A stretch of DNA of 64,000 bases from an uncultured Actinomycetota bacterium (GTDB lineage Bacteria > Actinomycetota > UBA4738 > HRBIN12), in assembly GCA_963778505.1 (NCBI GenBank), contig CAVZUH010000002.1, positions 472,674-536,673 on the forward strand, given 5' to 3'. Position 1 is the first letter of the stretch. Every line of letters begins with the position of its first letter. Under the pieces are notes generated by a model, which saw only the letters and a program-made list of their open reading frames with translations, was not told where the DNA came from and made no database searches. Both the position numbers and the translations under genes were made by a program. This document shows positions 1-64,000 of this stretch, in pieces.

Positions 1-1147
1 GGGAGGCTTCGACCGGTGGATCTGCCTCAGATTCGAGCGGTCTGGGGTCAGGCTCGTCACGTCGCGGTTGGGGGGACGCGACGGGCGCCTCCTCCGGGTT
101 CGCCTCCTCCGGGTTCGCCTCCTCCTTGCTCCCTTCATCAGGGCCTTCAGTGCTCGCCAACTCACGGAGCGTTCCATCCTCGTCAGCTGTCGCCACCTCG
201 TCGACCCGGGTCATCTCGGCGATCGGCATCTCGTCGAACAACGGCATCGGTGCGTCTGGCGGTGGCCGAAGCGCGACCTCGCGCGCGAGCTGGCGATACG
301 CCTCCGCGCCCTTGGACTTCGGGTCGTAGACGGTGATCGGCTGTCCGAAGCCGGGGGCCTCGGAGAGCCGAACCGTTCGCGGGATGATGACCCCGTAGAC
401 GAGGTCGCCGAAGTACCGCTGCACCTCATGGACGACCTGCTCGGAGAGCTTCGTACGGGGGTCGAACATCGTCATGACGATGCCCGAGAGTCTGAGGCCG
501 GAGTTGATGTTCTGCTGGACCAACGAGACGTTTCGGAGAAGCTGCCCCAGCCCTTCGAGGGCGTAGTACTCGCACTGGATCGGGACGATGAGCTCCTCCG
601 CCGCGGTGAGCGCGTTGATGGTCAGGAGACCGAGCGAGGGAGGGCAGTCGAGCAGGATGAAGTCATACACCCCCTCCAGGACGGGCTCGATCGCCTTCTT
701 CAGACGGGACTCGCGGGAGAACTGAGAAACCAGTTCGATCTCGGCTCCGGCCAGGTCGATCGTCGCGGGAACCGCGTGGAGACGGTCCACGGGCGTGTGC
801 ACGATGGCGCGTTCGATGTGCGCTTCTGAGACGACAACGTCATACACCGTGACCTCTCGTGCGTCGTGCCGGATGCCCATCCCGGTCGAGGCGTTGCCCT
901 GGGGATCGAGGTCGGCCACCAGCACCCGGTAGCCGATGTCTGCGAGCGCAGCGCCGAGACTGACGGCCGTCGTGCTCTTGCCCACGCCGCCCTTCTGGTT
1001 CGCGATCGCGATGACCCGAGCCCTACCGGGGGTCTCGGGAACGACGGGTCGCTTCTTCTTCGAGGCCGCTTTGGGCTTGGGCGGGGCGGAGTCATCGGTC
1101 GTGGCCGGCGCCACGGGATGAGTCGTGCTGGCGGAGACCTTGCTCAC
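1..1147 (-). CDS. parA: ParA/Soj chromosome-partitioning ATPase. The reading frame stays open past the ATPase domain all the way to the window edge, with no stop.
   Basis: Manual minus-strand translation from a GTG at 1145-1147 gives MSKVSASTT...RVIAIANQKGGVGKTTTAVSLGAALA (deviant Walker A), then ...LDCPPSLGLLTINAL...PRTVRLSEAPGFGQPITVYDP. After about residue 290 an acidic/Pro-rich tail runs to coordinate 1 without a stop. It lies directly downstream of rsmG, as in other actinobacterial oriC regions. Confidence 0.85.
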   Translation of the reverse strand, partial: MSKVSASTTHPVAPATTDDSAPPKPKAASKKKRPVVPETPGRARVIAIANQKGGVGKSTTAVSLGAALADIGYRVLVADLDPQGNASTGMGIRHDAREVTVYDVVVSEAHIERAIVHTPVDRLHAVPATIDLAGAEIELVSQFSRESRLKKAIEPVLEGVYDFILLDCPPSLGLLTINALTAAEELIVPIQCEYYALEGLGQLLRNVSLVQQNINSGLRLSGIVMTMFDPRTKLSEQVVHEVQRYFGDLVYGVIIPRTVRLSEAPGFGQPITVYDPKSKGAEAYRQLAREVALRPPPDAPMPLFDEMPIAEMTRVDEVATADEDGTLRELASTEGPDEGSKEEANPEEANPEEAPVASPQPRRDEPDPRPLESEADPPVEAS

Positions 1148-1180
1148 TGTCGGGTCATGATAACGATGGGTCCGCCGCTT

Positions 1181-1744
1181 TCAAGAGTCGGTTCTCCGAC
1201 GGCTCGCGACTCGGGCGTCAGGAGGCGTGTCGTCGCTCTCGAACGTCCTGCCTGCCCAATAGATGAGGTCTCCTCCCGGAACCAGCAGATCCCGGGCGAC
1301 GATCCAGCTTCTCGCGCAGCGTCTCCGAATCCCCTCGCGAGACACACATCGAAGCCCGAGGCGAGCTCCTCCGCCGGCTCGGGGAACACCCGCACGTTCG
1401 GGCAACCGGAGCGTCTCGACGGCCAGCTCGAGGAAGGCGGCTCTGGCTTGCCGGGGCTCGGCCAGCGTGACTTCCAGGTCGGGCCGCGCCACGGCGATCG
1501 GGAGACCAGGGAGCCCGGCGCCGGATCCGAGGTCGACGATCCGTTCGGCCCCCGCCGAGAGATGGGCGATGGCCCGGAGGCTGTCCAGGATGTGGCGGGT
1601 CCGGAGGTGACCGGCATCGGAAGCGGCGACCATGCCCCGTGGAACCGCCTGAACGACGAGCAGCTCCTCATAGCGGCCCAGGCTCTCGACCTGAGCAGGG
1701 GAAAGCTCGACCGAGGTCCAACCCTCATGTTTCACGTGAAACAC
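1181..1744 (-). CDS. rsmG: 16S rRNA (guanine527-N7)-methyltransferase RsmG (GidB)
   Basis: A 187-aa ORF containing the SAM motif VDLGSGAGLPGLPIA, found between jag and parA. Confidence 0.88.
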   Translation of the reverse strand: MFHVKHEGWTSVELSPAQVESLGRYEELLVVQAVPRGMVAASDAGHLRTRHILDSLRAIAHLSAGAERIVDLGSGAGLPGLPIAVARPDLEVTLAEPRQARAAFLELAVETLRLPERAGVPRAGGGARLGLRCVSREGIRRRCARSWIVARDLLVPGGDLIYWAGRTFESDDTPPDARVASRRRTDS

Positions 1745-2311
1745 GGTCCTTCCGGAGATCCGCCGTGCCCGGGCCGCCTAGAGTGACGCGAACGACCACG
1801 AACCTATCGGGATCGACGCCTTCGGAGACACTCTCCAAGCCCTCGAATTCGGCAACGACGTCGTGGACCAGCTTGCGCTCGTAGGCGTTCATCGGGTCGA
1901 GCTGCTCCTCCGCGCCCGGTCCTTTGGACCCGCTCAGCGACCTCCCGGGCCTGCTCGACCAGCCGGTCCTCCTGGCGCTTCCGATAGTCACCGACGTCCA
2001 CCAGCACCCGGATCCGGTCGTCCAGCCGGCGCCCGACCGCGGTGCGGGCGAGCTCCTGGATGGCATCCAAGCGTCTGCCCGTGGCGACCGATCAGCAGGG
2101 CCATGTCGTCCTCGGGCCCGTCGACGATGTCGACGTAGACATGTCCCCGACGGGTCGTCGGCTCCGCGATGGCATCGATCCCCATGCGCTCGAGGAGCTC
2201 CTCGACGAAGTCCGCGATCGCGTCCGCCTGCTCCTCGAGGTCGGCCCCGTTCAAGTCCGCAGACCCACCTTCCCTTTGTCGGCGCTCAGATCCTTCTGGC
2301 TCTCGATCCAT
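1725..2311 (-). CDS. jag: Jag/KhpB R3H-domain RNA-binding protein, split over three frames by two frameshifts
   Basis: N-terminal and KH-like segments (ALLIGRHGQTL / DAIQELARTAVGRRL) and an R3H segment (NAYERKLVHDVVAEFEGLESVSEG..DRFVVV) lie in three overlapping minus-strand ORFs (1988..2311, 1804..2070, 1725..2066). Confidence 0.8.
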
Positions 2312-2314
2312 CGT

Positions 2315-3423
2315 CTACCTCCCGGGCCGCTTCGGGCGGTTGGGCCCCGACCCCTTCGGTCGTCCCGACCCCCCGCCCTTCGTGCTTCTTCCCAGAGTCC
2401 CTCCCTGTTCCCGGTGAGCGTGGAGGGGGCTTGCGCAGGGGCTCGGGTTCGCCCTGGCGGCGTTTCCGCTCTTCTCGGCTCGCTCCATCAGCTGGCCCAT
2501 GAAGCCGCGCCTCGGCTTCTCGGGACTGGCAGTGCGGCCTTCGCCTTCGCTTGCGTGAGGCGACGGTCCATCGCCTGCCGGCCCGATGTGTCCGAGTCGG
2601 AGCATCACGGCCTGCTGGCCGATCTGGAAGAGGTTGGACACGGTCCAGTAGAGGACCAGGCCCGCTGGGAATGCGAAGCCGAAGATCCCGAACATGATCG
2701 GCATGACCTTGGTGATGATCTGAGTCTGCGGGTTCTGGGCGGAGGTGGGCGTCGCCTTCTGCGTCTGGCGACTCGAGTAGAAGGTCGGTTCCGATCATGA
2801 GCGCCAGCAGCGCGTAGTACGGGATGCGGTCGGGGATCGGAGTCTCCGCAGTCGAGCGTGCTCGCCCGTCGGCTTCCGTTCTCGTGTTGAGCACCGGGAC
2901 CGTCTTGCCCGCCTGCTGACGGCGAGCACTGGAGGTTCATGGGAGGAAGTGCATCCCTGGCTGGTTGTGCTGCGTGACGTCGATGAAGAGCTGCGAGTCC
3001 TCGGGAAGGTGGTTGTCCTTGTACTCGACCACCCCTGGGGTGATCCGGGTCCGGGTCGGGCTAGGGGACCGGAGCTCGGATCACTGAGTACATCGCGATC
3101 AGGATCGGGAACTGCAGGAGGAGGGGAAGGCAGCCGCCGAGCGGGTTGACGCCGTACTCCTGGTAGAGCTTCATCGTCTGCTCTTGGACCTTCTGCTTGT
3201 TGCCCTTGTACTTCTTCTGGATCTCCTTGATCTTCGGCTGCAAGGCCTGCATCGCTTGCATCGACTTGATCTGCTTGATGCCCAGGGGGAGCAGGACCAC
3301 TCGGAAGACGATCGTCAGGATGATGATCGCGAAGCCGAAGTTGCCCGTTAGGTCGTAGAGCCACGCCAGCAGCCACCCGATCGCGTCGAGGAGAGCCTGG
3401 AAGGGACCGATCTCAGCCAGCAT
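2315..3423 (-). CDS. yidC: Membrane protein insertase YidC, frameshifted in its central part
   Basis: N-terminal ORF 3061..3423 ([12 protein letters not shown]...[21 protein letters not shown]...[20 protein letters not shown]) and C-terminal ORF 2315..2704 ([31 protein letters not shown]). The 2704-3061 segment reads in another frame ([13 protein letters not shown]). Confidence 0.88.
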
Positions 3424-3716
3424 GGGCGGCCGATCCAGGCGGCCGCATGGGGGTCGCGTATGGCGACATCATACGACACGTCGTGGCTCGGTACCGGGTC
3501 GATGCCACCTCGCCCGAACGGGTTGCAGCGCAACACACGTCGGAGCGCCAAGAGAGAACCCCTCATGGCTCCGAGGGTCCGGATCGCCTCCTCAGCGTAG
3601 CGGGAGCAGGTGGGGGAGAAACGGCACTGACCGCCGAGCCACCCGGACGAGCGTGAGGCGGTACGACGCGGATCACGCCGAGCGAGGACAGCCGCGCGGG
3701 GGCGCCGGCGCGCCAC
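3418..3716 (-). CDS. yidD: Membrane protein insertion efficiency factor YidD
   Basis: [46 protein letters not shown] motif. The annotated ORF reads into yidC, but a third-frame TGA overlapping the yidC ATG marks the likely true end. Confidence 0.75.
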
Positions 3717-3738
3717 AGGAAGCGTCGCCGCAAGGACG

Positions 3739-4014
3739 TCATCGGCGCTTCTCTCCGCGCCCGAGCAGTTCGGTCATCTCGGTGATCAGATCCTGGGTTC
3801 GGGCGTCCCGGATGGCCTCGCGAGCCACCAAGACGATGTCGTGTCCTTCCATCCCACGCGGCGCGACCTCGCGGATCGCCGCCCGAAGGACCCGCCGGGC
3901 TCGGTTCCGCTGCACCGCGCCGCCGATCTTCTTGCCGGCGACCAGCGCGAACTCCCCTGAGCCGGGAGCGACAAACAGTACCACCCGCTTGCCGTGCACC
4001 GGCTCTGCCGTCAC
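3739..4014 (-). CDS. rnpA: RNase P protein component. The N-terminus may be longer or frameshifted.
   Basis: GTG start; [11 protein letters not shown]...[14 protein letters not shown]...[13 protein letters not shown]. Typical position between rpmH and yidD. Confidence 0.85.
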
Positions 4015-4053
4015 GGAAGACGCGCTGGATCCCCGCGGTGCGCACCGTCTCGG

Positions 4054-4203
4054 TCAGCCGGAGACGCTGAGGCGGCTGCGGCCCTTGCGTCGTCTCGCGG
4101 CGAGGATCGACCGGCCGGCACGCGTCCGCATCCGCAGACGGAAGCCGTGCGTCTTCGCCCGGCGGCGCGTGTTCGGCTGGTACGTGCGCTTTCCCTTGGC
4201 CAT
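4054..4203 (-). CDS. rpmH: 50S ribosomal protein L34
   Basis: [48 protein letters not shown], within ORF 4054..4308. Confidence 0.97.
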
Positions 4204-4462
4204 CCTCGGATCCCTTCGCGAAAGGAAGGCCGGCAACGCGCCGACCGAAGAGCGGAAGTATACGGAAACATCCCAGGATGGAGGGGTTGACAACAGAAAG
4301 TGCGTCAAGACGCGCCGGTCGCTCGCGTTGGGGAAAAACCCCGGTGCTATAGTCCGCCCCGCACTTCCCCGGGGTGATGGGGCCCCCGGCGATCCTCCGA
4401 CCCCGACGACCTCCCCGGATGTGGGTTATCCACCGGTGTGGAAAGGTTCTGTGGAATCTCAG
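4204..4462. promoter_or_regulatory. rpmH-dnaA divergent intergenic region: candidate dnaA promoter and DnaA boxes
   Basis: A TATAGT at 4348-4353 preceded by TTGGGG-like and TTGACA (about 4286) elements. DnaA-box-like GTTATCCACC at 4425-4434 and inverted TGTGGAAAG at 4437-4445, just upstream of the dnaA start. Confidence 0.55.
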
Positions 4463-5888
4463 ATGGCAGTCGCATTGCCTGATCAGGAAGCGAGACGGAC
4501 CTGGTCGGCCGTGCTCGATCGCGCTCGGACCGAGCTCCCGGAGACCACGTTCCTGATGTGGTTCACCGACGTCCGCCCGATCGCACTCCGCGATCAGGTG
4601 CTCTCCCTCGCCGTCCCGAGTCAGTTCGTCCGAGAACGCCTGCAGCACAACCATCTTGGGCTCATCGAAGAGGCCGCCGAGGAGACGCTTCGGCCACCCG
4701 GTCAAGATCGAGATGGACGTGGACGAAGGCGATCCGCCACGAGGAGGGTCCGCTGGTCGACTGACCACCGCGCCTCCGGCCGCGTACGCGGCGATCGGCG
4801 CGCCGGCGACCGCCGCGCCGGTGCGGGCAAGGCCGCTCGGCGCACCCGGCCTCCCGTTCCCCAACTACACGTTCGACGCGTTCGTCCCCGGCCCGTCGAG
4901 CCGGTTCGCGCACGCCGCCGCGATGGCGGTGGCCGAGGCGCCGCTGTCGACCGCGTACAACCCGCTGTTCATCTACGGTGGCACGGGACTCGGCAAGACG
5001 CACCTTCTGCTCGCGATCGGGCATCACATCTGGCGATTGATGCCCGACACGCGGATCAAGTACGTGACCTCCGAGCAGTTCGTCACGGAGTTCATCAAGG
5101 CCGTCCGCGAACGACAGGGTGACGCCTTCCGCCACAAGTACCGCGAGGTCGACATCCTGCTCGTCGACGACATCCAGTTCCTCGCCAAGCGCGAAGAGAC
5201 GCAGACCGAGTTCTTCCACACGTTCAACCATCTCCACGGCGCCGGCCGCCAGATCGTGATCGCGTCGGACCGGCCGCCGCACGAGCTCTCGGGGCTCGAG
5301 GAACGACTGGTGAGTCGGTTCCGGTGGGGGCTCTGCGTGGACGTGCAGCCGCCGGACCTCGAGACGCGCATCGCGATCCTGCAGTTGAAGGCCGAGCGCG
5401 AGAACATCCCCGCGGTCGTGCCCGAGGTGATCGAGTTCGTCGCGTCCAAGTTCGACCAGTCGGTCCGCGAGCTCGAGGGCGCCCTGGTGCGCGTGGTCGC
5501 CTGGTCGGAGCTCACGCGCCAGCCGATCGACATCGAGCTCGCGGAGCGAGCCTTGCAGGACCTGATCCCGCAGACGGAGCACGAGATCCCGCCGCCGCTG
5601 ATCCTCGAGGAGACGGCGACGTACTTCCAGCTCTCGACCGGGGACCTGGTCTCGAAGTCGCGCTCGCGACCGCTCACGCAGGCGAGGCACATCGCGATGT
5701 ACCTGATGCGCGAGTGCACCGGCCTGTCCCTGGTCAAGATCGGCGAGATCTTCGGCGGTCGCGACCACACCACGGCCCTCCACGGCATCAAGAAGGTCGA
5801 GGACGAGATGCGCTCTCGCGACGACACGTTCCGTCAGGTCCAGGACCTCACGCGGATCATCCGCAGCCGTGTCCGAGGATTGGTGTGA
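4463..5888 (+). CDS. dnaA: Chromosomal replication initiator DnaA, with one frameshift (extra C near 4688)
   Basis: N-terminus MAVALPDQEARRTWSAVLDRARTELPETTFLMWFTDVRPIALRDQVLSLAVPSQFVRERL in the 3422.. frame. AAA+ and domain IV (GGTGLGKTHLL, LLVDDIQFL, ...HTTALHGIKKVE) in frame 4656..5888. Confidence 0.95.
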
Positions 5889-6112
5889 TGTCGGTGGACA
5901 ACTTCGCGGAGATGGCCGTTCTCGACCGACGCAGTGACCGGGCCCGGAAGAGCGCCAAGGACGTCCTCCACCGGTCCGTCCCACATGTCGGACATGCCCG
6001 CTACGCTGCGCGAACACCCCACTTCTCCACATTCTCCACCGCCCCTACTACTGCTCTCCACTCGAAAAGAACCTAAGAAGCAACAGCCTGGGAACAGGCC
6101 ACGACCGGGAGG
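5889..6112. other. Putative oriC core: a DnaA-box cluster in the dnaA-dnaN intergenic region
   Basis: Five or more boxes of the form T(T/C)NTCCAC(A/C/T): GTTGTCCACC (5889-5902, minus), CCTCCACC (5966), TTCTCCACA (6022), TTCTCCACC (6031), CTCTCCACT (6053). Only 224 bp long. Confidence 0.6.
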
Positions 6113-7225
6113 TTGAGGATGAAGTTCCGATGCGACCGCGACGACCTGTCCGAGGCGCTGCAGACCGTGCAGCGCGGCGTGTCCTCGCGCCCGGGGATCC
6201 CCGCGCTCACCGGCGTGCTGCTGGAGGCGGCGGACGACGGCACCCTGACGCTCACGACGACGGACCTCGAGGTCTCGGCACGGCTCTCGATCGCGCGTCC
6301 AGGTCCAGGAGGCCGGCACGGCACTGGTACCGGCGCGGCTGCTCGCCGACACCGTGAAGTCGCTGTCCGAGGCCCCCGTCGATTTCGAGACGGACCAGTC
6401 CCAGGCGCATATCCGCTGCGCTGCGTATGAGGGCGCGCTCCGGCTGCTGCCCGCCGACGACTTCCCGGGGCTGCAGGAGCCGTCGGGGACCGCGATCTCG
6501 GTCGAGCCCGCGCGCGTTCGCCGAGGCCGTCGGCGCAGGTCGTCCCGGGCGGCCTCGAAGGATGAGGCCAGGCCGGTCCTCACCGGTGTGTTGCTCGAGA
6601 TCAGCCGGGAAGGCGTGGTCCTGGTCGCCACGGACTCGTACCGCCTCGCCGTCCGCGACCTCGTCGCGACGGCGGACGGCGAGGCGAAGGCGATCGTCCC
6701 GGAGCGCGCGTTGACCGAGGCCGGCCGCGCGGCGGTCGACCAGAAGGCCGGGGTGGAGGCGTTCGGTCAACGCGTCGCAGATCGCGTTCCGGGTCGGCTC
6801 GCTGACCCTGACGTCTCGCCTGATCGAAGGCGAGTTCCCCAACTACCGGCAGCTCCTGCCGGAGACCTGTCGAGAGCCGGCTCACGATCTCGCGCCAGCA
6901 GCTCCTCGAGGCCGTCCGCCGGGTGGGGCTGCTCGCGCGCGACACGACGCCCGTGCGGTTGGAGTTCAACGCGCTCGGCGTGAAGCTGTCGTCGTCCAGC
7001 CCGGATCTCGGGCAAGCCGTCGAGACGGTCGAGGCCCGGTACGAGGGCGAGGACCTCGTCGCGGCGTTCAACCCGCAGTACCTCGTCGACGGGCTGACCG
7101 CGGCCACCGGCGAGAGCGTGCGGATCGACGTCCGCGACGGGCTCAAGCCCGGCGTGATCCGCGGCGAGGGTGACGAGCTCACCTACCTGGTGATGCCGGT
7201 CCGGCTCCCCGCCGCGGTCGGCTGA
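6113..7225 (+). CDS. dnaN: DNA polymerase III beta sliding clamp, with four or more frameshifts
   Basis: MKFRCDRDDLSEALQTVQRGVSSRPGIPALTGVLLEA.., ...RPVLTGVLLEISREGVVLVATDSYRLAV.., ..LTSRLIEGEFPNYRQLLP.., ..PVRLEFNALGVKLSSSSPDLGQAVETVEARYEGEDL...YLVMPVRL, spread over ORFs 6113, 6354, 6427 and 6923. Confidence 0.92.
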
Positions 7226-7249
7226 CGCGCCGGCGAGTCGCGGACACGG

Positions 7250-8349
7250 ATGCACCTGGAGTGGCTCGAGCTCCGGGATTTCCGGAACCACCGGCGCACG
7301 GCCGTGGATCGCATCCCGGACGGGCTGACGGTGGTCGTGGGACCGAACGGCGAGGGCAAGACCAACCTGCTGGAGGGCATGTTCTTCCTGTACGCGCTCC
7401 GCTCGCCCGAGCACCTCGACGAACGCGCCGCTCGTCCGCGAGGGTGCCGATGTGGCGTACGCGCGGGGGGAGTTCGAGGGGCATCGAAGGGCAAGCCCTC
7501 GTCGAGGTGGAGATCCCGCGCAAGGGCGCGAGCCGCGTGAAGCTGAACAAGAGCCCGCTCCGGCGCAAGCGCGAGCTCCGCCGGCAGGTGCGGTCGGTGC
7601 TCTTCGGTCCCTTCGATCTGCCGGTGGTGATCGGTGATCCCTCGAAGCGCCGCGACCTCATGGATGAGGCCGTCGTCGCGCTCTGGCCGCTGAAGGACGG
7701 GCGTCTCATCCGCGTACGACCGAGCGCTGCGGCAGCGGAATCGTCTCCTCAAGGAATGGGAGGGCGGTCGCGGGGCGCCGGCCGGGATGGATGCCTGGGA
7801 CGAAGAGCTCGATCCGCACCGGGGTGCCGGTGATCGAGGCACGCGGTGAAGCCGTCGCGCGCCTCGCCACCGGCGCGTCCGTCGAGTTCGAGGCGCTTGC
7901 CGGCTACGAGCTCCTGGTGACGTATGCGCCCAACGTTGACGGTCCCGGCGCCGTCGAGGAGGCCTTCCGCGAGCAGCTGGCGGCGCGGCGGGCCGACGAG
8001 CTCGTCCGCAGGACGTCGCTCGTCGGCCCACATCGCGACGACCTCACCCTGGCGGTCCGTGATCTCGGCGCACGAGCGTTCGGTTCGCACGGTGAGACGT
8101 GGGCGCGCCGCGCTCTGCCTGCGTCTCGGTCTCGCCGCGGCGATCGCGGCCGAGATCGGGGAGCCGCCGCTCTTGCTGGTCGACGATCCCTTCAGCGCTC
8201 TCGACCCCAGTCGCCGCGACCGCATCGCGCAACGGCTCGCGGACCGAGGCGGCCAGGTCGTGATCAGCGTTGCGGACGAGGCCGACGTGCCGTCGGCTTC
8301 GTCCGCGGTCTGGCAGGTCGAAGCCGGCGCCGTGACGGTGAGGGCCTGA
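7250..8349 (+). CDS. recF: DNA replication/repair protein RecF, with three or more frameshifts
   Basis: MHLEWLELRDFRNHRRTAV..GLTVVVGPNGEGKTNLLEGMFFL (Walker A), later ..VRRTSLVGPHRDDLTL.. and ..LLLVDDPFSALDPSRRD... across ORFs 7250, 7261, 7791 and 7924. Confidence 0.9.
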
Positions 8350-8372
8350 CGTGCCTGCTTCGAAAGGGTTCC

Positions 8373-8695
8373 GTGGGCGGAACGGCGATCCCGAGCCGGG
8401 AACCGCGTCGAGCTCGGCGAGGTGATCGACAATCTGATGGCCGAACAGGTCTTCGCGCGAGGGCATGCCGGTCGCGCGGCTCGCCGCCGCGTGGTCCTCG
8501 GTGGTGGGGGAGCGGCTGGCATCGGAGACCGCCCCGGCGACCCTCGAAGCGGGCGTCCTGACCGTCACGGCGACCTCCGGCCCGTGGGGGGTGCAGGCCC
8601 GATTCCTGCACGAGGAGATCCGGCGCCGGGCGGATGAAGCACTGGGCGGCGGCCAGATCACCTCCGTCCGGATCGTCGTGCGAAACCGCAGGTAG
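8373..8695 (+). CDS. DUF721 / DciA-like protein, with one frameshift; the start is uncertain
   Basis: ..ELGEVIDNLMAEQ.. then LAAAWSSVVGERLASETAPATLEAGVLTVTATSGPWGVQARFLHEEIRRRADEALGGGQITSVRIVV. This is the conserved position between recF and gyrB, equivalent to Mtb Rv0004. Confidence 0.7.
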
Positions 8696-8834
8696 AAGGG
8701 CGATTTCCGCGACTCGAAATGCCGTTCGAGTCACCTCCGATTGGTAGAATGTAGGGGTTCGTGCGACGGCCCCGCGCACGCCCCCGAGCTGCGATGCGTG
8801 GGGCGGCCTGCGCGGGGCACTGACGGGAGGACGA

Positions 8835-10767
<1,933 letters not shown>

Positions 10768-10774
10768 GAGGGGT

Positions 10775-13231
10775 ATGGCACAGGAGGGATTGTTCGCGGG
10801 CCGTGTCGAGCCCGTCCAGCTCGAGGAAGAGATCCAGCGGTCCTACCTCGACTACGCGATGTCCGTCATCGTCGGGCGAGCGCTGCCGGAGGTACGTGAC
10901 GGGCTGAAGCCGGTCCACCGCACGGATCCTCTGGTCGATGCTCGAGCAGGGCTTGCGCCCCGACCGACCCCACCGGAAGTCGGCCAACGTCGTGCGGCGG
11001 CGTGATGGCGAAGTACCACCCGCACGGCGACGCCCCGATCTACGACGCCCTCGTCCGGATGGCACAGGAGTTCTCCCTCCGGCATCCCTTGATCGACCCC
11101 CACGGGAACTTCGGATCCGTCGACGGCGACCCACCTGCTGCGTCGCGTTACACGGAGGCCCGCCTCGCGCCGATCGCGATGGAGCTGCTTCGCGACATCG
11201 ATGCCGAGACCGTCGACTTCGTGCCCAACTACGACGGGTACGAGCAGCAGCCGGTGGTCTTGCCGTCGCGCTTCCCCAACCTGCTGGTGAACGGCTCGGG
11301 CGGGATCGCCGTCGGGATGGCGACGAACATCCCTCCGCACAACCTCGGCGAGGTGATCGACGCGGTCGTCCACTACCTCGAGCATCCCGAGGCCGACGCC
11401 GAAGGACCTCATGAAGTTCGTCAAGGGACCTGACTTCCCGACGGGCGCGGTCATCATGGGACGCGACGGCATCCGCGACGCGTACGAGACGGGACGCGGT
11501 TCCATCAAGATCCGCGCGGTGAGCACCGTCGAGGAAGGATCGGCGGGCCGATGCACGCATCGTCGTGACGCGAGCTGCCGTACCAGGTGAACAAGGCGCG
11601 ACTGGCGGAGAAGATCGCCGATCTCGTCAAGTCCGGCAAGGTCAAGGACATCGCCGACCTGAAGGATCACTCGTCGGGCCGGGCTGGGATGCGACTCGTG
11701 ATCGACCTGAAGCGCGGCGCCAACCCCCAGGTCGTCCTGAACCAGCTCCACAAGCACACGCAGCTCCAGGAGTCCTTCGGCGTGATCATGCTGGCGCTCG
11801 TCGACGGCGTCCCTCGCACGCTGAATCTCGCCGAGATGATCGGCTACTACGTCGACCACCAGATCGACGTCGTCACCCGGCGGACCCGGTACGACCTGCG
11901 CAAGGCCGAGGAGCGCGACCACATCGTCCAGGGCCTCCTGATCGCGCTCGATCACCTGGACGAGGTCATCAAGGTCATCCGGGGCTCGCAGGACGCGGAG
12001 CAGGCGCGCACCAAGCTGATGTCGACGTTCAAGCTCTCGGAGATCCAGGCGAACCACATCTTGGACATGCCGCTCCGCCGGCTCACCAAGCTCGCACGCA
12101 CGGAGCTCGAGCAGGAGCACAAGGAGCTGCTCGCGAAGATCAAGTACCTGAAGGCCCTCCTGAAGGACCCGAAGAAGATCCGCGGCGTGATCAAGGACGA
12201 GATCCTGCGGATCAAGGAGAAGCACGGGAATCCCAGACGGACGCAGATCAAGGCGGATGAGGGCTCGTTCGACATCGAGGACCTGATCGCCGAGGAGGAC
12301 GTGGTCATCACCGTCAGCCGGGCCGGGCTACGTGAAGCGCGTGCCCGATCGACACGTTCCGACGGCAGGGCCAGAGGCGGCAAGGGAGTCCGCGGTGCGA
12401 CGTTGAAGGAAGAGGACGTGGTCGCCGACGTCTTCACGACGACGACGCACAACTGGCTCTTGTTCTTCAGCACCAAGGGGAAGGTGTACCGGGTGAAGGT
12501 GCACGAGGTGCCCGACTCGTCGCGGACGGCTCGCGGCCTCTACGCCGCCAATCTCCCAGGCGTCGCGATCGCGGGAGACGAGCGCGTCTCGGCGGTCCTT
12601 CACCTCAAGGAGTACGATCCGAAGCGCTTCCTGCTCTTCGCCACGAAGAAGGGCATGGTGAAGAAGACCCCGCTTTCCGAGTACGAGTCCGCCCGCACCG
12701 GCCTCGCGGCGATCAACCTGAAGCCCGGAGACGAGCTGATCGACGTGAAGCTCACCGACGGCAAGGACGAGGTCTTCCTCGTCTCGCGCAAGGGGCAGGC
12801 GATCCGGTTCAAGGAGCAGCTCGTGCGACCCGATGGGCCGTTCCACCGCGGGTGTGATCGGGATGCGGCTGGCCGAGGACGACGAGGTGATCTCCCTCAG
12901 CCTGGCCTCGGACGGTGAGGAGATGATCAGCGTCTCGCAGCAGGGCTACGGCAAGCGGTCGCCGCTCAAGGACTATCCCGTGAAGGGCCGCGGCGGGAAG
13001 GGAGTGATCGGCCACCAGATCACGAAGAAGACGGGGCTGCTCGCCGGTGCGTTCGTCGGGTCGAAGGAACAGGATCTGTTCGCGATCTCCTCCAGCGGGA
13101 TCGTGATCCGCGTGCCGGCCGGGGAGATCCGACGGGTCGGCCGATCCAGCCAGGGCGTCCGCACGATGCGCGTCGGGGAAGGCGCCCACGTCGTCGCGCT
13201 CGCGCCGGTGATCATGCAGATGGAGGAGTAG
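10775..13231 (+). CDS. gyrA: DNA gyrase subunit A, with about six frameshifts
   Basis: ..[33 protein letters not shown].., ..[20 protein letters not shown].., GyrA box region and C-terminal beta-pinwheel repeats (..[15 protein letters not shown].., ..GRGGKGVIG..). Confidence 0.95.
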
Positions 13232-13297
13232 GTCCTTCGACCGCGGGGGAACCTCAGGGCATCGCCGCGGAGTTACTGCGATGATGTCGGAACTCCC

Positions 13298-14234
13298 ATG
13301 AACATCGGACTCGGCTTCCTTGTCGAGGTCGTCGCGTTCGTGGCGGCCGCCTACGTCGTGGTGGCGCTGCGGCATCGCCTCACGCAGTTGACGACCGACC
13401 TCGTGCTCGCTTCGATCGGCTGCGTGATGGGAGCGGGCGCCCTGCTGTTCCAGCAGGACGTCAGTCTCGCCGGCGGCGTGCTCGCACCGCCGTTCGCGGC
13501 GTTCCTCTTGGTGGCGCACGTGCGCGCGTGGGATGCGGTCGGCGTGACCCTGCCCCGGTGGGTGAACATCCCCCCGCTCGGCCGTAGGCAGGCGTACGCT
13601 AGCGGCCCAGCCGAGTCCGGAACGATCGAGGAACCCATGCAGCGACCGACGATCCACGACGCAGCCCGAGCCGGCAGTCGCGGGTTCGACCCCGAGCCTG
13701 CGGGCGGGTTCGACCCCGAGCCCCTGCCCGGCGAGGAGGAGCTCGCGCCGCCGGTCGAGCCGCTCCCGCCCGAGCACGCCTGGCCGTCTACGATCATCAG
13801 GGCCCCCGCCCAGACGCGCCTCCCGCGGAGCGGGGTGCGCCGTACCCGCGTGGAGGTCAGGAGGGTCGGGCCGCTGTCGGTCCTGAAGTTCTCGCTGATC
13901 TTCTACTTCTGCGTGTTCCTGGTGATCTACCTGGCCGCTCGCGATCATCTGGGCGATCTTGTCCGCGAGCGGAGTGATCGACTCGCTGGAGGAGCTCCTC
14001 GGCACGATCTTCCCGTCCGGCGAGCGGCCTCGTCGCCGACGAAACAGATCAGCACCGGTCGCCGCGCCGCCGATCGAGATCGACACCGGGCAGGTCTTCA
14101 CGTGGCTGTTCTTCGCCGGATGCGTCGGAGTCGCGATCTGGTCGCTCATCAACGTGTTCGTGGCGGTGATGTACAACCTGATCAGCGACATCGTCGGCGG
14201 GGTGGAGGTCACGCTCGCCGACCGTCGTGACTGA
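13298..14234 (+). CDS. DUF3566-family transmembrane protein (Rv0007 equivalent), with one frameshift near 13950
   Basis: VRRVGPLSVLKFSLIFYFCVFLVIYLA.. and ..GQVFTWLFFAGCVGVAIWSLINVFVAVMYNLISDIVGGVEVTL. Contains a direct repeat GFDPEPAGGFDPEPLPG. Conserved position after gyrA. Confidence 0.8.
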
Positions 14235-14300
14235 CGCCCGCTCCTCGATTGACAGGGTTTCGGGCGCCTGACTACCCTGCGGCGAGGGGCTCGGGGCCCT

Positions 14301-14375
14301 CGGGCCTGTAGCTCAGCTCGGTTAGAGCGCTTCCCTGATAAGGAAGAGGTCGATGGTTCAAGTCCATCCAGGCCC
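14301..14375 (+). tRNA. tRNA-Ile (anticodon GAT)
   Basis: GGGCCTGTAGCTCAGCTCGGTTAGAGCGCTTCCCTGATAAGGAAG..GGTTCAAGTCCATCCAGGCCCA. Cloverleaf with a CTGATAA anticodon loop. Confidence 0.93.
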
Positions 14376-14421
14376 ACGCTTGGCCAGGCCCACGCCATCC
14401 ACCCGATAGGAGGCTGTTCCC

Positions 14422-14597
14422 ATGGGAGACGACACCGAGGGCACGGAGAAGAAGGGCGGCTTCTTCCGGAAGCTCCTGAAGCTCGCCTTCATCGCGAGCG
14501 ATCGTGGCCGCCGTCGTGCAGTTCATGAAGCGCCGCCGGGGCGAGGACCTTGACGACGTCGAATGGCAGGAGCTGCCGCCGCCGGCCGGCGGGTAGG
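14422..14597 (+). CDS. Small (about 58-aa) membrane protein of unknown function, apparently with one frameshift
   Basis: A strong AGGAGG Shine-Dalgarno sits 10 nt upstream of the ATG. MGDDTEGTEKKGGFFRKLLKLAFIAS / IVAAVVQFMKRRRGEDLDDVEWQELPPPAGG. One predicted TM helix. Confidence 0.45.
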
Positions 14598-14685
14598 CGC
14601 GACCTGCGTCTGCTGGAGAGCCCGCCAGCCGGCGGGCCTTTCCGTTTCTTCGAGGCCCATCCGAGGCCCCACTAGACTCGCGCGG

Positions 14686-15521
14686 GTGGACGAGTCCGGA
14701 CCGGCGTGGGACCTCGCCCGCGCGGCGGCCGTGGCGGCGAACGTGGAGCTCCGACCCCTGGACCGTCGTTCGATCAGTTCGATGACGCGCTCGGGATCAT
14801 GGTCGCCACGTGGGGCGCGTTCCAGCTGCCTCCTCGAGAGGTGATGACCGCCCTCGCGCACAGCGGCAACGTGCCGCTGGGTGCCTACGACGGCGATCGA
14901 CTGGTCGGATTCGTCCTCGGCTGGGCGGGGGTGGACGAGGCGGGACTCCACGTGCACTCTCACATGCTCGCCGCGCTGCCCGAGCGGCGCCATCGCGGTG
15001 TCGGGTACGCGCTGAAGCTCGGTCAGCGCGCGCAGGCGCTCGACCAGGACATCCACGTGGCCCGGTGGACGTTCGACCCGCTCGTGGCGCGGAACGCGTG
15101 GTTCAATCTCGGGAAGCTCGGAGCCGTCGCCGATCGGTTCGGGCGCGCGTTCTACGGGGAGATGACGGACGAGATCAACCGAGGCGATCGCACCGATCGC
15201 CTGGTGGTCCGGTGGGAGCTCGACCCGGAGCCCGGCGCCAGCGTCCATCGCCCGAAGGGCTCCCGACCGTGCTCGCGGCCGAGGGCGATCCCGATCGCTC
15301 CGGTCCCGGTCCAAGGGGTCGACGCCGGCGGCCGAGGGGGCCGTCGTCGAGGTGCCACGCGAACATCGCGGATCTTCGCCAGCGAGACGCCGATCTGGCG
15401 TCTCGCTGGCGCGCCGCCGCCGCGGATGCCCTCGAGTCGTGCTCTCGATGCCGGACTGATCGCGAGCGCCTTCGACAGGACGCGATCCGCCTACGTCCTG
15501 GTTCCGGAAGCGACGATATGA
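14686..15521 (+). CDS. GNAT-family acyltransferase-like protein, frameshifted
   Basis: ..RLVGFVLGWAGVDEAGLHVHSHMLAALPERRHRGVGYALKLGQRAQAL.. (GNAT motif A, R-x-x-G-x-G). Its stop overlaps the next gene's ATG (ATGA at 15518-15521). Confidence 0.6.
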
Positions 15522-16644
15522 GCCGCGTTCGGGCCGTCGAGCTGCTCATGGTCGAGCTGCCGCTGGTTCGCCCGTTCCGCACGAGCTTCGGAGAGATGAG
15601 CGACAAGCGCTGCGTCGCTCGTTCGGGTGGAGACCGACGATGCCGAGGGCTGGGGGGAGTGCGTCGCCGACTCGACGCCGGATTTCAGTGCCGAATTCAA
15701 CGAGGGGGCGTGGCTCGTGCTCCGTGACTTCCTCGCCCCCGCGCTGTTCCGGGCGGGGGACGTGGACGTCGACGGTGCGGAACGGGTGTTCGCCGAGGTT
15801 CGCGGCAATCCGATGGCGAAAGCGGCGCTGCTCGACGCCTTCGTCGACGCGGAGCTGCGGGCGACGCGGAGCGTCGCTGGCATCCTGGCTCGGCGCTGAG
15901 CGCGACCGTGTCGGAGTGCGGCGTGAGCATCGGGATCGCGCCATCGACCGACGCGCTCCTCGAGCAGGTGAAGGACTACCTGGAGCAGGGCTACCTCCGT
16001 ATCAAGCTCAAGATCGAACCCGGCATCGACGTCGATCGCGTTCGTGCCGTTCGCGCCGTCCACCCGAGCGTCCTCCTCTCCGTCGACGCGAACGCCGCGT
16101 ACTCGCCTGCCGACGCCGAGGTGTTCCGCTCGATGGACGATGCGGATCTCCTGATGATCGAGCAGCCCCTCCACCACGAGGACCTGCTCCGGCACGCGGA
16201 GCTGCAGGCGCTCTTGCGGACCGATCTCTGCCTCGACGAATCGATCCGCTCGGCCGCCGACGCGTCCGCCGCGCTCGAGCTCCTGCGCCTGTCGGATCGT
16301 GAACATCAAGCAGGGACGGGTCGGAGGTGTCCTCGAGGCGAAGACGGATCCATGACCTCTGCTTCGAACGGAGCATCCCCGTGTGGTGCGGAGGGATGCT
16401 CGAGACCGGGATCGGCCGTGCGTTGAACCTGGCTCTGGCGGCCCTGCCCGGCTTCTCCCTGCCCGGCGACACGAGCGCTTCGTCCCGGTACTTCCACGAC
16501 GACCTCACGGAACCGTTCGAGCTGGCGTCCGACGGCACGATGGCCTTCCCGTCGGGCGCCGGGATCGGCGTGACGCCGCTGCCGGATCGGCTCCGTGCGT
16601 GCGTGACGCGCCGGGAACTCCTCCTCCGCCAGGACAAAGAGTGA
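15518..16644 (+). CDS. Enolase-superfamily enzyme: o-succinylbenzoate synthase / N-succinylamino-acid racemase-like, with three or more frameshifts
   Basis: MSRVRAVELLMVELPLVRPFRTSFGE.., ..YLRIKLKIEPGIDVDRVRAVR..LSVDANAAYS..LLMIEQPL.., ..VNIKQGRVGG../..WCGGMLETGIGRALNLALAALP.. (MR/MLE-family catalytic regions). Confidence 0.8.
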
Positions 16645-16791
16645 CAAAATCACCGAGCCCGCTTGACGGCGGAACGAGGGGCACCGTATGGTTCGCGATG
16701 AGAGACCGCTGGAGCCCTCGGGTTCCGGCGGTTTCTCACTTTCCGGGCCCATTCCGGGTCCTCGCCGGCGGCCCTCACGCGCTCGGATCCG

Positions 16792-17450
16792 ATGAACCTC
16801 GTGCTCGTGCTCGTGCTTGCTTGTGTCGGGACGCTTCCGCAGGCGACGATAGGCCGACGCCAACAGTGCCCGGCGCTCGACCACCCGATGAAGAAACGTG
16901 TCATCAGAGCCGAGGAGTTCGAGGTCCTGGATGCTGCGGGACAGGTGCGGCTACGGATCGGCTTGTCGAACGACGATTCTCCGTTCTTCTCGATGCTGGA
17001 TCCTCACGGACAGGTTCGGGCTCGTTTCGGGCTCTCCTCGGACGGGTCCGCAGGCCTCGCGATCGGCGACGACAACGGCAAGGTCCGGGCGACGCTCGGG
17101 ATTGTCCACGCGACGGTTCGGCCAGCCTCGCGTTCGGGGACCGCAACGGGAAGATCCGCGCCAAGTTCGGACTGGCCTCGGACGCCTCGCCCACGCTGGG
17201 AGCTCACGTCGAGGGCGATGAGGTGAGCCACCGGTACACGCTGGCGGATCAGGGGTCGCCGACGCTCGGCCTCTACGACCGCGCCGGGCGGGTGCGGATC
17301 CGGCTGGGTCTCGCGGCCGAGGGGTTCCCGATCCTCCGGCTGCTCGACGCCGAGGGCGAGCTCCGTGCGCTGGTGGGTCTGGCGGATGATGGGAGCCCCT
17401 TGATCCAGTTCATGGACGAACGGAAGCAGCCGACCTGGACGATGCGATGA
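16792..17450 (+). CDS. Protein with six tandem repeats of about 23 aa (unknown family), possibly a lipoprotein; one frameshift near 17100
   Basis: Repeats LDAAGQVRLRIGLSNDDSPFFSM / LDPHGQVRARFGLSSDGSAGLAIG / DDNGKVRATLG.. / DRNGKIRAKFGLASDASPTLGAH / ..GRVRIRLGLAAEGFPILRL / LDAEGELRALVGLADDGSPLIQFM. Candidate signal/lipobox MNLVLVLVLAC, with an alternative start MKKRV at 16885. The stop overlaps the next gene's start (ATGA). Confidence 0.55.
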
Positions 17451-17933
17451 GCGGGTGGTGGACGGCAGCGTTCGTGGCCCAATGGATCCTCCTCGTGGTC
17501 CTGTGCGTCGTCGTCGTCGCGCTCGCCCGCCAGGTCGGCACGCTCCACCTTCGGCTCGGTCCCCGCGGGGCCCTCGAGATCGATACCGAAGGGCCCGCCG
17601 CTCGGTGAGGCGCTTCCCGCCGTCGACGCACGAGCGACCGACGGCACTTCGCTCGTGCTCGGAGGGCCGGGCGGGCGGCGTCTGGTCTTGTTCTCGTCGC
17701 CGACGTGCATCGTCTGTCGCGAGGTCGCTCCGGCGGTGCCGGCGGCCGCCGGCGCGGGGGATCTCGTGTCCCAGATCGTGCACGACCCGGATGCGGAGCG
17801 GGTGTTCGAGGTTCCCGGCACCCCGTTCGTGCTCGTGCTCGACGAGATGGGGATCGTCCGAGCCAAGGGCACCGTGAACAACCTCGAGCAGGTGGAGGGT
17901 CTGGTGGACACCGGCGGCTCGACGGATGCGTGA
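17447..17933 (+). CDS. MauD-like / TlpA-like membrane-anchored thiol-disulfide oxidoreductase, with one frameshift
   Basis: N-terminal TM helix MSGWWTAAFVAQWILLVVLCVVVVALA, then a thioredoxin fold with CxxC: LVLFSSPTCIVCREVAP...FEVPGTPFVLVLDEMGIVRAKG. Confidence 0.7.
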
Positions 17934-17945
17934 GGAGGGCGAGCG

Positions 17946-18486
17946 ATGGGCGAGCTGACGACGATGGAGCGCGCGCAGCGGGCGCTCGCGCAGCGAACGA
18001 GCCGACGCGGTTTCCTCGGACGGGTGGGGCGGGGGGTTGTCGCGCTCGCCGGTGGATCCCTCGTCGCCGACGGCGCTCGCCCCGGATCGGGCCGAGGCGT
18101 TCCACATCTGTGGCCACACCTGGACGACCGGGTCGTGTCCCCATCCGTTACGCGCCCCAGTCGCGGACCGACCGCTATCGGGTTCCCGGTCCACCCGACG
18201 TCGGGCTACCCGGTGGACGACCGGGGGAAGCTCTACCGCGATCGGGCGACCCAGGACGCGATCGAAGACCTGCCAGGAGAAGGTCCCCGAGGTCTACGCC
18301 TTCGTGAACGACGCCCGGTACGGCGGCGGCTGGACGCGGTGCTGCTCTGGGCGGCTGCGCCACATCCAGGATTGCTGCTCCCGGTCGACGATCCGGATCA
18401 ACGGGGACTACGCCGTGCGCGGCTACTGTCCCGCCGGGTTCAAGGTCTTCTGCATCACGTACCGGGAGCTCGCGAAGTCGTGTTGA
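17946..18486 (+). CDS. Tat-signal, Cys-rich (about 10 Cys) small secreted protein resembling the methylamine/amine dehydrogenase light chain; two or more frameshifts
   Basis: GGAGGG Shine-Dalgarno. Twin-arginine leader MERAQRALAQRTSRRGFLGRVGRGVVALAGGSLVA (compare the MauA leader SRRSFIGKLGTALAGAAL). Mature part ..HICGHTWTTGSCPHP.., ..GGGWTRCCSGRLRHIQDCCSRS..RGYCPAGFKVFCITYRELAKSC. Confidence 0.5.
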
Positions 18487-18566
18487 CCGACGCCGGGACG
18501 GCCGCGCTGACGGTCGCCGCGGCGATCGCCGGCTGGTCCGCGCTCTGGGGGCCATGAGGACTCTCG

Positions 18567-18970
18567 ATGGTGGAGACCATCAGCCCCGTCGTGTACGGGA
18601 CGCGGACGAGATGGGTGGGCGCGCTGGCGCTCCATGCCGCGGGGGCGACGGCGACCGCGGCCGCCTTCGGGGCCCTGGTCGCCGCCGTCGGCGCCCTCCT
18701 CGGCGCCCCCTGGGGCAGCGGCGGGCGCCGTCATCGTCGCGGGGGTCGCCTTGCTGTATCTCGTCCGTGAGCTGACGGGGATACGGATCCCCGTTCCGCA
18801 GCTTCGGCGACAGGTGCCCGACTGGTGGCGCACGTACTTCGGCCGTCCGCTCGCGGCGTTCCTCTACGGCGCCGGCCTCGGGGTCGGGTTCTTCACCTTC
18901 CTCGGCCACGGGACGCTCGTCGTCGTCACCGTCGGCGTGGCCGCGACCGGCAGGCCACTCCTGGGTGCGG
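18567..18970 (+). CDS. Polytopic integral membrane protein of unknown function, frameshifted; the boundary with the next gene is unclear
   Basis: Hydrophobic segments WVGALALHAAGATATAAAFGALVAAVGALLGAP, AAGAVIVAGVALLYLV, PLAAFLYGAGLGVGFFTFLGHGTLVVVTVGVAA. Confidence 0.45.
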
Positions 18971-19680
18971 TCGCTGATGGCCCCCTTCGGGCTCGCGAGA
19001 GGGCTCGCGCCGTTCGTTGCAGCGCGATCGAAGGGGCCCGAGGACGGCAGCCTCCTCGTCGATCGCCTGAGCTCGATGTCGGGGCGCCTTCGGAGTGCCC
19101 TGAACGCGGCGGCTCTGACGAGCGTGGCGGTTGCCGCCGCCGCCACCGCGTCACGCGCCGACGGCGGGTGGGGCGAGGCGGCGGCCGCGATCCTCGCGGT
19201 CGTGTTCGCGTGGGCGGCCGTCGCCAAGATAGCCGGGTGGCACCGGTGGCGCCGTGCGCTCTCGGCGCACGCTCTGCCACGGCGGCTGGAGAGCATAGCC
19301 ACGTGGGCGGTCCCGGCGGCGGAGGCGCTGGTACCGACACTCACGCTCCTGGGTCGCGAGCGGGCAGCGGCCGTCGCGGCGCTGGCTACGGTGGTGGTCT
19401 TCTCGATCGCCCTCCTCCGGCTGGCCGCTGCGCGACGGTGTCCGCGTCGCGTGCGGCTGCTTCGGACGTGCCTCGATCGACGTGCGGGTGGCGCTCTCTC
19501 GGAATCTGGCGCTCGCGGCCGCCGCGTTCGCTGTCCTTCGCGCTCGCTCCCCACGACCCGGCGCTCAGGCTGCCGCAAGCGAGCGACACGCTGCCCGCGC
19601 TGCTCCTCGCAGGAGCCCTGGCCACGGCGACGATCACGGCTTGGCGGACCGCCGTCTGGCTGGGAAGGGGCCGGGCGTGA
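18965..19680 (+). CDS. MauE-family (methylamine-utilisation MauE/DoxX-like) membrane protein, with two or more frameshifts
   Basis: ..AAAILAVVFAWAAVAKIAGWHRWRRALSAHALPRRLESIATWAVPAAEALVPTLTLLG..ALATVVVFSIALLRL.. and, in the adjacent frame, the family-typical CGCFG motif (RCGCFGRASIDVRVALSRNLALAAAAF). A C-terminal TM helix follows, with the stop at 19680. Confidence 0.6.
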
Positions 19681-20273
19681 GCCGGCCGTACGTGCTTCGC
19701 GCCTTCGCGCCCTTCGTGGCCGCGCTCCTGACCGTGGCACTCATCGCCGTGGTCGCCGGTGCGCACGACACCGACCTGCTCGATCCGAACGACACCGGCG
19801 GCAAGCTCGACGTGAGGCAAGTGCGCCTGGCGCATCACCCGCTCCCTCCGGTGTGGACCGTCGTCACATTCGCCGAGTGGAGGACCGCGGAGATGTGGGA
19901 TCGAGGCTACATCATGGTGCTGCTCGACACCTCAGGGGGAGAGCGTGCCGAGTACTACCTTCTCGTCCGATCGATACGCTCGGCGCTCCGTGGGTCGCTC
20001 TGGCGAGCCCGCATCCACGGGCCGGACTCCAACCTCGGCATCGTCCCGGTGAAACGGCTATCCCCCCGGAGCGTGTCGGTCCAGGTGCGTCTGTCGCGGC
20101 TCACGTTCGGCGCGAGCCGGTCCTTGTATCGGTGGTGGGTGCAAACGGTGTTCACGGGCCTGACCTGCCGGCGAACCTGCCAGGACCGCGCTCCCAACGG
20201 GGAGCCGGTCCTCCAGTGGAGACCGGGGATGTCTCCGTCCCCGTCCCCAACAGATGGTTCCTCGTCGCCATGA
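19680..20273 (+). CDS. Hypothetical exported or membrane-anchored protein
   Basis: The GTG start overlaps the upstream stop. N-terminal hydrophobic FAPFVAALLTVALIAVVAGA, then ..VTFAEWRTAEMWDRGYIMVLLDTSGGERAEYYLLV... No recognisable family. Confidence 0.4.
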   Translation, partial: SRPYVLRAFAPFVAALLTVALIAVVAGAHDTDLLDPNDTGGKLDVRQVRLAHHPLPPVWTVVTFAEWRTAEMWDRGYIMVLLDTSGGERAEYYLLVRSIRSALRGSLWRARIHGPDSNLGIVPVKRLSPRSVSVQVRLSRLTFGASRSLYRWWVQTVFTGLTCRRTCQDRAPNGEPVLQWRPGMSPSPSPTDGSSSP

Positions 20274-20429
20274 CCGAGGGCCGCTGCCCGACAGGACCGC
20301 ATCCGAGATCGGTCCCGGCTCATCGGAACCTTCGTCTTGCCCGTGGCGTCCGACCGGCAGGGATCCGGTCGTACGCGATCTTCCGACTGACGTACGAGCA
20401 CGGCTTTCGGCCGTAGAGGGGGGCACCCC

Positions 20430-23400
20430 GTGAGAAGGCGCCACGTCGCTGTCTGGATCGTCTGCACGCTCGTCATCGGACTGATAGGCCCTGCAGGTCA
20501 ACCTGCGCTCGCCGCGGAGGCGGCTACCAAGATCCAGTCAGGACTGGTGGATCGGCTGCGCTCCGGAACCCTGGAGTCGTTCGTGGTGGAATTCGCGGCA
20601 CGAGCCAACCTTTCGGCGGCGACCGCGATCGATGGGTGGGCGGGCCGGGGGCGCGCCGTGTATCGCGCCCTCACGACCACGGCCGAGCGATCGCAGTCGG
20701 CCGCGACGGCATTGATCCGCGCCACGCCCGGCGCGAAGGCCCATTCCTTCTGGCTCACCAACGTGCTCGTCCTCGAGGCCGGGGCCTCGCCGTCGCTCGC
20801 GCAGCGTCTCGCCGGGCTCCCGGGCGTGACCCGAGTCCGGGCTGAGAAGACCTTCCCGTTGATAGAGCCGGTCGAGCAACACGCCGTGGTGATCGCGGCG
20901 GATGAGCCGCCGCCCTGGGGCGTGACGAAGATCGGCGCGGACGAAGTGTGGGCCGACGGGATCCTAGGGAGTGGCGTCGTGGTGGCCAACATCGACACGG
21001 GCGTCGATTACGCGCACGAGGCTCTCGTGGGGCAGTATCGAGGCAACCTCGGCGGAACCTTCGATCACGACTATTCGTGGTGGGACCCGACCGGCATCTG
21101 CGGGGACGTGCCGTGCGACAACGCGCAACACGGCACCCACACGATGGGCACGATGGTGGGTGGTGATGGCCCCGGACCGTTCACTCCCGACATCGGCGTG
21201 GCGCCGGGGGCTTCCTGGATCGCCGCCAAGGGCTGCGAGGACGTCTTCTGCACCGAGTCCTCGCTGCTCTCATCGGGTGAGTTCATGGTGGCCCCGACGG
21301 ATCTGAACGGCGAGAATCCGGACCCCACGAAACGGCCGGATATCGTGAACAACTCGTGGGGTGGAGTGCCGGGCGACGGGTTCTACCTCGAAGTCGTCCA
21401 GGCGTGGCGCGCTGCCGGCATCATCCCCGTCTTCGCAGCAGGCAACGCCGGGCCCGACTGCGAGTCGGGTGGCTCGCCTGGTGACTATCTGGAGTCGTTC
21501 AGCGCCGGCGCGACGGATGAGAACGACGGGATCGCGGACTTCTCGAGCAGGGGGCCGTCCTCCTTCGGGAAGGTGATGCCAGACGTGTCGGCGCCCGGCG
21601 TCGACGTGGTCTCGAGCGTCCCGGGCGACGGGTACGACTCGTTCAGCGGCACATCGATGGCCGCGCCCCACACCACGGGCACACTGGCGCTGGTGCTGTC
21701 GGCAGAGCTCGCGCTGCGAGGCAACGTGGCCGGGTCCACGGACGCCGTGCGGTCGACGGCGCTCGACATCGCCGACGACACCTGCGGCGGAGATGCCGAT
21801 GGAGACCCCAACAACGTCTTCGGGGACGGCCGGATCGACGCGCTGGCCGCTGTGGCGCTCGTCGCCACGGGCGGCACGCTCGCGGGCGACGTCACCGATG
21901 TCTCCTCGAGCGATCCCATCGAAGGCGCCAGGATCGAGGCGAGCGCCGGGGGCCGGACGTTCTCGGCGACGACCGATGCCGCCGGCCACTTCGAGCTCTT
22001 CCTCGGTGCCGGCACCTATACCGTGACCGCGTCCGCCTTCGGCTACCAGTCCGCGCTGGCGACCGGGGTGGAGATCGAGACGGATCTCACGACCACCCAA
22101 GACTTCTTCCTCGCGCCGCTCCCGCGGCGTGACATCACCGGCACGGTGACGGCCGAGGAGGACGGGTCGCCGATCGAGGGTGCGGAGGTGCGCGCTCTGG
22201 GCACCCCCGTGGCCCCGGCGACGACCGATGCGAACGGTGACTACACCCTCACGCTGCCCATCGGCGAGTACACCATCCGTGTCGCGGCGGGCGGCTGCAC
22301 GAGCCACGAGGAATCGGAGGTGACCCTCACCCTTGCCGGCGTGACGCACGACGTCACCCTGTCGGCCAAGATCGATGATTTCGGACACGGCTGCCACCGG
22401 GTCGCGTTCGACTGGGTCGATGCGGCCTTGAACACCGCGATGTTCGGCGACCAAACCGTAGGGCGCCTGGCGATGCCGTTCCCATTCCCGTTCTACGGCG
22501 AGAGCTACGACGACGGTCTTCATCACCGACAACGGCTACCTGAGCTTCGAGATGCCGGAGTTCGCCGATCCCACGCCGATCGCGATCCCCTCGACGGGGA
22601 CGCCGAACGCCGCGATCTACGCGCTCTGGCAGAACCTCGTGATCGACGGCGCGAGCGCGGTGCGCTACGACACCGTCGGGACGAGTCCCGACAGGGCCTT
22701 CGTGGTCGAGTACGAACAGCTGAAGGTGGGCCCTCGCTTCGGCGATCTCGGCACCGAGGCGGAGCCCGCGGCGACCGGTCGCGTGGACGTCGAGGTGAAG
22801 CTCTGGGAGGACGGCACGATCGACATCCTCTACGGCGACAACCCGGCGAACCCGGGCGACGGGCGCGACGCCGGCATCGGGATCGAGAACGCAGACGGCA
22901 CGGACGCGCTGCAGTTCTCGTTCTCCGAGGACCTCGTGAGCGCGAACGTCGCATATCGATACGAGGTCGTGCCGAGTGGGATCGTGAGCGGCACCGTCAC
23001 CGATGCCAACGATGACCTGCCGATCGCGGGTGCCGTCGTGACGGCCGACCCGGGGGGCCGGACCGTCAGCACCGGTGCGGACGGGACCTACTCGCTCCGG
23101 GTGCGACCGGGCACGTACACCTTGACCTTCTCGGCGACCAACTACGTGACCCGTGAGGAAACGGCAGTCGTGGTGACCGATGGCGGTTCGCCCGTCGTCG
23201 ACGCCGCGCTCGCAGCGCCCGTGGCCCGTGTCGAACCCACGCAGATCGATGCCTCGGTCGACTTCGGCAACTCCTCGACGTCGACGATCACGATCTCGAA
23301 CGCGGGGACGTCGGATCTCACTTGGGAACTGCTCGAGCGGGAAGGGAGCCGCACCCCACCCGACCTGCCGCCGGTCCCGCTGGTGATCCGGGACCCGGTG

Positions 23401-26013
23401 TGGGCCCCCGCGAACGTCCCGGCTCGCGTCGAGCACCGTGCGCCCGGCGGCCCTGCCGCCCGGGGCCCTCGAAACGGTGATCGACGATCCGGACGACGAC
23501 TCGCTCGGGAACGTCGAGGTGACGGCGGTTCGAGGTGGGTCGGACAACGCGGAGATGTCCGTGGCGTTCGACTTCGACACCCAGACCCCGATGGACCTGC
23601 CGGTCGGCTATGTCTTCTTCGACACCGATCAGGATCCGGAGACGGGCTATCCGCCCGAAGAGTTCGCCGGGCTACCGGGTCAGGACATCGGCCTCGACTA
23701 CTTCGCCGACCTGTTCTCGATCCACGACAGCGAACCGGTCGTGTTCATCTGGGATGTGAACTTCGAGCTGGTCGCAGAGGTGCCGGCGTCGATCGACGGT
23801 CACACCGTGTCGTTCGCGGTGCCGCTGGCGGCGCTCGGCAACGACGACGGCAACGTCGACATCGCGTCCGTGATCGGCGAACTTCGAGGTGCCGTTGGAT
23901 TGGGCCCCGGACGAGGGCCACGGGACCATCCGGACCTTCACGGACGCGCCGTGGCTCGAGAACGTCGCTCGAGGCCGGAGTCGTCGCGCCCGGCGACACC
24001 GCCGAAGTGGAGGTGACCCTGGGCGGCGCCGACATACCTCCTGGCGACTACACGGGGTCGCTGGTCCTGCTCTCCGACGCGCCGAAGCAGCCTGCGCTGG
24101 AGATCGAAGTCACGCTCGCCGTGAGCTTGCCGGCCGACTGGGGAGCGGCGAGCGGTGCCGTCTTGGACGCGCACTCGTTCGAACCGATCGTCGGTGCCGT
24201 GATCACGGTGCACGCGACGTGGGAAGGCGGTCCCCTCGAGCTGTCGGACACCACCGACGGCGACGGGATGTGGTCGGTGATCGGGCCGGCCGGCACGTGG
24301 AGCGCCGATGTCTCGGCCGATGGCTACCTCGAAGCGTCCTCGGACGTGACGATCGTCGCCGACGGAACGGTCGAGGGGCAAGACGTCTTCGTCCATGCCG
24401 ACCAACCGCACGCGACGATCCGGCCCGGCGCCGTGCGGTTCACGCTGCTCCGCGGGCGGCAGGACGACCGCGTCCTTCGGCTCGGCAACGTGGACGGGCA
24501 CCGGGAGCTCACGTTCTCGGTCGGTGAGATCGCGGTCCCGCCACCGGGAAGTGGGGGAGAGCCACCGCCCGAGCCTCTCTCGATCCCCGCCGGGGCCAAC
24601 CCCGCGGCGATGGACTCGAGGGGCGCCGGCCACGCCTCCCCGGGCAGCGCCGGACTCACCAGCCGAAGGCGATGTGCTCGCTCAGTGGGAGACCGGGATG
24701 AGCGTGCCGTGGGGCGTGGGGTATCGCACGAGCCCGGACACGGTGACCATCTCCGATCCGGAGGATCTGATCGACGTCGAGTTCACGACGAGCGGCGATC
24801 GCACGGCCGAGTTCGCCACGCCGTGGGTGGGCGATTGGGCGGCGGACCTCGCGTGGGACGCCGGCCGAGGGCTCCTCTGGCACGTGAACGTCGGCGGCGA
24901 CAACGCGATCTACGGCGTCGACCCGGTCGACGGCTCGGTCGTCGAGACGGTCACCGGGCCGGGATGGACCGACGTGAGTCAGCGTGGCCTCGCCTTCGAT
25001 GAAGCCACCGACACCTTCTACATCGGTGGCTGGAACGAGGGGATCGTCTACCACGTGGCCGGGCCGTCCTGGCCGGAGCCAGGAGCAACGCTCGGCTCGT
25101 GCAGTCCCGACGACCCGAACATCTCCGGGCTCGCCTGGAACCCGGCGTTCCGGGTGCTCTGGGAGGCCACGAACTCGGACTTCGACGACATGTGGTTGAT
25201 CGACCCCGACACGTGCGAGACCCAAGGATGGGTGCCGCATCCGGACCCCGGGTTCAACGGAGCGGGGCTCGAGCTGGACACCGTCGGGAACCTGTGGACG
25301 GTGTCCCAGGGTTCGCAGTCGGCGTATCTGATCGAGTCGGGCCTTCCGACTTTCTCCGACGTCCCCTGGCTGGACGTGACCCCCGAGGCGGGTGTGGTGC
25401 AGGCGGGCGAGGAGACGAACATCACGGTCTCCGTCGACTCCACCGGCATGGCGCCGGGCACGTACGACGCGCTCGTCGGCGTCGTGACCGACGACCCCTC
25501 GCTCGGCGTCGCGACCGTTCGGGTCCGTCTGCTCGTCACGAGGTACGAGCGGTTCGTGAACGTCGGTGGCGGCCCGCTCTCGTTCCCGGATGGAACGACC
25601 TACGTCGGGCGATCGGGCCTTCGCGGAAGGCGCGTTCGGCTGGGTCGGCGACAGCACCGTGCGGACGACCGTCCACGGCATCCAGGGCACCCCGTACGGG
25701 AAGGCCTTCAAGTCCCAACGCGAGGGGATGAGCAGCTACCGGTTCACGGTCCCCAACGGCCGGTACCAGGTCCGTCTCGAGTTCGCGGAACTGGAGGCCC
25801 TGACGGAGTTCGAGCGGATCATGGACGTCTTCGGCGAAGGCGTCGCTTCGGATCGACAACCTTGATGTCGCGGGCCGCGTCGGCCGTTGGCATGCTCTCT
25901 CGCTGACGTTCAACGCACAGGTCAACGACGGCCTCTTGCTGGTCCGGTTCGCCCGCGCGTTGGGCGAGCCGCCGATCCTGAACTCGATGCGCGTGACCTG
26001 GCTGAGGTCCTGA
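20430..26013 (+). CDS. Giant secreted multidomain subtilisin-like (S8) serine protease locus: I9 propeptide, S8 catalytic domain, carboxypeptidase-regulatory-like/Ig-like repeats, a beta-propeller-like region and a C-terminal malectin-like domain. About seven frameshifts; possibly two genes.
   Basis: Signal peptide MRRRHVAVWIVCTLVIGLIGPAGQPALA. Catalytic triad motifs ANIDTGVDYAHEAL (Asp), HGTHTMGTMVG (His), GTSMAAPHTTGTLALV (Ser). Repeats like GTVTAEEDGSPIEGAEVRA / GTVTDANDDLPIAGAVVTA. C-terminal ..NGRYQVRLEFAELE..IDNLDVAGRV..NDGLLLVRF.. (malectin-like). The junctions are single-base insertions, for example TACGAC(G)ACGGTCTTC at about 22520. Confidence 0.8.
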
Positions 26014-26019
26014 GCGCGA

Positions 26020-26077
26020 GGGGCGGCGACGTCGGCTGGACTGGCCCTCAGGCGGTCTCGGCAGACGTCGCCGCCCC
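26020..26077 (+). terminator. GC-rich 14-bp perfect inverted repeat (hairpin) immediately downstream of the subtilase stop codon; candidate intrinsic terminator without a T-tract
   Basis: GGGGCGGCGACGTC at 26020-26033 pairs with GACGTCGCCGCCCC at 26064-26077, with a 30-nt loop. Confidence 0.4.
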
Positions 26078-26180
26078 GATCGCCTGACGGCCGTTTGAGG
26101 CGCCCAGGCCTGCTTCACGTCGTCCGCCCAGGTCGGACATCAGTCACTCCGGTCTCAGACGGTCGTTAGACTTCATGCGC

Positions 26181-26253
26181 GGGGACGTAGCTCAGCTGGT
26201 AGAGCACCTGCTTTGCAAGCAGGGGGTCGGCGGTTCGAGTCCGCTCGTCTCCA
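26181..26253 (+). tRNA. tRNA-Ala (anticodon TGC)
   Basis: GGGGACGTAGCTCAGCTGGTAGAGCACCTGCTTTGCAAGCAGGGGGTCGGCGGTTCGAGTCCGCTCGTCTCCA. Confidence 0.93.
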
Positions 26254-26537
26254 CTTACGTCGGTGCCACGATTCTGTTCAGTGCAGGCACCGCGACGCCC
26301 GCCGGCTCGACCAGTGGGTCACGGTCATCGGTCGGTTCGAGCGCGGAGGAGGTCACGTCCCGAAACTGGTTGCGACGGATTTTGACCTGGATCGCGCCCT
26401 CGGACGAGCCGTATGCGTGACCCGAGGAAGGGCGCCAAGCAGGAACGATCGCGGCCGAACGAGCACCGGCACGCGCGGAGCGTTCCGGCGCAAGCACGAG
26501 GTGTCCCCCGGACGGGGGCTCGGAAGCATCCCCTGCG

Positions 26538-29500
26538 ATGGCGCTCAGGTCGGCGTCTGGCCCTGCCGAAGGAAGGTTGTTGAGCAGGGGACGGTCTTTC
26601 CAACCGTTCCCCGAGGAGGAACGGGTGGCGTCCAAGAGGCAATTCTCCGTCGGCCGGCCGATCGTGTGGGTCGGTGTGCTCGTGCTGTCCGCGGGCCTCG
26701 CCGTGGGCGCGTGGTTCCTGAAGTCCACCGGCGTCGAAAGTGGCGTGAAAGCAGCGAACAAGGTCGCGGCGTCCACCGTCAAGAAGGACCTCGCCCCCTC
26801 ACTGACGGCGTCCGACGTTCGCGAGCCGATGTCGCTGGAGGGATCGGCCGAGCTCCAGCAGCTCGTCGAGAGCCGCATCCTCGACGAACACACCACGACC
26901 GTCCGGATCTGGACGGCGAACGGCACGCTCGTCTACTCCTCGACCGGTGAGCAGACCGGTACGCGGGGCGGGAACGAACGCGGGATCCGGCTCGCCACGA
27001 CCGGCGCGGGGAGGACGACCTCCATCGCGCCGGCCAGCGAGCTCGGGGTCCTCGACATCTACACGCCGCTCCGGCTCGGCGTGGACGACGGGTCGGTCGC
27101 AGCCGTCCAGTTGGTCGAGTCGTACGCGCCGATCGTCGCGGCCGCCGGCCAGCCGTGGGGCCTCGTGCGATCCGTCGCCGGCGGCCTCGCCGCGATCTCG
27201 CTCCTCATGGCCGTCGTCTCGTTCGCGTTCCTGCGAGCCGGACGGTCCGGCAAGCGCGAGGGCATGGGTTTCACTCCGTCGGGCGGCGCCGTGGATGAGG
27301 AGAAGCTCCGGCTCACGATCGGAGCGCGCGATGAGCAGCTCGTGCAGCTCCGCGAGCAGCTCCGGGAGCGGGAGACCGAGACGGTCGAGCGCGTTCGCGC
27401 CCTCGAGCTCCAGCTCCGGGAAGCCACCGCGAGAGCCCTCGAGGCCGAGACAGCTTCCGGCGACACCGCCGGGCTCTCGCAGGCCGCGCAGGAAGCGAAC
27501 CGTCGCGCCCAGGAACTGTTGGACCGGGCGGTGCGCGCCGAGAGCGAGCTGTCCTCGCTCCGCGAGAACCTGAGCGAAGCACCGGCGGGTGACGCGAAGG
27601 AGACCGAGCAACAGATCGCAGCTCTCGAGGAGCAGCTGCGAACCGTCGGGGCGGAGCGTGATCGTGCCAACGTCGATCTGCAGACCCTCGAGACGACGGC
27701 GCGAGACGCTGAAGCGCGAGCCGAGGAGTTCGCCAGGCTTGCCGAGGAGCTTCGGACCTCGATGGTTCAGCAGGACCAAGTCGAGAACGAGGCGACCGAG
27801 GAACTTCGGCGGACCGTCGAGGAGCTCAAGTCCGCGCTCGCCTACTCGGAGCGCGCACGCGACGAGGCGGAGGCCGTGTCGGCGGAGGCGTCGACCGCCC
27901 TCGCGTCGGCCGACGCCACGATCGCGAGTTTGCAAGAGGAGCGCGAGCTGCTCCTGGGCGACGTCGAGACCGATACGGGTGAGGCAGCAGTACGGCTCGT
28001 GCAGGCAGAGGCTCGCGTCACCGAGCTGGAGCGCTCGCTCGTGGAAGCGCTCGACCGGACGACCGAGCTCGGTCGGGAACGGGATGAAGCGTTGGCGCGA
28101 TCGGCGGGGCTGGAAGTTCGCTTCGACGAGGCGTCGAGCAAGGCGGTGGAGGCGGATGCCCGCTCCCGCTCGCTCGAAGCACGGATCCAGGAGATGGCGA
28201 AGAACGCCGGCAGCGCGACCGAGGGGCTGAAGGAGCGCCTCGGCGAACTGGAGGCCAGGGCCGCCGACGCGGAGAACCAGAGGAGCACGCTGGTGGCGCG
28301 CGCCGGGGAGGCGGAGGCCTCGGCGAAGGAGCTCAAGGTCCTGGTCGCGACCGCTGAGGCCCGTGAGGCCGAGATGGTGGAGCGACTGGAAGTGCGGGAT
28401 AACGAAGCCGCGCGTTCGCAGGCGAGTCTCGACGACGCGCGCCGCGAGCTCGAGGAGACCCGCGATCACCTCGAGGAAGCGCGGCGGGACGCCGCACGTT
28501 CAGCGGCCGAGATCGAGTCTCGAGAGGCCGCGGCCCGCGAAGAGGCGGAAGCACGCGAGTCAGCAGTCAGAGCCGAGGCAGGGGCCCGAGTCGCCGCCGC
28601 TCTCGCAGAGGCGGAGTCGCGAGTCGCCGCCGCGCTCGAAGAGGCAGAGTCTCGCGAAACCGCGGTGCGTGTCGAAGCCGAGGCACGCGAGAAGGCGGTC
28701 CGGGAACAGGTCGAAGCCCGTGCGCTAGCCGCGCGTGCTGAGCTCGAAGCTCAGGCGATCGAGGCTCGTTCCGAGCTGGAGGATCTCAAGGCTAGGTGGT
28801 CTGTGCTCGTGACGGCCAACCGGACCCTCGAGACGGAGATGTCCGAGCGCGATGGGACGATCGAGACGCTGGAGTCGAGGTTGGGCGAGCACCGCGGCGT
28901 GCTGGATGAGGCACGCTCGCGGCTGACCGCAGCGGAGGAGCGGGCGTCCGACCTCGAGCTCCGGCTCCTGGATGAGTCGGGCCAGATCACGGGGCTCCGA
29001 ACCGAGCTCGCCGAGGCGAACGACCAGGTCGCGCGCGCGGAGTCGCACATCGCCGAGCGCGACGCAGCCGTCGCCCGAGTTCAGGAGGAGCTCTCCGCGG
29101 TGCGGGATCAGATGTTGCTGAAGGAAGCCGCATCCGCCGTCGCAGTCGAGGAATTGGACGCGCTGAGGTCAGCCGTCGAGGGCCACGAGTCCCAGACCCG
29201 CCGGAAGGACGAGGAATTGCACGCGGTCCGCCAGGAGCTCGAAGCGAGTCGACAGGAGCTCGGCACGTTCCGGGAGGAGCTCTCCAAGCGGGAACAGATG
29301 GTCTCCGCCGGTGCAGAGGAATTGGAAGCGCTCAAGACCGCCGTGGAGGGCCACGAGTCCCAGACCCGCCTGAAGGAAGAGGAACTGCACGCGGTCCACC
29401 AGGAATTGCAAGCCGTCCGACAGGAGCTCGGAGTGGTCCGCGGGGAGCTCTCCCAGCGCGAGCAGCTGGTCTCCGCCGGCGCCGAGGAATTGGAGACGCT

Positions 29501-30999
29501 CAGGACCGCGGAGGCTCGGGGCGCTCAGGCTCTCGAGCGGAAGGACGAGCAGCTGCGAGAGGCCTTGGAGATGCTGGACGCTGCCCGGAACGAGCTCGAG
29601 TCACGCAGCCAGGATGCGAACACCCGTTTCCGGGACGCCGAGGCTCAGGTTGCCGAAGCCCAGGCCAAGGCGGGCGAGGCGCAGGCGCGGATCGCGGATG
29701 CGGAAGAGAAGGTGGCCGACGCGCAACGACACCTCGCCGAGCGCGAGGCGACGACCGTGCACCTGCAGCAGGAGCTGTCCGAGCTCAAGCAGGAGCTCGT
29801 CCGACGAGAGGCCGGTCTTACCTCGCACCAAGAGGAGATCGAGTCCCTGCGGCAACAGGTGTCGACGCTAGAGACCGACCGTGACAGCAGGCGGACCGAC
29901 GAGGCTTCGCGGACCACGCTGGAGGCCGAGCTGGCCGAGCACAAGAGTGTGTTGCAGGAGGCTCGCGACCGACTGGCGGCAAGCGAGTCCATAGCCGCGG
30001 ACCTCGAATCACGTCTCGCAGCCGCCACGTCGAGCCAGGGTGAGGCTCTGAAGACGACCGAGCAGCAGCTCCACGCGAGGGGGCAGGAACTCTCCGAGAG
30101 GGATCAGGAGATCCGCGCGATCGACCCAACAGCTCGACGCGGCGCATGACGAGCTGGAATCAGCGCGCCGCGATCTCACGGCGACATCGGCGGCACGAGA
30201 AGCGCTGGAGTCGGACTTTCGAGGAGAACTCGAGGCCACCCGCGCGGAGCTGTCGACACGAGCAGGCGAACTGGAGTCGCTCCGCAAACGCCTGGCAGAG
30301 CAGGACAAGGTCGTGTCGGCTCGCGAGGCCGCCTCAAACGACGTGTCCGCGAGGATCGCAGCGCTCGAGACCGAGCTGGCGGCAGCTACACAGCGGGCCT
30401 CCGAGCTTGGATCGAGCCTCGCTGAGGCGCGAACCGCCAAGGAGCAAGCGGAAGAGGCGGCCAGGCAGGCCGTAGAGCGAGCCGAAGAGGCGGCCAGGCA
30501 GGCCGTAGAGCGAGCCGAAGAGGCGGCCAGGCAGGCCGCGGAGCAGGCTGCCTCGCAGCCCACTGAGGGATCGAGGGACGGCGCCACGGACGACGTTCAC
30601 GTTGCCGAGCTCCGAGCCGAGGTCCTGCAGCTGGAAACTCGCCTGGAGCAGACCGAGCTTCGGGCTCGCCACGCGTACGCCGAGGCGGAGAACGCGCAGG
30701 CGGAACTGCGCTATGCGCGCGAGCGCGGCGATGCACCTCAGGCCTCGGGCGACGCCGGCCGTCTCCGTATCGAGCTGGCCGCCGCCCTAGAGCGTGCCCA
30801 GGCCGCGGAGCAGAAGAGCTTGGCGCTCAACGCGGAGCTGCTCCTCGCGAAGAAGGGTGTGAACACGGACGCCGGGCCCGAGACGGACAACGGCTACGCC
30901 GAGCCTGAGGAAGAAGGGGTGAGCCTCCGGACACGGCTGAACAGAGCCGTGGAGAGCAAGCGCGGTTCCAGTGACGACGATACGCATCAGTGGCGCTGA
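26538..30999 (+). CDS. Membrane-anchored giant coiled-coil protein (about 1450 aa) with one frameshift near 30146; the start could be internal (GTG near 26626)
   Basis: Two hydrophobic helices (IVWVGVLVLSAGLAVGAWFL and VAGGLAAISLLMAVVSFAFL) flank a 150-aa extracytoplasmic segment. Beyond them is more than 1200 aa of Ala/Glu/Arg/Leu-rich heptad sequence, including internal tandem repeats. Confidence 0.75.
29161..29520 (+). repeat. Tandem 180-bp (60-aa) direct repeat, two copies, inside the coiled-coil gene
   Basis: AVEGHESQTRRKDEELHAVRQELEASRQELGTFREELSKREQMVSAGAEELEALKT repeated with about 80% identity. Confidence 0.8.
30451..30549 (+). repeat. Tandem 33-bp repeat, three copies, inside the coiled-coil gene (EEAARQAVERA x3)
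   Basis: GAAGAGGCGGCCAGGCAGGCCGTAGAGCGAGCC at 30451, 30484 and (variant) 30517. Confidence 0.85.
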
Positions 31000-31026
31000 C
31001 CCATCCAGCGGTACGCTTGGCCATGT

Positions 31027-31687
31027 GCGCCGAGCTCTCCTGATCCTCCTCGGAACCACGATCGTGCTCGCCGGCACGCCTGCTGCGCCCGTCGTGGCGG
31101 GGCCCAGGCCCGGGTACACCGCAACGATCAGGCCCCTCCCCCGCGGCATCCGAGCCTGGATGAACGGAGTTTCGTGGCGCCCCGGATGCCCTGTCCCTCT
31201 GCGCGACCTCCGGCTGGTCACGCTCCGGTACTGGGGTTTCGATCGCCGGGCACACGGCGGAAGGTTGGTCGTCCACGTCGATGTCGCCAAGAGGATCGCC
31301 GGCATCTTCGGTCGCCTCTACGAGGTGTCCTTCCCGATCCGGCAGATGCGTCTGGTCGACTACTACGGGGCGGACGACCGCACGTCGATGGAGCACGACA
31401 ACACGTCGGCGTTCAACTGCCGGTGGCGCGCGGGTCAGCCCGGCGTCTGGTCCCAGCACGCGTACGGGCGAGCGGTGGACGTGAACCCGGTGGAGAACCC
31501 ATATGTGTGGAGCGGTGGGGTCTCCCCTTGGAACGGCGCGCCCTACGTGAATCGGTCCGATCGGCGACGCGGGATGATCTTCCACGGCGACGTCGTTTGG
31601 TGGGCGTTCCGGGCTCGGGGCTGGGAATGGGGCGGCGACTGGAAGCAAGTCAGGGACTACCAGCACTTCTCGCGCAACGGTCGTTGA
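31027..31687 (+). CDS. Secreted M15-family peptidase (D-Ala-D-Ala carboxypeptidase / VanY-like)
   Basis: Signal RRALLILLGTTIVLAGTPAAP. Motifs SQHAYGRAVDVNP and WEWGGDWKQVRDYQHF. Intact ORF. Confidence 0.75.
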
Positions 31688-31697
31688 CTCGGACGGT

Positions 31698-32471
31698 TCA
31701 GTCGCAGGAGAGCGTGAGCAGGTAGTACGGATCGACGGCGCCGCCACCCCATGGATGCCACTCGAAGTGGTCGTGGGGGGCCGTCGAATCACCTGTGTCG
31801 CCCACGTAGCCGATGATCGCGCCCGCTCCGATCCATCCGAGATCGCCGTAGGCGATCAGGTGGGCGTTGAAGACGTATCCGCGGTCGCCACGGACTCGAA
31901 CCTGATACCCGCCGAGTGGAGAGTAGGAACCCCACGCGTAGCCGTCGAACGGGGCGCGGATCGGGGTCCATGTGGGCGCCTCGATGTCGCTGCCCATGTG
32001 GACGTGCGGCTCGACGCCCTCCACGTTCACGATCTCGCCGAAGTCGTTATGGATGAAGCGAGGGCCGTCCACCGGACACACGCGGAAGATCCCCCAGGAA
32101 TACAGCCATGCCCTGAGCTCGGCGCGACGTGCTTCCAGTGAGGCGAGGCGCCGGGTCGTCCACGAGTTGAACCTGTGGTCCGCGCGATGGGCATCACGCA
32201 GGATCGCCTGGGTCCGGAGGCCCGGGCGGGCGTCGGAGGCGCGTTCCGCGTCGATGACGGCCCGACGGAGCTCTTGCGAGTGGGTACGGATGTGCCTGTT
32301 GAGCACCTTGAACTCGTGCCCGATGCGCTTCACGGCGCGGATGTGGTCGCGGACCTCGGAGGCGGAGGCGGGCGCCGCAGCACCGGCGATCACCGTGAAC
32401 GCGATCACCGCGGCGGCGCCCGCAGTGCAGAGACCTCGGAACCCCCTCAGATGAGTCACCCCCCGGTGCAT
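31698..32471 (-). CDS. Secreted M23-family (LytM-like) peptidase with an N-terminal coiled/helical region
   Basis: Signal MHRGVTHLRGFRGLCTAGAAAVIAFTVIAGAAAPASA. Metal-binding motifs HVHMGSDIEAP and STAPHDHFEWH. Intact. Confidence 0.75.
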   Translation of the reverse strand: MHRGVTHLRGFRGLCTAGAAAVIAFTVIAGAAAPASASEVRDHIRAVKRIGHEFKVLNRHIRTHSQELRRAVIDAERASDARPGLRTQAILRDAHRADHRFNSWTTRRLASLEARRAELRAWLYSWGIFRVCPVDGPRFIHNDFGEIVNVEGVEPHVHMGSDIEAPTWTPIRAPFDGYAWGSYSPLGGYQVRVRGDRGYVFNAHLIAYGDLGWIGAGAIIGYVGDTGDSTAPHDHFEWHPWGGGAVDPYYLLTLSCD

Positions 32472-32574
32472 CCAGCAGGGTTTCCCTATCGGTCCCACGG
32501 CCTCGTTGCTTGAGGGCGTCTGGGGTGAGAGCGGGTTGCCCACCCTTCGGTGGAAGGCGCAGTATTGCGGGTCA

Positions 32575-33852
32575 ATGGGTCAAGCGATGGGTCCAGCGAG
32601 CGCACGACGAGCGCACCTCCTGCTGATGGCGCTCGCAGGGGCGCTGGCCGCGATGTCCACCATGCAGGCGAGTGCACCGGGCAGCCGCCAGCCTCGACGG
32701 AAGCCTGGAAGGAGGGCCTCCGACGGCGATGTCGCGGAGCTCATGGAACGGCTCGAGCAGGCCACCGCGCGGGCCACGGAAGCGCAGAGGGTGGCGCGGT
32801 CGTTCGCCACCCGCCTCAGGAAGGTCTCGACCGAGCTCGCGAGTGTCGAGCGCGAATCGTCGGATGAGCGAGACATGGCCGATGTGGCCGAGCAGCAGAT
32901 CGACCTGCTCGACGAGAAGCTCCAGGAGATCGGCGCCGCTACCGTCGAGGCCGCCGCCACGTCCGAGCTCAATGAGCTCCAGAGTCAGCTCGCCGAAGCT
33001 CGTCGGCGGGCCGACGAGATGGAGGAGCGAGCCGTCGACGCGGAGAGACGCCTGTCGGTCATCGCCTCGCTTCAGGACCCAGTGGAGGTCCTCCATGGGC
33101 TCGAAGAGCGGGTCGTGATCGTTGAGACGCTGGCGACCCAGGCGCAGGAGCGCGTCCGCTCCTTCGAGGAGATGGCTGCGGAGGGGGGAAGCGATTTCCG
33201 GCAACGGATCGCGCTCACCGCCGCGCGCAAGCGTGGCGGGTCGGCCCCGCCTGCGGCGCGCGAGATGAAGCCCGAGATGGATCTGCGCGCCGCGATCTCG
33301 CGAGGGCTGCGGGGACCGCTCACGCGCGCGTCCGGGCTCACGCTGTCGCTCCAGGGAACGATCGAGTCGACGGAGGCGAAGGACACCCTCCGCCACCTCA
33401 CGGCGTCCTTAGGTCGGTTGAACCAGCTCGCTGCCGATCTGAAGGACGCGCACCGGATCATCGACGGGAGCCTGCCGCTCAACCTGCGGCGCACGGACAT
33501 CGCCGCGCTCATGAACGCGACGCTGGAGGACGCCACGCACCTCGAAGACCGGCTCGTCCGACTGGATGCGGTGAGGGTGCACGCTCGCGTGGATCCGGTA
33601 CGCGCCAGGCAGATCGTCGAGGGGATGTTGGACGCCGCGGGAGAGCGGACGAGATCCAGCGCTTCGATCGTGGTCAGGGTTCACGACATGGATGCGGGCG
33701 TGCGCGTGACCGTCGAGGACGACAGTCGTTCACCGGCCACGATCGGCCCGGAGCTGAGCCTGGCCGTTCGCCTCGCCGAGATCCACGGCACCGAGATCAC
33801 GGTCGACGGTTCTTCGTTCCGCGTCGTCTTCCCGAAGGATCGGCGCCCGTAG
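32575..33852 (+). CDS. Histidine-kinase-like protein with a coiled-coil N-region and a degenerate HisKA/HATPase (phospho-acceptor His replaced)
   Basis: N-terminal signal/TM helix MGQAMGPASARRAHLLLMALAGALAAMSTMQASA and a long coiled coil. The H-box-like AAISRGLRGPLTRASG has Ser where His is expected. C-terminus ..IVVRVHDMDAGVRVTVEDDSRS..LSLAVRLAEIHGTEITVDGSSFRVVFP (HATPase-like with degenerate N/G boxes). Intact ORF. Confidence 0.55.
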   Translation: MGQAMGPASARRAHLLLMALAGALAAMSTMQASAPGSRQPRRKPGRRASDGDVAELMERLEQATARATEAQRVARSFATRLRKVSTELASVERESSDERDMADVAEQQIDLLDEKLQEIGAATVEAAATSELNELQSQLAEARRRADEMEERAVDAERRLSVIASLQDPVEVLHGLEERVVIVETLATQAQERVRSFEEMAAEGGSDFRQRIALTAARKRGGSAPPAAREMKPEMDLRAAISRGLRGPLTRASGLTLSLQGTIESTEAKDTLRHLTASLGRLNQLAADLKDAHRIIDGSLPLNLRRTDIAALMNATLEDATHLEDRLVRLDAVRVHARVDPVRARQIVEGMLDAAGERTRSSASIVVRVHDMDAGVRVTVEDDSRSPATIGPELSLAVRLAEIHGTEITVDGSSFRVVFPKDRRP

Positions 33853-33859
33853 CGTCGGA

Positions 33860-34661
33860 TCAGACGACGAGCGTATCGACCGCGTAGGTCTCCCTGAGCC
33901 GGAGATCGACGATGCCTGCCGGCAGGATCCGGCGAGGTCGCATCCCGTTCGCCTCCGCCACGCCGAGGTGGTGAACGCACATCGGAACCAGCAGGTCCCG
34001 CGCGTACCAGGACACGACATCGGGCGTGGAGGCAGCCGCGCTCTCCTGCCAGAAGCAGAACTGGCAGATCAGACGGAGCCGCTGCGGGTAGGCGAACCTC
34101 GCCCGGTACCCCTGCTCGTGCTCGATCACGCGCCCCCAGAGCGCGACCCGGCCGAGAACCGCTGGGCAGCGGGTCCGTCGGAGGCAGATCGAGCTCTCGG
34201 GTGGCGTGGAGCCCGCAACTGCAGGCGACATTGGGCGCCTCGTGTGACCAGGCGAGTCGGCAGGTCGCCTGCGCGACCTCACGAGGGCGCCACGCCTTCG
34301 ACCCGGCCGTGACCGGCCGCAGCAGGAGTCCCTCCCCGTCCCGCCGGCCCGTGAGCGTCCACGAGCGCCATGCGAGGATCGGCTCGACCTCCACTTCGAC
34401 GGGTAGACCGTGCACGACGGAGGCGGCCGTTCTCATCATCGCGTCGCCGACTCCGAGGCCGGCTCCGAAACCGGCGTCTGGTTCGGGCTTGACCACCGGC
34501 TCGGGTTCGGGGTCCGGCAGCGGGTCCACGGAGGGCTCCAGGATGGGCGCGGGCTCCGGTACCGGCAGCGACGCCGGCTCGATCTCGATGACCCGCTTGG
34601 GAAGGCCGATATCCAATGCCTCGTCCTCCGGTGGAGGTCGCCTGCTCCCGCCTCCCGCCAT
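33860..34661 (-). CDS. Hypothetical protein with a Pro/Glu-rich N-terminus and a Cys/His-containing C-terminal domain; one frameshift
   Basis: PVPEPAPILEPSVDPLPDPEPEPVVKPEP.., ..ATCRLAWSHEAPNVACSCGLHA.. then ..RCPAVLGRVALWGRVIEHEQGYRARFAYPQRLRLICQFCFWQ. No confident family. Confidence 0.35.
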
Positions 34662-35803
34662 CCGGCTCGTCGGAGCGTACCCCGCCGGGCGCCTTTCGCG
34701 CGTGGGCCTTTCGTCGTACCTACGCCGGTGCCAGTCGGTAGATCGGCTCCGAAGTCGCTGAAGAAGATCCGCCCGTTCGGCGCGACCTCGAGCGAGAGCA
34801 CCGGGTCCGGCCGATCGAGGACGAGGAGCGGGCCTGCGTCGAAGCCGGTCCTGGTCGCGTTCAGGTCGAAGCGGCGGATCCTGCCGTCGTTCACCGCCCC
34901 GACCAGCAGATCGCCGTCGAAGCGCGGGCCCGAGGCCGCAGGCGTCGCAGAAGGCGAGGCCCGTCAGGCCGACCGGCGTCGGCGAAGGTGTGCCTCGGGA
35001 GGATCCTCGGGGTCGGTCCGCTGTTGTTCGTGTTCGGACAACTCTGGCTCGGTCCCCACCCGTGGTTGCGGCCCCTCACGATGCGGTTCACCTCGTCGTT
35101 GCAGCTCGGTCCGTTCTCCGACTCCCAGAGCCGACCGTTCCGCGGATCGAACGCGAACCCGATCGAGTTGCGGATCCCGTACGCCCAGATCCGTGAGCCG
35201 GATGGGTTCATGGCGGGGATCGAGCCGTCCGGGTTGAGGCGGAGGATCTTGCCGCGCAGGTTGCTCGTCCGATCCTGGGAGTTCGATTCGACGGGCGTTG
35301 TCACCGATCACGACGTAGAGCTTGTTGTCGGGTCCGAAGAGGATGCGACCGCCGTTGTGGTTGCTCGCGGGGCCGGCGGCGACCGACAGGATCGTCCGAA
35401 CACCCACCCCTCGACCGTTCTGCACCCTGATCCGGAGGACCTGGTTGCGGAGACCCGCCAGCGGTGTTCCTCGTCACGAAGACGTAGACGAACGGCTGGG
35501 TTGGCCAGCTCGGGTGGAGGTCGACGCCGAGCGCCCCCCGCTCTCCGTCGAAGTTGACGCTCTGGATCCGGTGGACTCGGCGGCTGAAACCCGATCGCAA
35601 GCTACGGAAGCGCAGCCACCCCGTGTTCCTTTCGACGTAGACGAGTCGCCCAGAGGGAGTGAACGTGAAGCCGACCGGGCTGGCCAGTCCCGATGCGACG
35701 CGCACGGCCTTGACGGCCGCGATCGCTCCGCCGGCGTGCTCATCATCAGCCCGGCGAGAAGCGATGGCACCAGCACCGCCAGGATCCCCAGTCCTCCGCA
35801 TGT
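34436..35803 (-). CDS. PQQ-dependent sugar dehydrogenase (soluble glucose/sorbosone dehydrogenase, SGDH family) beta-propeller, with four or more frameshifts
   Basis: ..GLASPVGFTFTPSGRLVYVERNTGWL.., ..NHNGGRILFGPDNKLYVVIGDNA.., ..GKILRLNPDGSIPAMNP..AYGIRNSIGFAFDPRNGRLWESENGP..DEVNRIVRGRNHGWG.., ..NGRIFFSD.. across four overlapping minus-strand ORFs. Confidence 0.7.
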
Positions 35804-38174
35804 CGTCTGCTCCTTCCGCTGCGAGTATCGGCGCCGTGGCGACGGCGCCTCCCTCCATGTTCGGCGTGCCGGCTCTCCGGTCGGAAGACCCCCGGTTCCT
35901 CCGGGGCGAGGGTCGTTACCTCGACGACATCGAGATCCCCGGCGCCCTGCACGCCGCCTTCGTTCGTTCCATCATGCCGCACGCGAAGCTCGCGGGGTCG
36001 ACGTGTCCGCCGCGCTGGCTTCGCCGGGGGTCGTGGGAGTCTACGTCGCAACCGACCTGGATCTGGCACCGCTTCCGCCATCGGGCACCGTGGAGGGCGA
36101 CCCACAGGGAGAGCTCGAAGGGTTGTTCAGCCGTGAGCCCCTCGCGCGGGACGCGGTCCGGTTCGTGGGCGAGATCGTCGCCGTCGTGGTCGCCGAGACC
36201 GCCAGCGCAGGCCGTCGACGCCGCGGAGATGGTCGCCGTCGACTACGAGGAGTTGCCGGTCGTGGTGGACGTGGAGGCGGCGGTGGCCGACGGTGCGCCG
36301 TTGCTCTGGCCGGAGTTCGGGACCAACGTCGCGCATGCGTTCGGCAGCGGGTCCTCGGACGATCCTCTCGAGGATGCCGAGGTCGTCGTGCGAGGCCGAT
36401 TCGTGAACCAGCGGGTCGCGCCGGCGCCGATGGAGACGAACGGGATCGCGGTGGTTCCCGCCGACGACGGCTCCTACAGGGTGTGGGTTTCGACGCAGGT
36501 CCCGTTCGACGTGCGCGACGACCTCGCCGAGACGCTGGGGGTCGGGCGCGATCGCGTGCGCGCGATCGCGCCCGACGTCGGCGGCGCGTTCGGGGCCAAG
36601 CTGCAGATCTACGCCGAGTACCACGCGATCGCCGCGATCGCGGCGCGCGTGGGCCGTCCCGTCCGGTGGCAGGAGACGCGTTCGGAGTCGATGGTCTCGC
36701 TCACGCACGGCAGGGCGCAGATCCAGACGGTGGAGCTCGGCGCCCGCCGCGACGGCTCGCTGGTCGGGATCCGGGCCGAGATCCTGGCCGACATGGGGGC
36801 GTACCCGATCGGCGCCTTCATGCCGGGCACGACGCAGGAGATGCTGTGCGGGGTCTACCGGATCCCTCTCGTCGTGAGCAGCGGGCGGAGCGTCGTCACG
36901 AACACGACGCCGGTCGCCCCGTACCGCGGCGCCGGCCGGCCGGAGGCGACCGCACTCGTCGAGCGCGCGATGGACATGCTCGCCGCTGAGCTCGGGATGG
37001 ATCCCGTCGAGCTTCGACGGACGAACTTCATCCGTCCCGAGGAGTTCCCCCACACGACCGTCACCGGCGTCACGTACGACACAGGCGACTACGAGAAGTC
37101 GCTGGACGAGGCGCTCCGACTCGTCGGCTACGAAGCGCTCAGGGCCGAGCAGGCGATACGACGCGAGCGCGGCGACGAGGTCTGTCTCGGCATCGGCGTC
37201 GCGACCTACGTCGAGATCACGGCGTTCGGCGGCCGGGAGTATGCAGCCGTCGAGATCGGCACCGACGGGCGCGCGACGGTGTTCGTCGGCACGACGTCCG
37301 CGGGACACGGGCACGAGACCGCGTTCGCACAGCTCGCCTCCGCATCGCTCGGGGTCCCGTTCGAAGACGTGACCGTCGTGCACTCGGACACAGGATTGGT
37401 GGCGCGAGGTGAGGGCACGTGGGGCTCGCGCTCGCTGCAGATCGGTGGCTCATCGGTCTTCGAGCAGGCCGAAGCGGTCGTGGAGAAGGGTCGCGAGGTC
37501 GCCGCCGCCCTGCTCGAGGTGGATGCGGTCGACGTCGAACGCGTCGAGGGCGGATTCGCGGTGGTCGGCGCGCCCGACCGCGCCGTCGGATGGAGCGAGG
37601 TGGTCGGCGCCAGTGACGGGGGGCTCCGGGCAGAGGGTCGCTTCCGCCAACGCGGGTCGACGTTCCCCTTCGGGGCTCACGTCGCGGTGGTGGAGGTGGA
37701 CACCGCGACCGGAGAGGTGCGGTTGCTCCGCCACGTGGCCGTCGACGACTGCGGCCGGATCCTCAACCCGGCGCTCGTGCGAGGGCAGCAGCACGGCGGT
37801 CTCGCGCAGGGGATCGCCCAGGCTCTGTTCGAAGAGGTTCTGTACGACGAGAGCGGGAACCCGGTGACGTCGACGCTCGCGACGTATCAGATGCCGAGCG
37901 CGGCCGACCTGCCATCCGTTCGAGACGTCGAACACGGAGACGCCGACCGATCTGAACCCACTGGGTGCGAAAGGGATCGGTGAGTCGGCCACGATCGGCT
38001 CGACCCCGGCGGTGCAGAACGCGGTCGTCGATGCGCTTGTCCCACCTCGGCGTCCGCCACATCGACCTGCCGCTCACCCCCGAACGGGTCTGGCGGGCTC
38101 TTCGCTCGGACCCAGGGACGCCGACTGGAACCGCAAGATCGACCGAAGCTGACGAAAGGGCAAGGTTCGGATAG
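35801..38174 (+). CDS. Xanthine-dehydrogenase-family molybdopterin-binding subunit (CoxL / aldehyde-oxidoreductase large-subunit-like), with three or more frameshifts
   Basis: ..[32 protein letters not shown].., ..[14 protein letters not shown].., ..[21 protein letters not shown].., ..[16 protein letters not shown].., ..[25 protein letters not shown].., C-terminus ..[12 protein letters not shown]. Confidence 0.85.
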
Positions 38175-38197
38175 TCCTGAGCAGCGAGCTGGCTGGC

Positions 38198-38662
38198 GTG
38201 GCGGTATCCAGCCCTCGATATCGTGGTCGCGTGGCGACGGTCATCCCGATCAGCGATCGGCGGGCGCGGCTCGCGCTGATCCTCGCTGTGCTCGGCGTCC
38301 CTTCGCTGGGCATCACGGTACCGGCGGCGGTCTGGTTGGGGATCGGCGCCGTCCGCCAACGACGACTCTCGAGCGGCGGCGAGCCCGCGATGGGCTTCAT
38401 CGCGCTCGTGGTCGCCGGACTGGACGTCATGACTCTCAACTCGGTCCTGCTCAGGACGTTCGACATCATCGATCCGCACCAGGCGTGGATCGGCATCGGA
38501 TGGGGCGTGGCGCTGGCGACGGCGGTGGCACTCTGCACGGCATCCACCCTCCGGATCCATCCCGAACGTTGGGGCGCTCTCTTGGTCGCGAGGGCCGGAC
38601 TGATCGGCGCCATGGTCGGCGGCACGGCGCTCTTCGTGCGGCTGATCGCCGTTATCGACTGA
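38198..38662 (+). CDS. Hypothetical integral membrane protein (four predicted TM helices)
   Basis: Intact 154-aa ORF containing LALILAVLGVPSLGITVPAAVWLGIGAV, GFIALVVAGLDVMTL, AWIGIGWGVALATAVALC. Confidence 0.5.
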   Translation: MAVSSPRYRGRVATVIPISDRRARLALILAVLGVPSLGITVPAAVWLGIGAVRQRRLSSGGEPAMGFIALVVAGLDVMTLNSVLLRTFDIIDPHQAWIGIGWGVALATAVALCTASTLRIHPERWGALLVARAGLIGAMVGGTALFVRLIAVID

Positions 38663-38687
38663 CCCGAGCGCTGCTACCGTTGGCCGC

Positions 38688-40499
38688 ATGACACCGCGCT
38701 GGGAACGTCGCTTCCGCGCGCCCATGATCACGTACCCGGACTGGTCGCCGGCTGCGCCTCAGCGGCTCGCCTACGAGTCGACGGAGAGCGGCGTGTGGCA
38801 GCTGCACGTCGTGGATCTGGACGGCGGGGTCCGTCGGCGCGTCACCGATCATCCGGTCGGCGTGATCTCGGGCGCCTGGTCGCCGGACGGTGCCGAGATC
38901 TGCTGGTGGCAGGACGAGACCGGCGACGAGTCCGGGCGCTGGTACGCGCAGCCTTTCGAGGGTGGCGGATCACGGCTCCTCTTCCCTGAGCTCGATCCGG
39001 GATGGAACGAGGGCATCGCCTGGGTTCCCGGGATGCTCGCGGTCTCGATCAGCCGTCATGACGGGTTCGCGGTCTACGTGAGCGAGGACGGCGGAGCCAC
39101 CGTGAAGGAGGCCGCTCGGAGCACCGAGCACATGCGCGTCGCCGGGCGGCACGGCGGCTACAACCGCGGGGGCCTCTCGGCGGACGGAACGCTGCTCTGC
39201 CTGCAGCACGCCGAGCACGGTGACGAGATGCACGAGGCGCTTCGTGTGATCGATCCGCGGACGGGGGCGACGGTCGCCGACCTGGTCGATCAAGGAAAAC
39301 AGATCGCGTCCTCCGCGTGGTCCCCGATCGTCGGCGACCGTCGCCTGGCCGTCGTGCACGAGCGGGATGGGATCCCGCATCCTGCTCTCTGGGACCCCGT
39401 GACGGGCGAGTGGACAGACATCTCCACCGGGCTCGAGGGAGAGGTCTCGGTCGCGGACTGGTGGCCGGATGCGAGCGCGTTGCTCCTCTCGCAGCTCCAC
39501 GACGGCCGGCAGCGTCTCCACCGCTTCGACCTCGCGAGCGATGGCGCGGACCGCGATCGAGCATCCCGAGGGCCAGGTGGAGTGGGCACAGGTGCGGCCG
39601 GACGGCGCCGTCTGGTACCGGCACGCGAGCGGCGCGTCTCCGCAGCGGATCCTCGACGACTCCGGCAGGGAAGTGCTGCCGCTCGAGGGCGAGCCGGCGC
39701 CGCCAGGCCGCCCGTACCGGTCGTTCCGGTTCGACAACCGGCACGGCCACTCGGTGCAGGGGTTCATCGTGACCCCGGAGGGCGAGGGGCCGTGGCCGAT
39801 CCTGGTCCGTCCCCACGGAGGCCCCACGTGGCTCGATGAGGACCGCTGGAGCCCCGAGGTGCAGTCCTACGTGGACGCCGGGCTCGCGGTGGCTGCCGTC
39901 AACTACCGCGGATCGACGGGGCGCGGCGCCGTGTGGCGGGACGCGTTGATCGGCGACGTCGGCGGTCCGGAGCTCGAGGACCTCAACGACGCGCTGGACC
40001 ATCTGATCGAGGAGGGGATCGCTGATCCCGGCCGCGCCGTCGTGGGCGGATGGTCCTGGGGCGGCTATCTGACGTTGATGATGCTGGGCAAGCATCCCGA
40101 GCGGGGTTGGCGATGCGGGATCGCCGGGATCCCGGTCGGGGACTACGAGCTCTCCTACGAAGACATGTCGCCGTTGCTCCAGGCGTACGACCGGGCCCTG
40201 CTCGGCGGCCGGCCGGACGAGGTCCCCGAGCTGATGGCCGAACGCAACCCGATCAACTCTGCCGACCGCGTCGAGGCGCCGGTGCTGTTCCTGATCGGCG
40301 AACACGACTCGCGATGCCCGCTACCGGCAGGCGATGGCGTACGTGGACCGGCTCGCGGCGAGGGGACATCCGCACGAGGTCTATCTCTTCTCGACGGGCC
40401 ACGGGTCCCACGACGTCGATGAGGAGATCCGCCAGCAGCGGGTGATCCTCGATTTCCTGGTCCGAGCACGTTCCCGGGGTGACCGTCCCCGAAGACTGA
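38688..40499 (+). CDS. S9-family serine peptidase (prolyl-oligopeptidase / acylaminoacyl-peptidase-like: beta-propeller plus alpha/beta-hydrolase), with three or more frameshifts
   Basis: N-terminal propeller ..WSPDGAEICWWQDETGDESGRWYAQP... Hydrolase domain ..AVNYRGSTGRG..AVVGGWSWGGYLTLMM (GxSxG nucleophile) ..LFLIGEHDSRCP... C-terminus restored in an alternative frame (..ILDFLVRHVPGVTVPED, stop 40497-40499). Confidence 0.8.
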
Positions 40500-40508
40500 G
40501 TCGTTATC

Positions 40509-40793
40509 GTGGGTCCATGCCCATGTGGATCGTCGTCCTCACCGGCGCTGCTCGCGGCGTTCGTGATCTGGCGCGTCGGGATCGCGATGCTGCGTTCCCT
40601 CACGCTGACGACCCCGCCGTCCGACTCCGACGAGCCGGCGCCGGCAGAGCCCGAGGATGTCGACGATCTGGACGTCTACCTGGTCTGCGACGAGTGCGGC
40701 ACCGAGCTCAAGGTCTCGCGGCTCGGGGAGCTCCAGATCCCACGGCACTGCGGCGAGAAGATGCAGGTCGTGCGGCGTCCCGAGCTCGCGTGA
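40509..40793 (+). CDS. Small membrane-anchored zinc-ribbon protein (hypothetical), with one frameshift
   Basis: MPMWIVVLTGA / LLAAFVIWRVGIAMLRSL (TM helix), then an acidic linker and VYLVCDECGTELKVSRLGELQIPRHCGEKMQVVRRPELA (CxxC...HCG). Confidence 0.45.
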   Translation: MGPCPCGSSSSPALLAAFVIWRVGIAMLRSLTLTTPPSDSDEPAPAEPEDVDDLDVYLVCDECGTELKVSRLGELQIPRHCGEKMQVVRRPELA

Positions 40794-40794
40794 G

Positions 40795-40960
40795 AGGGGG
40801 TCTTCCACCGATTCCCACAGGCTTCCCCCTTCGTTTCCACGAGGTTTTCCACAACCGCGTGAAGGAAGCGTGAAGATCGCACTGCAGGGGAAGGCATTTC
40901 TCCACGATGTGGAAACCGGATGTGGAAGATGACACGGCTGTGATTCGTGCCTCCGGGAGT
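40795..40960. promoter_or_regulatory. Cluster of six DnaA-box-like motifs in a convergent (non-promoter) intergenic region beside crgA
   Basis: TCTTCCACC (40803), ATTCCCACA (40816), GTTTCCACG (40838), TTTTCCACA (40850), an inverted pair TCTCCACGATGTGGAAA (40900-40916) and TGTGGAAG (40921). These match the T(T/C)NTCCAC(A/C) boxes seen at oriC and upstream of dnaA in this window. Confidence 0.5.
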
Positions 40961-40961
40961 C

Positions 40962-41204
40962 CTACTTCCAGAAGGTGAGGCCGACGAATCCCACGCCGAT
41001 GATGCCGAGGCCGACCCAGAGCACGCCGTTGGTTGCGAGGTCCCCGCGGAGGTAGTTCGCGACGACCACCACGACACCGAGGCCGATCACGCCGAGGACC
41101 AGCGGCCCGTACCAGCGAGGGCTGTGCTTCTTGCGCTTCTTGCGCTGTGGCTCGACCTGGTAGCGCTGGCTGGCCCGCTTCTTGCGGGAGCGGGACTCCG
41201 GCAT
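40962..41204 (-). CDS. crgA: Cell-division membrane protein CrgA
   Basis: MPESRSRKKRASQRYQVEPQRKKRKKHSPRWYGPLVLGVIGLGVVVVVANYLRGDLATNGVLWVGLGIIGVGFVGLTFWK (80 aa, two TM helices). Compare Mtb CrgA, which starts MPKSKVRKK. Confidence 0.85.
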   Translation of the reverse strand: MPESRSRKKRASQRYQVEPQRKKRKKHSPRWYGPLVLGVIGLGVVVVVANYLRGDLATNGVLWVGLGIIGVGFVGLTFWK

Positions 41205-41230
41205 GGGGCAGATGGTACCCGCGTCGCGGG

Positions 41231-43440
41231 TCAGCCGGGCGCGATCGTGAGGTGCTTCGTGGCGGCGGCCTCGACCGCGGCGCGGGTGAAGGGAAGCGGG
41301 CGAAGCTCCCCGGCTGCCCACGCATCGCTCTGATCGTTCCAGTGCGGTGAGGCCGGGTTGCCCGACTGCCCCGTCGGGAGGATGCCTCTGCTTTCGTCGA
41401 GGTCGGCGAGGTCGTACACCACCCGCCACGAAGGAACGACGTAGACGTCGAAGGGGCCGTCGCCCTCGAAGCCGGCGTTGCTCACGGTCTGCTCGTCGCC
41501 GCCGAGCGGCAGCTCGGCGGCGACGAACAAGGGCTCGAGTCCCGGCATGCGGCCGAGCGGATGGGCGAACCGCGCTCGATGGATGTCACCCCACCGCCAC
41601 TCCGCGGGATCCGGCCCCATCGCCTCGATGCACCGGTCCCAGGCGGCGGCGAGCGCGTCGTCGAGCAGTTCCTTCGAGAGAACGCCGGCGCCGAGGAGCG
41701 CGGGGAGGGCCCGGCATCGGAACAGCTCGCGATCGGTCAGATACTCAGACGACCAGAGGCTCCTTGCCGTTCGACGGCTCGGCGCGCCAGCTCGTCGACG
41801 AAGACCTCCCACAGGGCAGCCGCCGCCGATCCGGCGGTGACGTCGTGGTCCCATCCCTCCAGGAGCTCTCCACCGGGCTCGTCGCCGAAGGAGGGGAGGT
41901 GGGCGAGCAGCTCGCGCGCAGAGAGGGAGACCGTGTCGGATTGGATCGCCCGACACGTGTCCACCGTGTGATCGCTCCGGGTCTCGAGCAGCTCGGTGAT
42001 CCGCGCGGCGCGATCCGGCGCGTGGAAGTCGTGGCCGATCAGGTGCGGGTAGTCCTCGTCGTGGATCCGGTCGTTCGCGGTCACCAGGTATCCCCGCTCG
42101 GGATCGACGGCGTACGGCAGCTCCTCGAACGGCACGAACCCGTCCCACTCGTGGTCGGCGGTCCAGCCGGGGACGGGGACGGTGCCGTCCCCGGCGCCGC
42201 CGGATCGGATGGAGCCCGGTGCACTGGTACCCGATCGTGCCGTCGACGTCGGCGTAGACGAGGTTCTGGCCCGGACACTCGAGCGCCCGAGCGGCGCTAC
42301 GGAACTCCTCGAAGCTCCTGACGTTCGCGACGTCGATCAGCGCAGAGGGACGGATGCTGTGCTCGGCGCCGACCCAGCGGAGCGCGTAGGAGCCGTCGAG
42401 GGGGCGTTTCGCGGGGCGAAGTCGCCCGGTCAGATACGAGTCGAGGAGCGGGTCCGTGCCGGGTCTCGCGGACCTCGTGCACGATCGGCTCGTCGCTGCC
42501 ACGGATCCGGATCTCCTCGCGGTGCACGGTGAGCGGTTCCCATGAGTCCTCGTAGCGCACCGCCGTGCCGTCGTCGTTCAGGCGCTCGAGGTAGAGGTCC
42601 TGGACGTCGCCGCTGACGTTGGTCGTCGCCCCACGCGTGGTGAGCGGTCGTGCCGAGGACGATGCCGGGAGCGAACGGTGCGGCGACGCCGCGCGCCTCG
42701 TAGCCGGGCGCGCGCAGGTGGAGCTCGATCCAGGCGCCCGGCTGCTGGACGAGCAGGTGCGGGTCGTTCGCGAGGAGGGGCTTGCCGGAGGCGGTCCGCG
42801 CGCCGGCGATCGCCCATTCGTTCGAACCCTGACCCCGCGGCGGGCGGGGGAGCGTCTCGCAGCAGATCGCCCGCGAGGCGGCCGGCCGCCGGCGCTGTGG
42901 GATGACCGCTGAGCGGGGGGAGGAGGCGGCCGGCCGCCTCCTCACCGAGCTCCGCGGCGAGGTGCACGCGGAGCAGCTCGAGGTCCCAGTTCCCCGAGAG
43001 GCCCCACGAGAACATCGCCCAGCACGCGGCCCACGAGGCGTCGTCGTCGGGGAGATCGGGCGAGGCGTCGAGCAGCACGTACTCGACGGGCGGGGCGGGC
43101 ATCGCGCCGATCCACGCGAGGATCCCTTCGCGGAATCGCGCGATCATCGGCGCGTGACGTGTCGTCCCATCCAGCGGCGATCGCGGCGCCGGCGCGGTTG
43201 ATGCCGATCGTGCGCGTGAAGCGATCGTCGTCGAGGGTGAGCTCGCCGAAGAGCTCGGACAGTCGGCCGTTCGCCTGCTTCAAGCGCGAGGTCGATCTGG
43301 AAGAGGCGCTCGCCGGCGGTCACGAACCCCTGCGCGAACCACAGGTCGTCGAGCGAGCCGGCCGAGATGTAGGCGACGCCCGTACCGGTCGCGGAGGACC
43401 TCGACGGGCGCGCCGAGACCGGGCCGCGTGAGCTCACCGT
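41231..43440 (-). CDS. Penicillin-amidase-family (S45, Ntn-hydrolase) acylase, with five or more frameshifts
   Basis: Alpha-subunit ..VAYISAGSLDDLWFAQGFVTAGERLFQIDLA... Beta-subunit N-terminal nucleophile region ..GSNEWAIAGARTASGKPLLANDPHL... C-terminal ..RWGDIHRARFAHPLGRMPGL..LPTGQSGNPASPHWNDQSDAWAAGEL... Confidence 0.8.
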
Positions 43441-43501
43441 CGAGGGGGAAAGGCGGCGCACCGCGCGCTCGCGCGGAGCCCGTCGAGGAAGTCGGCCATC
43501 G

Positions 43502-45313
43502 TCAACCCACCCGCACGTTGCCGAGCCAGCTCTCGTACAGGCGCGCGTAGGTGCCTCCGGCCGCGACGAGCTCCTCGTGCGTCCCCGTTTCCACGAGCCG
43601 CCCGGCGTCGAACACGAACACCCGGTCCGCGCCCTCCGCGGTCGACAGCCGATGCGCCACGGTGATCGTGGTGCGGCCCTCGGACACCCGCCGCAGCGCC
43701 TCCGAGGTCCGCCGCTCGGTCGCCGGATCCACCGCCGACGTCGCCTCGTCGAGGATCAGCAAGCCCGGGTCGGCGATCTGTGCGCGGGCGAGCGCCACCA
43801 GCTGCCGCTCGCCGACGGACAGCGCCTCTCCCCGCTCGCCCACCGTCGTGTCGAGGCCCCTCGGGAGCGCCGCGACCCAATCGCCCAGCCCCAGCTCCTC
43901 GAACGCGGTCTCGACGTCGCGGTCGGTCGCACCCGTCCCGGCCGGCCCGAACGTTCTCGCGCACGGTCGTGTCGAACAGGAATCCGTCCTGCGGCACCAT
44001 CCGGAGCGAACGCTGGCGAGACGGCGCCGAGATCTCGCGCAGGTCGATCCCGCCGACCTCGATCCGCCCGTCCGCCGGGTCGGCGAGTCGCGAGACGAGC
44101 TTCACGAACGTGGTCTTGCCGCAACCGGTCTCGCCGACGATCGCGACGTGCTCGCCCGCTTCGACGTCCAGCGTGATCCCGTGCAGGACGGGCCCGCCTT
44201 CGCGGTACGAGTAGTCCACGTCCGTCGGCGGTGACCGAGAGGGCCCCCGTCGGGAGCTCCACGCCCGGCACCGGCTCCACGATCTCCACCGGGAGGTCGA
44301 GGACCGCCAGGACCTTGCGCCATCCCGCGATCGCGGTCTGCGTCTCGCTGTAGATCTCGGGGAGATCGGTGAACACGTGCAGGAACGTGTCGGCGAGGAA
44401 CAGGAACGCCGTCACACTGCCGAACGTGAGTCCCCAGCTCGGACCGAAGCTCGCGCCCAGCACGACCACGATCGAGACGGCGAGCGCGTAGAAGACCGTG
44501 GACAGCGGGAAGAGCGTGGCCGACCGGAAGTGCGCGACGACCTCGGCGCGGTACCTGCGGTCGATCGCGCCGCGCACGCGGCCGAACGTGCTGCTCGTCG
44601 AGCCCGTAGGCGCGGACGACCGCCGCCCCCATCACGGACTCGGACACCTCCGAGAGCATCTCGCCCACGCGAGTGCGCGCGGTGTCGAAGGCGGCCGAGA
44701 GACGGTTCTGGAGGGACCAAACGATCAGGATCAACGGCACGACCAGACGCGATGATCGCGAGCGTCAGCTGCCAGGAGTAGAAGAGCATCAGCGCGAGCG
44801 ACGCGACGACCTGGACCGCGGCCCAGATCCACGCGATCCCGCCCCACTCCATGAACTGCTGCATCGCGTCGACGTCGGCGGTCACGCGCGCGACGAACAC
44901 CCCGCGCTTCTCGTCGGACTGCTCGGCGATCGAGAGACGATGGATGTGCGCGAACGTCCGGATGCGCAGGCCCATCATCGCGCCTTCCGCCGCGTGGACC
45001 AGGCGGCGGCCGGCGCGCGCGACGCCACGAACGTCAGCACCACCAGGGCGAATGCCGCGGCGCACACGACGTGCCTACGTACACGGGACGGAACCCGCCG
45101 TCGAAGCCGTGGTCGAACACCAGCTGGATCAGCACGGGCGTGGTGAGGTGCGCGACCACGACGCCGAGCGAGATGATCACCGTGAACCCGAGGCCCGCTG
45201 CGCAGCTCCGGGCTCTCGCGGATCCCGCGCCGAAGGACCGCGAAGGAGCTCCGGAGCTCCTCCGGGACCTCGAAGTCGTCCTCCTCGCGGACCACGCCTG
45301 CCGCGGCGCTCAT
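43502..45313 (-). CDS. ABC transporter, fused permease/ATP-binding exporter (second gene of a heterodimeric-type pair), with frameshifts
   Basis: TMD ..MMGLRIRTFAHIHRLSIAEQSDEKRGVFVARVTADVDAMQQF... NBD GEHVAIVGETGCGKTTFVKLV (Walker A), LSVGERQLVALARA (signature), LLILDEATSAVD (Walker B). The start ATG overlaps the upstream gene's stop (ATGA at 45310-45313). Confidence 0.85.
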
Positions 45314-47103
45314 CGTTCGCCCCGTTCGTAGGCGTGGATGATCGCGGCGTACCCGGGCGGCCGCGGCCATCAGCTCGTCGTGTGTGCCGGTCGCCGAGAC
45401 GCGGCCTCCCTCGAGGAAGATGACGCGATCGGCCAGACGGATCGTCGACAGGCGGTAGGCGATCACGACGAGCGTGGTGTGCAGCTCCTCACGGAGCGCC
45501 GCGAGGATCTGCGCCTCGACCGACGCGTCGACCGAGGACGTCGCGTCGTCCAGGATCAGCACGCGCGGTTCGCGGACGATCGCTCGCGCCAGCGCGACGC
45601 GCTGGCGCTCCCCTCCCGACAACGTGTAGCCGCGCTCGCCGACGACCGTGTCGAAGCCGTCGGGCAGCGCGTCGCACGAATCGGTCGACCGCCGCGATCC
45701 GCGCGGCGCGTTCGACCGCGTCTCCGTCCGCCTCCGGAGTCGAGCGCGATGTTCTCCCCGATGGTGGTGGAGAACAGGAAGCTCTCCTGGAACACGATCG
45801 AGACGGCGCGCCGGAGCGACTCCGGCTCGGCGTGTCGGAGGTCGATCCCGCCGACCCGCACCGCGCCGCTCTCGGGATCGGCGAGCCGGACGAGGAGCTG
45901 GGCGAGCGTGGACTTCCCTCCGCCGGTCTGTCCCACGATCGCCACGGACTCCTGCGGCCCGATCCGCAGCGATACCCCGTCGAGGACACGCGATGCCGTC
46001 GAAGCATGTGATGGACGTCCTCGGCTTCGAGACCGAGCGGGCCGTCGGGCAGCGGCATCGGTTCCACCGCGGGGAGCACGGTGACGGGCTCGTCGAAGAC
46101 CTTCTCGAGCCGGTCGTACCCCACCACCGCTCGTGGCAGCTCCGCCAGGATCCAGCCGATGAACCGCATCGGCCACGCGAGGAGGTCGAACAGCGCGATG
46201 AAGCCGATCAGGCTCTCCGAGCGTGATCGCCCCCGGCGACGACCCGCCACGAACCGACCACCAGCAGGAGCGTGGCCGCGAGGGCGGGGAGCGCGTCCAG
46301 CGCCGCCTCGAACGTGGCCCGGATGAACCCGGCCTCGACCCGTCGTCACGGAGAGCCACGGCCTTGACGGCAAGCCGCTCGGTCTCGGCCTCCTCGCGTC
46401 CGAGGGTCTTCACGACGAGCGCACCGTCGATCGACTCGTGCGCGACGGCCGACACCTCGCCGATCCGCTCCTGCGCCCGGCGGGCGGGTACCCTCCATCC
46501 GTCTCGCGAAGCTCTGGTTCATCATCGCGAGGGCCGGGAACAGGACGATCGCGATCAGGGCGAGGAAGATGTCCGTCGCGAGCAGCTGGACCATGGCGAG
46601 TGACGACCAGCACGATCACGCCGGTGGCGAACGGGACGGGCCAGAAGACGTCCACCGCCGCCTTCACGTCGGCCTCCATGTGCGCGAGGAGCTCGCCCGG
46701 TCGGGGTCTCCCGGTGGTAGGCGAGCGAGAGCCGCCGGTAGCGGTCCGCGATCCTCGTGCGGAGCGTGGCCATCACCCGCTCGCCGGCAACGCCGCTGTA
46801 GAAGCGACGCATCATGATCCCGAGCGCCCGCAGGCATCCGAACGCCATCAGCGCGCGCGACCGCGAGCCAGATCTTCCGAGAGGCGACGCCGCCCTCGAA
46901 TGCCGGGCGCAGCACCTCGTCGGTGGCGCGGCCCAGCGCGGTCGTGAGCGCGATCGAGGCGAAGGCGAACAGCGATCGCGCCCGCCACGGAGACGAAGAA
47001 CGGTCCCGGATGCATCCGGACGTAGGAGACGATCAGGCGGAGGCCGCGCCCGAAGAGCCCCTGGGCGGCGCCGCTGCGGACGCCTCTCGGGTCGCATCCG
47101 GCG
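45310..47103 (-). CDS. ABC transporter, fused permease/ATP-binding exporter (first gene of the pair), with frameshifts
   Basis: TMD ..ALMAFGCLRALGIMMRRFYSGVAGERVMATLRTRIADRYRRLSLAYHRETPTGELL... NBD ESVAIVGQTGGGKSTLAQLL, LSGGERQRVALARAIV, VLILDDATSSVD. Confidence 0.85.
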
Positions 47104-47137
47104 CTATGGGGGTCTGCGCGTTCACGGCCATCACCCT

Positions 47138-48870
47138 ATGATGCGCACCATGACCGACCACCGCCCGTGGTTCCGGGTGTGGCGCGCGGGAGTCCCCAAG
47201 ACGGTCGCGCCGTTCCCGCGCCAGAGCGTCTTCAACCTGCTCGCGGACTCCGCGGCCGGGTTCCCCGAGTCGACGGCCATCGCGTTCCTCGGCAAGCACA
47301 TGAACTACCGCGAGCTCCTGCAGCGAGGTGGAGCGCTTCAGCGCCGTCCTGGCAGGCCTCGGGGTCAAGCGGGGCGACCGCGTCGGCCTCCTCCTCCCGA
47401 ACTCACCGCAGTACGTGATCGCGTGGTACGCGTGCCAGCGCCTCGGCGCCGTCGCCGTGGGCAACAACCCTCTCTACACGCAGCGCGAGCTCGCGCACCA
47501 GATCAAGGATCACTCGCCCAGCGTGATGGTCGTCCTCGACCAGCTCTACCCGGCCTGGTCGGCCGTGCAGGGCGAGGTTCCGGTCCGTGAGGTCATCGTC
47601 ACCAAGCTGACCGACTACATGCAAGTTCCCGTTGAACCTGCTCGCGCCCATCAAGTTCAGGAAGGACGCGAAGCACGAGGGCAAGCCCTGGCCGCCGGTC
47701 CCGTCCGATGCGCGCGTCCGATGGTGGAAGGAGTCGATGAGCTCCGCCGGCTCGCCTCCTCCGGTCGCCGAGGTCGATGCCGAGCACGACACCGCCACGC
47801 TCGTCTACACCGGGCGGAACGACCGGCTTGTCGAAGGGCGCGATGCTCTCCCACTTCAACATCTCGTCGAACATCCGTCAGGTCGTGCCGTGCATCACGT
47901 TCTTCGAACGCGGCAAGGACGGCGTGATGTGCATCCTGCCGTTCTTCCACTCGTTCGGCACTGGTGGCGATGAACTTCGGCATCGCCCAGGCCGGCAAGC
48001 TCGTCCTCCTGCCTCGCTTCGAGGTCCACATGGCTCTGAAGGAGCTCGACAAGGAGAAGCCGTCGTTCTTCCCCGGCGTGCCCCGCCTGTTCGTCGCTCT
48101 GAACGAGGCGCCCGAGACGCGCGAAGTACGACCTGAAGTCGGTGAAGGCCTGCATCTCGGGCGCGGCGCCGCTCCCGCGCGCGGTCGCGGAGAAGTTCCA
48201 CCAGGTGACCGGCGGCGCCAACCTCGTGGAGGGGTACGGGCTCACCGAGACGTCGCCGGTGACGCACGTGAACCCGTTCGACGAGCCGAAGCACGGGACC
48301 ATCGGTCTGCCGATCCCCGACACCGATTGCCGGATCGTCTCGCTCGAGGATCCGGACAGCGAGGTGCCGCTGGGCGAGCGAGGCGAGCTCTGCATCAAGG
48401 GACCGCAGGTCATGCTCGGGTACTGGAACAAGCCCGAGGCCACGGCCGAGATGATCCGGGGCGAACTGGCTGCACACCGGCGACATCGCGATCATGGACG
48501 ACGAGGGGTTCTTCCAGATCGTCGACCGGATGAAGGACATGATCATCGTCTCCGGCTTCAACGTGTACCCGACCGAGGTCGAGGCCGTGATCTATCGGCA
48601 TCCGAAGGTATCGAAGGCGTGCGTGGTGGGCCTGCCCGACGACACGACCGGGGAGCGGGTCAAGGCCTACGTCGTCGCGAAGGAGGGCGAGACCGCTGAC
48701 CGGCGAGGAGCTCGAGGCATGGTGCTCGTGACCCCGCGCAGGGTCTCACCGGCTACCGCGTACCGAAGGAGTGGGAGTTCCGCGACGAGCTGCCGGAGAC
48801 GCTGATCGGCAAGGTCCTGCGGCGGGTGCTCCAGGAGGAGGAGCGGCAGAAGGCAGCGGCCGGCTCGTGA
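47138..48870 (+). CDS. fadD: Long-chain-fatty-acid--CoA ligase / acyl-AMP ligase (FadD-like), with eight or more frameshifts
   Basis: ..[20 protein letters not shown].. (AMP-binding motif I), ..[13 protein letters not shown].., ..[39 protein letters not shown].., ..IGKVLRRVL... Confidence 0.85.
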
Positions 48871-48905
48871 GGCCGTTGTGAGCGCAGGCCGCTAGCCTCA
48901 TCCGA

Positions 48906-50263
48906 GTGGATGTCCTACTCTTCCGCGACGCGGGACTCGGGAACGGCTCATATCTCATCGAGGTGAGCGCGGGCCGGGCGGTGCTGGTCGACCCCGACCG
49001 TCGTGTTCGTCGATATCTGGGCGCGGCAACAGACCGCGGGTTCGAGATCGCAGGGGTCCTGGACACGCACCTGCACGCGGATTTCGTATCGGGGGCTCAG
49101 GACATCCGCGCCGAGACGGGTGCGGAGCTGTACGAGCCCGCGGAGGCGGGTGTGCCGTTCCCCCACACTCCCGTGAAGCCGGGCGAACGGATCGACCTGG
49201 GAGAGGTGGAGGTCGAGGTGTTGTCGACGCCGGGTCACTCGTCGGAGCACGTGGCGTACGTGTTCCGTCGCGAGGGCGAAGCGGCTCCGGTCCTGTTCAG
49301 CGGCGGGGCGCTGATCGTGGGCGGCGCGGCCCGATCCGATCTCGCGGGACCCGAGCTCACCGACCACCTCACACATCACGAGTTCGAGACCTTGCAGCGA
49401 GCATTTCTCGATCTGCCCGACGAGACCTTGCTGAAGCCCACGCACGGAGGCGGGTCGTTCTGCGCGGCAGGGAGCGGGACGAACCACGTCTCGACGCTCG
49501 GCGAGGAGCGTGCCACGAACCCCTGCTCTCGATGAGCGAGCGAGGAGTTCCTGCGGTCGTGGCCCGCGTCGTTCCCGCGCACCCCGGCGTACTTCGCGCG
49601 GATGCGTGAGGTGAACTGGGCAGGTCCCCGGCTGCGGAGCGACATCGAGCTGCCGGCTGCGCTCGCGCCGAAGGCCTTCGTGGACGCGGCGTCGGTGCCC
49701 GGGTCGGTCGTGGTGGACGTGCGGGCTCCCGCGTCTTACGCCGAGGCGCACGGCCGAAGGGGCACTCGCGATCCCGTTCCGCGACAGCTTCCCGACGTGG
49801 CTGGGCTGGCTCGTCCCGGCCGATGCGCGGATCCTGCTCGTGTTGGGGGAGGCTTCGCTCGACGACGTGGTCGACGCCTGCACGCTGGTCGGATTCGAGC
49901 GGTTCGAGGGCTACCTGGACGGTGGGATGGACGCATGGCGCGAGGCGAGGTCTCCCCATCCGCTCCCTGCCCGCGATCGGGTCCGACGACGTGGTGTCGT
50001 GGCTCGAGAAGGGTGCGCAACCGCTCGACGTGCGGGAGCCGGATGAGCTCGAGCTCGGCGGAGTCGCGGGCGCGGTGTCGGTGCCGCTCGGAGACCTGCC
50101 GCAGCATGTCAACGTGCTCCCGGCCGGTCGGCCGCTGCTCGTCTACTGCGCATCAGGGATGCGTTCGACCACGGCCGCGTCGCTCCTGGAGCGGGCCGGC
50201 GTCGGCCCGGTCGTGAACCTCAAGGGCGGCTACGGCGCGTGGCAGGAAGCCGGCCGCGACTGA
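48906..50263 (+). CDS. MBL-fold metallo-hydrolase fused to two rhodanese domains (persulfide-dioxygenase-like), with two frameshifts
   Basis: ..VLDTHLHADFVSG.. (HxHxDH), ..TPGHSSEHVAYVF... Rhodanese modules ..VVDVRAPASYAEAH.. and ..PLLVYCASGMRSTTAASLLERAGVGPVVNLKGGYGAWQEAG. Confidence 0.75.
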
Positions 50264-51011
50264 CGGCGCTTCCGGGCGCCGGCTCCTTCGAGCCGGGAGT
50301 GATCCCCAAGGCCGCCACGTCACCGACCACGAGCGTGGCGGGGGGTCCGATGCTCGCTGCGCCGGCGAGGAGCGGGAGGGTCCGGAGGGTCCCCACCACG
50401 CAGCGTTGCTCCGGTGTCCACGCCCATTGCACGATCGCGGCCGGCCCGTCGGAAGGACGCCCGACCGCTATCAGCTCGGCGCACGTCTCCGCGAGTCGGC
50501 CCGCGGCCATCAGCACGACGAGCGTGTCGGCACCCGCGACCCGCGAGAGATCCACCTCGTCGTCGTGGGCGGTCGACCCCGTGACGACCGCGAAGGAACG
50601 CGCGACGCCCCGATGGGTGACCGGGATGCCCGCCGCGGCGGGTGCCGCGACGGCGGCGGACACGCCCGGGACGACTTCGCACGGGACGCACGCGGCGGCG
50701 CATGCGGCCATCTCCTCTCCGCCCCGTCCGAAGACGAACGGGTCGCCGCCCTTCAGGCGCACGACGAACGCGCCACCGAGCGCTCGATCGACCAGAAGGC
50801 GCTCGATCTCTCCCTGCGCCACGGCAGCGCGGCCCGGCTCCTTCCCCACGTAGATCCGCTCGGCCTCGACGGGCGCCAGCTCGAGCAGCTCCGGCGCGAC
50901 GAGCCTGTCGTAGACGACGACGTCGGCGTTCGCGAGCGCTCGCGCACCCCGGATCGTGATCAGCTCGGGGTCGCCGGGCCCCGCGCCGACGAGAGCGACC
51001 CGGCCCGTCAT
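50220..51011 (-). CDS. cobA: Uroporphyrinogen-III C-methyltransferase (SUMT)
   Basis: MTGRVALVGAGPGDPELITIRGARALANADVVVYDRL..VRLKGGDPFVFGRGGEE..GIPVTHRGVARSFAVVTG. Intact 263-aa ORF. Its 3' end overlaps the convergent MBL-rhodanese gene. Confidence 0.9.
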   Translation of the reverse strand: MTGRVALVGAGPGDPELITIRGARALANADVVVYDRLVAPELLELAPVEAERIYVGKEPGRAAVAQGEIERLLVDRALGGAFVVRLKGGDPFVFGRGGEEMAACAAACVPCEVVPGVSAAVAAPAAAGIPVTHRGVARSFAVVTGSTAHDDEVDLSRVAGADTLVVLMAAGRLAETCAELIAVGRPSDGPAAIVQWAWTPEQRCVVGTLRTLPLLAGAASIGPPATLVVGDVAALGITPGSKEPAPGSAVSRGRLPATRRSRP

Positions 51012-51651
51012 GAGGCCTGTACCTCGTCGAGCAACCGCGTGCGCAGACGCGCGCGCAGCTCCTCGCTGCGTCCCTCGCGGACGAGCTCGGCTGCTTCGTC
51101 GAGATCGAGGGCGTCTTGCCAGCGGCGTGCTCGCTCAGCGAGGTCGGGGACTGCCTGCAGGGTTTCCCGGCGAACCTCCCCCACGACACGCAGGACCTCC
51201 GCCCACTCAGCGCCGAATCCCTCCTGGAGTCGCTCCCGGACGAGCCTCGCGACGGCGGGAGACACGCCTCCGGTGCCGATCGCGATCACGAGGTCTCCGC
51301 GTCGTACGATGGCTGGCGCCGCCCAGTCGCAATGGGGGATATCGTCGATCACATTGACGAGTACCCCTCGCGCGCGTGCTTCGCGCGCGATCGCGGCGCG
51401 CGTGGCGGCGCGTCCGACGATGCCACGGCGAGGAACGCACCGTCCAGGTCACCGGGCCGCCACGCTCGACGCTCGACGCGCACCCCCGCCACGTCCTCGA
51501 AGCGATCGTGGAGGCTCTCCTCAACGACCAACACGTCCATCGCGCCGGCCGCCAACAAGCCTTCGACCTTGCCCTCCCGGATCGCCTGGGCGCCGATCAC
51601 GACGCAGCGTCGGCCCGCGAGCTCGAGCATCGCCGGGTAGCCGAAGCTCAT
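51008..51651 (-). CDS. Precorrin-2 dehydrogenase / sirohydrochlorin ferrochelatase (SirC/Met8-like, CysG N-domain), with one frameshift
   Basis: MSFGYPAMLELAGRRCVVIGAQAIREGKVEGLLAAGAMDVLVV.. (Rossmann) then ..IDDIPHCDWAAPAIVRRGDLVIAIGTGGVSPAVARLVRERL... Its stop overlaps the cobA start (ATGA). Confidence 0.75.
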
Positions 51652-51654
51652 CCC

Positions 51655-52464
51655 GGCCGCCCCCTCTCGCTCGCGGTCCGACGCGGAGCCCAGCAGCCCC
51701 ACCGAGCAGTGGATCCCGCACTCCTTGTCGGTCTCCTGCTCCCACCACCAGCGGCCGGCGCGCTCGGACTCGCCCGGAGCGACGGCCCGCGTGCACGGCG
51801 CGCAGCCGATCGATGTGTAGCCCTGGTCGAAGAGCGCGTGGTACGGGACCTCGTGCTCGTGCACGTAGTCCCACACGCGTTCCAGCGTCCAGTCCGCCAC
51901 GGGGTTGAGCTTCACGATCCCGCCGTGGTCGCGGTCCAGCTCGACCTTCGCGATGTTCGTCCGGCTGCGCCACTGCTCGCGGCGGAGACCCGCGACCCAT
52001 GCGTCCAGCGTCGCGAGCTTCCGCTTCAGCGGCTCCACCTTCCGGACCTCGCAGCAGCGGAGGCGCAGATCGACGCTCCCGTACATCAGGTTCGGGCCGT
52101 GCTCGGTCACCATCGCCGCGGCGGTGTCCGCGTCCGGGTACTCGAACTCCACGGCGATCCCATAGCGCTCGCGGACCCGTTCGAACAGCTCGTAGGTCTC
52201 GGGTGGGAGGCGGCCGGTGTCCAACGTGAAGATGCGCACGTCGGGGTTCAGCCGCCATGCCATGTCGACGAGCACCATGCCGTCGACGCCCCCCGCGGCG
52301 CTGATCGCGAGACGGGGGTGGAAGCGTTCGAGCGCCCACGCCAGCAGATCCTCGGCGGCGGCGTCCTCGAACCGTTCCGCCGCCCGCTGCACCCAGATCT
52401 CCTCCTCCTCGAAGACCGGGAGCACGGGCTGGTGGATCGGCTGGACCGGATCACGATCGGCCAT
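51655..52464 (-). CDS. cysH: Phosphoadenosine-phosphosulfate / adenylylsulfate reductase (thioredoxin-dependent, Fe-S type), frameshifted at the 3' end so that it runs into sirC
   Basis: MADRDPVQPIHQ.., ..VKLNPVADWT.., ..YTSIGCAPCTR.., ..KECGIHCS (ECGLH-type Fe-S motif). Confidence 0.85.
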
Positions 52465-52610
52465 CAGGCACCTCCCACGGCGGCCAGGGAGAGCTCGAAC
52501 GTTCGCTCGCAGACCTCGCATCGCCACCCTGACGGGTCGGCGGGACGCAGCTCCTGCTCGCCGCAGAACGGGCAGTAGAACGGCACGGCGCGTGGTGTCA
52601 CGGAGCTCAT
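52464..52610 (-). CDS. Small Cys4 zinc-ribbon / ferredoxin-like protein (CysX-like) between sirA and cysH
   Basis: MSSVTPRAVPFYCPFCGEQELRPADPSGWRCEVCERTFELSLAAVGGA (two CxxC pairs). Its stop overlaps the cysH start. Confidence 0.5.
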   Translation of the reverse strand: MSSVTPRAVPFYCPFCGEQELRPADPSGWRCEVCERTFELSLAAVGGA

Positions 52611-54308
52611 CGGCCTCCCTCCGGCGTGGCGAACGAGGTGAGCTCGTCGTCGTCCATCCGTCGCACGAACTCCGTGAAGCTCGGTCTCTCCGGCCCCCGC
52701 CGGGCCCGGAACCGCCGGACGAGGGTCTCGACGTAGTCGGCGGCGTCCTCCGCGAAGACTCGCACGCCCTTGACCTTCCGTCCGAACGCGGCGCCGTCTC
52801 CCACCTGGCCGCCGAGGTGAACGAGGAACGCATCGGACTTCGTGCCGTCCGGGCGCCGCGCGAGGGCCGACATCAGACCGATGTCGGCCACCTGGAACCG
52901 TGCGCAGGAGTTGGGGCAGCCGTTCACGTGGATCCGGATCTCCTCGTCGAGTCCGGGCAGTCGCCGATCCAGCTCCTCGGCGAGCCAGCGGGCCCTGCCC
53001 TTGGTCTCCCCGATCGCCAGCTTGCAGAACTCGATCCCGGTGCACGCCATCACGCCCTTGCGGAACGGGCCGGGCGCCACGGGGAGGTCCAGCTCGTGCA
53101 AGCGTGCGGCCAGCTCGGCGGTCGCGGACTCCTCGACGTCGACGATCACGAACTTCTGGCGCGACGTGGTGCGGATCCTTCCGCTGCCGAACCGATCCGC
53201 GAGGTCGGCGACCAACCGGAGTTGGTGGCCGCTCAGCCGCCCGGCTCTCGGGGCGAAGCCAACGAAGGCGCGTCCGTCGAACTGCCTATGCACGCCGACG
53301 TGATCGCGCACGTGCATCGGCGCGGGCGGCGGCGCGGGCCCGTCGGGAAGGGATGAGTCGAGGAACTCCTTCTCGAGGATCCTCCGGAACTCCTCGGCCC
53401 CCCAGTCCTTGACCAGGAACTTGAGCCGGGCCTGGTTGCGCGATCGGCGGTAGCCGTACTCGCGGAAGAGGCTCGTGACCGCCGCCCACGTGTCGGGTGC
53501 CCGCTCGGGCGGAACGAAGGCCTCGAGCCGCTGCGCGAACATCGGGTTCGTCGAGAGCCCGCCCCCGACCCACAGGTCGAACCCCGGACCGAGCTCCGGG
53601 TGTTCGACGCCGACGAGAGAGATGTCGTTGATCTCGGGATCGGTGCAGCGGGCCAGCGCAGCCACTGATCGACGACTTGTACTTGCGGGGTAGGTTCGAG
53701 AACTCAGTCGTCCCGACGAATCGGTCGCGGATCTCGGCTATCACGGGCGTCGCGTCGAGGATGCCGTCGGCCGCGATGCCCGCCAGCGGGCACCCCAGGA
53801 TCACGCGAGGCGTGTCCCCACACGCCTCGGCCGTCGTGAGCCCCGTGGATTCGAGCCGCCCCCAGATCGCCGGGACGTCGTCGATCCGGATCCAATGCAG
53901 CTGCACGTTCTGACGATCCGTGACGTCGGCGAGGTCGCGGCCGTGGGTCTCGCTCGCCCAGGCGATCGCGCGAAGCTGCTCGGAGGTGAGCCGTCCGCCG
54001 TCGATCCGGATCCGCATCATGAAGAACTCGTCCTCGAGCTCATCGGGCTCCGCACTCCCGGTCCTCTCGCCGGGGACGCCCTGCTTCCGCTGGGTGTATA
54101 GGCCCCACCAGCGCATCCGGTTGCGCAGGTCTTGCTTGCCGATCGAACGGAACCCTCCGGGTGCGAAGATCCGCTCGATCCGCTCACGGACCTCGAGCGG
54201 CTCGGCTTCCTTCTTGATCTGCTCGGCGCCGTTCAGCGGCTCGTGGTAGCCGAGCGCCCATTGTCCTTGTCCACGGGGGCGGGGAGCCTTGCGTTCGATG
54301 AGTGCCAT
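52607..54308 (-). CDS. sirA: Ferredoxin-dependent sulfite reductase (nitrite/sulfite reductase hemoprotein family), with one frameshift
   Basis: ..RMRWWGLYTQRKQG..FMMRIRIDGGRLTSEQLRAIAW.. and ..ACTGIEFCKLAIGETKG..IHVNGCPNSCARFQVADIGLM.. (siroheme-[4Fe-4S] Cys cluster). Confidence 0.88.
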
Positions 54309-54598
54309 CGCGATGCCTTCCGGAGATGGAAAACGGCCGCCTCGCGGCGGCCGGCGGGGGTATCGGATGTCGGAGCGCTACGGCTGCGCGAGGGGTTCGA
54401 GGCCGGGGTCGGCCTCGGTGGTCACCTCGGGACAGCAGCAGAGGCGGTCCGGGATCATCGCCGCCACTTGCCCCGCCGTTCGCGTCCGGATCATCAGGCT
54501 GAATCCCATCTAGAAGGTCGGAGTTGCAGGTGCAAGAACCTATCGGCGGTGGCCAGGCCCCGTCAAGCCACGGTCGAGAGGTCGGGGGACGGCTTTTG

Positions 54599-55010
54599 GA
54601 TGCGCGAAGTGTCCAGACTGCTTGGGGAGGTGTCATGGGTGATGTTTCCCGATGGGATCGAGAAAGATCGGGACTCGGCCCGCAGCTCCGGGAGGAACTC
54701 GGCGATCTGGTCTGACCCCCAACTCGAGTTCGCGTTCGACATGCTCGAGGCGAACGCGACGATCGCCCAACCGGTGCCGTACGACGATTCGGTGAGTACC
54801 TTGGCGCCGGAGGATCGGAGGTCACGAGTGAACGAGGACGAGCTTGTCGAGCTCCTCCGTGAACGACAGAACAACGGCAGGATCGGCTACCTCACCTTCG
54901 GCGATCTGGTGGCGATGGTGCCCTCGGACCAGATGGATGAATGGCGAGCCGTGCTTGCCAAGGTCAGGGCCGCAGATACCGCGCGGGACGCGAAGGAAGA
55001 CACGGAATAG
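54599..55010 (+). CDS. Hypothetical acidic protein. Its C-terminus faintly resembles sigma-70 region 1.1/1.2 (GYLTFGDLVAMVPSDQMDEW); the start is uncertain.
   Basis: MREVSRLLGEVSWVMFPDGIEKDRDSA...ELVELLRERQNNGRIGYLTFGDLVAMVPSDQMDEWRAVLAKV..; the ORF ends at 55010. Confidence 0.3.
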
Positions 55011-55034
55011 CCCTGGTTGAAACCGAAAGGTCCA

Positions 55035-55883
55035 CTACGCCGTGAGTGCCGTGACGGCGGTGCGTTCCTCGAGGGTGAGACCGCGGAGCGGTGGCCGAAC
55101 GTCGGCATGGCGCAAGACGCCGCGATCCGTCAGCACCTGCTTCAACGCCGCATGGAACGGGATCCCCTCGAGGCGCTCACGGAGCTCGGTGACGCGAAGG
55201 TGGGCTTCGGGACTGTGGTCGTGCACGAGGGCGGCGACGACCTCCGGCCACGCCGAGGCGAGGCCCGAGACGGCGCCTACCGCGCCGCGTTCCATCCCCG
55301 CGCGCACGAGAGGCTCGGAGCCGACGAACACGTCCATGCCGTCGATGAGGTATGGCTCGATCGCGTCGAACGGCGTATCGCTCACCTTCATCCCGACGAC
55401 GTTGGTCTGTTCGAGGCGAAGCTGTGTGACCACGTCCACCGGGATCGCGTAGCCGCTACGGGCGGCGAACTCGTACACGTAGAACGGCAAAGGGTCGCAT
55501 GCGTCGGCGGCGGAACGCAGGTGGTCGAACAGCTCCCGCGCTCCGAGCGGGAAGTAGGGCGGCGCGATCACCGCGACGGCGTCCGCACCGATCTCGAGCG
55601 CGTGAGCGGCGAGCGCGATCGTGTCGCGGGTCGTCTGCGCTCCCGCGTGGATCGCGACCTGGAACCCGACGGGTCGAACCGCGAGGAATGCCTCGGCGAC
55701 GCGCCGGCGCTCCTCGAGCGTCAGGAGGACACCCTCCCCCGTGGTCCCGCAGGCGAGGAGCCCGTCGACGCCCCCGTCGGCCAGGAAGGCGACGAGCGAA
55801 GCGAAGTCATCCGGGTCGACCGACCGACCACCGTCCTTGAGCGGCGTCACCGCCGCTGCGATCGCTCCGTGCAGGCGCTGCAT
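55035..55883 (-). CDS. DapA-family aldolase (4-hydroxy-tetrahydrodipicolinate synthase / HOG-aldolase-like)
   Basis: Intact 282-aa ORF: ..AIAAAVTPLKDGGRSVDPDDFASLVAFLADGGVDGLLACGTTGEGVLLTLEERRRV..GMKVSDTPFD... Confidence 0.75.
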   Translation of the reverse strand: MQRLHGAIAAAVTPLKDGGRSVDPDDFASLVAFLADGGVDGLLACGTTGEGVLLTLEERRRVAEAFLAVRPVGFQVAIHAGAQTTRDTIALAAHALEIGADAVAVIAPPYFPLGARELFDHLRSAADACDPLPFYVYEFAARSGYAIPVDVVTQLRLEQTNVVGMKVSDTPFDAIEPYLIDGMDVFVGSEPLVRAGMERGAVGAVSGLASAWPEVVAALVHDHSPEAHLRVTELRERLEGIPFHAALKQVLTDRGVLRHADVRPPLRGLTLEERTAVTALTA

Positions 55884-55941
55884 CGTCGGGATGCTACCCG
55901 GGGCGTACCATGGAACTGCGAGCCGAGGAGGTGCCAGGAAG

Positions 55942-56367
55942 ATGACAGACGTGCGCCGCTACTTGGTGGTCGCGAACCAGACCCTCGGTGGAGGCCACCT
56001 GGTGTCGCTCCTGCGGGAGCTCGGGGAGAAGCCTTCGATGTTCCACGTGCTCGTCCCCGCGAGTCCTCCCGGGGACCATCTGTGGACCGAGGCGGAGGCC
56101 AACGCGCTCGCTCGCAGACGGCTCGAGGTTGCACTCGAGCGTTTCCGGAAGCTGGGGATCGAGGTGACCGGCGAGGTCGGAGATGGGAAGCCGCTGCAGG
56201 CGATCGACGATGTCCTCTCGCGTGAGTCCTTCGACGAGATCGTCCTGTCGACGCTCCCACCGCGGCTTTCGCGATGGCTGAAGCTCGACCTCGTGCATCG
56301 CGTCGAGTCCGCCTACGGGCTGCCGGTCCGCCACGTGATCGCGCCCAGAGAGACCATCGAGGTCTGA
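55942..56367 (+). CDS. Hypothetical protein (Rossmann/USP-like fold suspected)
   Basis: MTDVRRYLVVANQTLGGGHLVSLLRELGEKPSMFHVLVPASPP...FDEIVLSTLPPRLSRWLKLDLVHRV.. Confidence 0.35.
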   Translation: MTDVRRYLVVANQTLGGGHLVSLLRELGEKPSMFHVLVPASPPGDHLWTEAEANALARRRLEVALERFRKLGIEVTGEVGDGKPLQAIDDVLSRESFDEIVLSTLPPRLSRWLKLDLVHRVESAYGLPVRHVIAPRETIEV

Positions 56368-56383
56368 TCCAACCGAGGGAACG

Positions 56384-57298
56384 CTAGCCCCGGGCGAACA
56401 CGTTCCGGATCGCGAGCCACAGGTTCCGCCCCGGATGCTCCGCGAGGCGCCGCATGAACCAGGGATACCAGTGGGTCCCGTAGCTGATCAGGACGCGGAC
56501 GCGGAAGCCCTCACTCGCGAGTCGCCGCTGATCTGCGAGGCGGATCCCGTAGAGCATCTGGATCTCGTAGGTGTCACGGTCGAAGCCGGCGGCGGCCGCT
56601 CGGCGCTCGATCTCCGAGAGCAGCTGCACGTCGTGGGTTGCGAGGGCGAGGCGGCCGCCGCGGGACCATCGGAGGAACTCGAGCGACAGCTTCTCGAAGG
56701 TCGCTCGGATCCGGTGGCTGTTGTGTATCGCGACGTCGGCTGGTTCCCGGTACGCGCCCTTGACCAGGCGCACCGATGCACCGGCGGTGAGGAGATCGGC
56801 GATGTCCTGCGGCGTGCGACGGAGGTAGGCCTGGATGCACACTCCGGTGTTCCCGAGCTCCTCGTGGAGTCGGCGGTAGATCGCGAGGGTCGGCTCCACA
56901 TAGGGGACGGACTCCATGTCGAGGAAGAGGTGCTTCCCCGTCGCAGCGCAGCGCTCGGCGAGACGGTGGAGCCGCCGATACGTCTCCTCGGCGTCGAGGT
57001 CCAGGCCGAGGTGCGTCGGCTTCACCGACACCTCCGCGTCGATGCCCCGTTGCTCGATCAGGTCCATCAGCCCGAGGTATTGCTCGGCAACGGCGTCGGC
57101 ATCCGCCGAGCTCTCGACGTTCTCGCCGAGGTACGTGATCGTCGCTGGGATGCCTTCGGCCGCAAGGCGCTCCGCGGCATCGATCGCGTCCTCCATCCGC
57201 TCGCCGGGCATGAAGCGCGCGACGGTCGCTCGCACGAATCGGAAGCGCGGGAGGTGCGCTGCCGAGCCACCTGTTGCGAGCGGCGAGGAGGATCGCAT
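56384..57298 (-). CDS. Proline dehydrogenase
   Basis: Intact 304-aa ORF: ..ATITYLGENVESSAD..VSVKPTHLGLDL..HLFLDMESVPY..VRLVKGAY.. (ProDH TIM-barrel). Confidence 0.8.
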   Translation of the reverse strand: MRSSSPLATGGSAAHLPRFRFVRATVARFMPGERMEDAIDAAERLAAEGIPATITYLGENVESSADADAVAEQYLGLMDLIEQRGIDAEVSVKPTHLGLDLDAEETYRRLHRLAERCAATGKHLFLDMESVPYVEPTLAIYRRLHEELGNTGVCIQAYLRRTPQDIADLLTAGASVRLVKGAYREPADVAIHNSHRIRATFEKLSLEFLRWSRGGRLALATHDVQLLSEIERRAAAAGFDRDTYEIQMLYGIRLADQRRLASEGFRVRVLISYGTHWYPWFMRRLAEHPGRNLWLAIRNVFARG

Positions 57299-57348
57299 CG
57301 CGCGCCGGGTTCATCCGTGCATCACCGCCGGATGATAGGGGCGACGGG

Positions 57349-58635
57349 TCAGAACTGCTGCTGCTCCGTGGAACCGTCGAGGGCGAGAGTAGACGCGCCG
57401 CCAGAGATCGCTCGCGAGACCAGGTCGAAGTAGCCGGTCCCGACCTCCTGTTGGTGTCGGGTCGCGGTGTAACCCTCTGGCTCGAGTGCCATCTCCCGCT
57501 GCTGGAGCCGGACGTACGCGGTCATCCCTTCCTCTGCATAGCCGTGGGCGAGCTCGAACATCGAGGCGTTCAGCGCGTGGAAACCGGCGAGCGTGACGAA
57601 CTGGAAGCGGTAGCCCATCGCGGCCAGCTCCTTGCGGAACCGCGCGATCTCCTCGTCGTCGAGGTGCTGTTTCCAGTTGAACGAAGGGGAGCAGTTGTAC
57701 GCGAGCACCCTGTCCGGGAACCGATCCAGGATCGCCTCGGCGAAGACGCGAGCCTCCTCGAGATCGGGAGTCGACGTCTCGCACCAGAGCATGTCGGCAT
57801 GTCGCGCGTACGCGAGCCCGCGTGCGACCGCCGGCTCCATCCCATCGCGCACGAGGAAGAATCCTTCGGGCGTGCGCTCGCCGGTGAGGAAGCGGCGGTC
57901 CCGCTCGTCGATGTCGGACGTGAGGAGAGTGGCCGAGAGCGCATCGGTCCGCGCGATCAGGACCGTCGGCACATCGGCCACGTCGGCCGCCAGCCGGGCG
58001 GCGGTGAGCGTTCGCTCGAACTGCTCGGTCGGCACGAGCACCTTGCCGCCCAGGTGGCCGCACTTCTTCTCGGACGCGAGCTGGTCTTCGAAGTGCACGC
58101 CCGCGGCTCCCGTCTCGATCATCGAGCCCATGAGCTCGAAAGCATTCAGGTGCCCGCCGAACCCGGCCTCGGCGTCCGCGACGATCGGTGCGAGCCACTC
58201 GCGGGCTGCCGTGCCGCTCGACCAGGCGATCTGGTCCGCGCGCCGCAACGCGTTGTTGATCCTGCGGACCACGGCGGGCACGGAGTTGGCCGGGTACAGC
58301 GATTGGTCGGGGTACGTCTGGCCCGCGAGGTTCGCGTCCGCGGCGACTTGCCAGCCGGACAGGTAGATGGCCTTCAGTCCCGCCTTGATGCACGCCACCG
58401 CCTGTCCGCCGGTGAGACACCCCAGCGCCGCGACGTGCTCCTCGTTCTGAAGGAGATCCCAGAGCCGCTCCGCGCCGTGCCGAGCCAGGGAATGTTCCTG
58501 CTTGAGGGAGCCGCGGAGGCAGATCACCTCCTCCGCGGTGTACGGGCGCGCGACGCCAGCCCAGCGGGGGTCGCGTGCCCACCGCCGCTCAAGCTCCTTG
58601 GCTTCTTGTGTGATCCGCCTCCGAACGTCGTCCAT
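57349..58635 (-). CDS. aceA: Isocitrate lyase
   Basis: Intact 428-aa ORF: ..[41 protein letters not shown].. (KKCGH signature). Confidence 0.93.
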
Positions 58636-58845
58636 CTCTGGCTCCTCTCCGGTGCACGGCGCCTGGAAAAGGGAACGACCTCTCGTCGAGAGGTCGATAG
58701 GCGCGGCCGAGGTGAGTGGGCGCGCCGCTAGGCGCGGGGTACTCGGGAGCAGAAGTTGAACGGCCGTTCAAACATGCTTAGCAGATGGTCCCACACGCGG
58801 ATGGCGGAAGTCAAAACCACACCGTGCCCAGTACAGGCGATCAGC

Positions 58846-59415
58846 TCAGGAAGCCGGACGTCGGGCGCGAAGAGCCCTGCGGACCACCGGTCGAGTGGGC
58901 TTCCGCCGTGCGACTTCTCGGAACCCGGCACGGTCGTACATGGACTTCGCCCCGAAGAACATCACATCCGGATCCAACTGCTCCTCGGTATCCACCGGGT
59001 AGGCCTCCACGAGCCGGGCACCGTGAGACCGTGCGTGATCCACCGCCGCCCGGAGCATCCGCTGGGCCAACCCCTTGCCCCGGACACTTCGGTCGACGAA
59101 GAAGCACATGATCGACCAGACTGGCCGATCGTCGACCGGTTTCATGGCGGGCGAGCGGCGGAGCTTCGGGTAGTCATCTCGAGGACCCAGCGAGACCCAC
59201 GCGACCGGGACGCCGTCCTCGTATCCGATGAGCCCGGGGACGTTGCCTCGGTCGACGAGCGCCTTCATCGCTCGCCGGTTCTCGGCGCCGACCCCAGTGT
59301 CCGTTCCGGTCTTCCGGTAGAACATGCAGAAACACGTTCGCACCACGGGCCGATCGAACATCTCGACGAGGTCGGGCCAACGGTCCTTCGTCACGGGGTG
59401 TGCTTCGAAACTCAC
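58846..59415 (-). CDS. GNAT-family N-acetyltransferase
   Basis: Intact 189-aa ORF: ..FVDRSVRGKGLAQRMLRAAVDHARSHGARLVEAYP... Confidence 0.7.
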   Translation of the reverse strand: MSFEAHPVTKDRWPDLVEMFDRPVVRTCFCMFYRKTGTDTGVGAENRRAMKALVDRGNVPGLIGYEDGVPVAWVSLGPRDDYPKLRRSPAMKPVDDRPVWSIMCFFVDRSVRGKGLAQRMLRAAVDHARSHGARLVEAYPVDTEEQLDPDVMFFGAKSMYDRAGFREVARRKPTRPVVRRALRARRPAS

Positions 59416-59445
59416 TCGGGCAATCTACCGGTGGTGGCCGGGTGG

Positions 59446-60321
59446 TCAGGGCACGATCTTCGAGATCGGGATCTCGAGGATGTCGGTGGCACCGGCCGTC
59501 TTCAGCTCGGGGATGAGCTTGTTCACGCCTTGTTTGTCCACGACGGTCTCGATCGCGTATCCCCCTTCGGAGAGAGGGGAGACCGTCGGCGCTTTCATCG
59601 ACGGGACGACGTCGATGACCGCCCGCAGCCTTTCCTCGCTCACATTGAGCTTGATCAGCACGCGGCCCTCGGCGCGGAGGGCACCCAGCAGCAGCGTCTG
59701 AAGGTCATCCATCGCGGCCCGCTTGGTCGGCTCGTCCAGCGCGTCCCGGTTCGCGATCATCACGGGCTCAGAGGTGAGGAGCGTCTCGAGGATCTTCATC
59801 CCGTGCGCTCTGAGCGTGTTCCCCGTCTCGGTGATGTCCACGATGGCATCGACGATCTCGGGGACCTTCGCCTCCGTGGCGCCGTAGGACCACACGACCT
59901 TCACGGGGATGCCGAGGTCTTCGAAGAACCGTTCCGTCAGCTTCAGGAACTCGGTCGAGATCCGCGTACCGGGCGGGATCTCCTTCGCGCTGTTCGCAGG
60001 GTGCTCGTTCGGGACGGCAAGCACGACCTGGGTGCCATGCCCGGTTCCAGAACGAGCGTAGGAGAGCGTCGTCAACACCTCGACGTCGGCCTCGGTCTCG
60101 GCGATCCAGTCCTGCCCGGTGATGCCCATGTCGAACAGGCCGTCCTGCACGTAGAGCGGGATCTCCTGGGGACGGAGGATCGAGACGCGCTCGATGCGAT
60201 CATCGTCCACCGCGCCGTGGTAGTCGCGGCCGGAGCCGCGGCGCACGCGGAGGTCGGCCGCTTCGAAAAGACGGAGCGTTTGCTCCTCGAGGGAGCCCTT
60301 GGGGATGACGAGCTTCAGCAC
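59446..60321 (-). CDS. hisG: ATP phosphoribosyltransferase (long form)
   Basis: GTG start VLKLVIPKGSLEEQTLRL..; ..VQDGLFDMGITGQDWIAE..; C-terminal regulatory domain ..RVLIKLNVSEERLRAVIDVVPSM... Confidence 0.9.
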   Translation of the reverse strand: MLKLVIPKGSLEEQTLRLFEAADLRVRRGSGRDYHGAVDDDRIERVSILRPQEIPLYVQDGLFDMGITGQDWIAETEADVEVLTTLSYARSGTGHGTQVVLAVPNEHPANSAKEIPPGTRISTEFLKLTERFFEDLGIPVKVVWSYGATEAKVPEIVDAIVDITETGNTLRAHGMKILETLLTSEPVMIANRDALDEPTKRAAMDDLQTLLLGALRAEGRVLIKLNVSEERLRAVIDVVPSMKAPTVSPLSEGGYAIETVVDKQGVNKLIPELKTAGATDILEIPISKIVP

Positions 60322-60385
60322 ATGAACCTCGTGGTCGGTGTGAGGACGGAGTGTAGCCAGCCGTGGAAGGGATAGCGTCGGGGTC

Positions 60386-60781
60386 ATGGAACGACCGCCG
60401 CCCGCGCCGATCCAGGTCGACAGCCCAGAACTGGAGGCGCGACGGACGGCTCTTTCCGTCGCGAGATTCGGCCTCGGCTATCGAGTGCGCGAGGTCGATG
60501 CGTTCCTCGATGAAGCCCTCGACGTGATGCGCTCACTCGTCGAGGAGAACGAGGCACTTCGGGCCGGTCCGTCACGCGAGCACCCGTTGTTCGGCACGAC
60601 GGATACGAGACACCGGCTCACGCCGCTCGACGTGCAGGCGAGGGTGTTCGAGGTTGGGCGCTTCGGGAATGGATACAAGATGCGAGCGGTCGACGAACTC
60701 CTGGATGATGTGACCGACATGCTCGCGGTGCTCATCGCTGAGAACGAGGCCCTACGGATCGCAGGATCCACGTCAGGATGA
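60386..60781 (+). CDS. Small protein with two DivIVA-type N-terminal domains
   Basis: ..ARFGLGYRVREVDAFLDEALDVMRSLVEENEAL.. and ..VGRFGNGYKMRAVDELLDDVTDMLAVLIAENEAL... Intact. Confidence 0.6.
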   Translation: MERPPPAPIQVDSPELEARRTALSVARFGLGYRVREVDAFLDEALDVMRSLVEENEALRAGPSREHPLFGTTDTRHRLTPLDVQARVFEVGRFGNGYKMRAVDELLDDVTDMLAVLIAENEALRIAGSTSG

Positions 60782-61818
60782 TGGACATGAAGAACCCTCG
60801 GGCAGACGGTTTGGCGATGCCCGCGGAGTTCGCTCCGCATCAGGGAACGCTGATGGCGTGGCCCGCCCGCGACGAGTGGTGGGGAGCGCTGCTGGACGCT
60901 GCCCGGGATGAGTGGGCCGGCGTCGCCCGTGCGGTCGCCGCATTCGAGCCGGTCACGATGGTGTGCAACCCCGGGCAGGCAGACGACGTCCGCCGACGCT
61001 GCGGCGCCGGCGTCGAGCCGTTGGAGCTGTCGATCGACGATTCATGGATGCGGGACAACGGCCCGATCTTCGTCACCGACGAGAGGGGGAACGTCGCCCT
61101 CGTCCAGTTCCGCTTCAACTCCTGGGGCGAGAAGTTCCTGCCGTACGACAACGACGCGCGTGTGCCGGAAGCACTGGCGTTGCATCTCGGCGTGCGTCGC
61201 TACCAAGCACCGTTCGTGTTGGAAGGCGGTTCGTTCTTCGTGGACGGCGAGGGAACCCTGCTGACCACGGAGCAATGTCTCCTGAACCCCAACCGGAACC
61301 CGTCGATGAGCCGCGAGGAGATCGAAGACGGTCTCCGCTCGTTCCTCGGCGTCGACACGGTGCTCTGGCTCCCGCACGGACTCGTCGAGGACCGCGACAC
61401 CGATGGGCACATCGACGGGCTCGCGCAATACCTACGGCCCGGGGCGGTGATGGTGTCGGTCGCGGCTGGGGACGACGATCCGAACGCCGCGAGGTTCGAG
61501 GAGGACCGGGCGGTGTTCGTGCGATCCCAGGACTCCCGCGGACGGTCGATCGAAGTGCTGGACGGGCCCGTGAACGCCTGGGTCGAGGTCGAGGGGGTTG
61601 GTCGGGTCGTGATCCCGTACCTGAACTTCTACGTCGTGAACGGCGGGGTGATCGTCCCTGTTGGCGGGGTCCCGGAGGACGAGGCCGCTCTCGAGGTGAT
61701 CGGGGAAGCGTTCCCCGATCGTGAGGCCGTCGGCGTTCCGGCGGCGCTGGTCTCTCACGGAGGCGGTGGTCCGCACTGCATCACGCAGCAGGTACCGGCC
61801 GGATCCTTCGTCAGCTGA
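60778..61818 (+). CDS. aguA: Agmatine deiminase / porphyranase-type peptidyl-arginine deiminase family protein
   Basis: ..[73 protein letters not shown] (catalytic Cys). The start overlaps the upstream stop (ATGA). Confidence 0.8.
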
Positions 61819-62152
61819 GACTGCGGAAGAAGCAGGAACGCCGGCCCGTGTGGCAGGCGGCACCCTCCTGGTGGACACGAGCGAGGAGGACGTCGCCGTC
61901 GCAGTCCACACGGAGCTCCTCCCAATGCTGGACGTGGCCGGACGTGTCGCCCTTGCGCCAGTGCTCTTGCCGCGACCGGCTCCAGTAGACCATCCGGCCC
62001 TCGTCGAGCGTGCGGGCTAGCGCCGCGCGGTTCGACCAGGCGAACATCAAGACGTCGCCGTTCCCGACGTCTTGAACGATCACGGGGATCAATCCCCGAT
62101 CGTCGAAGACCAATCCGTCGAGGTCGACACGTTCTCGTTCGTCAGGGCTCAT
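61811..62152 (-). CDS. hisI: Phosphoribosyl-AMP cyclohydrolase
   Basis: ..[75 protein letters not shown]. Confidence 0.9.
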
Positions 62153-62155
62153 GAC

Positions 62156-62914
62156 TCACAGCCTCACCGAGATCCCTCGAGAGGCCAGGTGCTCCTTGAC
62201 CTCGCGGATCGTGAGATCGCCGTCGTGCCAGCGCGAGGCGGCGAGGACGGCGTCGGCGTGGCCCTCGGTGAGCGCCTCCGCGAAGTGCTCCGGCGTGCCG
62301 GCGCCGCCGGACGCCACCAGCGGCACCGCGACGGCACCGGCGATCGTGCGCAGCAGCTCGAGGTCGTAGCCCTCGCCGGTGCCGTCGCGGTCCATCGAGG
62401 TCAGCAGGACCTCGCCCGCTCCGTGACGTGAGGTGGCCTCACCGGCCCACTCGACGGCGTCACGCCCGGTCGGTGTGTGCCCTGCGTCGACGTAGACCTC
62501 CCAGCCGGCGCCGTGCTGCTTCGCGTCGATCGCGACCACCATGCATTGGGTTCCGAACCGGTCGGCGCATCGGGAGAGCAGCGATGGGTCGCGCACGGCG
62601 GCGCTGTTCACGCTCACCTTGTCGGCCCCGGCCCGCAGCAGCGCCTGCACGTCGTCCTCGTTCTTGATCCCGCCGCCCACGGTGAGAGGGATGAAGACCT
62701 CCTCCGCGGTTCGGGACACCACGTCGAGCGTCGCCGCACGCTCCTCGAGCGTCGCGGTGATGTCGAGGAACACGAGCTCGTCGGCCCCCTCCCGGTCGTA
62801 GTGCGCGGCGAGCGCGACCGGGTCGCCCGCGTCGCGAAGCTCTCGGAATCGCACGCCCTTCACCACTCGGCCGGCGTCGACATCGAGGCACGGGATCACC
62901 CGCTTCGCGAGCAT
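62156..62914 (-). CDS. hisF: Imidazole glycerol phosphate synthase cyclase subunit
   Basis: [48 protein letters not shown]... Confidence 0.93.
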
Positions 62915-62933
62915 CGGCGCCTCCCTCCGGCGG

Positions 62934-63635
62934 TCATCCTCGTGTCACCTGCGACAGCTTCAACGTCTTCTCGTACAGCGCCTTCCCGGTGACCGCCGCC
63001 TCGCAACCCAGGTCGCGGAGGGCCCAGACGTCTTCGGCGTTGCGCACGCCGCCGGAGGCGATCACGGGCCGGTCGGTCAGCTTCAGCACCTGTCGGTACA
63101 GGCTGAGGTCGGGGCCGTCGAGGGTACCGTCGCGCGCGATCGCGGTGACCAAGAGGCGTGGCGCCCCCGCGTCGTTCAGGTGGGAGACGGTGACTTCGAG
63201 CTCCGGTCCCTCCTCCCGCCAGCCATCGATCATCAGGCGGCCGCCGCGGACGTCGACCGCGACCACCATCCGTTCGGCGAACTCTTCCACCGCGCGCCCG
63301 ACGAACGAGACGTCCGCGGCGGCCGCCGTCCCGAGGATCGCGCGCGCGGCACCGTCCTCCAACACGGCGGCGGCCGCCTCGAGCGAGCGGATCCCCCCGC
63401 CCACCTGGACGGGCACGACCACCGCACGGCAGATGTCCCTGATCGCCTCGCGGTTGTCGCCCTCGCCCAGTGCGGCATCGAGGTCGATCACGTGCAGCCT
63501 GCGGGCACCCTGCTCTTGGAACCGCTCCGCGACCTCGACGGGATGGTCGTCGTAGGCGGTTTCATCCATCGGATCGCCGCGGCGCAGCCGGACGGCTCTC
63601 CCGCCTCGGAGATCGATCGCAGGGATCACGATCAC
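62934..63635 (-). CDS. hisA: Phosphoribosylformimino-AICAR-ribotide isomerase (HisA/PriA)
   Basis: GTG start [21 protein letters not shown]..; ..[13 protein letters not shown]..; ..VQVGGGIRS..; the GTGA overlaps the hisH stop. Confidence 0.9.
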
Positions 63636-64000
63636 CGGGCGACCGCCTTCACGAAGTTCGCGTAGATCGCGAGCCCGGCCTCGCCCGACTTCTCGGGGTG
63701 GAACTGCGTCGCGAACACGTTGTCGCGTGACGCCACGGCCGCGAACCGTCGTCCGTGCTCGGTGAAGCCCACAGTGTCGTCGTTCGCATCCGGTGCGTAG
63801 GAATGCACGAAGTAGAACCTCGTCCGATCGGGGATCCCCTCCGAGTACGGGTGCGGGCGCTGCCAGGCGACCTCGTTCCATCCGATGTGCGGCACCTTGA
63901 CGCGGTCCGGGAGTCGGCGGGACACGCCGGGAAGCACCCCGAGCCCCGTCTCCGGGTCCTCGTCGCTCCGCTCGAAGAGCACCTGCATGCCAACGCAGAC
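63632..64000 (-). CDS. hisH: Imidazole glycerol phosphate synthase glutamine-amidotransferase subunit (C-terminal part; the gene continues past the window end)
   Basis: ..[47 protein letters not shown]. Confidence 0.88.
   Translation of the reverse strand, partial: VCVGMQVLFERSDEDPETGLGVLPGVSRRLPDRVKVPHIGWNEVAWQRPHPYSEGIPDRTRFYFVHSYAPDANDDTVGFTEHGRRFAAVASRDNVFATQFHPEKSGEAGLAIYANFVKAVAR

Follow-up and report, generated by a model that had tools for sequence, protein, structure and literature searches.

Clustered single-base insertions in a bacterial contig are almost certainly technical and may mark mixed haplotypes in its consensus

In pseudogene-rich genomes such as those of Mycobacterium leprae and recent endosymbionts many genes are frameshifted, by lesions of mixed type that are inherited and common to strains, while selection is relaxed and the essential replication genes are intact. 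Broken frames can also be rescued by transcriptional slippage or programmed frameshifting, as at poly(A) tracts in endosymbionts, which needs homopolymeric or slippery motifs. The indel spectrum of classical Nanopore homopolymer error is deletion-biased or balanced. In Nanopore-only assemblies, residual homopolymer indels break up gene calls (Sereika et al. 2022, PMC9262707), and Flye, according to the available part of the Strainberry paper (PMC8302730), collapses conspecific strains of ~98.65% identity into a single consensus.

The window analysed here, the whole stretch of 64,000 nucleotides, carries many single-base disruptions of reading frames. Compared with M. leprae and the endosymbionts, its lesions are private, nearly all are +1 insertions, and they fall in dnaA, dnaN, gyrA and gyrB while purifying selection persists. 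It has in common with slippage rescue a broken DNA frame from which protein might still be made, but its sites lack any homopolymeric or slippery motif. In Nanopore-only assemblies (PMC9262707), as in the window, single-base indels split genes in what would be a long-read consensus, more or less severely according to coverage, and assemblies of the organism from short reads are clean. The window is unlike them in sparing homopolymers, in its excess of insertions and in matching relatives' alleles, and it is a same-species contig, L081, that displays the classical Nanopore mode, with private deletions located in short homopolymer runs. MetaFlye contigs in which conspecific strains of ~98-99% identity yield a strain-oblivious consensus, as described in the available part of PMC8302730, offer a further likeness, in that the window switches between lineages of ≤1% and ~3% divergence within one contig; that part of the paper makes no mention of SNP sites turning into one-base insertions, a link we draw from the allele-matching test given below.

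Reading frames were segmented with a reference-free hidden Markov model (HMM) of codon usage, giving 184 segments across the window, and indel events were mapped in three multiple alignments (MAFFT) with relatives. These were sister loci at 83-86% identity (L001-L010, L092-L099, L101, L102) and same-species contigs at 98-99% (L081-L091, L100, L103-L112), with none of the latter for 1-22.6 kb and 43.4-50.7 kb. HMM and alignments together gave 158 frame-breaking indels private to the window (138 one-nucleotide insertions, 9 two-nucleotide insertions and 11 one-nucleotide deletions), which is an undercount owing to the strict definition of private; ABC-2 and 1-4.2 kb keep leftover frame switches after correction. 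Private +1 insertions number 73, 32 and 33 for the window in the three alignments and 0-2 for sisters assembled from Illumina reads. A sequence-only reading had described frameshift density as strongly heterogeneous, and the clustering is indeed far beyond chance, with an index of dispersion of 3.5 (2-kb bins; chi-square p = 1e-10) and a block model preferred over a uniform rate (LRT p = 5e-20). Spacing within the dirty blocks is approximately exponential (CV 1.1-1.2). At the dirty-block rate, the probability of at most 2 events in 26.4-34.15 kb is 2e-11, and that of at most 5 in 50-64 kb is 4e-18 (Table 1).

Table 1. Blocks, genes and boundary in the 64,000-nucleotide window; events are frame-disrupting indels private to the window.
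Feature	Coordinates	Strand	Observation
Left-edge clean stretch	1-1205		no private indel before 1206
parA-like gene	14-1180	minus	single frame; Pfam AAA_31 match 2-176/177 in one frame
Dirty block A	1206-20300		84 events, ~4.1 per kb (4.14)
dnaA	~4463-5888	+	split by +1 insertions, restorable
dnaN	6119-7225	+	split by +1 insertions, restorable
recF	7250-8349	+	split by +1 insertions, restorable
gyrB	8835-10767	+	split by +1 insertions, restorable
gyrA	10775-13231	+	split by +1 insertions, restorable
Intermediate block B, giant S8 peptidase gene	20301-26400		8 insertions, 1.3 per kb (1.31)
Clean block C, coiled-coil gene, M15, M23, HK-like gene	26401-34150		2 events (26437 intergenic, 30123), 0.26 per kb
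Extra G	30123	+	truncates the large coiled-coil gene
Dirty block D	34151-50000		59 events, 3.7 per kb (3.72), two MAFFT alignments
Sharp boundary	34160-34190		first insertion (34185) and 5- to 6-fold rise in SNP divergence start together
Clean block E	50001-64000		5 events, 0.36 per kb, MAFFT with L092-L099

Block A holds the replication genes, which had been read as shattered from parA onwards. The parA-like gene itself is intact, the first event lying beyond it, while the remainder of that reading stands: events number 7 in the jag-like gene, 9 in yidC, 3 in dnaA (where a junction placed near 4688 maps at 4687), 6 in dnaN, 5 in recF, 1 in gyrB and 9 in gyrA, and 25 fall in the genes at 14.4-20.2 kb. 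In the MAFFT alignment of this block with eight sister loci, the 73 private +1 insertions of the window, with 4 one-nucleotide deletions, compare with 1-10 in the sisters, and HMM frame switches fall on the mapped events.

Four independent tests bear on whether these genes are broken in the organism. Same-species Illumina contigs, to which the window was compared as the sequence-only reading had suggested for a sister assembly, lack its insertions at every site covered. Deleting the mapped bases reduces the HMM frame segments from 184 to 96 and brings single-ORF coverage of sister proteins to 97-100% for ~20 genes (DnaN from 42 to 100%, RecF 26 to 99%, GyrB 60 to 99%, GyrA 50 to 100%, GSDH 39 to 100%, amidase 23 to 99% and ABC-1 20 to 100%). 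The corrected DnaA, DnaN, RecF, GyrB and GyrA match their NCBIfam equivalog models (TIGR00362, TIGR00663, TIGR00611, TIGR01059 and TIGR01063) end to end above cut-off, and corrected proteins are 90-98% identical to those of relatives, GyrB and GyrA being 96-97% identical to a sister species. Coding and non-coding DNA are struck in proportion to length (6 non-coding events against 6.3 expected in one dirty block, 2 against 1.7 in the other), and the indels are thus blind to selection. Lastly, the public contigs L081 and L092, from the same species or genus, have frames broken at other positions than the window. Because of this privacy, the restored orthologues, the non-coding proportion and the different break positions, the indels are almost certainly technical artefacts, as had been proposed in preference to pseudogenes; the disruptions are a matter of data quality, and the organism's genes are intact. 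The caution urged on claims of novelty or pseudogenisation inside the corrupted blocks was justified.

The cargo up to 26 kb had been counted with the broken region, which is correct as far as 20.3 kb; from there to 26.4 kb the density is intermediate. Extra bases relative to L081 lie in block B at 23430, 23878, 23959, 24665, 25605 and 25845, with an HMM frame switch at each, and the break reported near 22520 is found as a switch at ~22512/22513 by the HMM alone, 20.7-22.6 kb being without a reference. Block C was aligned with L081, L102 and the Logan Illumina contigs L082-L091, and here the window differs from L081 by 3-12 SNP per kb. The M15, M23 and HK-like genes, held to be intact, are so by comparison with the Illumina contigs, and it is L081 whose HK-like gene has four extra bases, at 33282-33856. 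The 3.6-kb coiled-coil ORF had also been held to be intact, but is cut short by an extra G; at this site L081 reads GCGCGATC-ACCCAACA, its gene encodes 1457 aa, and the HMM frame switch at 30123/30124 is gone once the base is corrected. By this comparison the gene spans 26598-30982 (~1461 aa), with the apparent ORF at 26538-30149 a truncated form.

Genes broken in block D are those previously listed, with 7 events in GSDH, 4 in the CoxL-like gene, 2 in the S9 gene, 10 in the penicillin amidase, 8 in ABC-1 and at least 10 in ABC-2; fadD, said to have eight or more, has exactly 8 insertions, and 4 events lie in the lactamase-B/rhodanese gene. Logan Illumina contigs identify the bases at 34185, 34476, 34744, 34923 and 34979 as window-only, and L100 lacks the window's insertions across 35.6-40 kb. 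The right-hand clean block had been placed from 54.5 kb. No coding disruption was found in 54.3-64 kb, by alignment or by the HMM, which shows single-frame genes there, but cleanliness begins near 50 kb. The events of block E are a deletion at 51412, an insertion at 51656, a deletion at 51668, an insertion at 53654 and an intergenic event at 57258. Over 50.7-54.6 kb the Logan contigs L103-L112 are 99.1-99.4% identical to the window (~7 SNP per kb), with indel differences at the block E events alone; they lack the 51656 and 53656 insertions and have the base lost at 51412. The disruptions noted in cysH and sirA therefore exist (51412, 51656 and 53654/53656, each confirmed by Illumina contigs), as isolated events inside a clean block.

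The inserted bases (n = 137) comprise 49 C, 45 G, 25 A and 18 T, mirroring genome composition, so that the earlier description of extra G/C bases captures the majority and omits the A and T. For 102 of the 137 neither neighbour is the same base, runs of at least 4 bases hold only 3, and the suggested check for homopolymers thus came out negative. An inserted base stands beside the same base in 25.5% of cases, where random insertion would give 48.3% (p = 7e-8); the observed figure fits the 28.6% expected if one neighbour must differ. With one-nucleotide insertions outnumbering deletions 138:11 (12:1; binomial p = 4e-29), classical Nanopore homopolymer error can be rejected. No shared sequence motif was found at the insertion sites (best 4-mer ~z = 3.9 among 256 4-mers), and codon junction 1|2 is marginally depleted (21 against 40 and 35; p = 0.048). 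Of 100 unambiguous events, 70 have as their inserted base the allele that a relative carries at the adjacent column, against 26.7% under the null (p = 2e-19); the remaining 30% match no sister allele. Three independent alignments yield z = 5.6, 2.9 and 5.4 with context-matched nulls. L092 (ENA ERZ25039510), a public and independent contig, repeats this signature of insertions and alleles, with 53 insertions against 7 deletions and allele matches in 25 of 37 (z = 4.7).

At the boundary between blocks C and D, mismatches of the window with L081 rise from ~5 per kb to ~31 per kb from 34169 on. From ~34,170 the window is 25-38 SNP per kb from both L081 and Logan contigs, whereas L081 and Logan remain 9-17 apart. 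The SNPs to the right of ~34,170 are real variation, 63% of the window-L081 differences in block D falling on third codon positions and 66% having the L101 allele. The insertions begin where the window switches to a haplotype of ~3% divergence. Divergence and error density are seen to go together at one boundary (34.17 kb) and one clean stretch (50.7-54.6 kb) only; no haplotype change is seen at the 26.4-kb edge, and 22.6-26.4 kb combines low divergence from L081 with 1.6 insertions per kb.

The spurious insertions probably arose from a consensus taken over mixed haplotypes. The window would be part of a long-read metagenome-assembled contig whose consensus holds ~150 spurious single-base insertions; its closest relatives are Nanopore-only MAGs made with metaFlye and one round of Medaka (PMC12313526). 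At sites where reads carried X or Y the consensus would have kept both (XY), as suggested by insertions that sit at sites variable among close relatives, the extra base usually being the alternative allele of its neighbour. A likelihood or pile-up consensus could produce these where reads of two diverged haplotypes, from co-occurring strains or cross-mapping relatives, were collapsed onto one contig. The contig would then be a mosaic: in tested blocks that follow the common lineage (≤1% from the assemblies of other samples) the pile-up would be effectively single-haplotype and clean, while in a tested block that follows, or is mixed with, the ~3%-divergent haplotype about one in ten variable sites would become an insertion. 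We infer both the assembler or polisher step that makes XY and the sequencing platform of the window, and the edges at ~1.2, 20.3, 26.4 and 50 kb would have a common cause with that at 34.17 kb. A limited literature search found no description of an error mode in which both alleles are kept, so the assembler-level mechanism is our own reasoning. The chimeric consensus that figured among the causes first suggested is favoured by the allele-matching insertions and by the haplotype switch at the onset of errors.

Plain uneven or low read depth, in which few long reads cover the dirty blocks and random errors survive polishing without strain mixture, is an unlikely sole explanation, although uneven coverage may contribute. 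Near-finished Nanopore-only assemblies need ~40x, less leaving frameshifting indels (PMC9262707), and error load is uneven among sister Nanopore contigs (7 private +1 insertions in L093, 53 in L092). Random errors, however, are blind to alleles, and here the adjacent sister allele is matched 2-3 times more than the context-matched expectation; nor would low depth account for the avoidance of homopolymers, the insertion excess or an onset coincident with the haplotype switch. Patchy polishing, in which correction by short reads, a hybrid step or completed polisher chunks reached some stretches and left the rest as draft, is decidedly improbable. Blocks of several kb to >15 kb with sharp edges are compatible with chunk-wise processing, and low read depth could still be the origin of the draft errors, yet blocks measuring 7.75, 15.85, at least 19 and at least 14 kb share no chunk size, the 34.17-kb edge is a change in real SNP divergence that a polishing boundary would not cause, and the closest relatives come from a pipeline described without a short-read polishing step.

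Deliberate corruption, with random bases inserted in chosen blocks, had been raised at the outset and is scarcely credible: it would suit the insertion bias, the genome-like composition of the inserted bases and their exponential spacing, but random corruption would not yield sister alleles or avoid duplicating the neighbouring base, the full signature occurs in L092, L081 has its own private indels elsewhere, and a block edge falls on a natural haplotype change. Real biology, whether pseudogenes in a decaying genome or expression by massive +1 recoding or editing, has the frameshifts in its favour and nothing further, and can be practically discounted given five essential single-copy genes with 1-9 shifts each, corrected proteins that still match relatives and equivalog models, purifying selection on SNPs in place of relaxed selection, coding DNA not depleted of frameshifts, conspecific Illumina contigs free of them, lesions not shared with a 98% identical conspecific long-read contig (L081), and sites without a common motif.

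On the reading of a consensus over mixed haplotypes, we lean slightly towards regarding the one-base insertions as footprints of strain polymorphism, with some of the SNP sites that distinguish co-assembled haplotypes turned into insertions of both alleles in a long-read metagenome consensus. If so, frameshift density along a contig would mark strain collapse or a haplotype switch. Were this general, it would constitute an error mode distinct from homopolymer errors, detectable without reads through non-homopolymer +1 insertions equal to a relative's allele, and could be used for flagging and correcting chimeric MAG segments.

Frame disruptions are apparent from translations alone: residues 1–273 and 272–674 of a sister GyrB match two different frames of the window that meet at 9556, and the disruption of dnaA proposed at about 4688 by a sequence-only reading is confirmed as a frame switch of DnaA near that position. 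A seven-state codon-usage Viterbi model of reading frames (HMM), which needs no reference, split the window into 184 segments, with same-strand frame switches dense in 1.2–26 and 34–50 kb and none inside genes elsewhere. As gapped tblastn bridges shifted regions, masking closely spaced shifts, we used DNA multiple alignments instead: window 1–21,000 with 8 sister loci, 26,001–47,500 with L081 (a same-species ENA contig), L100–L102 and two Logan contigs, and 41,001–64,000 with the sister loci L092–L099. Counting only indels in which the window stands alone (private indels), we found 73, 33 and 32 one-base insertions vs 4, 4 and 3 one-base deletions, respectively; Illumina-assembled sisters (L003, L094–L099, L101) show only 0–2 private one-base insertions. 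With events at 22.6–26.4 kb taken from pairwise alignment to L081 and coinciding HMM switches, and with references covering the window up to 20.7 kb and from 22.6 kb on, the combined total is 138 insertions of one base, 9 of two bases and 11 one-base deletions. Insertion positions are uncertain by 1–2 bases where the aligned relatives are only 85% identical, and the private-only rule undercounts, HMM switches persisting after correction in ABC-2 and at 1–4.2 kb.

Pairwise alignment of the window with L081 gave 57 'window extra' bases, an overcount corrected by the multi-reference alignment, in which ∼25 of them proved to be bases deleted in L081 itself, chiefly in short homopolymers. Using the best codon frame in 75-nt flanks to polarise the pairwise indels was too noisy, and wrong at sites settled by Illumina contigs, and was abandoned. 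The event at 54828 was dropped because removing it breaks the frame of an ORF that is otherwise intact; it is either a true difference or a product of misalignment.

The window has a G+C content of 66–73% (2-kb windows), rising to 0.83–0.95 at codon position 3 of real genes. Searching one genome per species with the C-terminal half of GyrB gave 80 loci, every one in a MAG of an uncultured member of the Actinomycetota, and window 180–20,700 is syntenic with the closest loci at 83–85% DNA identity. Several of these are Microflora Danica ('MFD') MAGs, a Nanopore-only set assembled with Flye and one Medaka round, for which no short-read polishing is described (PMC12313526). Closer still, L081 is 97.9% identical across 22,616–43,442, and more than 20 Logan short-read contigs from runs SRR25721987–SRR25722127 cover 30.4–35.2, 35.6–40 and 50.7–54.6 kb at 98–99.4% identity. 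The species is thus present in over 20 short-read runs of a single accession series and recurrent in that study, which supplies accurate sequence for re-polishing.

The proposal that frameshift density is strongly heterogeneous is well founded (Table). Counts in 2-kb bins have a variance-to-mean ratio of 3.5 (chi-square p = 1e-10), and a five-block model is better than a uniform rate (p = 5e-20). The probability of the counts in the two clean blocks (26.4–34.15 and 50–64 kb) at the dirty-block rate is 2e-11 and 4e-18, and since references cover both blocks well, these low counts are not a detection artefact. Within the dirty blocks (1.2–20.3 and 34.15–50 kb) event spacing is near random (CV 1.1–1.2).

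Features of the window, event rates by block, and coverage of sister proteins by the best single ORF before and after deletion of the mapped bases
Feature	Position	Strand	Events per kb	Coverage before	Coverage after
parA, jag, yidC, rnpA	left end of window	minus
dnaA, dnaN, recF, gyrB, gyrA	right of rnpA	plus
tRNA-Ile	14302–14377
tRNA-Ala	26181–26254
Stretch holding S8-peptidase gene	20248–26149
Coiled-coil gene	26538–30982	plus
48-aa ORF	52464–52610	minus
131-aa ORF	60386–60781	plus
Block	1–20.3 kb		4.14 (none before 1206)
Block	20.3–26.4 kb		1.31
Block	26.4–34.15 kb		0.26
Block	34.15–50 kb		3.72
Block	50–64 kb		0.36
DnaN				42%	100%
RecF				26%	99%
GyrB				60%	99%
GyrA				50%	100%
GSDH				39%	100%
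S9 peptidase				48%	100%
Penicillin amidase				23%	99%
ABC transporter				20%	100%
SirA				59%	97%

Four lines of evidence contradict real pseudogenes or recoding and bear out the view that the disruptions are sequencing or assembly indels. The Illumina same-species contigs lack every window insertion that they span. Deleting the mapped bases returns full-length genes (Table), the HMM then giving 96 gene-sized single-frame segments, and corrected DnaA, DnaN, RecF, GyrB and GyrA have end-to-end NCBIfam equivalog matches above the curated cut-offs. Events fall in non-coding DNA in proportion to its share of bases (6 vs 6.3 and 2 vs 1.7 expected in the two dirty blocks), so selection never saw them. 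Finally, where other long-read contigs from this species or genus have breaks, these lie elsewhere than in the window: L081 has four extra bases at 33282–33856, inside the HK-like gene or shortly beyond it, a gene intact in the window, and the breaks in its GSDH, CoxL, S9 and amidase genes likewise differ in position. The observation is correct and statistically solid, and the feature is a technical artefact.

The errors are not the homopolymer indels described for Nanopore consensus (PMC9262707). When we checked whether they sit in homopolymers, 102 of 137 insertions had no identical neighbour and only 3 of 137 lay in runs of four or more. Nor are the extra bases specifically G or C, as those first examined had looked, the inserted bases (C49, G45, A25, T18) following the genome's base composition. 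Insertions adjoin an identical base in 25.5% of cases; this fraction equals the 28.6% expected if the insert must differ from one neighbour and is well below the 48.3% predicted when bases are inserted at random (p = 7e-8). This shortage suggests that every inserted base belongs to a pair of alleles. Indeed, in 70 of 100 unambiguous events a relative carries the inserted base in one of the two adjacent columns, vs 26.7% when sites and bases are drawn at random (p = 2e-19), and under a null that keeps the flanking dinucleotide and the inserted base, observed vs expected matches in the three independent alignments are 39 vs 20.0, 13 vs 7.0 and 18 vs 6.4 (z = 5.6, 2.9 and 5.4). Codon junction 1|2, which alone is not next to the wobble base, has fewer events (21 vs 40 and 35, p = 0.048), a weak effect in the expected direction.

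The same signature is found in L092, an independent ENA contig with 53 private one-base insertions vs 7 deletions and an allele match in 25 of 37 (z = 4.7). L081 carries 13 insertions and 16 deletions, the deletions lying in short homopolymers. As errors are allele-linked in the window and L092 and the L081 deletions homopolymeric, two error modes coexist in these assemblies, the allele-linked mode dominating the window. A motif search at the insertion sites, taking in GATC and methylation-like contexts suspected by eye, gave only weak enrichment among 256 4-mers (z ≤ 3.9), which is not treated as significant, and the distance from an insertion to the nearest window-L081 mismatch was uninformative (median 9 vs 12 nt).

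A change of lineage coincides with one block edge. Mismatches between window and L081 number 3–12 per kb over 22.6–34.15 kb and 25–38 per kb from 34,169 on, the first insertion past this jump being at 34,185. L081 differs from the Logan contigs by 9–17 per kb on both sides of 34,169, so the change of lineage lies in the window itself. The added mismatches reflect real variation: 63% of them fall on the third base of a codon, and at 66% the window and the more distant L101 have the same base, vs 25% for L081. The clean stretch at 50.7–54.6 kb differs from the Logan contigs by ∼7 SNP per kb. Given this low divergence, and the high divergence from 34,169, the tested clean stretches belong to the common lineage and the testable dirty block to a haplotype diverging by ∼3%, alone or in mixture. 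Insertion density is about one tenth of SNP density. At 22.6–26.4 kb divergence from L081 is low, yet there are 1.6 insertions per kb; the other edges have no same-species references.

These patterns are as would be expected from reads of two haplotypes piled onto one contig, where a consensus might sometimes prefer 'XY', holding both alleles at the cost of two cheap deletions in reads, over 'X' or 'Y' with many mismatches. We infer this step at the level of the assembler; literature searches for such a 'both alleles' error gave only general statements on collapsed strains and indels, and Flye is reported to merge conspecific strains ∼98.65% identical into a single consensus (PMC8302730). Across ∼34.17 kb the contig probably joins different strains as a mosaic, and linkage across that point is therefore not to be trusted as one genome's haplotype. 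Patchy polishing could explain the sharp block edges but cannot account for the real SNP change at 34.17 kb. Plain low coverage may add to the effect, while leaving unexplained the allele matching, the avoidance of homopolymers and the coincidence with the haplotype switch. Deliberate corruption, also raised from the sequence, is contradicted by the match of inserted bases to relatives' alleles and by the same signature in the independent public record L092.

At the level of single genes the sequence-only reading is corrected in places. The eight or more disruptions of fadD are exactly eight on our map, and parA (14–1180), listed as disrupted, is intact. In the 3.6-kb coiled-coil ORF, thought intact, an additional G at 30123 ends the frame early; the gene itself extends to 30982 (∼1461 aa vs 1457 aa in L081). 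The right-hand block is clean as described but begins near 50 kb rather than 54.5 kb, cysH and sirA having only three isolated events, all confirmed against same-species Illumina contigs.

Several other genes were noticed. Orthologues of the coiled-coil gene in L081 and the sister locus L102 (1371 aa) have no recorded Pfam family, and downstream lie genes for M15 and M23 peptidases and for a protein of 437 aa without a Pfam match, an order kept in both loci. The 437-aa protein is variously named histidine kinase by JGI; its homologues in more distant relatives are ∼715 aa long, some with tropomyosin-like PF00261 matches. A stretch of ∼5.9 kb holding a giant S8-peptidase gene (1858 aa in L081) with CarboxypepD_reg and Malectin domains is present in the window and L081 and missing from sister locus L002, where the flank runs almost straight into tRNA-Ala, and the stretch may be a lineage-specific insertion upstream of a tRNA gene. 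Between sirA and cysH, an ORF of 48 aa has two CxxC pairs (CPFC...CEVC) and no Pfam family. Every sister keeps it (49 aa), at least 22 contigs (62 indexed blocks) carry it in identical form, and its product could be a small zinc-ribbon protein acting with the sulfite reductase operon. An ORF of 131 aa that matches the DivIVA domain (PF05103, E = 1e-11) fills ∼330 nt missing in all aligned sisters; on one side of it is the hisG side and on the other a gene for a peptidyl-arginine deiminase (PAD_porph).

Such contigs will yield fragments when annotated by ORF or clustered by protein. L081 (ENA ERZ25039541 contig_79207) has its GSDH gene split into four pieces, CoxL into two and S9 into four, and L092 (ENA ERZ25039510 contig_10981) has its own frameshifting errors and fragmented gene calls; protein databases built from these contigs will hold many fragments, e.g. 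P0070, P0161 and P0130. The caution urged over pseudogene and novelty claims is justified: frame-based inference is unsafe in 1.2–26.4 kb, in 34.15–50 kb and at 30123 in the seemingly intact coiled-coil gene, and no gene of the window is to be called pseudogene, fused, split or novel from its reading frame. Allele-linked insertions may offer a modest methodological lead as a read-free indicator of collapsed strains; the biological importance of the disruptions themselves is none to low.

Follow-up and report, generated by a model that had tools for sequence, protein, structure and literature searches.

The window analysed here, 64,000 nucleotides of DNA from an uncultured Actinomycetota bacterium, harbors an operon of five translationally coupled genes, which with a probability of roughly 60% constitutes a system dedicated to the extracytoplasmic oxidative folding of a single client protein, including a MauE fusion that bears selenocysteine (Sec). 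After removal of 12 inserted bases the genes g1, g2, g3, g4/5 and g6 lie in the same direction and, once the true start of g4/5 is used, overlap at all four junctions (Table 1). The overlaps ATGA (17447-17450, g1/g2) and GTGA (19677-19680, g4/5 and g6) had already been recognised in a first-pass annotation of this DNA; that of g2 and g3 comprises 13 nt. Search of related genomes recovered the same cassette at all 80 loci examined, with identical gene order and spacing, and this strict conservation bears out the earlier proposal of a dedicated co-directional unit made up of a MauD-like protein, MauE and a Cys-rich Tat protein. Five or six genes had been proposed; five is the correct number, since the polytopic membrane protein and MauE, counted separately at that time, form a single gene (369-380 aa) in all relatives.

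Table 1. Features of the cassette, in positions of the window
Feature	Position	Strand	Remarks
Promoter-like site TTGACG-18-TATGGT, 5′ of g1	16663..16692	+	weak consensus match only; 1 site versus 0.1 expected
g1, 186-aa repeat protein	16885..17450	+	ORF after removing inserted bases ~17095, ~17111
g2, 169-aa MauD-like thioredoxin-fold protein	17447..17958	+	TIGR02661 match
g3, 178-aa precursor	17946..18486	+	repaired ORF; inserted bases 18069, 18150, 18177, 18254
g4/5, one fused gene	18480..19680	+	~396 codons without four inserted bases; GTG start overlaps g3 stop
In-frame TGA, proposed Sec codon, residue 26 of g4/5	18555..18557	+	motif W-G-P-U-G-L-S-M-V-E-T
Hairpin H1, GAUGGU-GGAG-ACCAUC	18566..18581	+	6-bp stem, loop begins with G; starts 8 nt after UGA
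Hairpin H2, CCCGU-CGUGU-ACGGG	18585..18599	+	~30-35 nt after UGA; SECIS-like
g6, 198-aa anchored extracytoplasmic protein	19677..20273	+	GTG start; GTGA overlap with g4/5 stop

Compared with the closest relative (L026), the window contains 76 single-base insertions over 18.2 kb, about one extra base per 240 nt, and gyrB and gyrA are also hit. Twelve of them fall within the cassette (17095, 17111, 17589, 17916, 18069, 18150, 18177, 18254, and in g4/5 18718, 18974, 19428 and 19531). In g2 the second insertion (~17916, the first being ~17589) causes a premature stop at 17933 of the raw sequence; the repaired product has 169 aa as in locus L001. Deletion of the 12 bases left all five ORFs intact with exactly the lengths found in relatives, GC3 was high on either side of every frame shift, and the 80 related loci were all intact. 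Since like insertions recur every ~240 nt, even within gyrB and gyrA, which are essential, and removal of single bases restores the ORFs, the frameshifts are not real but sequencing or assembly errors. On the same grounds a decaying pseudogene cluster, to which 12 frame disruptions within 3.4 kb of raw sequence might have pointed, is hardly credible.

The g3 family spans 201 species-level genomes of uncultured soil Actinomycetota, and the labels of related MAGs agree with the actinobacterial host assigned before. Among the 44 full-length loci, gyrBA adjoins the cassette in 40, while the S8 protease that the first-pass annotation noted directly behind it follows in only five, so that its membership of the system is not supported. 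The locus is single-copy, syntenic and origin-proximal and belongs to the core genome.

The first gene begins with MKKRV at 16885 and not at 16792 as annotated. Its 23-aa tandem repeat was correctly identified: the unit DGSPxLxLxDxxGKVRAxLGL occurs in ~8 exact 23-residue copies, and autocorrelation peaked only at lags 23 and 46. No other cassette gene is as well conserved as g1, which shows 57-96% identity across the 80 loci. No signal peptide and no match in Pfam or NCBIfam were found, and the protein is apparently cytoplasmic. A profile of the family matched engineered OspA hairpin-repeat proteins (E 1.4e-6), to whose 23-residue beta-hairpin unit the g1 unit aligns; each repeat is likely to form a single hairpin within a beta-sheet of one layer. 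Unlike the OspA repeat proteins, g1 is a natural protein of ~8 repeats, encoded in a redox operon and devoid of a lipoprotein signal. At the other end of the operon, g6 is anchored by an N-terminal TM segment and has a conserved extracytoplasmic domain (DPNDT..WDRG..LDT..YRW), two Cys in a CxxxC arrangement and a tail rich in Pro, Ser and Thr. It was present in all loci extending far enough (35-83% identity) and gave no match in Pfam, NCBIfam or PDB.

As stated before, g2 is a membrane-anchored MauD-like thioredoxin: it possesses an N-terminal TM anchor and the motif CIVC (17706-17717) and matched TIGR02661 (MauD) with 71.9 bits (E 4.6e-20), a score below the equivalog cut-off of 188.6. Pfam thioredoxin matches were weak.

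The presumptive client, g3, comprises a leader of ~50 aa and a mature domain of ~128 aa. The leader contains the twin-arginine sequence SRRGFLG (18000-18020) noted previously and reached 17.2 with the Tat model TIGR01409 (cut-off 16.7). Its match to the MauA model TIGR02659 (E 9.2e-5) is stronger than this generic Tat match (E 0.0048), and by hhalign it aligned with the MauA leader over 33 columns with 52% identity (E 2.4e-6), both being long leaders of the type xRTSRRGxxGRxG..LAG. The earlier count of about 10 Cys was also correct, eight being invariant and two more than 90% conserved among 120 homologues. Further marks of the mature domain are the motifs HICGH..SCPHP, GGGW[TS]RCC, DCCS, RINGD, GYC and VFCI, a C-terminal Cys and one invariant Trp. 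At least 672 homologues exist, among which neither a Pfam domain nor a functional name was found; the few that are labelled are called solely Tat-signal proteins. The HxCGH..CPHP His/Cys motif could bind metal.

The small protein had been described as light-chain-like. This holds for the leader and is not borne out for the mature domain. The TIGR02659 match was limited to residues 6-52, and comparison of the mature part with the methylamine dehydrogenase light chain gave no match to PF02975 or TIGR02659, a probability of only 0.35% in hhalign against mature MauA, and nothing in PDB (family profile) or Foldseek. The likeness of g3 to MauA thus lies in its leader alone, and on account of these negative searches the reading of g3 as a MauA homologue is weak. 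A genuine TTQ-type amine dehydrogenase, in which g3 would be a divergent MauA while MauB, MauG and the electron acceptor were encoded elsewhere in the genome, is therefore very improbable, even though the leader, the adjacent MauD-like and MauE proteins, as in mau clusters, and the invariant Trp speak for it. The mature protein shows no detectable homology to MauA, its Cys number 10 instead of 12, only one Trp is invariant where TTQ needs two, and the cassette occupies a fixed housekeeping site beside gyrBA in 40 of 44 loci. Moreover, MauB, MauG and a cupredoxin domain (amicyanin), whose absence from the whole 64 kb had been claimed, were not detected as Pfam families in the GC3-supported fragments of 32-64 kb, the L026 ORFs (corresponding to ~8.7-24.5 kb of the window) or ±10 kb around L001 and L002. 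Profile scans covered these regions only; six-frame fragments of 1-8 and 26.4-32.6 kb of the window were read by eye.

The cassette nevertheless resembles the proteobacterial mauA-mauD-mauE arrangement (Paracoccus, Methylobacterium), in that a small Cys-rich protein has as neighbours a MauE bearing a CXC motif and a MauD-type thioredoxin anchored by a TM helix. It differs from the mau cluster by the lack of MauB, MauG, MauC and other mau genes, by the fusion of MauE to an extra putative Sec/Cys membrane domain, by the additional genes g1 and g6, and by its actinobacterial host and origin-proximal position in the core genome. According to a recent preprint (Gonzalez et al. 2026, 10.64898/2026.03.05.709764), MauE is a DsbB/VKOR-like disulfide generator with a CXC active site that usually occurs without MauA; in the 20,704 bacterial species surveyed there, MauA accompanies MauE in only 10.2% of the MauE-bearing species, which likewise argues against an amine dehydrogenase. 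An orphan MauE by itself is no longer surprising. The generalist MauE of that preprint shares with ours the CGC-F-G loop, the Lys and the Glu, and has a thioredoxin-fold partner that is sometimes fused to it, as in the Cys-form subfamily described below. Unlike the stand-alone generalist, the cassette MauE is tied to a one-client operon and has a second membrane domain with a putative Sec fused to it; neither a fusion to such a domain nor a link to selenium was found in the abstract and Results of the preprint.

MauE or MauE/MauD beside Cys-rich small proteins has been noted earlier in Streptomyces (Kloosterman et al. 2020, PMC7794033). Like our cassette, these actinobacterial clusters combine an orphan mauE, with or without mauD, and a Cys-rich small ORF in the absence of other mau genes. 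Three candidate RiPP families therein contain mauE, one of them also mauD, and their precursors have at least eight Cys. The client g3 might be a secreted disulfide-knotted product (a bacteriocin, a RiPP-like peptide, a metal-binding or a signalling protein) tailored or folded by MauD and MauE, a role proposed for the Streptomyces clusters, and the possible metal ligands in HxCGH..CPHP would fit such a role. This explanation overlaps with the one we prefer, differing only in the role of the client, and we regard it as quite unlikely. A mature domain of 128 aa, for which AF2 predicted a confident globular model (pLDDT 85-93), is large for a RiPP; export relies on a Tat signal and not on a leader-peptidase/ABC system; and no immunity or transporter gene was found in the unit conserved in the 80 loci. 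Besides, the Streptomyces clusters are accessory biosynthetic gene clusters, whereas the cassette, with its putative Sec membrane protein, is a single-copy core locus in synteny with gyrBA.

The fused gene g4/5 encodes, in this order, a first TM helix (TM1), the putative Sec codon, a polytopic domain and a MauE/DoxX domain. Its true start lies 87 nt upstream of the annotated ATG at 18567, where gene callers begin. The MauE assignment was confirmed by PF07291 (65.5 bits; gathering score 27), the CGCFG motif (CGC at 19452-19460) and the conserved Lys and Glu. The polytopic domain matched nothing in Pfam or NCBIfam and is novel and previously undescribed. In the subfamily of the window it is fused to MauE, while in a sister subfamily it is separate and MauE is fused to MauD.

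An in-frame UGA in this membrane protein had escaped the first-pass annotation. All 73 distinct sequences had the TGA, and the triplets flanking it on either side varied like codons (GGN CCN TGA GGN [C/T/A]TN TCG). All ten paralogues with a continuous ORF carried Cys at this position within the common motif W[GS]P[U/C]G[LF]SM. A second subfamily (L086) has the same TGA, and its GAWSP[TGA]GFSMVETITP forms a Sec/Cys pair with 'GAWSPCGLSMVETIGP' of L087 and L088. Upstream of the TGA, indel lengths were divisible by 3 in 77 of the 80 loci (9 length classes), and at the g4/5 junction each of the 80 had a usable start (GTG, ATG or TTG, never CTG).

Two conserved hairpins follow the UGA. The stem of H1 (-7.0 to -8.5 kcal/mol) was invariant in 72 distinct sequences and hence showed no covariation; its synonymous sites were frozen (TCG 73/73, ACC 72/72). 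Only three DNA sequences of Cys forms with an identical SMVETI peptide were available; all three used ACG, which breaks the stem. H2 had a free energy of -7.0 kcal/mol in the window and -13 to -15.6 kcal/mol elsewhere, comprised up to 8 bp with the loop GUC or CGUGU in other clades, and was retained with a different sequence in L086. It displayed two compensatory pairs (CG to GC in 22 sequences, CG to UA in 2), a covariation that is largely one clade-level event, and its synonymous sites were frozen as well (CCC and GGG, each 72/73). H2 fits the published constraints of bacterial SECIS elements (PMC13188914). The folding energy downstream of the UGA was no better than that of shuffled sequence (z -0.49, in a GC-rich context), and selA, selB, selC and selD were not found in the 1.34 Mb of sequence analysed.

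Alternatively, the TGA could be the true stop of a conserved 25-aa single-TM micropeptide, with no Sec involved and translation restarting at an AUG 9 nt further on to give the membrane/MauE protein. The TGAGG would then provide a Shine-Dalgarno-like GAGG, H1 would enforce strict translational coupling, and an ancestral protein would have been split at its Cys codon. Every gene caller indeed starts the protein at AUG 18567, the GAGG lies 7-8 nt upstream of it, and the folding energy is unexceptional. H1, inside which this AUG sits, would by sequestering it be equally compatible with reinitiation coupled to termination of an upstream ORF of 25 aa. Yet the stop falls exactly on the Cys invariant in the continuous paralogues, so that a split would lose only that residue. 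The three codons between TGA and ATG vary as coding sequence does (GGN, then [C/T/A]-T-N for Leu, Phe or Met with an invariant T in second position) and yield the G-[LF]-S that is also present in the Cys forms; TGA and ATG stand at an invariant distance, and the same TGA exists in two divergent subfamilies. An initiation signal, moreover, would not need H2 with its conserved synonymous sites and compensatory changes. We therefore deem re-initiation unlikely. Because the UGA is invariant and its flanks are conserved as coding sequence, and in view of the Cys paralogues, the conserved hairpins and the disruption of H1 in Cys forms, the UGA probably encodes Sec, missed by annotation. Pro-Cys motifs inside TM helices are found in the DsbD/CcdA superfamily, which g4/5 presumably resembles, as a lead only, in being polytopic, in its Pro-Cys(Sec) at a TM helix and in envelope thiol-disulfide chemistry.

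The 2026 inventory of 119 selenoprotein families (PMC13188914) lists neither a MauE/DoxX fusion nor a WGP-U-G-L-SM motif. Its thiol-disulfide and membrane selenoproteins (DsbA-like, DsbG-like, UGC-TlpA, the rhodanese/DsbD-fusion TsoB, YeeE/YedE and the SO_0444 transporter) use Sec in place of a redox Cys, as proposed for g4/5, and like it often have Cys homologues and bear a bacterial SECIS-like hairpin after the UGA. Unlike all listed families, g4/5 joins MauE/DoxX to a putative Sec domain that has no NCBIfam or Pfam match. Its sequence points to a selenoprotein family beyond those 119.

In the oxidative-folding system that we favor, g3 would be exported by its MauA-type twin-arginine leader, which is probably removed after AEA. 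Judging from its family, g2 may then oxidise the ten conserved Cys of g3 to disulfides through CIVC and would itself be re-oxidised by the quinone-linked MauE domain through CGC. For two MauE proteins from other phyla the preprint (10.64898/2026.03.05.709764) reports disulfide-generating activity. The apparently cytoplasmic beta-hairpin repeat protein g1 and the anchored extracytoplasmic g6 would act as conserved partners or accessory factors. In the polytopic domain the only residue of redox type, at the end of the first TM helix, is UGA-encoded and most probably Sec, its counterpart in the sister subfamily being Cys. As domain shuffling has fused MauE either to the polytopic domain or to MauD, this residue may cooperate with both and provide a third redox centre, highly nucleophilic and of relay or isomerase type.

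The highest-GC3 frame on the forward strand of the window (G+C content ~69%) switches approximately every 300 nt between 16.8 and 20.3 kb, and a three-frame reading of the cassette region showed that recognisable proteins run on across each frame change. We aligned this region with locus L026, which belongs to a long-read MAG and is the closest relative found (91-92% nucleotide identity to the window). Within the cassette, the window exhibited 12 single-base insertions and no deletions. Over an 18.2-kb collinear stretch (7900-26100), 76 single-base insertions were counted, corresponding to about one per 240 nt. The inserted bases were mostly G or C, only 20 of the 76 adjoined an identical base, and the insertions also disrupted the essential genes gyrB and gyrA as well as a gene for an S8 protease. 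Deletion of the 12 bases restored five open reading frames with exactly the lengths found in the relatives. Thus, the frameshifts of the cassette are sequence or assembly errors and must not be read as biology. The assembly of the window looks like an unpolished long-read assembly, and any frameshift in it should therefore be distrusted. By the same repair, the frameshift-aware translation proposed in the first-pass annotation for 17946-18486 and the later part of the cassette yielded five intact genes, named g1, g2, g3, g4/5 and g6.

Features of the cassette and its surroundings (window coordinates; g1 to g6, cassette genes after repair; H1 and H2, RNA hairpins)
Feature	Position	Strand	Length	Description
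tRNA-Ile	14302-14377			tRNA gene
g1	16885-17450	+	186 aa	23-residue repeat protein
g2	17447-17958	+	169 aa	MauD-like thioredoxin
g3	17946-18486	+	178 aa	Tat-signal, 10-Cys protein
g4/5	called 18567-19680	+	370 aa	membrane domain fused to MauE
H1	18566-18581	+		GAUGGU-GGAG-ACCAUC, 3' of UGA
H2	18585-18599	+		up to 8 bp in other clades
g6	19677-20273	+	198 aa	anchored extracytoplasmic protein
S8 subtilase	20430 to ~24500	+		four CarboxypepD_reg-like domains; 1365 aa intact in L026, fragmented by insertions here
tRNA-Ala	26181-26254			tRNA gene

By-eye reading of six-frame fragments (window 1-14400) disclosed parA, yidC, rnpA, dnaA, dnaN and recF at the start of the window, and Pfam matches on L026 confirmed gyrB, gyrA and a gene for a DUF3566 protein. 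The window represents the origin region of an actinobacterial chromosome, and the cassette therefore lies about 10 kb from dnaA. The second of the two tRNA genes (tRNA-Ala) is followed by a very long Glu/Ala/Arg-rich coiled-coil protein (26400-30150, +) with more than 980 aa in one open frame. The GC skew (0.127) and AT skew (0.264) at 28-30 kb are unusually high.

The g3 family comprises at least 672 members, almost all of ~178 aa, and none of these has a Pfam domain or is functionally named. Across the GTDB set it is present in 201 species-level genomes, the best 80 of which are all MAGs and nearly all labelled Actinomycetota. When the cassette was sought in these related genomes, the unit seen in the first reading was found intact in 80/80 loci, the five genes keeping identical order and spacing wherever the contig extends. 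The most conserved of them is g1 with up to 96% identity. Two contigs with the cassette, L034 and L039, carry the labels Gemmatimonadales and 'Candidatus Velamenicoccus archaeovorus'. The cassettes on them share 65-68% identity and the synteny with those of the actinobacteria, and the labels probably reflect mis-binning or mislabelling rather than transfer. Upstream of the cassette, a gene of the MR_MLE family (enolase superfamily) occurred in all of the 44 full loci, and gyrA was close by in 40 of them. In the window (14706-16644) and in another locus (L001:5133-8812), the cassette is preceded by genes for a GNAT acetyltransferase and the MR_MLE protein. Eight of the 44 loci contain a DUF3352 gene (E<1e-20) between the MR_MLE/GNAT genes and g1, which is not found in the window. 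Membership of the downstream S8 protease in the system was not borne out, as its gene lies 3' of the cassette in only 5/44 full loci. It is therefore a clade-specific neighbour.

The assignment of g2 to MauD-like proteins was corroborated by a match to TIGR02661 (71.9 bits, E 4.6e-20, residues 7-108) and by the CIVC motif. Since the score is below the cut-off of this model (188.6), the protein is MauD-like, not an equivalog. Its N-terminal transmembrane (TM) anchor is WWTAAFVAQWILLVVLCVVVVAL. Thioredoxin Pfam matches were weak for g2 and stronger in a fused form of the protein encoded by locus L085. The end of g4/5 was confirmed as MauE by PF07291 (65.5-67.3 bits, gathering score 27). The first-pass annotation had listed a polytopic membrane protein and MauE as two genes; both are indeed present, but they constitute one gene in every relative. 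Among 50 homologues of the MauE domain, C295-G-C297-F298-G299, K220 (TM1) and E252 (TM2) are invariant or nearly so, and a DoxX-type helical bundle was recognised. A 2026 preprint (10.64898/2026.03.05.709764) gives CXC followed by F-G, together with a Lys in TM1 and a Glu in TM2, as the active-site signature of MauE.

We propose that g4/5 starts 87 nt upstream of the annotated ATG (18567) and is read through an in-frame TGA (18555-18557) as selenocysteine (Sec). In a divergent subfamily the membrane protein starts earlier ('...LTGAWSPCGFSMVETIGP'), and ahead of the annotated ATG the same frame of the window reads 'VLTDAGTAALTVAAAIAGWSALWGP-TGA-GLSMVETISP'. Across 73 distinct sequences, the TGA never varies. 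Its flanking codons vary at the third position (GGN CCN TGA GGN [C/T/A]TN TCG), and the second position of the Leu/Phe/Met codon 3' of the TGA is invariant. The segment upstream of the TGA is in frame and stop-free in 77/80 loci, although it occurs in nine lengths ranging from 66 to 150 nt. It begins with a valid start codon overlapping the stop of g3 (GTG in 71 loci, ATG in eight, TTG in one). If translation begins there, every one of the four operon junctions is an overlap; the annotated ATG leaves a single 81-nt gap. Moreover, all 10 paralogues with a continuous ORF possess Cys at the position of the TGA. The corresponding motif WSPCG[FLQ][SA]M was detected in L085, L087, L088, L089, P0397-P0400, P0402-P0405 and P0410 (L, related loci; P, homologous proteins). 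The second subfamily, to which these paralogues belong, includes both forms, the Sec form in L086 ('GAWSP-TGA-GFSMVETITP') versus the Cys form in L087 and L088 ('GAWSPCGLSMVETIGP').

The Sec-bearing domain gave no match in Pfam or NCBIfam, and the 119 prokaryotic selenoprotein families inventoried in 2026 (PMC13188914) include nothing resembling the g4/5 protein. A literature search yielded no relevant report on a MauE selenoprotein or on selenoproteins in Thermoleophilia; the use of selenocysteine by some Actinobacteria has been described (PMC1794560). ARAGORN, Rfam and tblastn with an approximate E. coli SelD detected neither tRNA-Sec nor SelD in the window or in any of the loci, a result that is uninformative given that the 1.34 Mb searched cover ~20 kb per genome.

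Two RNA hairpins, H1 and H2, follow the TGA. Synonymous sites within them are frozen (TCG in 73/73, ACC in 72/72, CCC in 72/73 and GGG in 72/73 sequences); the four-fold codons neighbouring the hairpins have a third-position entropy of 1.2-1.9 bits. In H2, two pairs have changed on both sides, and the H2 of L086 is rebuilt from different codons. Of the Cys-form genes, three encode the identical SMVETI peptide, and all of these have ACG in place of ACC, which breaks H1; in other Cys forms this peptide varies freely. Compared with four published constraints on bacterial SECIS elements (PMC13188914), H2 agreed with all of them in most loci (-13 to -15.6 kcal/mol), reaching only -7.0 kcal/mol in the clade of the window, while H1 deviated solely in its spacing of 14 nt. 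The z-score for the folding energy of the post-UGA region was not significant at this G+C content. A real rival to selenocysteine is a stop-and-reinitiate arrangement at the TGA and the following AUG, because the annotated AUG sits inside H1. From the comparison of sequences, we nonetheless consider it probable that the TGA at 18555-18557 of g4/5 encodes selenocysteine.

The subfamily of the Cys form has a cassette of three genes. They encode a MauE-MauD fusion (287-295 aa) bearing CAC and CxxC motifs, a small Tat-signal Cys-rich protein (192-208 aa) and a stand-alone Cys membrane protein (219-485 aa), which sometimes carries a C-terminal beta-propeller-like domain. The subfamily of the window encodes MauD on its own and joins MauE to the Sec membrane domain. 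This exchange of fusion partners speaks for a joint action of MauE, MauD and the Sec/Cys domain on the small protein. At L085:6215-7672, a membrane domain of the Sec/Cys type is extended at its C-terminus by an extracytoplasmic domain (~250 aa) that weakly matches a beta-propeller repeat (TIGR04275, E 7.6e-5), and P0394 and P0405 have similar extensions. The heavy chain of methylamine dehydrogenase (MADH) is a beta-propeller, and the L085 extension could therefore merit structural comparison.

Regarding g3, the twin-arginine leader was recovered by TIGR01409 (17.0-17.2 bits, cut-off 16.7), and its S-R-R-x-F-L-G motif is invariant in the homologues, in which the 10 Cys are conserved as well. 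The suspected likeness of the leader to that of the light chain MauA also proved correct: hhalign against the full-length PDB precursor 3c75_L aligned 33 columns with 52% identity (probability 88.9%, E 2.4e-6). The best NCBIfam match of g3 was TIGR02659 (MauA; E 9.2e-5), which outranked the generic Tat model, but it covers residues 6-52 only and scores 22.4 bits against a cut-off of 196.85. The mature domain had no match to TIGR02659, and g3 had none to PF02975 at E<=1. Likewise, the g3-family profile did not match any PDB entry at E<=10, and alignment of mature g3 with the mature MADH light chain was not significant (hhalign probability 0.35%). An AF2 model of g3 was confident over the mature part, and Foldseek found no match for it in the PDB.

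A profile search in 1.84 billion representative proteins returned 224 matches, i.e. a compact family, and the best 150 of these did not include a bridge to MauA. Most partial matches were mis-framed ORFs from error-prone assemblies. Many database 'proteins' matching the g3 family (P0147, P0158, P0190 and P0248 among them) are long Arg/Ala-rich mis-framed ORFs that span MauD, g3 and the membrane gene and stem from error-prone high-GC assemblies, so that g3-family statistics drawn from called proteins are contaminated.

Mature g3 contains one invariant Trp (W128, numbering of P0002) and 10 conserved Cys, whereas the MauA light chain has two conserved Trp forming TTQ and 12 Cys in six disulfides. 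A reliable alignment of g3 to the TTQ positions was not obtained. An alignment made by eye (W128 with TTQ Trp57, DCC with DCC, Y159-C with Trp108-C) was dropped because the hhalign comparison of the mature domains was not significant. Of the light-chain-like character considered for g3 in the first-pass annotation, the leader stood and the mature domain found no support. Judged by these comparisons, g3 would not be a member of the TTQ light-chain family; a distant common ancestry of g3 and MauA is possible but unproven. In line with the first reading, no MauB, MauG or cupredoxin domain was found near the cassette, neither among the scanned ORFs of L026 (approximately window 8.7-24.5 kb) nor in the fragments of 32-64 kb, nor within 10 kb on either side of L001 and L002. 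The invariant HxCGH..CPHP and GGGWxRCC motifs of g3 hint at a metal site or at a residue that is modified. A far bolder idea, to which we give little credence, is that g3 descends from an amine-dehydrogenase light chain and carries a new protein-derived cofactor or cross-link at GGGW-x-R-CC/DCC/GYC, made without MauG and matured by a selenium-containing membrane oxidoreductase fused to MauE. If true, the cassette would amount to a new kind of quinoprotein-like system, equipped with a selenoprotein maturase and occurring as a core gene set in a large soil Actinomycetota clade.

The two outer genes of the cassette, g1 and g6, had no match in Pfam or NCBIfam. The 23-residue periodicity reported for g1 is exact, and the repeat profile matched engineered OspA proteins (E 1.4e-6), namely the 23-residue beta-hairpins that build their single-layer beta-sheets. 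Signal peptides are absent from g1. The idea that g1 replaces the heavy chain as a beta-propeller was rejected, since its repeat matches single-layer beta-hairpin units and it is not equipped with a signal peptide. A start of g1 at ATG 16792 with an 'LVLAC' lipobox was also discarded; it is not conserved, and the homologues begin with MKKRV. In the g6 protein, a TM anchor is combined with a conserved domain, which holds a CxxxC pair, and with a tail rich in Pro, Thr and Ser; phmmer found no match for it in the PDB.

Taken as a whole, we interpret the cassette as a MauDE-type oxidative folding system containing a candidate new selenoprotein family. Gene content, conservation, motifs, the pairing of Cys with UGA and the RNA conservation are observed directly, and the following steps are our proposal. 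The g3 protein would be exported through its Tat-type leader, and its 10 Cys would be oxidised by the MauD-like g2 (CIVC), which in turn may be re-oxidised by the quinone-linked MauE through its CGC motif. The Sec or Cys residue of the fused domain might serve as an additional nucleophilic redox centre, acting as a relay or an isomerase arm. According to the MauE preprint (10.64898/2026.03.05.709764), an orphan MauE is now to be expected, and MauE or MauE/MauD beside Cys-rich ORFs has already been noted in Streptomyces (PMC7794033). Apparently new are the family of g3 clients, the operon of five genes that is strictly conserved at its core position in the chromosome, the alternative fusions and the probable selenoprotein.

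Regardless of selenium, the fusions of MauE with MauD versus MauE with the new domain represent a natural three-way experiment on how oxidising equivalents are passed to clients. For the g3 client family (>670 sequences lacking functional annotation), the MauA-like leader suggests that MauD and MauE recognise their substrates via the leader. If the UGA encodes Sec, g4/5 would found a new selenoprotein family outside the 119 catalogued in 2026 and would tie selenium to a MauE-type disulfide machine, a link that is absent from the inventory and from the available text of the MauE preprint. More than 1,000 database entries would then be mis-annotated as N-terminally truncated 'MauE/DoxX', and a widespread clade of uncultured soil Actinomycetota would have selenocysteine in its cell envelope.

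Follow-up and report, generated by a model that had tools for sequence, protein, structure and literature searches.

Clusters of DnaA boxes outside oriC are known from several bacteria. In E. coli, the datA locus, an early-replicated cluster that needs an IHF site and stimulates DnaA-ATP hydrolysis, is thought to lower the initiation potential. For Streptomyces, a 2006 paper by Smulczyk-Krawczyszyn reportedly names three clusters, H69, H24 and D78. D78 of S. coelicolor and oriC-proximal DnaA-box clusters of B. subtilis are cited as negative regulators of initiation (PMC3479198). The DARS loci of E. coli reactivate DnaA by promoting the release of ADP from ADP-DnaA. The core of a DARS element consists of three DnaA boxes, of which boxes I and II are opposed and 5 bp apart (PMC6868365).

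The best characterized actinobacterial site for the present comparison is the Rv0010c-Rv0011c intergenic region of M. tuberculosis. In a genome-wide in vitro map of M. tuberculosis DnaA binding by IDAP-seq, Hicks et al. (2020) listed this region among the five top sites and called it a 'cryptic DnaA interaction site'; its enrichment in the supplementary table was above that of the oriC bin, and purified DnaA alone bound the fragment in an EMSA (PMC7738170). ChIP-seq in M. smegmatis showed that the homologues of all five regions, including Msmeg_0025-0026, were bound (PMC7738170). Clinical M. tuberculosis strains carry recurrent mutations in 'a small palindromic region' of Rv0010c-Rv0011c, with convergent changes at positions 13629-31 and 13636-38 and 22 independent IS6110 insertions at position 13625 (PMC7738170). 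When three of the palindrome SNPs were reconstructed, the cells were longer and more tolerant to isoniazid, as with dnaA mutations (PMC7738170). Expression of Rv0010c and Rv0011c (crgA) did not change in dnaA mutants, and the rate of replication initiation was reported to be unchanged in the M. tuberculosis mutants (PMC7738170). Hicks et al. interpreted the palindrome as two DnaA-box-like sequences and proposed titration or nucleotide exchange, leaving the mechanism open (PMC7738170). The initial annotation of the DNA analysed here had offered this pair of readings for its cluster and had described such loci as essentially uncharacterised in actinobacteria; the latter was too strong a statement given that the M. 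tuberculosis orthologue was mapped and mutated in 2020 and that D78 of S. coelicolor is cited in the literature.

The window (the whole stretch of DNA analysed, 64 kb in length) contains a 168-bp spacer at 40794-40961, which we identified as a DnaA-box cluster from box matches, enrichment and conservation. The spacer separates two convergent genes, in agreement with the initial annotation: a small membrane-protein ORF with a zinc-ribbon-like C-terminus on the forward strand (40509-40793; weak Pfam match, below the cut-off) and the cell-division gene crgA on the reverse strand (40962-41204; Pfam PF06781 CrgA match, 4.5e-14). It lies ~34.7 kb from oriC (5889-6118) and harbours two TTCAC-type repeats as well as eight DnaA boxes, of which seven are good and one is degenerate. 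The boxes are T-rich variants (TTTCCAC, TTCCCAC) rather than perfect matches to the consensus. Every motif listed in the initial annotation was found in its place. The degenerate box GCTTCCCCC, the two TTCAC-type repeats and a palindrome had been overlooked.

When read on the crgA strand from the stop codon, the elements are arranged in the order palindrome, box a, box b, inverted box c, ~20 bp, TTCAC repeats and an opposed array of boxes. The palindrome, AATCACA-gccg-TGTCAT on the crgA (reverse) strand (full sequence AATCACAgccgTGTCAT; 40929-40945), occurs only once within the 64-kb window. Its right arm abuts core box a (TCTTCCACA, 40921-40929, reverse strand), with an overlap of 2 nt. Core box b (GTTTCCACA, 40908-40916, reverse strand) is followed after a 1-bp gap by core box c in inverted orientation (TTCTCCACG, 40898-40906, forward strand; CGTGGAGAA when read on the crgA strand), and the joint sequence of boxes b and c on the crgA strand is CCACATCGTGG. 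The positions of all three core boxes are conserved in relatives.

The distal array (40801-40853) comprises five boxes in the same direction on the forward strand: TCTTCCACC (40801-40809), ATTCCCACA (40811-40819), the degenerate box (40821-40829), GTTTCCACG (40833-40841) and TTTTCCACA (40845-40853). Their start-to-start spacing is 10, 10, 12 and 12 bp, and the array faces the core and the TTCAC repeats. We rejected GTTTCCACG as a candidate parS site; the true parS is the palindrome TGTTTCACGTGAAACA at 1728-1743. The repeat pair consists of direct repeats GCGTGAAG at 40857-40864 and 40868-40875 with an 11-bp period, which on the crgA (reverse) strand reads as two copies of (C/T)CTTCACGC with the same period (40857-40876), and is restricted to the window's own subclade. 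These repeats may be DnaA boxes of the TTCAC type or a direct repeat of the response-regulator type. One of the references listed in PMC6265350 indicates by its title that the oriC of M. tuberculosis has a CCGTTCACA box. The binding motif of MtrA consists of directly repeated 9-nt units separated by 2 nt (PMC6265350), and the TTCAC repeats match it imperfectly.

To evaluate the density of boxes, we used as reference sites the oriC in the dnaA-dnaN spacer (5889-6118, forward strand; 6-7 boxes) and the boxes ATGTGGGTT, TTATCCACC, TGTGGAAAG and TGTGGAATC at 4421-4458, before the dnaA start at 4463. The oriC contains a tandem TTCTCCACATTCTCCACC, followed by GCCCC, TACTACTGC and the most AT-rich 25-mer of the region. 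A weight matrix trained solely on the boxes of these two sites, and thus independent of the crgA site, gave six hits per 170 bp at the crgA site, at oriC (5891) and upstream of dnaA, and revealed no other cluster in the 64 kb; the next-best 170-bp interval had three hits. With an expectation (lambda) of 0.21 hits per interval, six hits correspond to P ~1e-7 per interval and ~4e-5 after correction for the number of intervals. Simpler patterns gave similar results. The cluster was the top 170-bp interval of the 64 kb for T[TC]CAC, with eight hits, above oriC, and 5 of the 29 TTCCAC sequences in the window fell inside 125 bp of the cluster. The stricter pattern of the initial annotation occurred 16 times versus 5.1 expected, concentrated at oriC, upstream of dnaA and at the crgA site. 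A dense T[TC]CAC stretch at ~31.47 kb was judged incidental, as it lies inside a coding sequence and contains only weak matches. These results confirm that the crgA-adjacent spacer is a real, dense cluster of predicted DnaA boxes, as had been proposed.

An exact look-up of the window's CrgA found no record, and its relatives were all metagenomic. A genome scan yielded 52 loci from metagenome-assembled genomes of uncultured Actinomycetota, with CrgA identities of 42-96%. The pairing of crgA with the convergent zinc-ribbon gene was kept in 52/52 of these loci, and the latter is a conserved neighbour in this clade only. In an alignment of the 17 closest relatives, the intergenic spacer was conserved above the adjacent 3′ ends of the genes. 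Across the 52 loci, the crgA-proximal part is fixed in position: the palindrome is followed by TCCACA, 4-5 nt, T(T/G/A)TCCACA, 1-3 nt and TGTGGA(C/T/A)AAC. This core persists in spacers as short as 49-87 bp (L044, L037, L024 and L046). The distal array is variable, with three to six boxes of the GTGGA(C/T/A)AAC type at differing spacing; in more distant clades the array boxes are GTGGA(C/T)AAC, which corresponds to the canonical TT(G/A)TCCACA read on the opposite strand. The element was missing from a few of all loci collected (L045, L112, L125 and L126); in L045, the spacer is 0 bp and the element has been lost. The conservation in relatives that the initial annotation had put forward as a check was therefore found, in the form of a position-fixed core next to crgA.

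The palindrome has a fixed 7+4+7 geometry in which the spacer is always 4 nt and the sequence of the loop is free. In the alignment of 55 distinct palindromes, the inner ACA..TGT was invariant or nearly so, and arm position 4 co-varied symmetrically, as C-G in 22 distinct versions and as T-A in 23. The right arm is TGTGAT in relatives; in the window, as in L001 and L022, a G->C change makes it TGTCAT. The fixed geometry and the symmetric changes in the arms fit a symmetric protein site and a hairpin equally well.

To look beyond the clade, a metagenome scan added a further 80 loci. Approximate CrgA sequences of S. coelicolor and M. tuberculosis served solely as search seeds; their adequacy is indicated by hits 77-94% identical to the S. 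coelicolor seed and by 83-85% identity (tblastn) between the M. tuberculosis seed and two named mycobacterial assemblies. With a mixed profile of window-clade, Streptomyces and M. tuberculosis CrgA, the best 120 matches all belonged to the window clade, and with a two-sequence CrgA profile the matches listed were all mycobacterial; the Streptomyces-like loci were obtained in the metagenome scan. We use 'Streptomyces-like' and 'low-GC actinobacterial' as descriptions of CrgA identity and GC content, not of taxonomy.

In the two named mycobacterial assemblies, M. heckeshornense and Mycolicibacterium sp. CBM1 (L053 and L054), the core AATCACAcgaaTGTGATTCATCCCCAttgTTGATAGCGCtTGTGGATAAC lies ~75 bp after the crgA stop codon, upstream of a co-directional bPH_6 gene that is the homologue of Rv0010c. 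Contigs with a CrgA 77-94% identical to that of S. coelicolor have TTATCCACA, (T)TCCACA, TGGGG/GTGGAAAA and TGTGGATAAC after crgA and a convergent rhomboid-like gene as the next gene; in these loci, the boxes were present after crgA but the palindrome was absent. Low-GC contigs (44-51% GC) have AATTACA-N4-TGTAATT, C, TCCACA, 3 nt and TTATCCAC, and their next gene is co-directional, such as a response regulator. A palindrome followed by a box was found after crgA in 97/135 loci. Among the 128 loci whose sequence was long enough, the first 150 nt beyond crgA contained on average 1.5 to 6.5 T[CT]CAC, depending on the group, as compared with 0.55-0.87 per 150 nt in other parts of these loci (Wilcoxon p = 9e-23, a value to be taken as descriptive and not as a strict probability because the loci are phylogenetically non-independent); the mycobacterial loci had just one or two. 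Thus, the cluster recurs after crgA in most of the 128 loci, in several actinobacterial groups and regardless of the next gene. Depending on the lineage, the next gene is the convergent zinc-ribbon gene, the convergent rhomboid-like gene, the co-directional bPH_6 gene or a response regulator, whereas in all lineages examined the element is anchored to the end of crgA, indicating that the element travels with the crgA 3′ end and not with a promoter.

The oligonucleotides of Hicks et al. give the sequence of the M. tuberculosis site as tcAATCACAcgcaTGTGATTCATCCCCActgTTGATAGCGtcTGTGGATAA (PMC7738170), which is near-identical to the L053/L054 core. Within the palindrome, the convergent clinical positions coincide with the inner TGT (13629-31) and the inner ACA (13636-38), which correspond to the invariant columns of our 55-sequence alignment. 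Because the cores match and the mutated bases are the invariant ones, we consider the window spacer to be the positional and sequence homologue of a verified DnaA site. Both sites lie directly downstream of crgA and near oriC, and both have the palindrome AATCACA-N4-TGTGAT(T), from which the window differs by one arm base, followed by TCC(A/C)CA-type boxes and then by an inverted TGTGGA(T/G)AA box. The window differs from the mycobacteria in that its next gene is convergent, so that the site cannot be a 5′ UTR, and in the addition of about five phased boxes and two TTCAC repeats, neither of which is present in mycobacteria. DnaA binding and phenotypes are those of the mycobacterial site, and the window site is known by its sequence. 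The window element thus belongs to a kind already described in mycobacteria, and DnaA binds the M. tuberculosis counterpart of the conserved cluster in vitro and occupies a homologous site in M. smegmatis in vivo (PMC7738170). In the literature searched, we found no published description of the broad conservation, the two-part architecture or the coincidence of clinical mutations with invariant bases.

On these grounds, we propose that the spacer is probably the orthologue of the mycobacterial Rv0010c-Rv0011c site, that is, a non-origin, oriC-proximal DnaA-box cluster that modulates the availability or activity of DnaA (estimated probability, about 0.62). DnaA is predicted from the box matches to occupy the window spacer. 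Through its domain IV, it would bind the position-invariant core, in which the palindrome is joined by two forward boxes and an inverted one, and, either from the core or independently, would fill the phased same-direction array with its period of 10-12 bp. DnaA nucleated on the core could oligomerise head-to-tail along the array, and some 8-10 protomers would then be held at the filled locus. At ~35 kb from oriC, the locus would be copied soon after initiation; in this way it could alter the amount of free or active DnaA once in each cycle and help to couple initiation to growth and division.

The proposed orthologue can be compared with each of the systems described above. Like datA of E. 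coli, it is an early-replicated DnaA-box cluster outside oriC, with 7-10 boxes in the window at a distance of 34.7 kb; the window shows no sequence homology to datA, and neither an IHF site nor stimulation of DnaA-ATP hydrolysis can be inferred from it. The spacer between core and array, which varies from 20 to 60 bp, could, as a speculation, hold a site for a DNA-bending protein. Its small conserved three-box core with one opposed pair recalls those of DARS1 and DARS2 of E. coli, but it differs from them in that the opposed boxes are 1-3 bp apart and in its extra palindrome, its long array and its lack of sequence homology. With D78 and the B. subtilis clusters, it shares DnaA boxes that are proximal to oriC and outside the origin. 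By analogy with datA, S. coelicolor D78 and the B. subtilis clusters, we infer that the array could serve as a sink for DnaA. The role may be negative, as for datA and D78, or positive, as for DARS. A positive, DARS-like element would fit the finding that M. tuberculosis site mutants phenocopy dnaA variants, and the unchanged initiation rate in the M. tuberculosis mutants sits poorly with a simple titration model. Further points against the proposal are the T-rich form of the boxes, the mismatch in the window's palindrome, the poor resemblance of the palindrome half-sites to DnaA boxes, and the loci that lack the element or its palindrome.

We considered four other explanations, two of which concern the DNA or RNA structure of the spacer itself. 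That it is a second or relic replication origin, a possibility raised in the initial annotation, is extremely improbable. The boxes are at least as dense as in oriC, and their two arrays point towards one another, but the spacer has no AT-rich unwinding element: its lowest-GC 25-mer has 44% GC and is made of boxes, whereas oriC has a 40%-GC 25-mer beside tandem boxes, a GC-rich spacer and TAC-TAC-TGC repeats. This tandem-box/trio module is present at 6023-6090 in the dnaA-dnaN region and absent at 40.8 kb. The cumulative G-C curve, which the initial annotation had suggested as a check, has its minimum at 6466 and rises monotonically through 40.8 kb without an inflection there, and the core is retained even where the spacer measures no more than 49-87 bp. 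That the conserved sequence is a structured RNA, or forms a terminator hairpin in the 3′ UTR of crgA, is also very unlikely. The palindrome is able to form a hairpin of 6-7 bp, changes of the compensatory type occur in its arms and, on the crgA-sense strand, G-U-type pairs are kept in some variants, but A-C-type mismatches are about as frequent as G-U-type ones, and the RNAalifold covariation terms were unfavourable on both strands (+0.44 and +0.46). The helices that were predicted are formed by oppositely oriented DnaA boxes that never vary. In addition, the hairpin, with its 6-7 AU-rich pairs, was no more stable than shuffled sequence (z of -0.5 to -1.4), and the minimum-energy fold of the window sequence leaves it unused, its arm containing a C.C mismatch. 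The terminator scan was empty. In a search of the window with Rfam 15, only two tRNAs passed the gathering threshold, hits at E<10 were noise, and the spacer had no match.

The other two explanations accept a protein-binding site and differ in its ligand or its target. DnaA could act as a local transcription factor or roadblock on the crgA 3′ end or its read-through, on an antisense transcript or on the neighbouring gene, and thus tie the replication status to division, which we regard as unlikely. The element invariably follows crgA, at times overlapping the stop codon, and in mycobacteria and the low-GC lineages it precedes a co-directional gene. In vitro, HigA2 of M. tuberculosis recognises ATCAC-N4-7-GTGAT and binds the palindrome of the Rv0010c-Rv0011c site, and deletion of HigA2 alters the expression of Rv0010c (PMC11205783). 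In contrast, the expression of Rv0010c and Rv0011c was steady in dnaA mutants (PMC7738170), and the downstream gene varies between lineages and is convergent in the window clade and in the Streptomyces-like loci. A scan of 40300-41500 for consensus promoter and terminator types found neither a sigma-70-like promoter nor an intrinsic terminator, which, together with the convergence of the flanking genes, upholds the earlier view that the spacer is not a promoter. Alternatively, the main ligand could be another conserved actinobacterial dimer that binds AAT(C/T)ACA-N4-TGT(G/A)ATT within a composite site to which the DnaA boxes also contribute. We give this explanation a low probability; it overlaps with the preferred reading and would resemble the arrangement of IHF and Fis at datA and DARS2. 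A partner protein is suggested by the fixed 7+4+7 geometry with its free loop, invariant ACA..TGT and symmetric arm changes, and by the clinical M. tuberculosis mutations, which strike the palindrome and not the canonical box. The half-sites share only CACA with the DnaA box, and ATTACA of the low-GC lineages is without the CAC core; because the half-sites are poor DnaA boxes, ATTACA above all, and 2 nt of box a are shared with the right arm, a non-DnaA protein may be bound at the palindrome. No candidate emerged: the NrdR, LexA and CRP boxes seem to differ from the palindrome in sequence or arm order, and HigA2 was rejected as a general ligand since it is a lineage-specific antitoxin, which cannot account for the conservation across groups, and its binding is micromolar (PMC11205783). 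Furthermore, the palindrome is absent from the Streptomyces-like loci, and purified DnaA alone binds the mycobacterial fragment, in which Hicks et al. see two DnaA-box-like sequences (PMC7738170). The shared core, the invariance of the bases that are mutated in clinical strains and the irrelevance of the neighbouring gene argue for an action on DnaA or the cell cycle and not on a local gene.

For the window alone, these results provide the correct annotation of a regulatory DNA element that is missed by gene callers. More broadly, the same core is found after crgA in uncultured soil Actinomycetota, in mycobacteria, in contigs with Streptomyces-like CrgA and in low-GC metagenomic contigs, and these lineages supply natural variants for experiments, namely the core only, the core with an array, and boxes without the palindrome. 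The site is clinically relevant in M. tuberculosis, where recurrent mutations raise isoniazid tolerance. We tentatively suggest, at somewhat less than even odds, that it is an ancient DnaA-control locus of several actinobacterial groups, analogous to datA or DARS, in which the palindrome and the three-box core would form a specific nucleoprotein complex. If this is true, a partner protein might act at the palindrome, lineage-specific extra boxes would tune the capture of DnaA by the locus, and the isoniazid-tolerance mutations of M. tuberculosis would be lesions in a conserved cell-cycle switch.

The palindrome of the crgA-adjacent element, the cluster of DnaA boxes in the spacer between crgA and its convergent neighbour, lies at 40929-40944 in the window. 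Its right arm reads TGTCAT there, whereas TGTGAT is near-universal elsewhere. Because TGTCAT is shared by the window and its two closest relatives (L001 and L022), the change is not a sequencing error. It sits in the palindrome arm where clinical mutations cluster in M. tuberculosis. The same spacer carries two copies of the direct repeat GCGTGAAG with an 11-bp period (40857-40876). This pair is invariant, but only within the subclade of the window, and it may represent two DnaA boxes of the TTCAC type or, alternatively, the target of an OmpR-family regulator.

The surroundings of the element differ among lineages. In loci L055-L080, from contigs called Streptomyces-like on the basis of CrgA identity and GC content, a long inverted repeat of high GC content (cgccccctgcctgacctg...caggtcag.gacagggggc) comes after the box cluster, approximately 100-200 nt past crgA, and an extra GTGGACAAC box is found beyond it. 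The inverted repeat is probably a bidirectional terminator, and its presence shows that the cluster itself is not the terminator in these contigs. In locus L117, a tandem repeat of ~33 bp (aaagcttgcgatcagcgcctgattagatggcg...) separates the stop codon of crgA from the palindrome, 1-160 nt after crgA; this insertion displaced the element 163 nt downstream yet did not destroy it. The gene that converges on crgA also varies. In the clade of the window its product is a membrane protein of 94 aa whose C-terminus is zinc-ribbon-like, and in L058, L069, L087 and L093 its translation reads like a rhomboid-family membrane protein with an N-terminal zinc-ribbon motif (CYRHPDRETGIRCTRCERPICPEC).

Upstream of oriC, a perfect parS-type palindrome (TGTTTCACGTGAAACA, 1728-1743) lies within a block of minus-strand ORFs that resembles the usual parAB/rsmG region. 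Within oriC, positions 6023-6090 comprise, in order, a pair of boxes that abut each other (TTCTCCACATTCTCCACC), a pentamer rich in GC, TAC-TAC-TGC repeats, a further box and a 25-mer that is the most AT-rich of the region, an arrangement that presumably resembles a basal unwinding module. Four DnaA boxes directly upstream of the dnaA start codon (4421-4458) match the DnaA site reported at rpmH-dnaA in M. tuberculosis (PMC7738170). Several genes of the window appear frameshifted, namely dnaA (4463-5888) and those at 38688-40422 and 41231-43147. In dnaA, the frame that encodes the N-terminus (from 4463) differs from that of the remainder (from ~4656), and the S9 peptidase and penicillin amidase genes are each broken into two ORFs. 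Because many of the relatives are long-read MAGs, the frameshifts probably reflect indels in the assembly, not pseudogenization.

At the position of box b, one of the core DnaA boxes beside the palindrome, many loci carry TCCCCA/TGGGGA variants (for example, TTGTCCCCA, CATCCCCA and TGGGGAAAA); an example in the window is GCTTCCCCC at 40821-40829, the degenerate box of the array. Their recurrence at equivalent positions in different lineages suggests that a box variant of low affinity is tolerated there, and that the boxes have not simply decayed.
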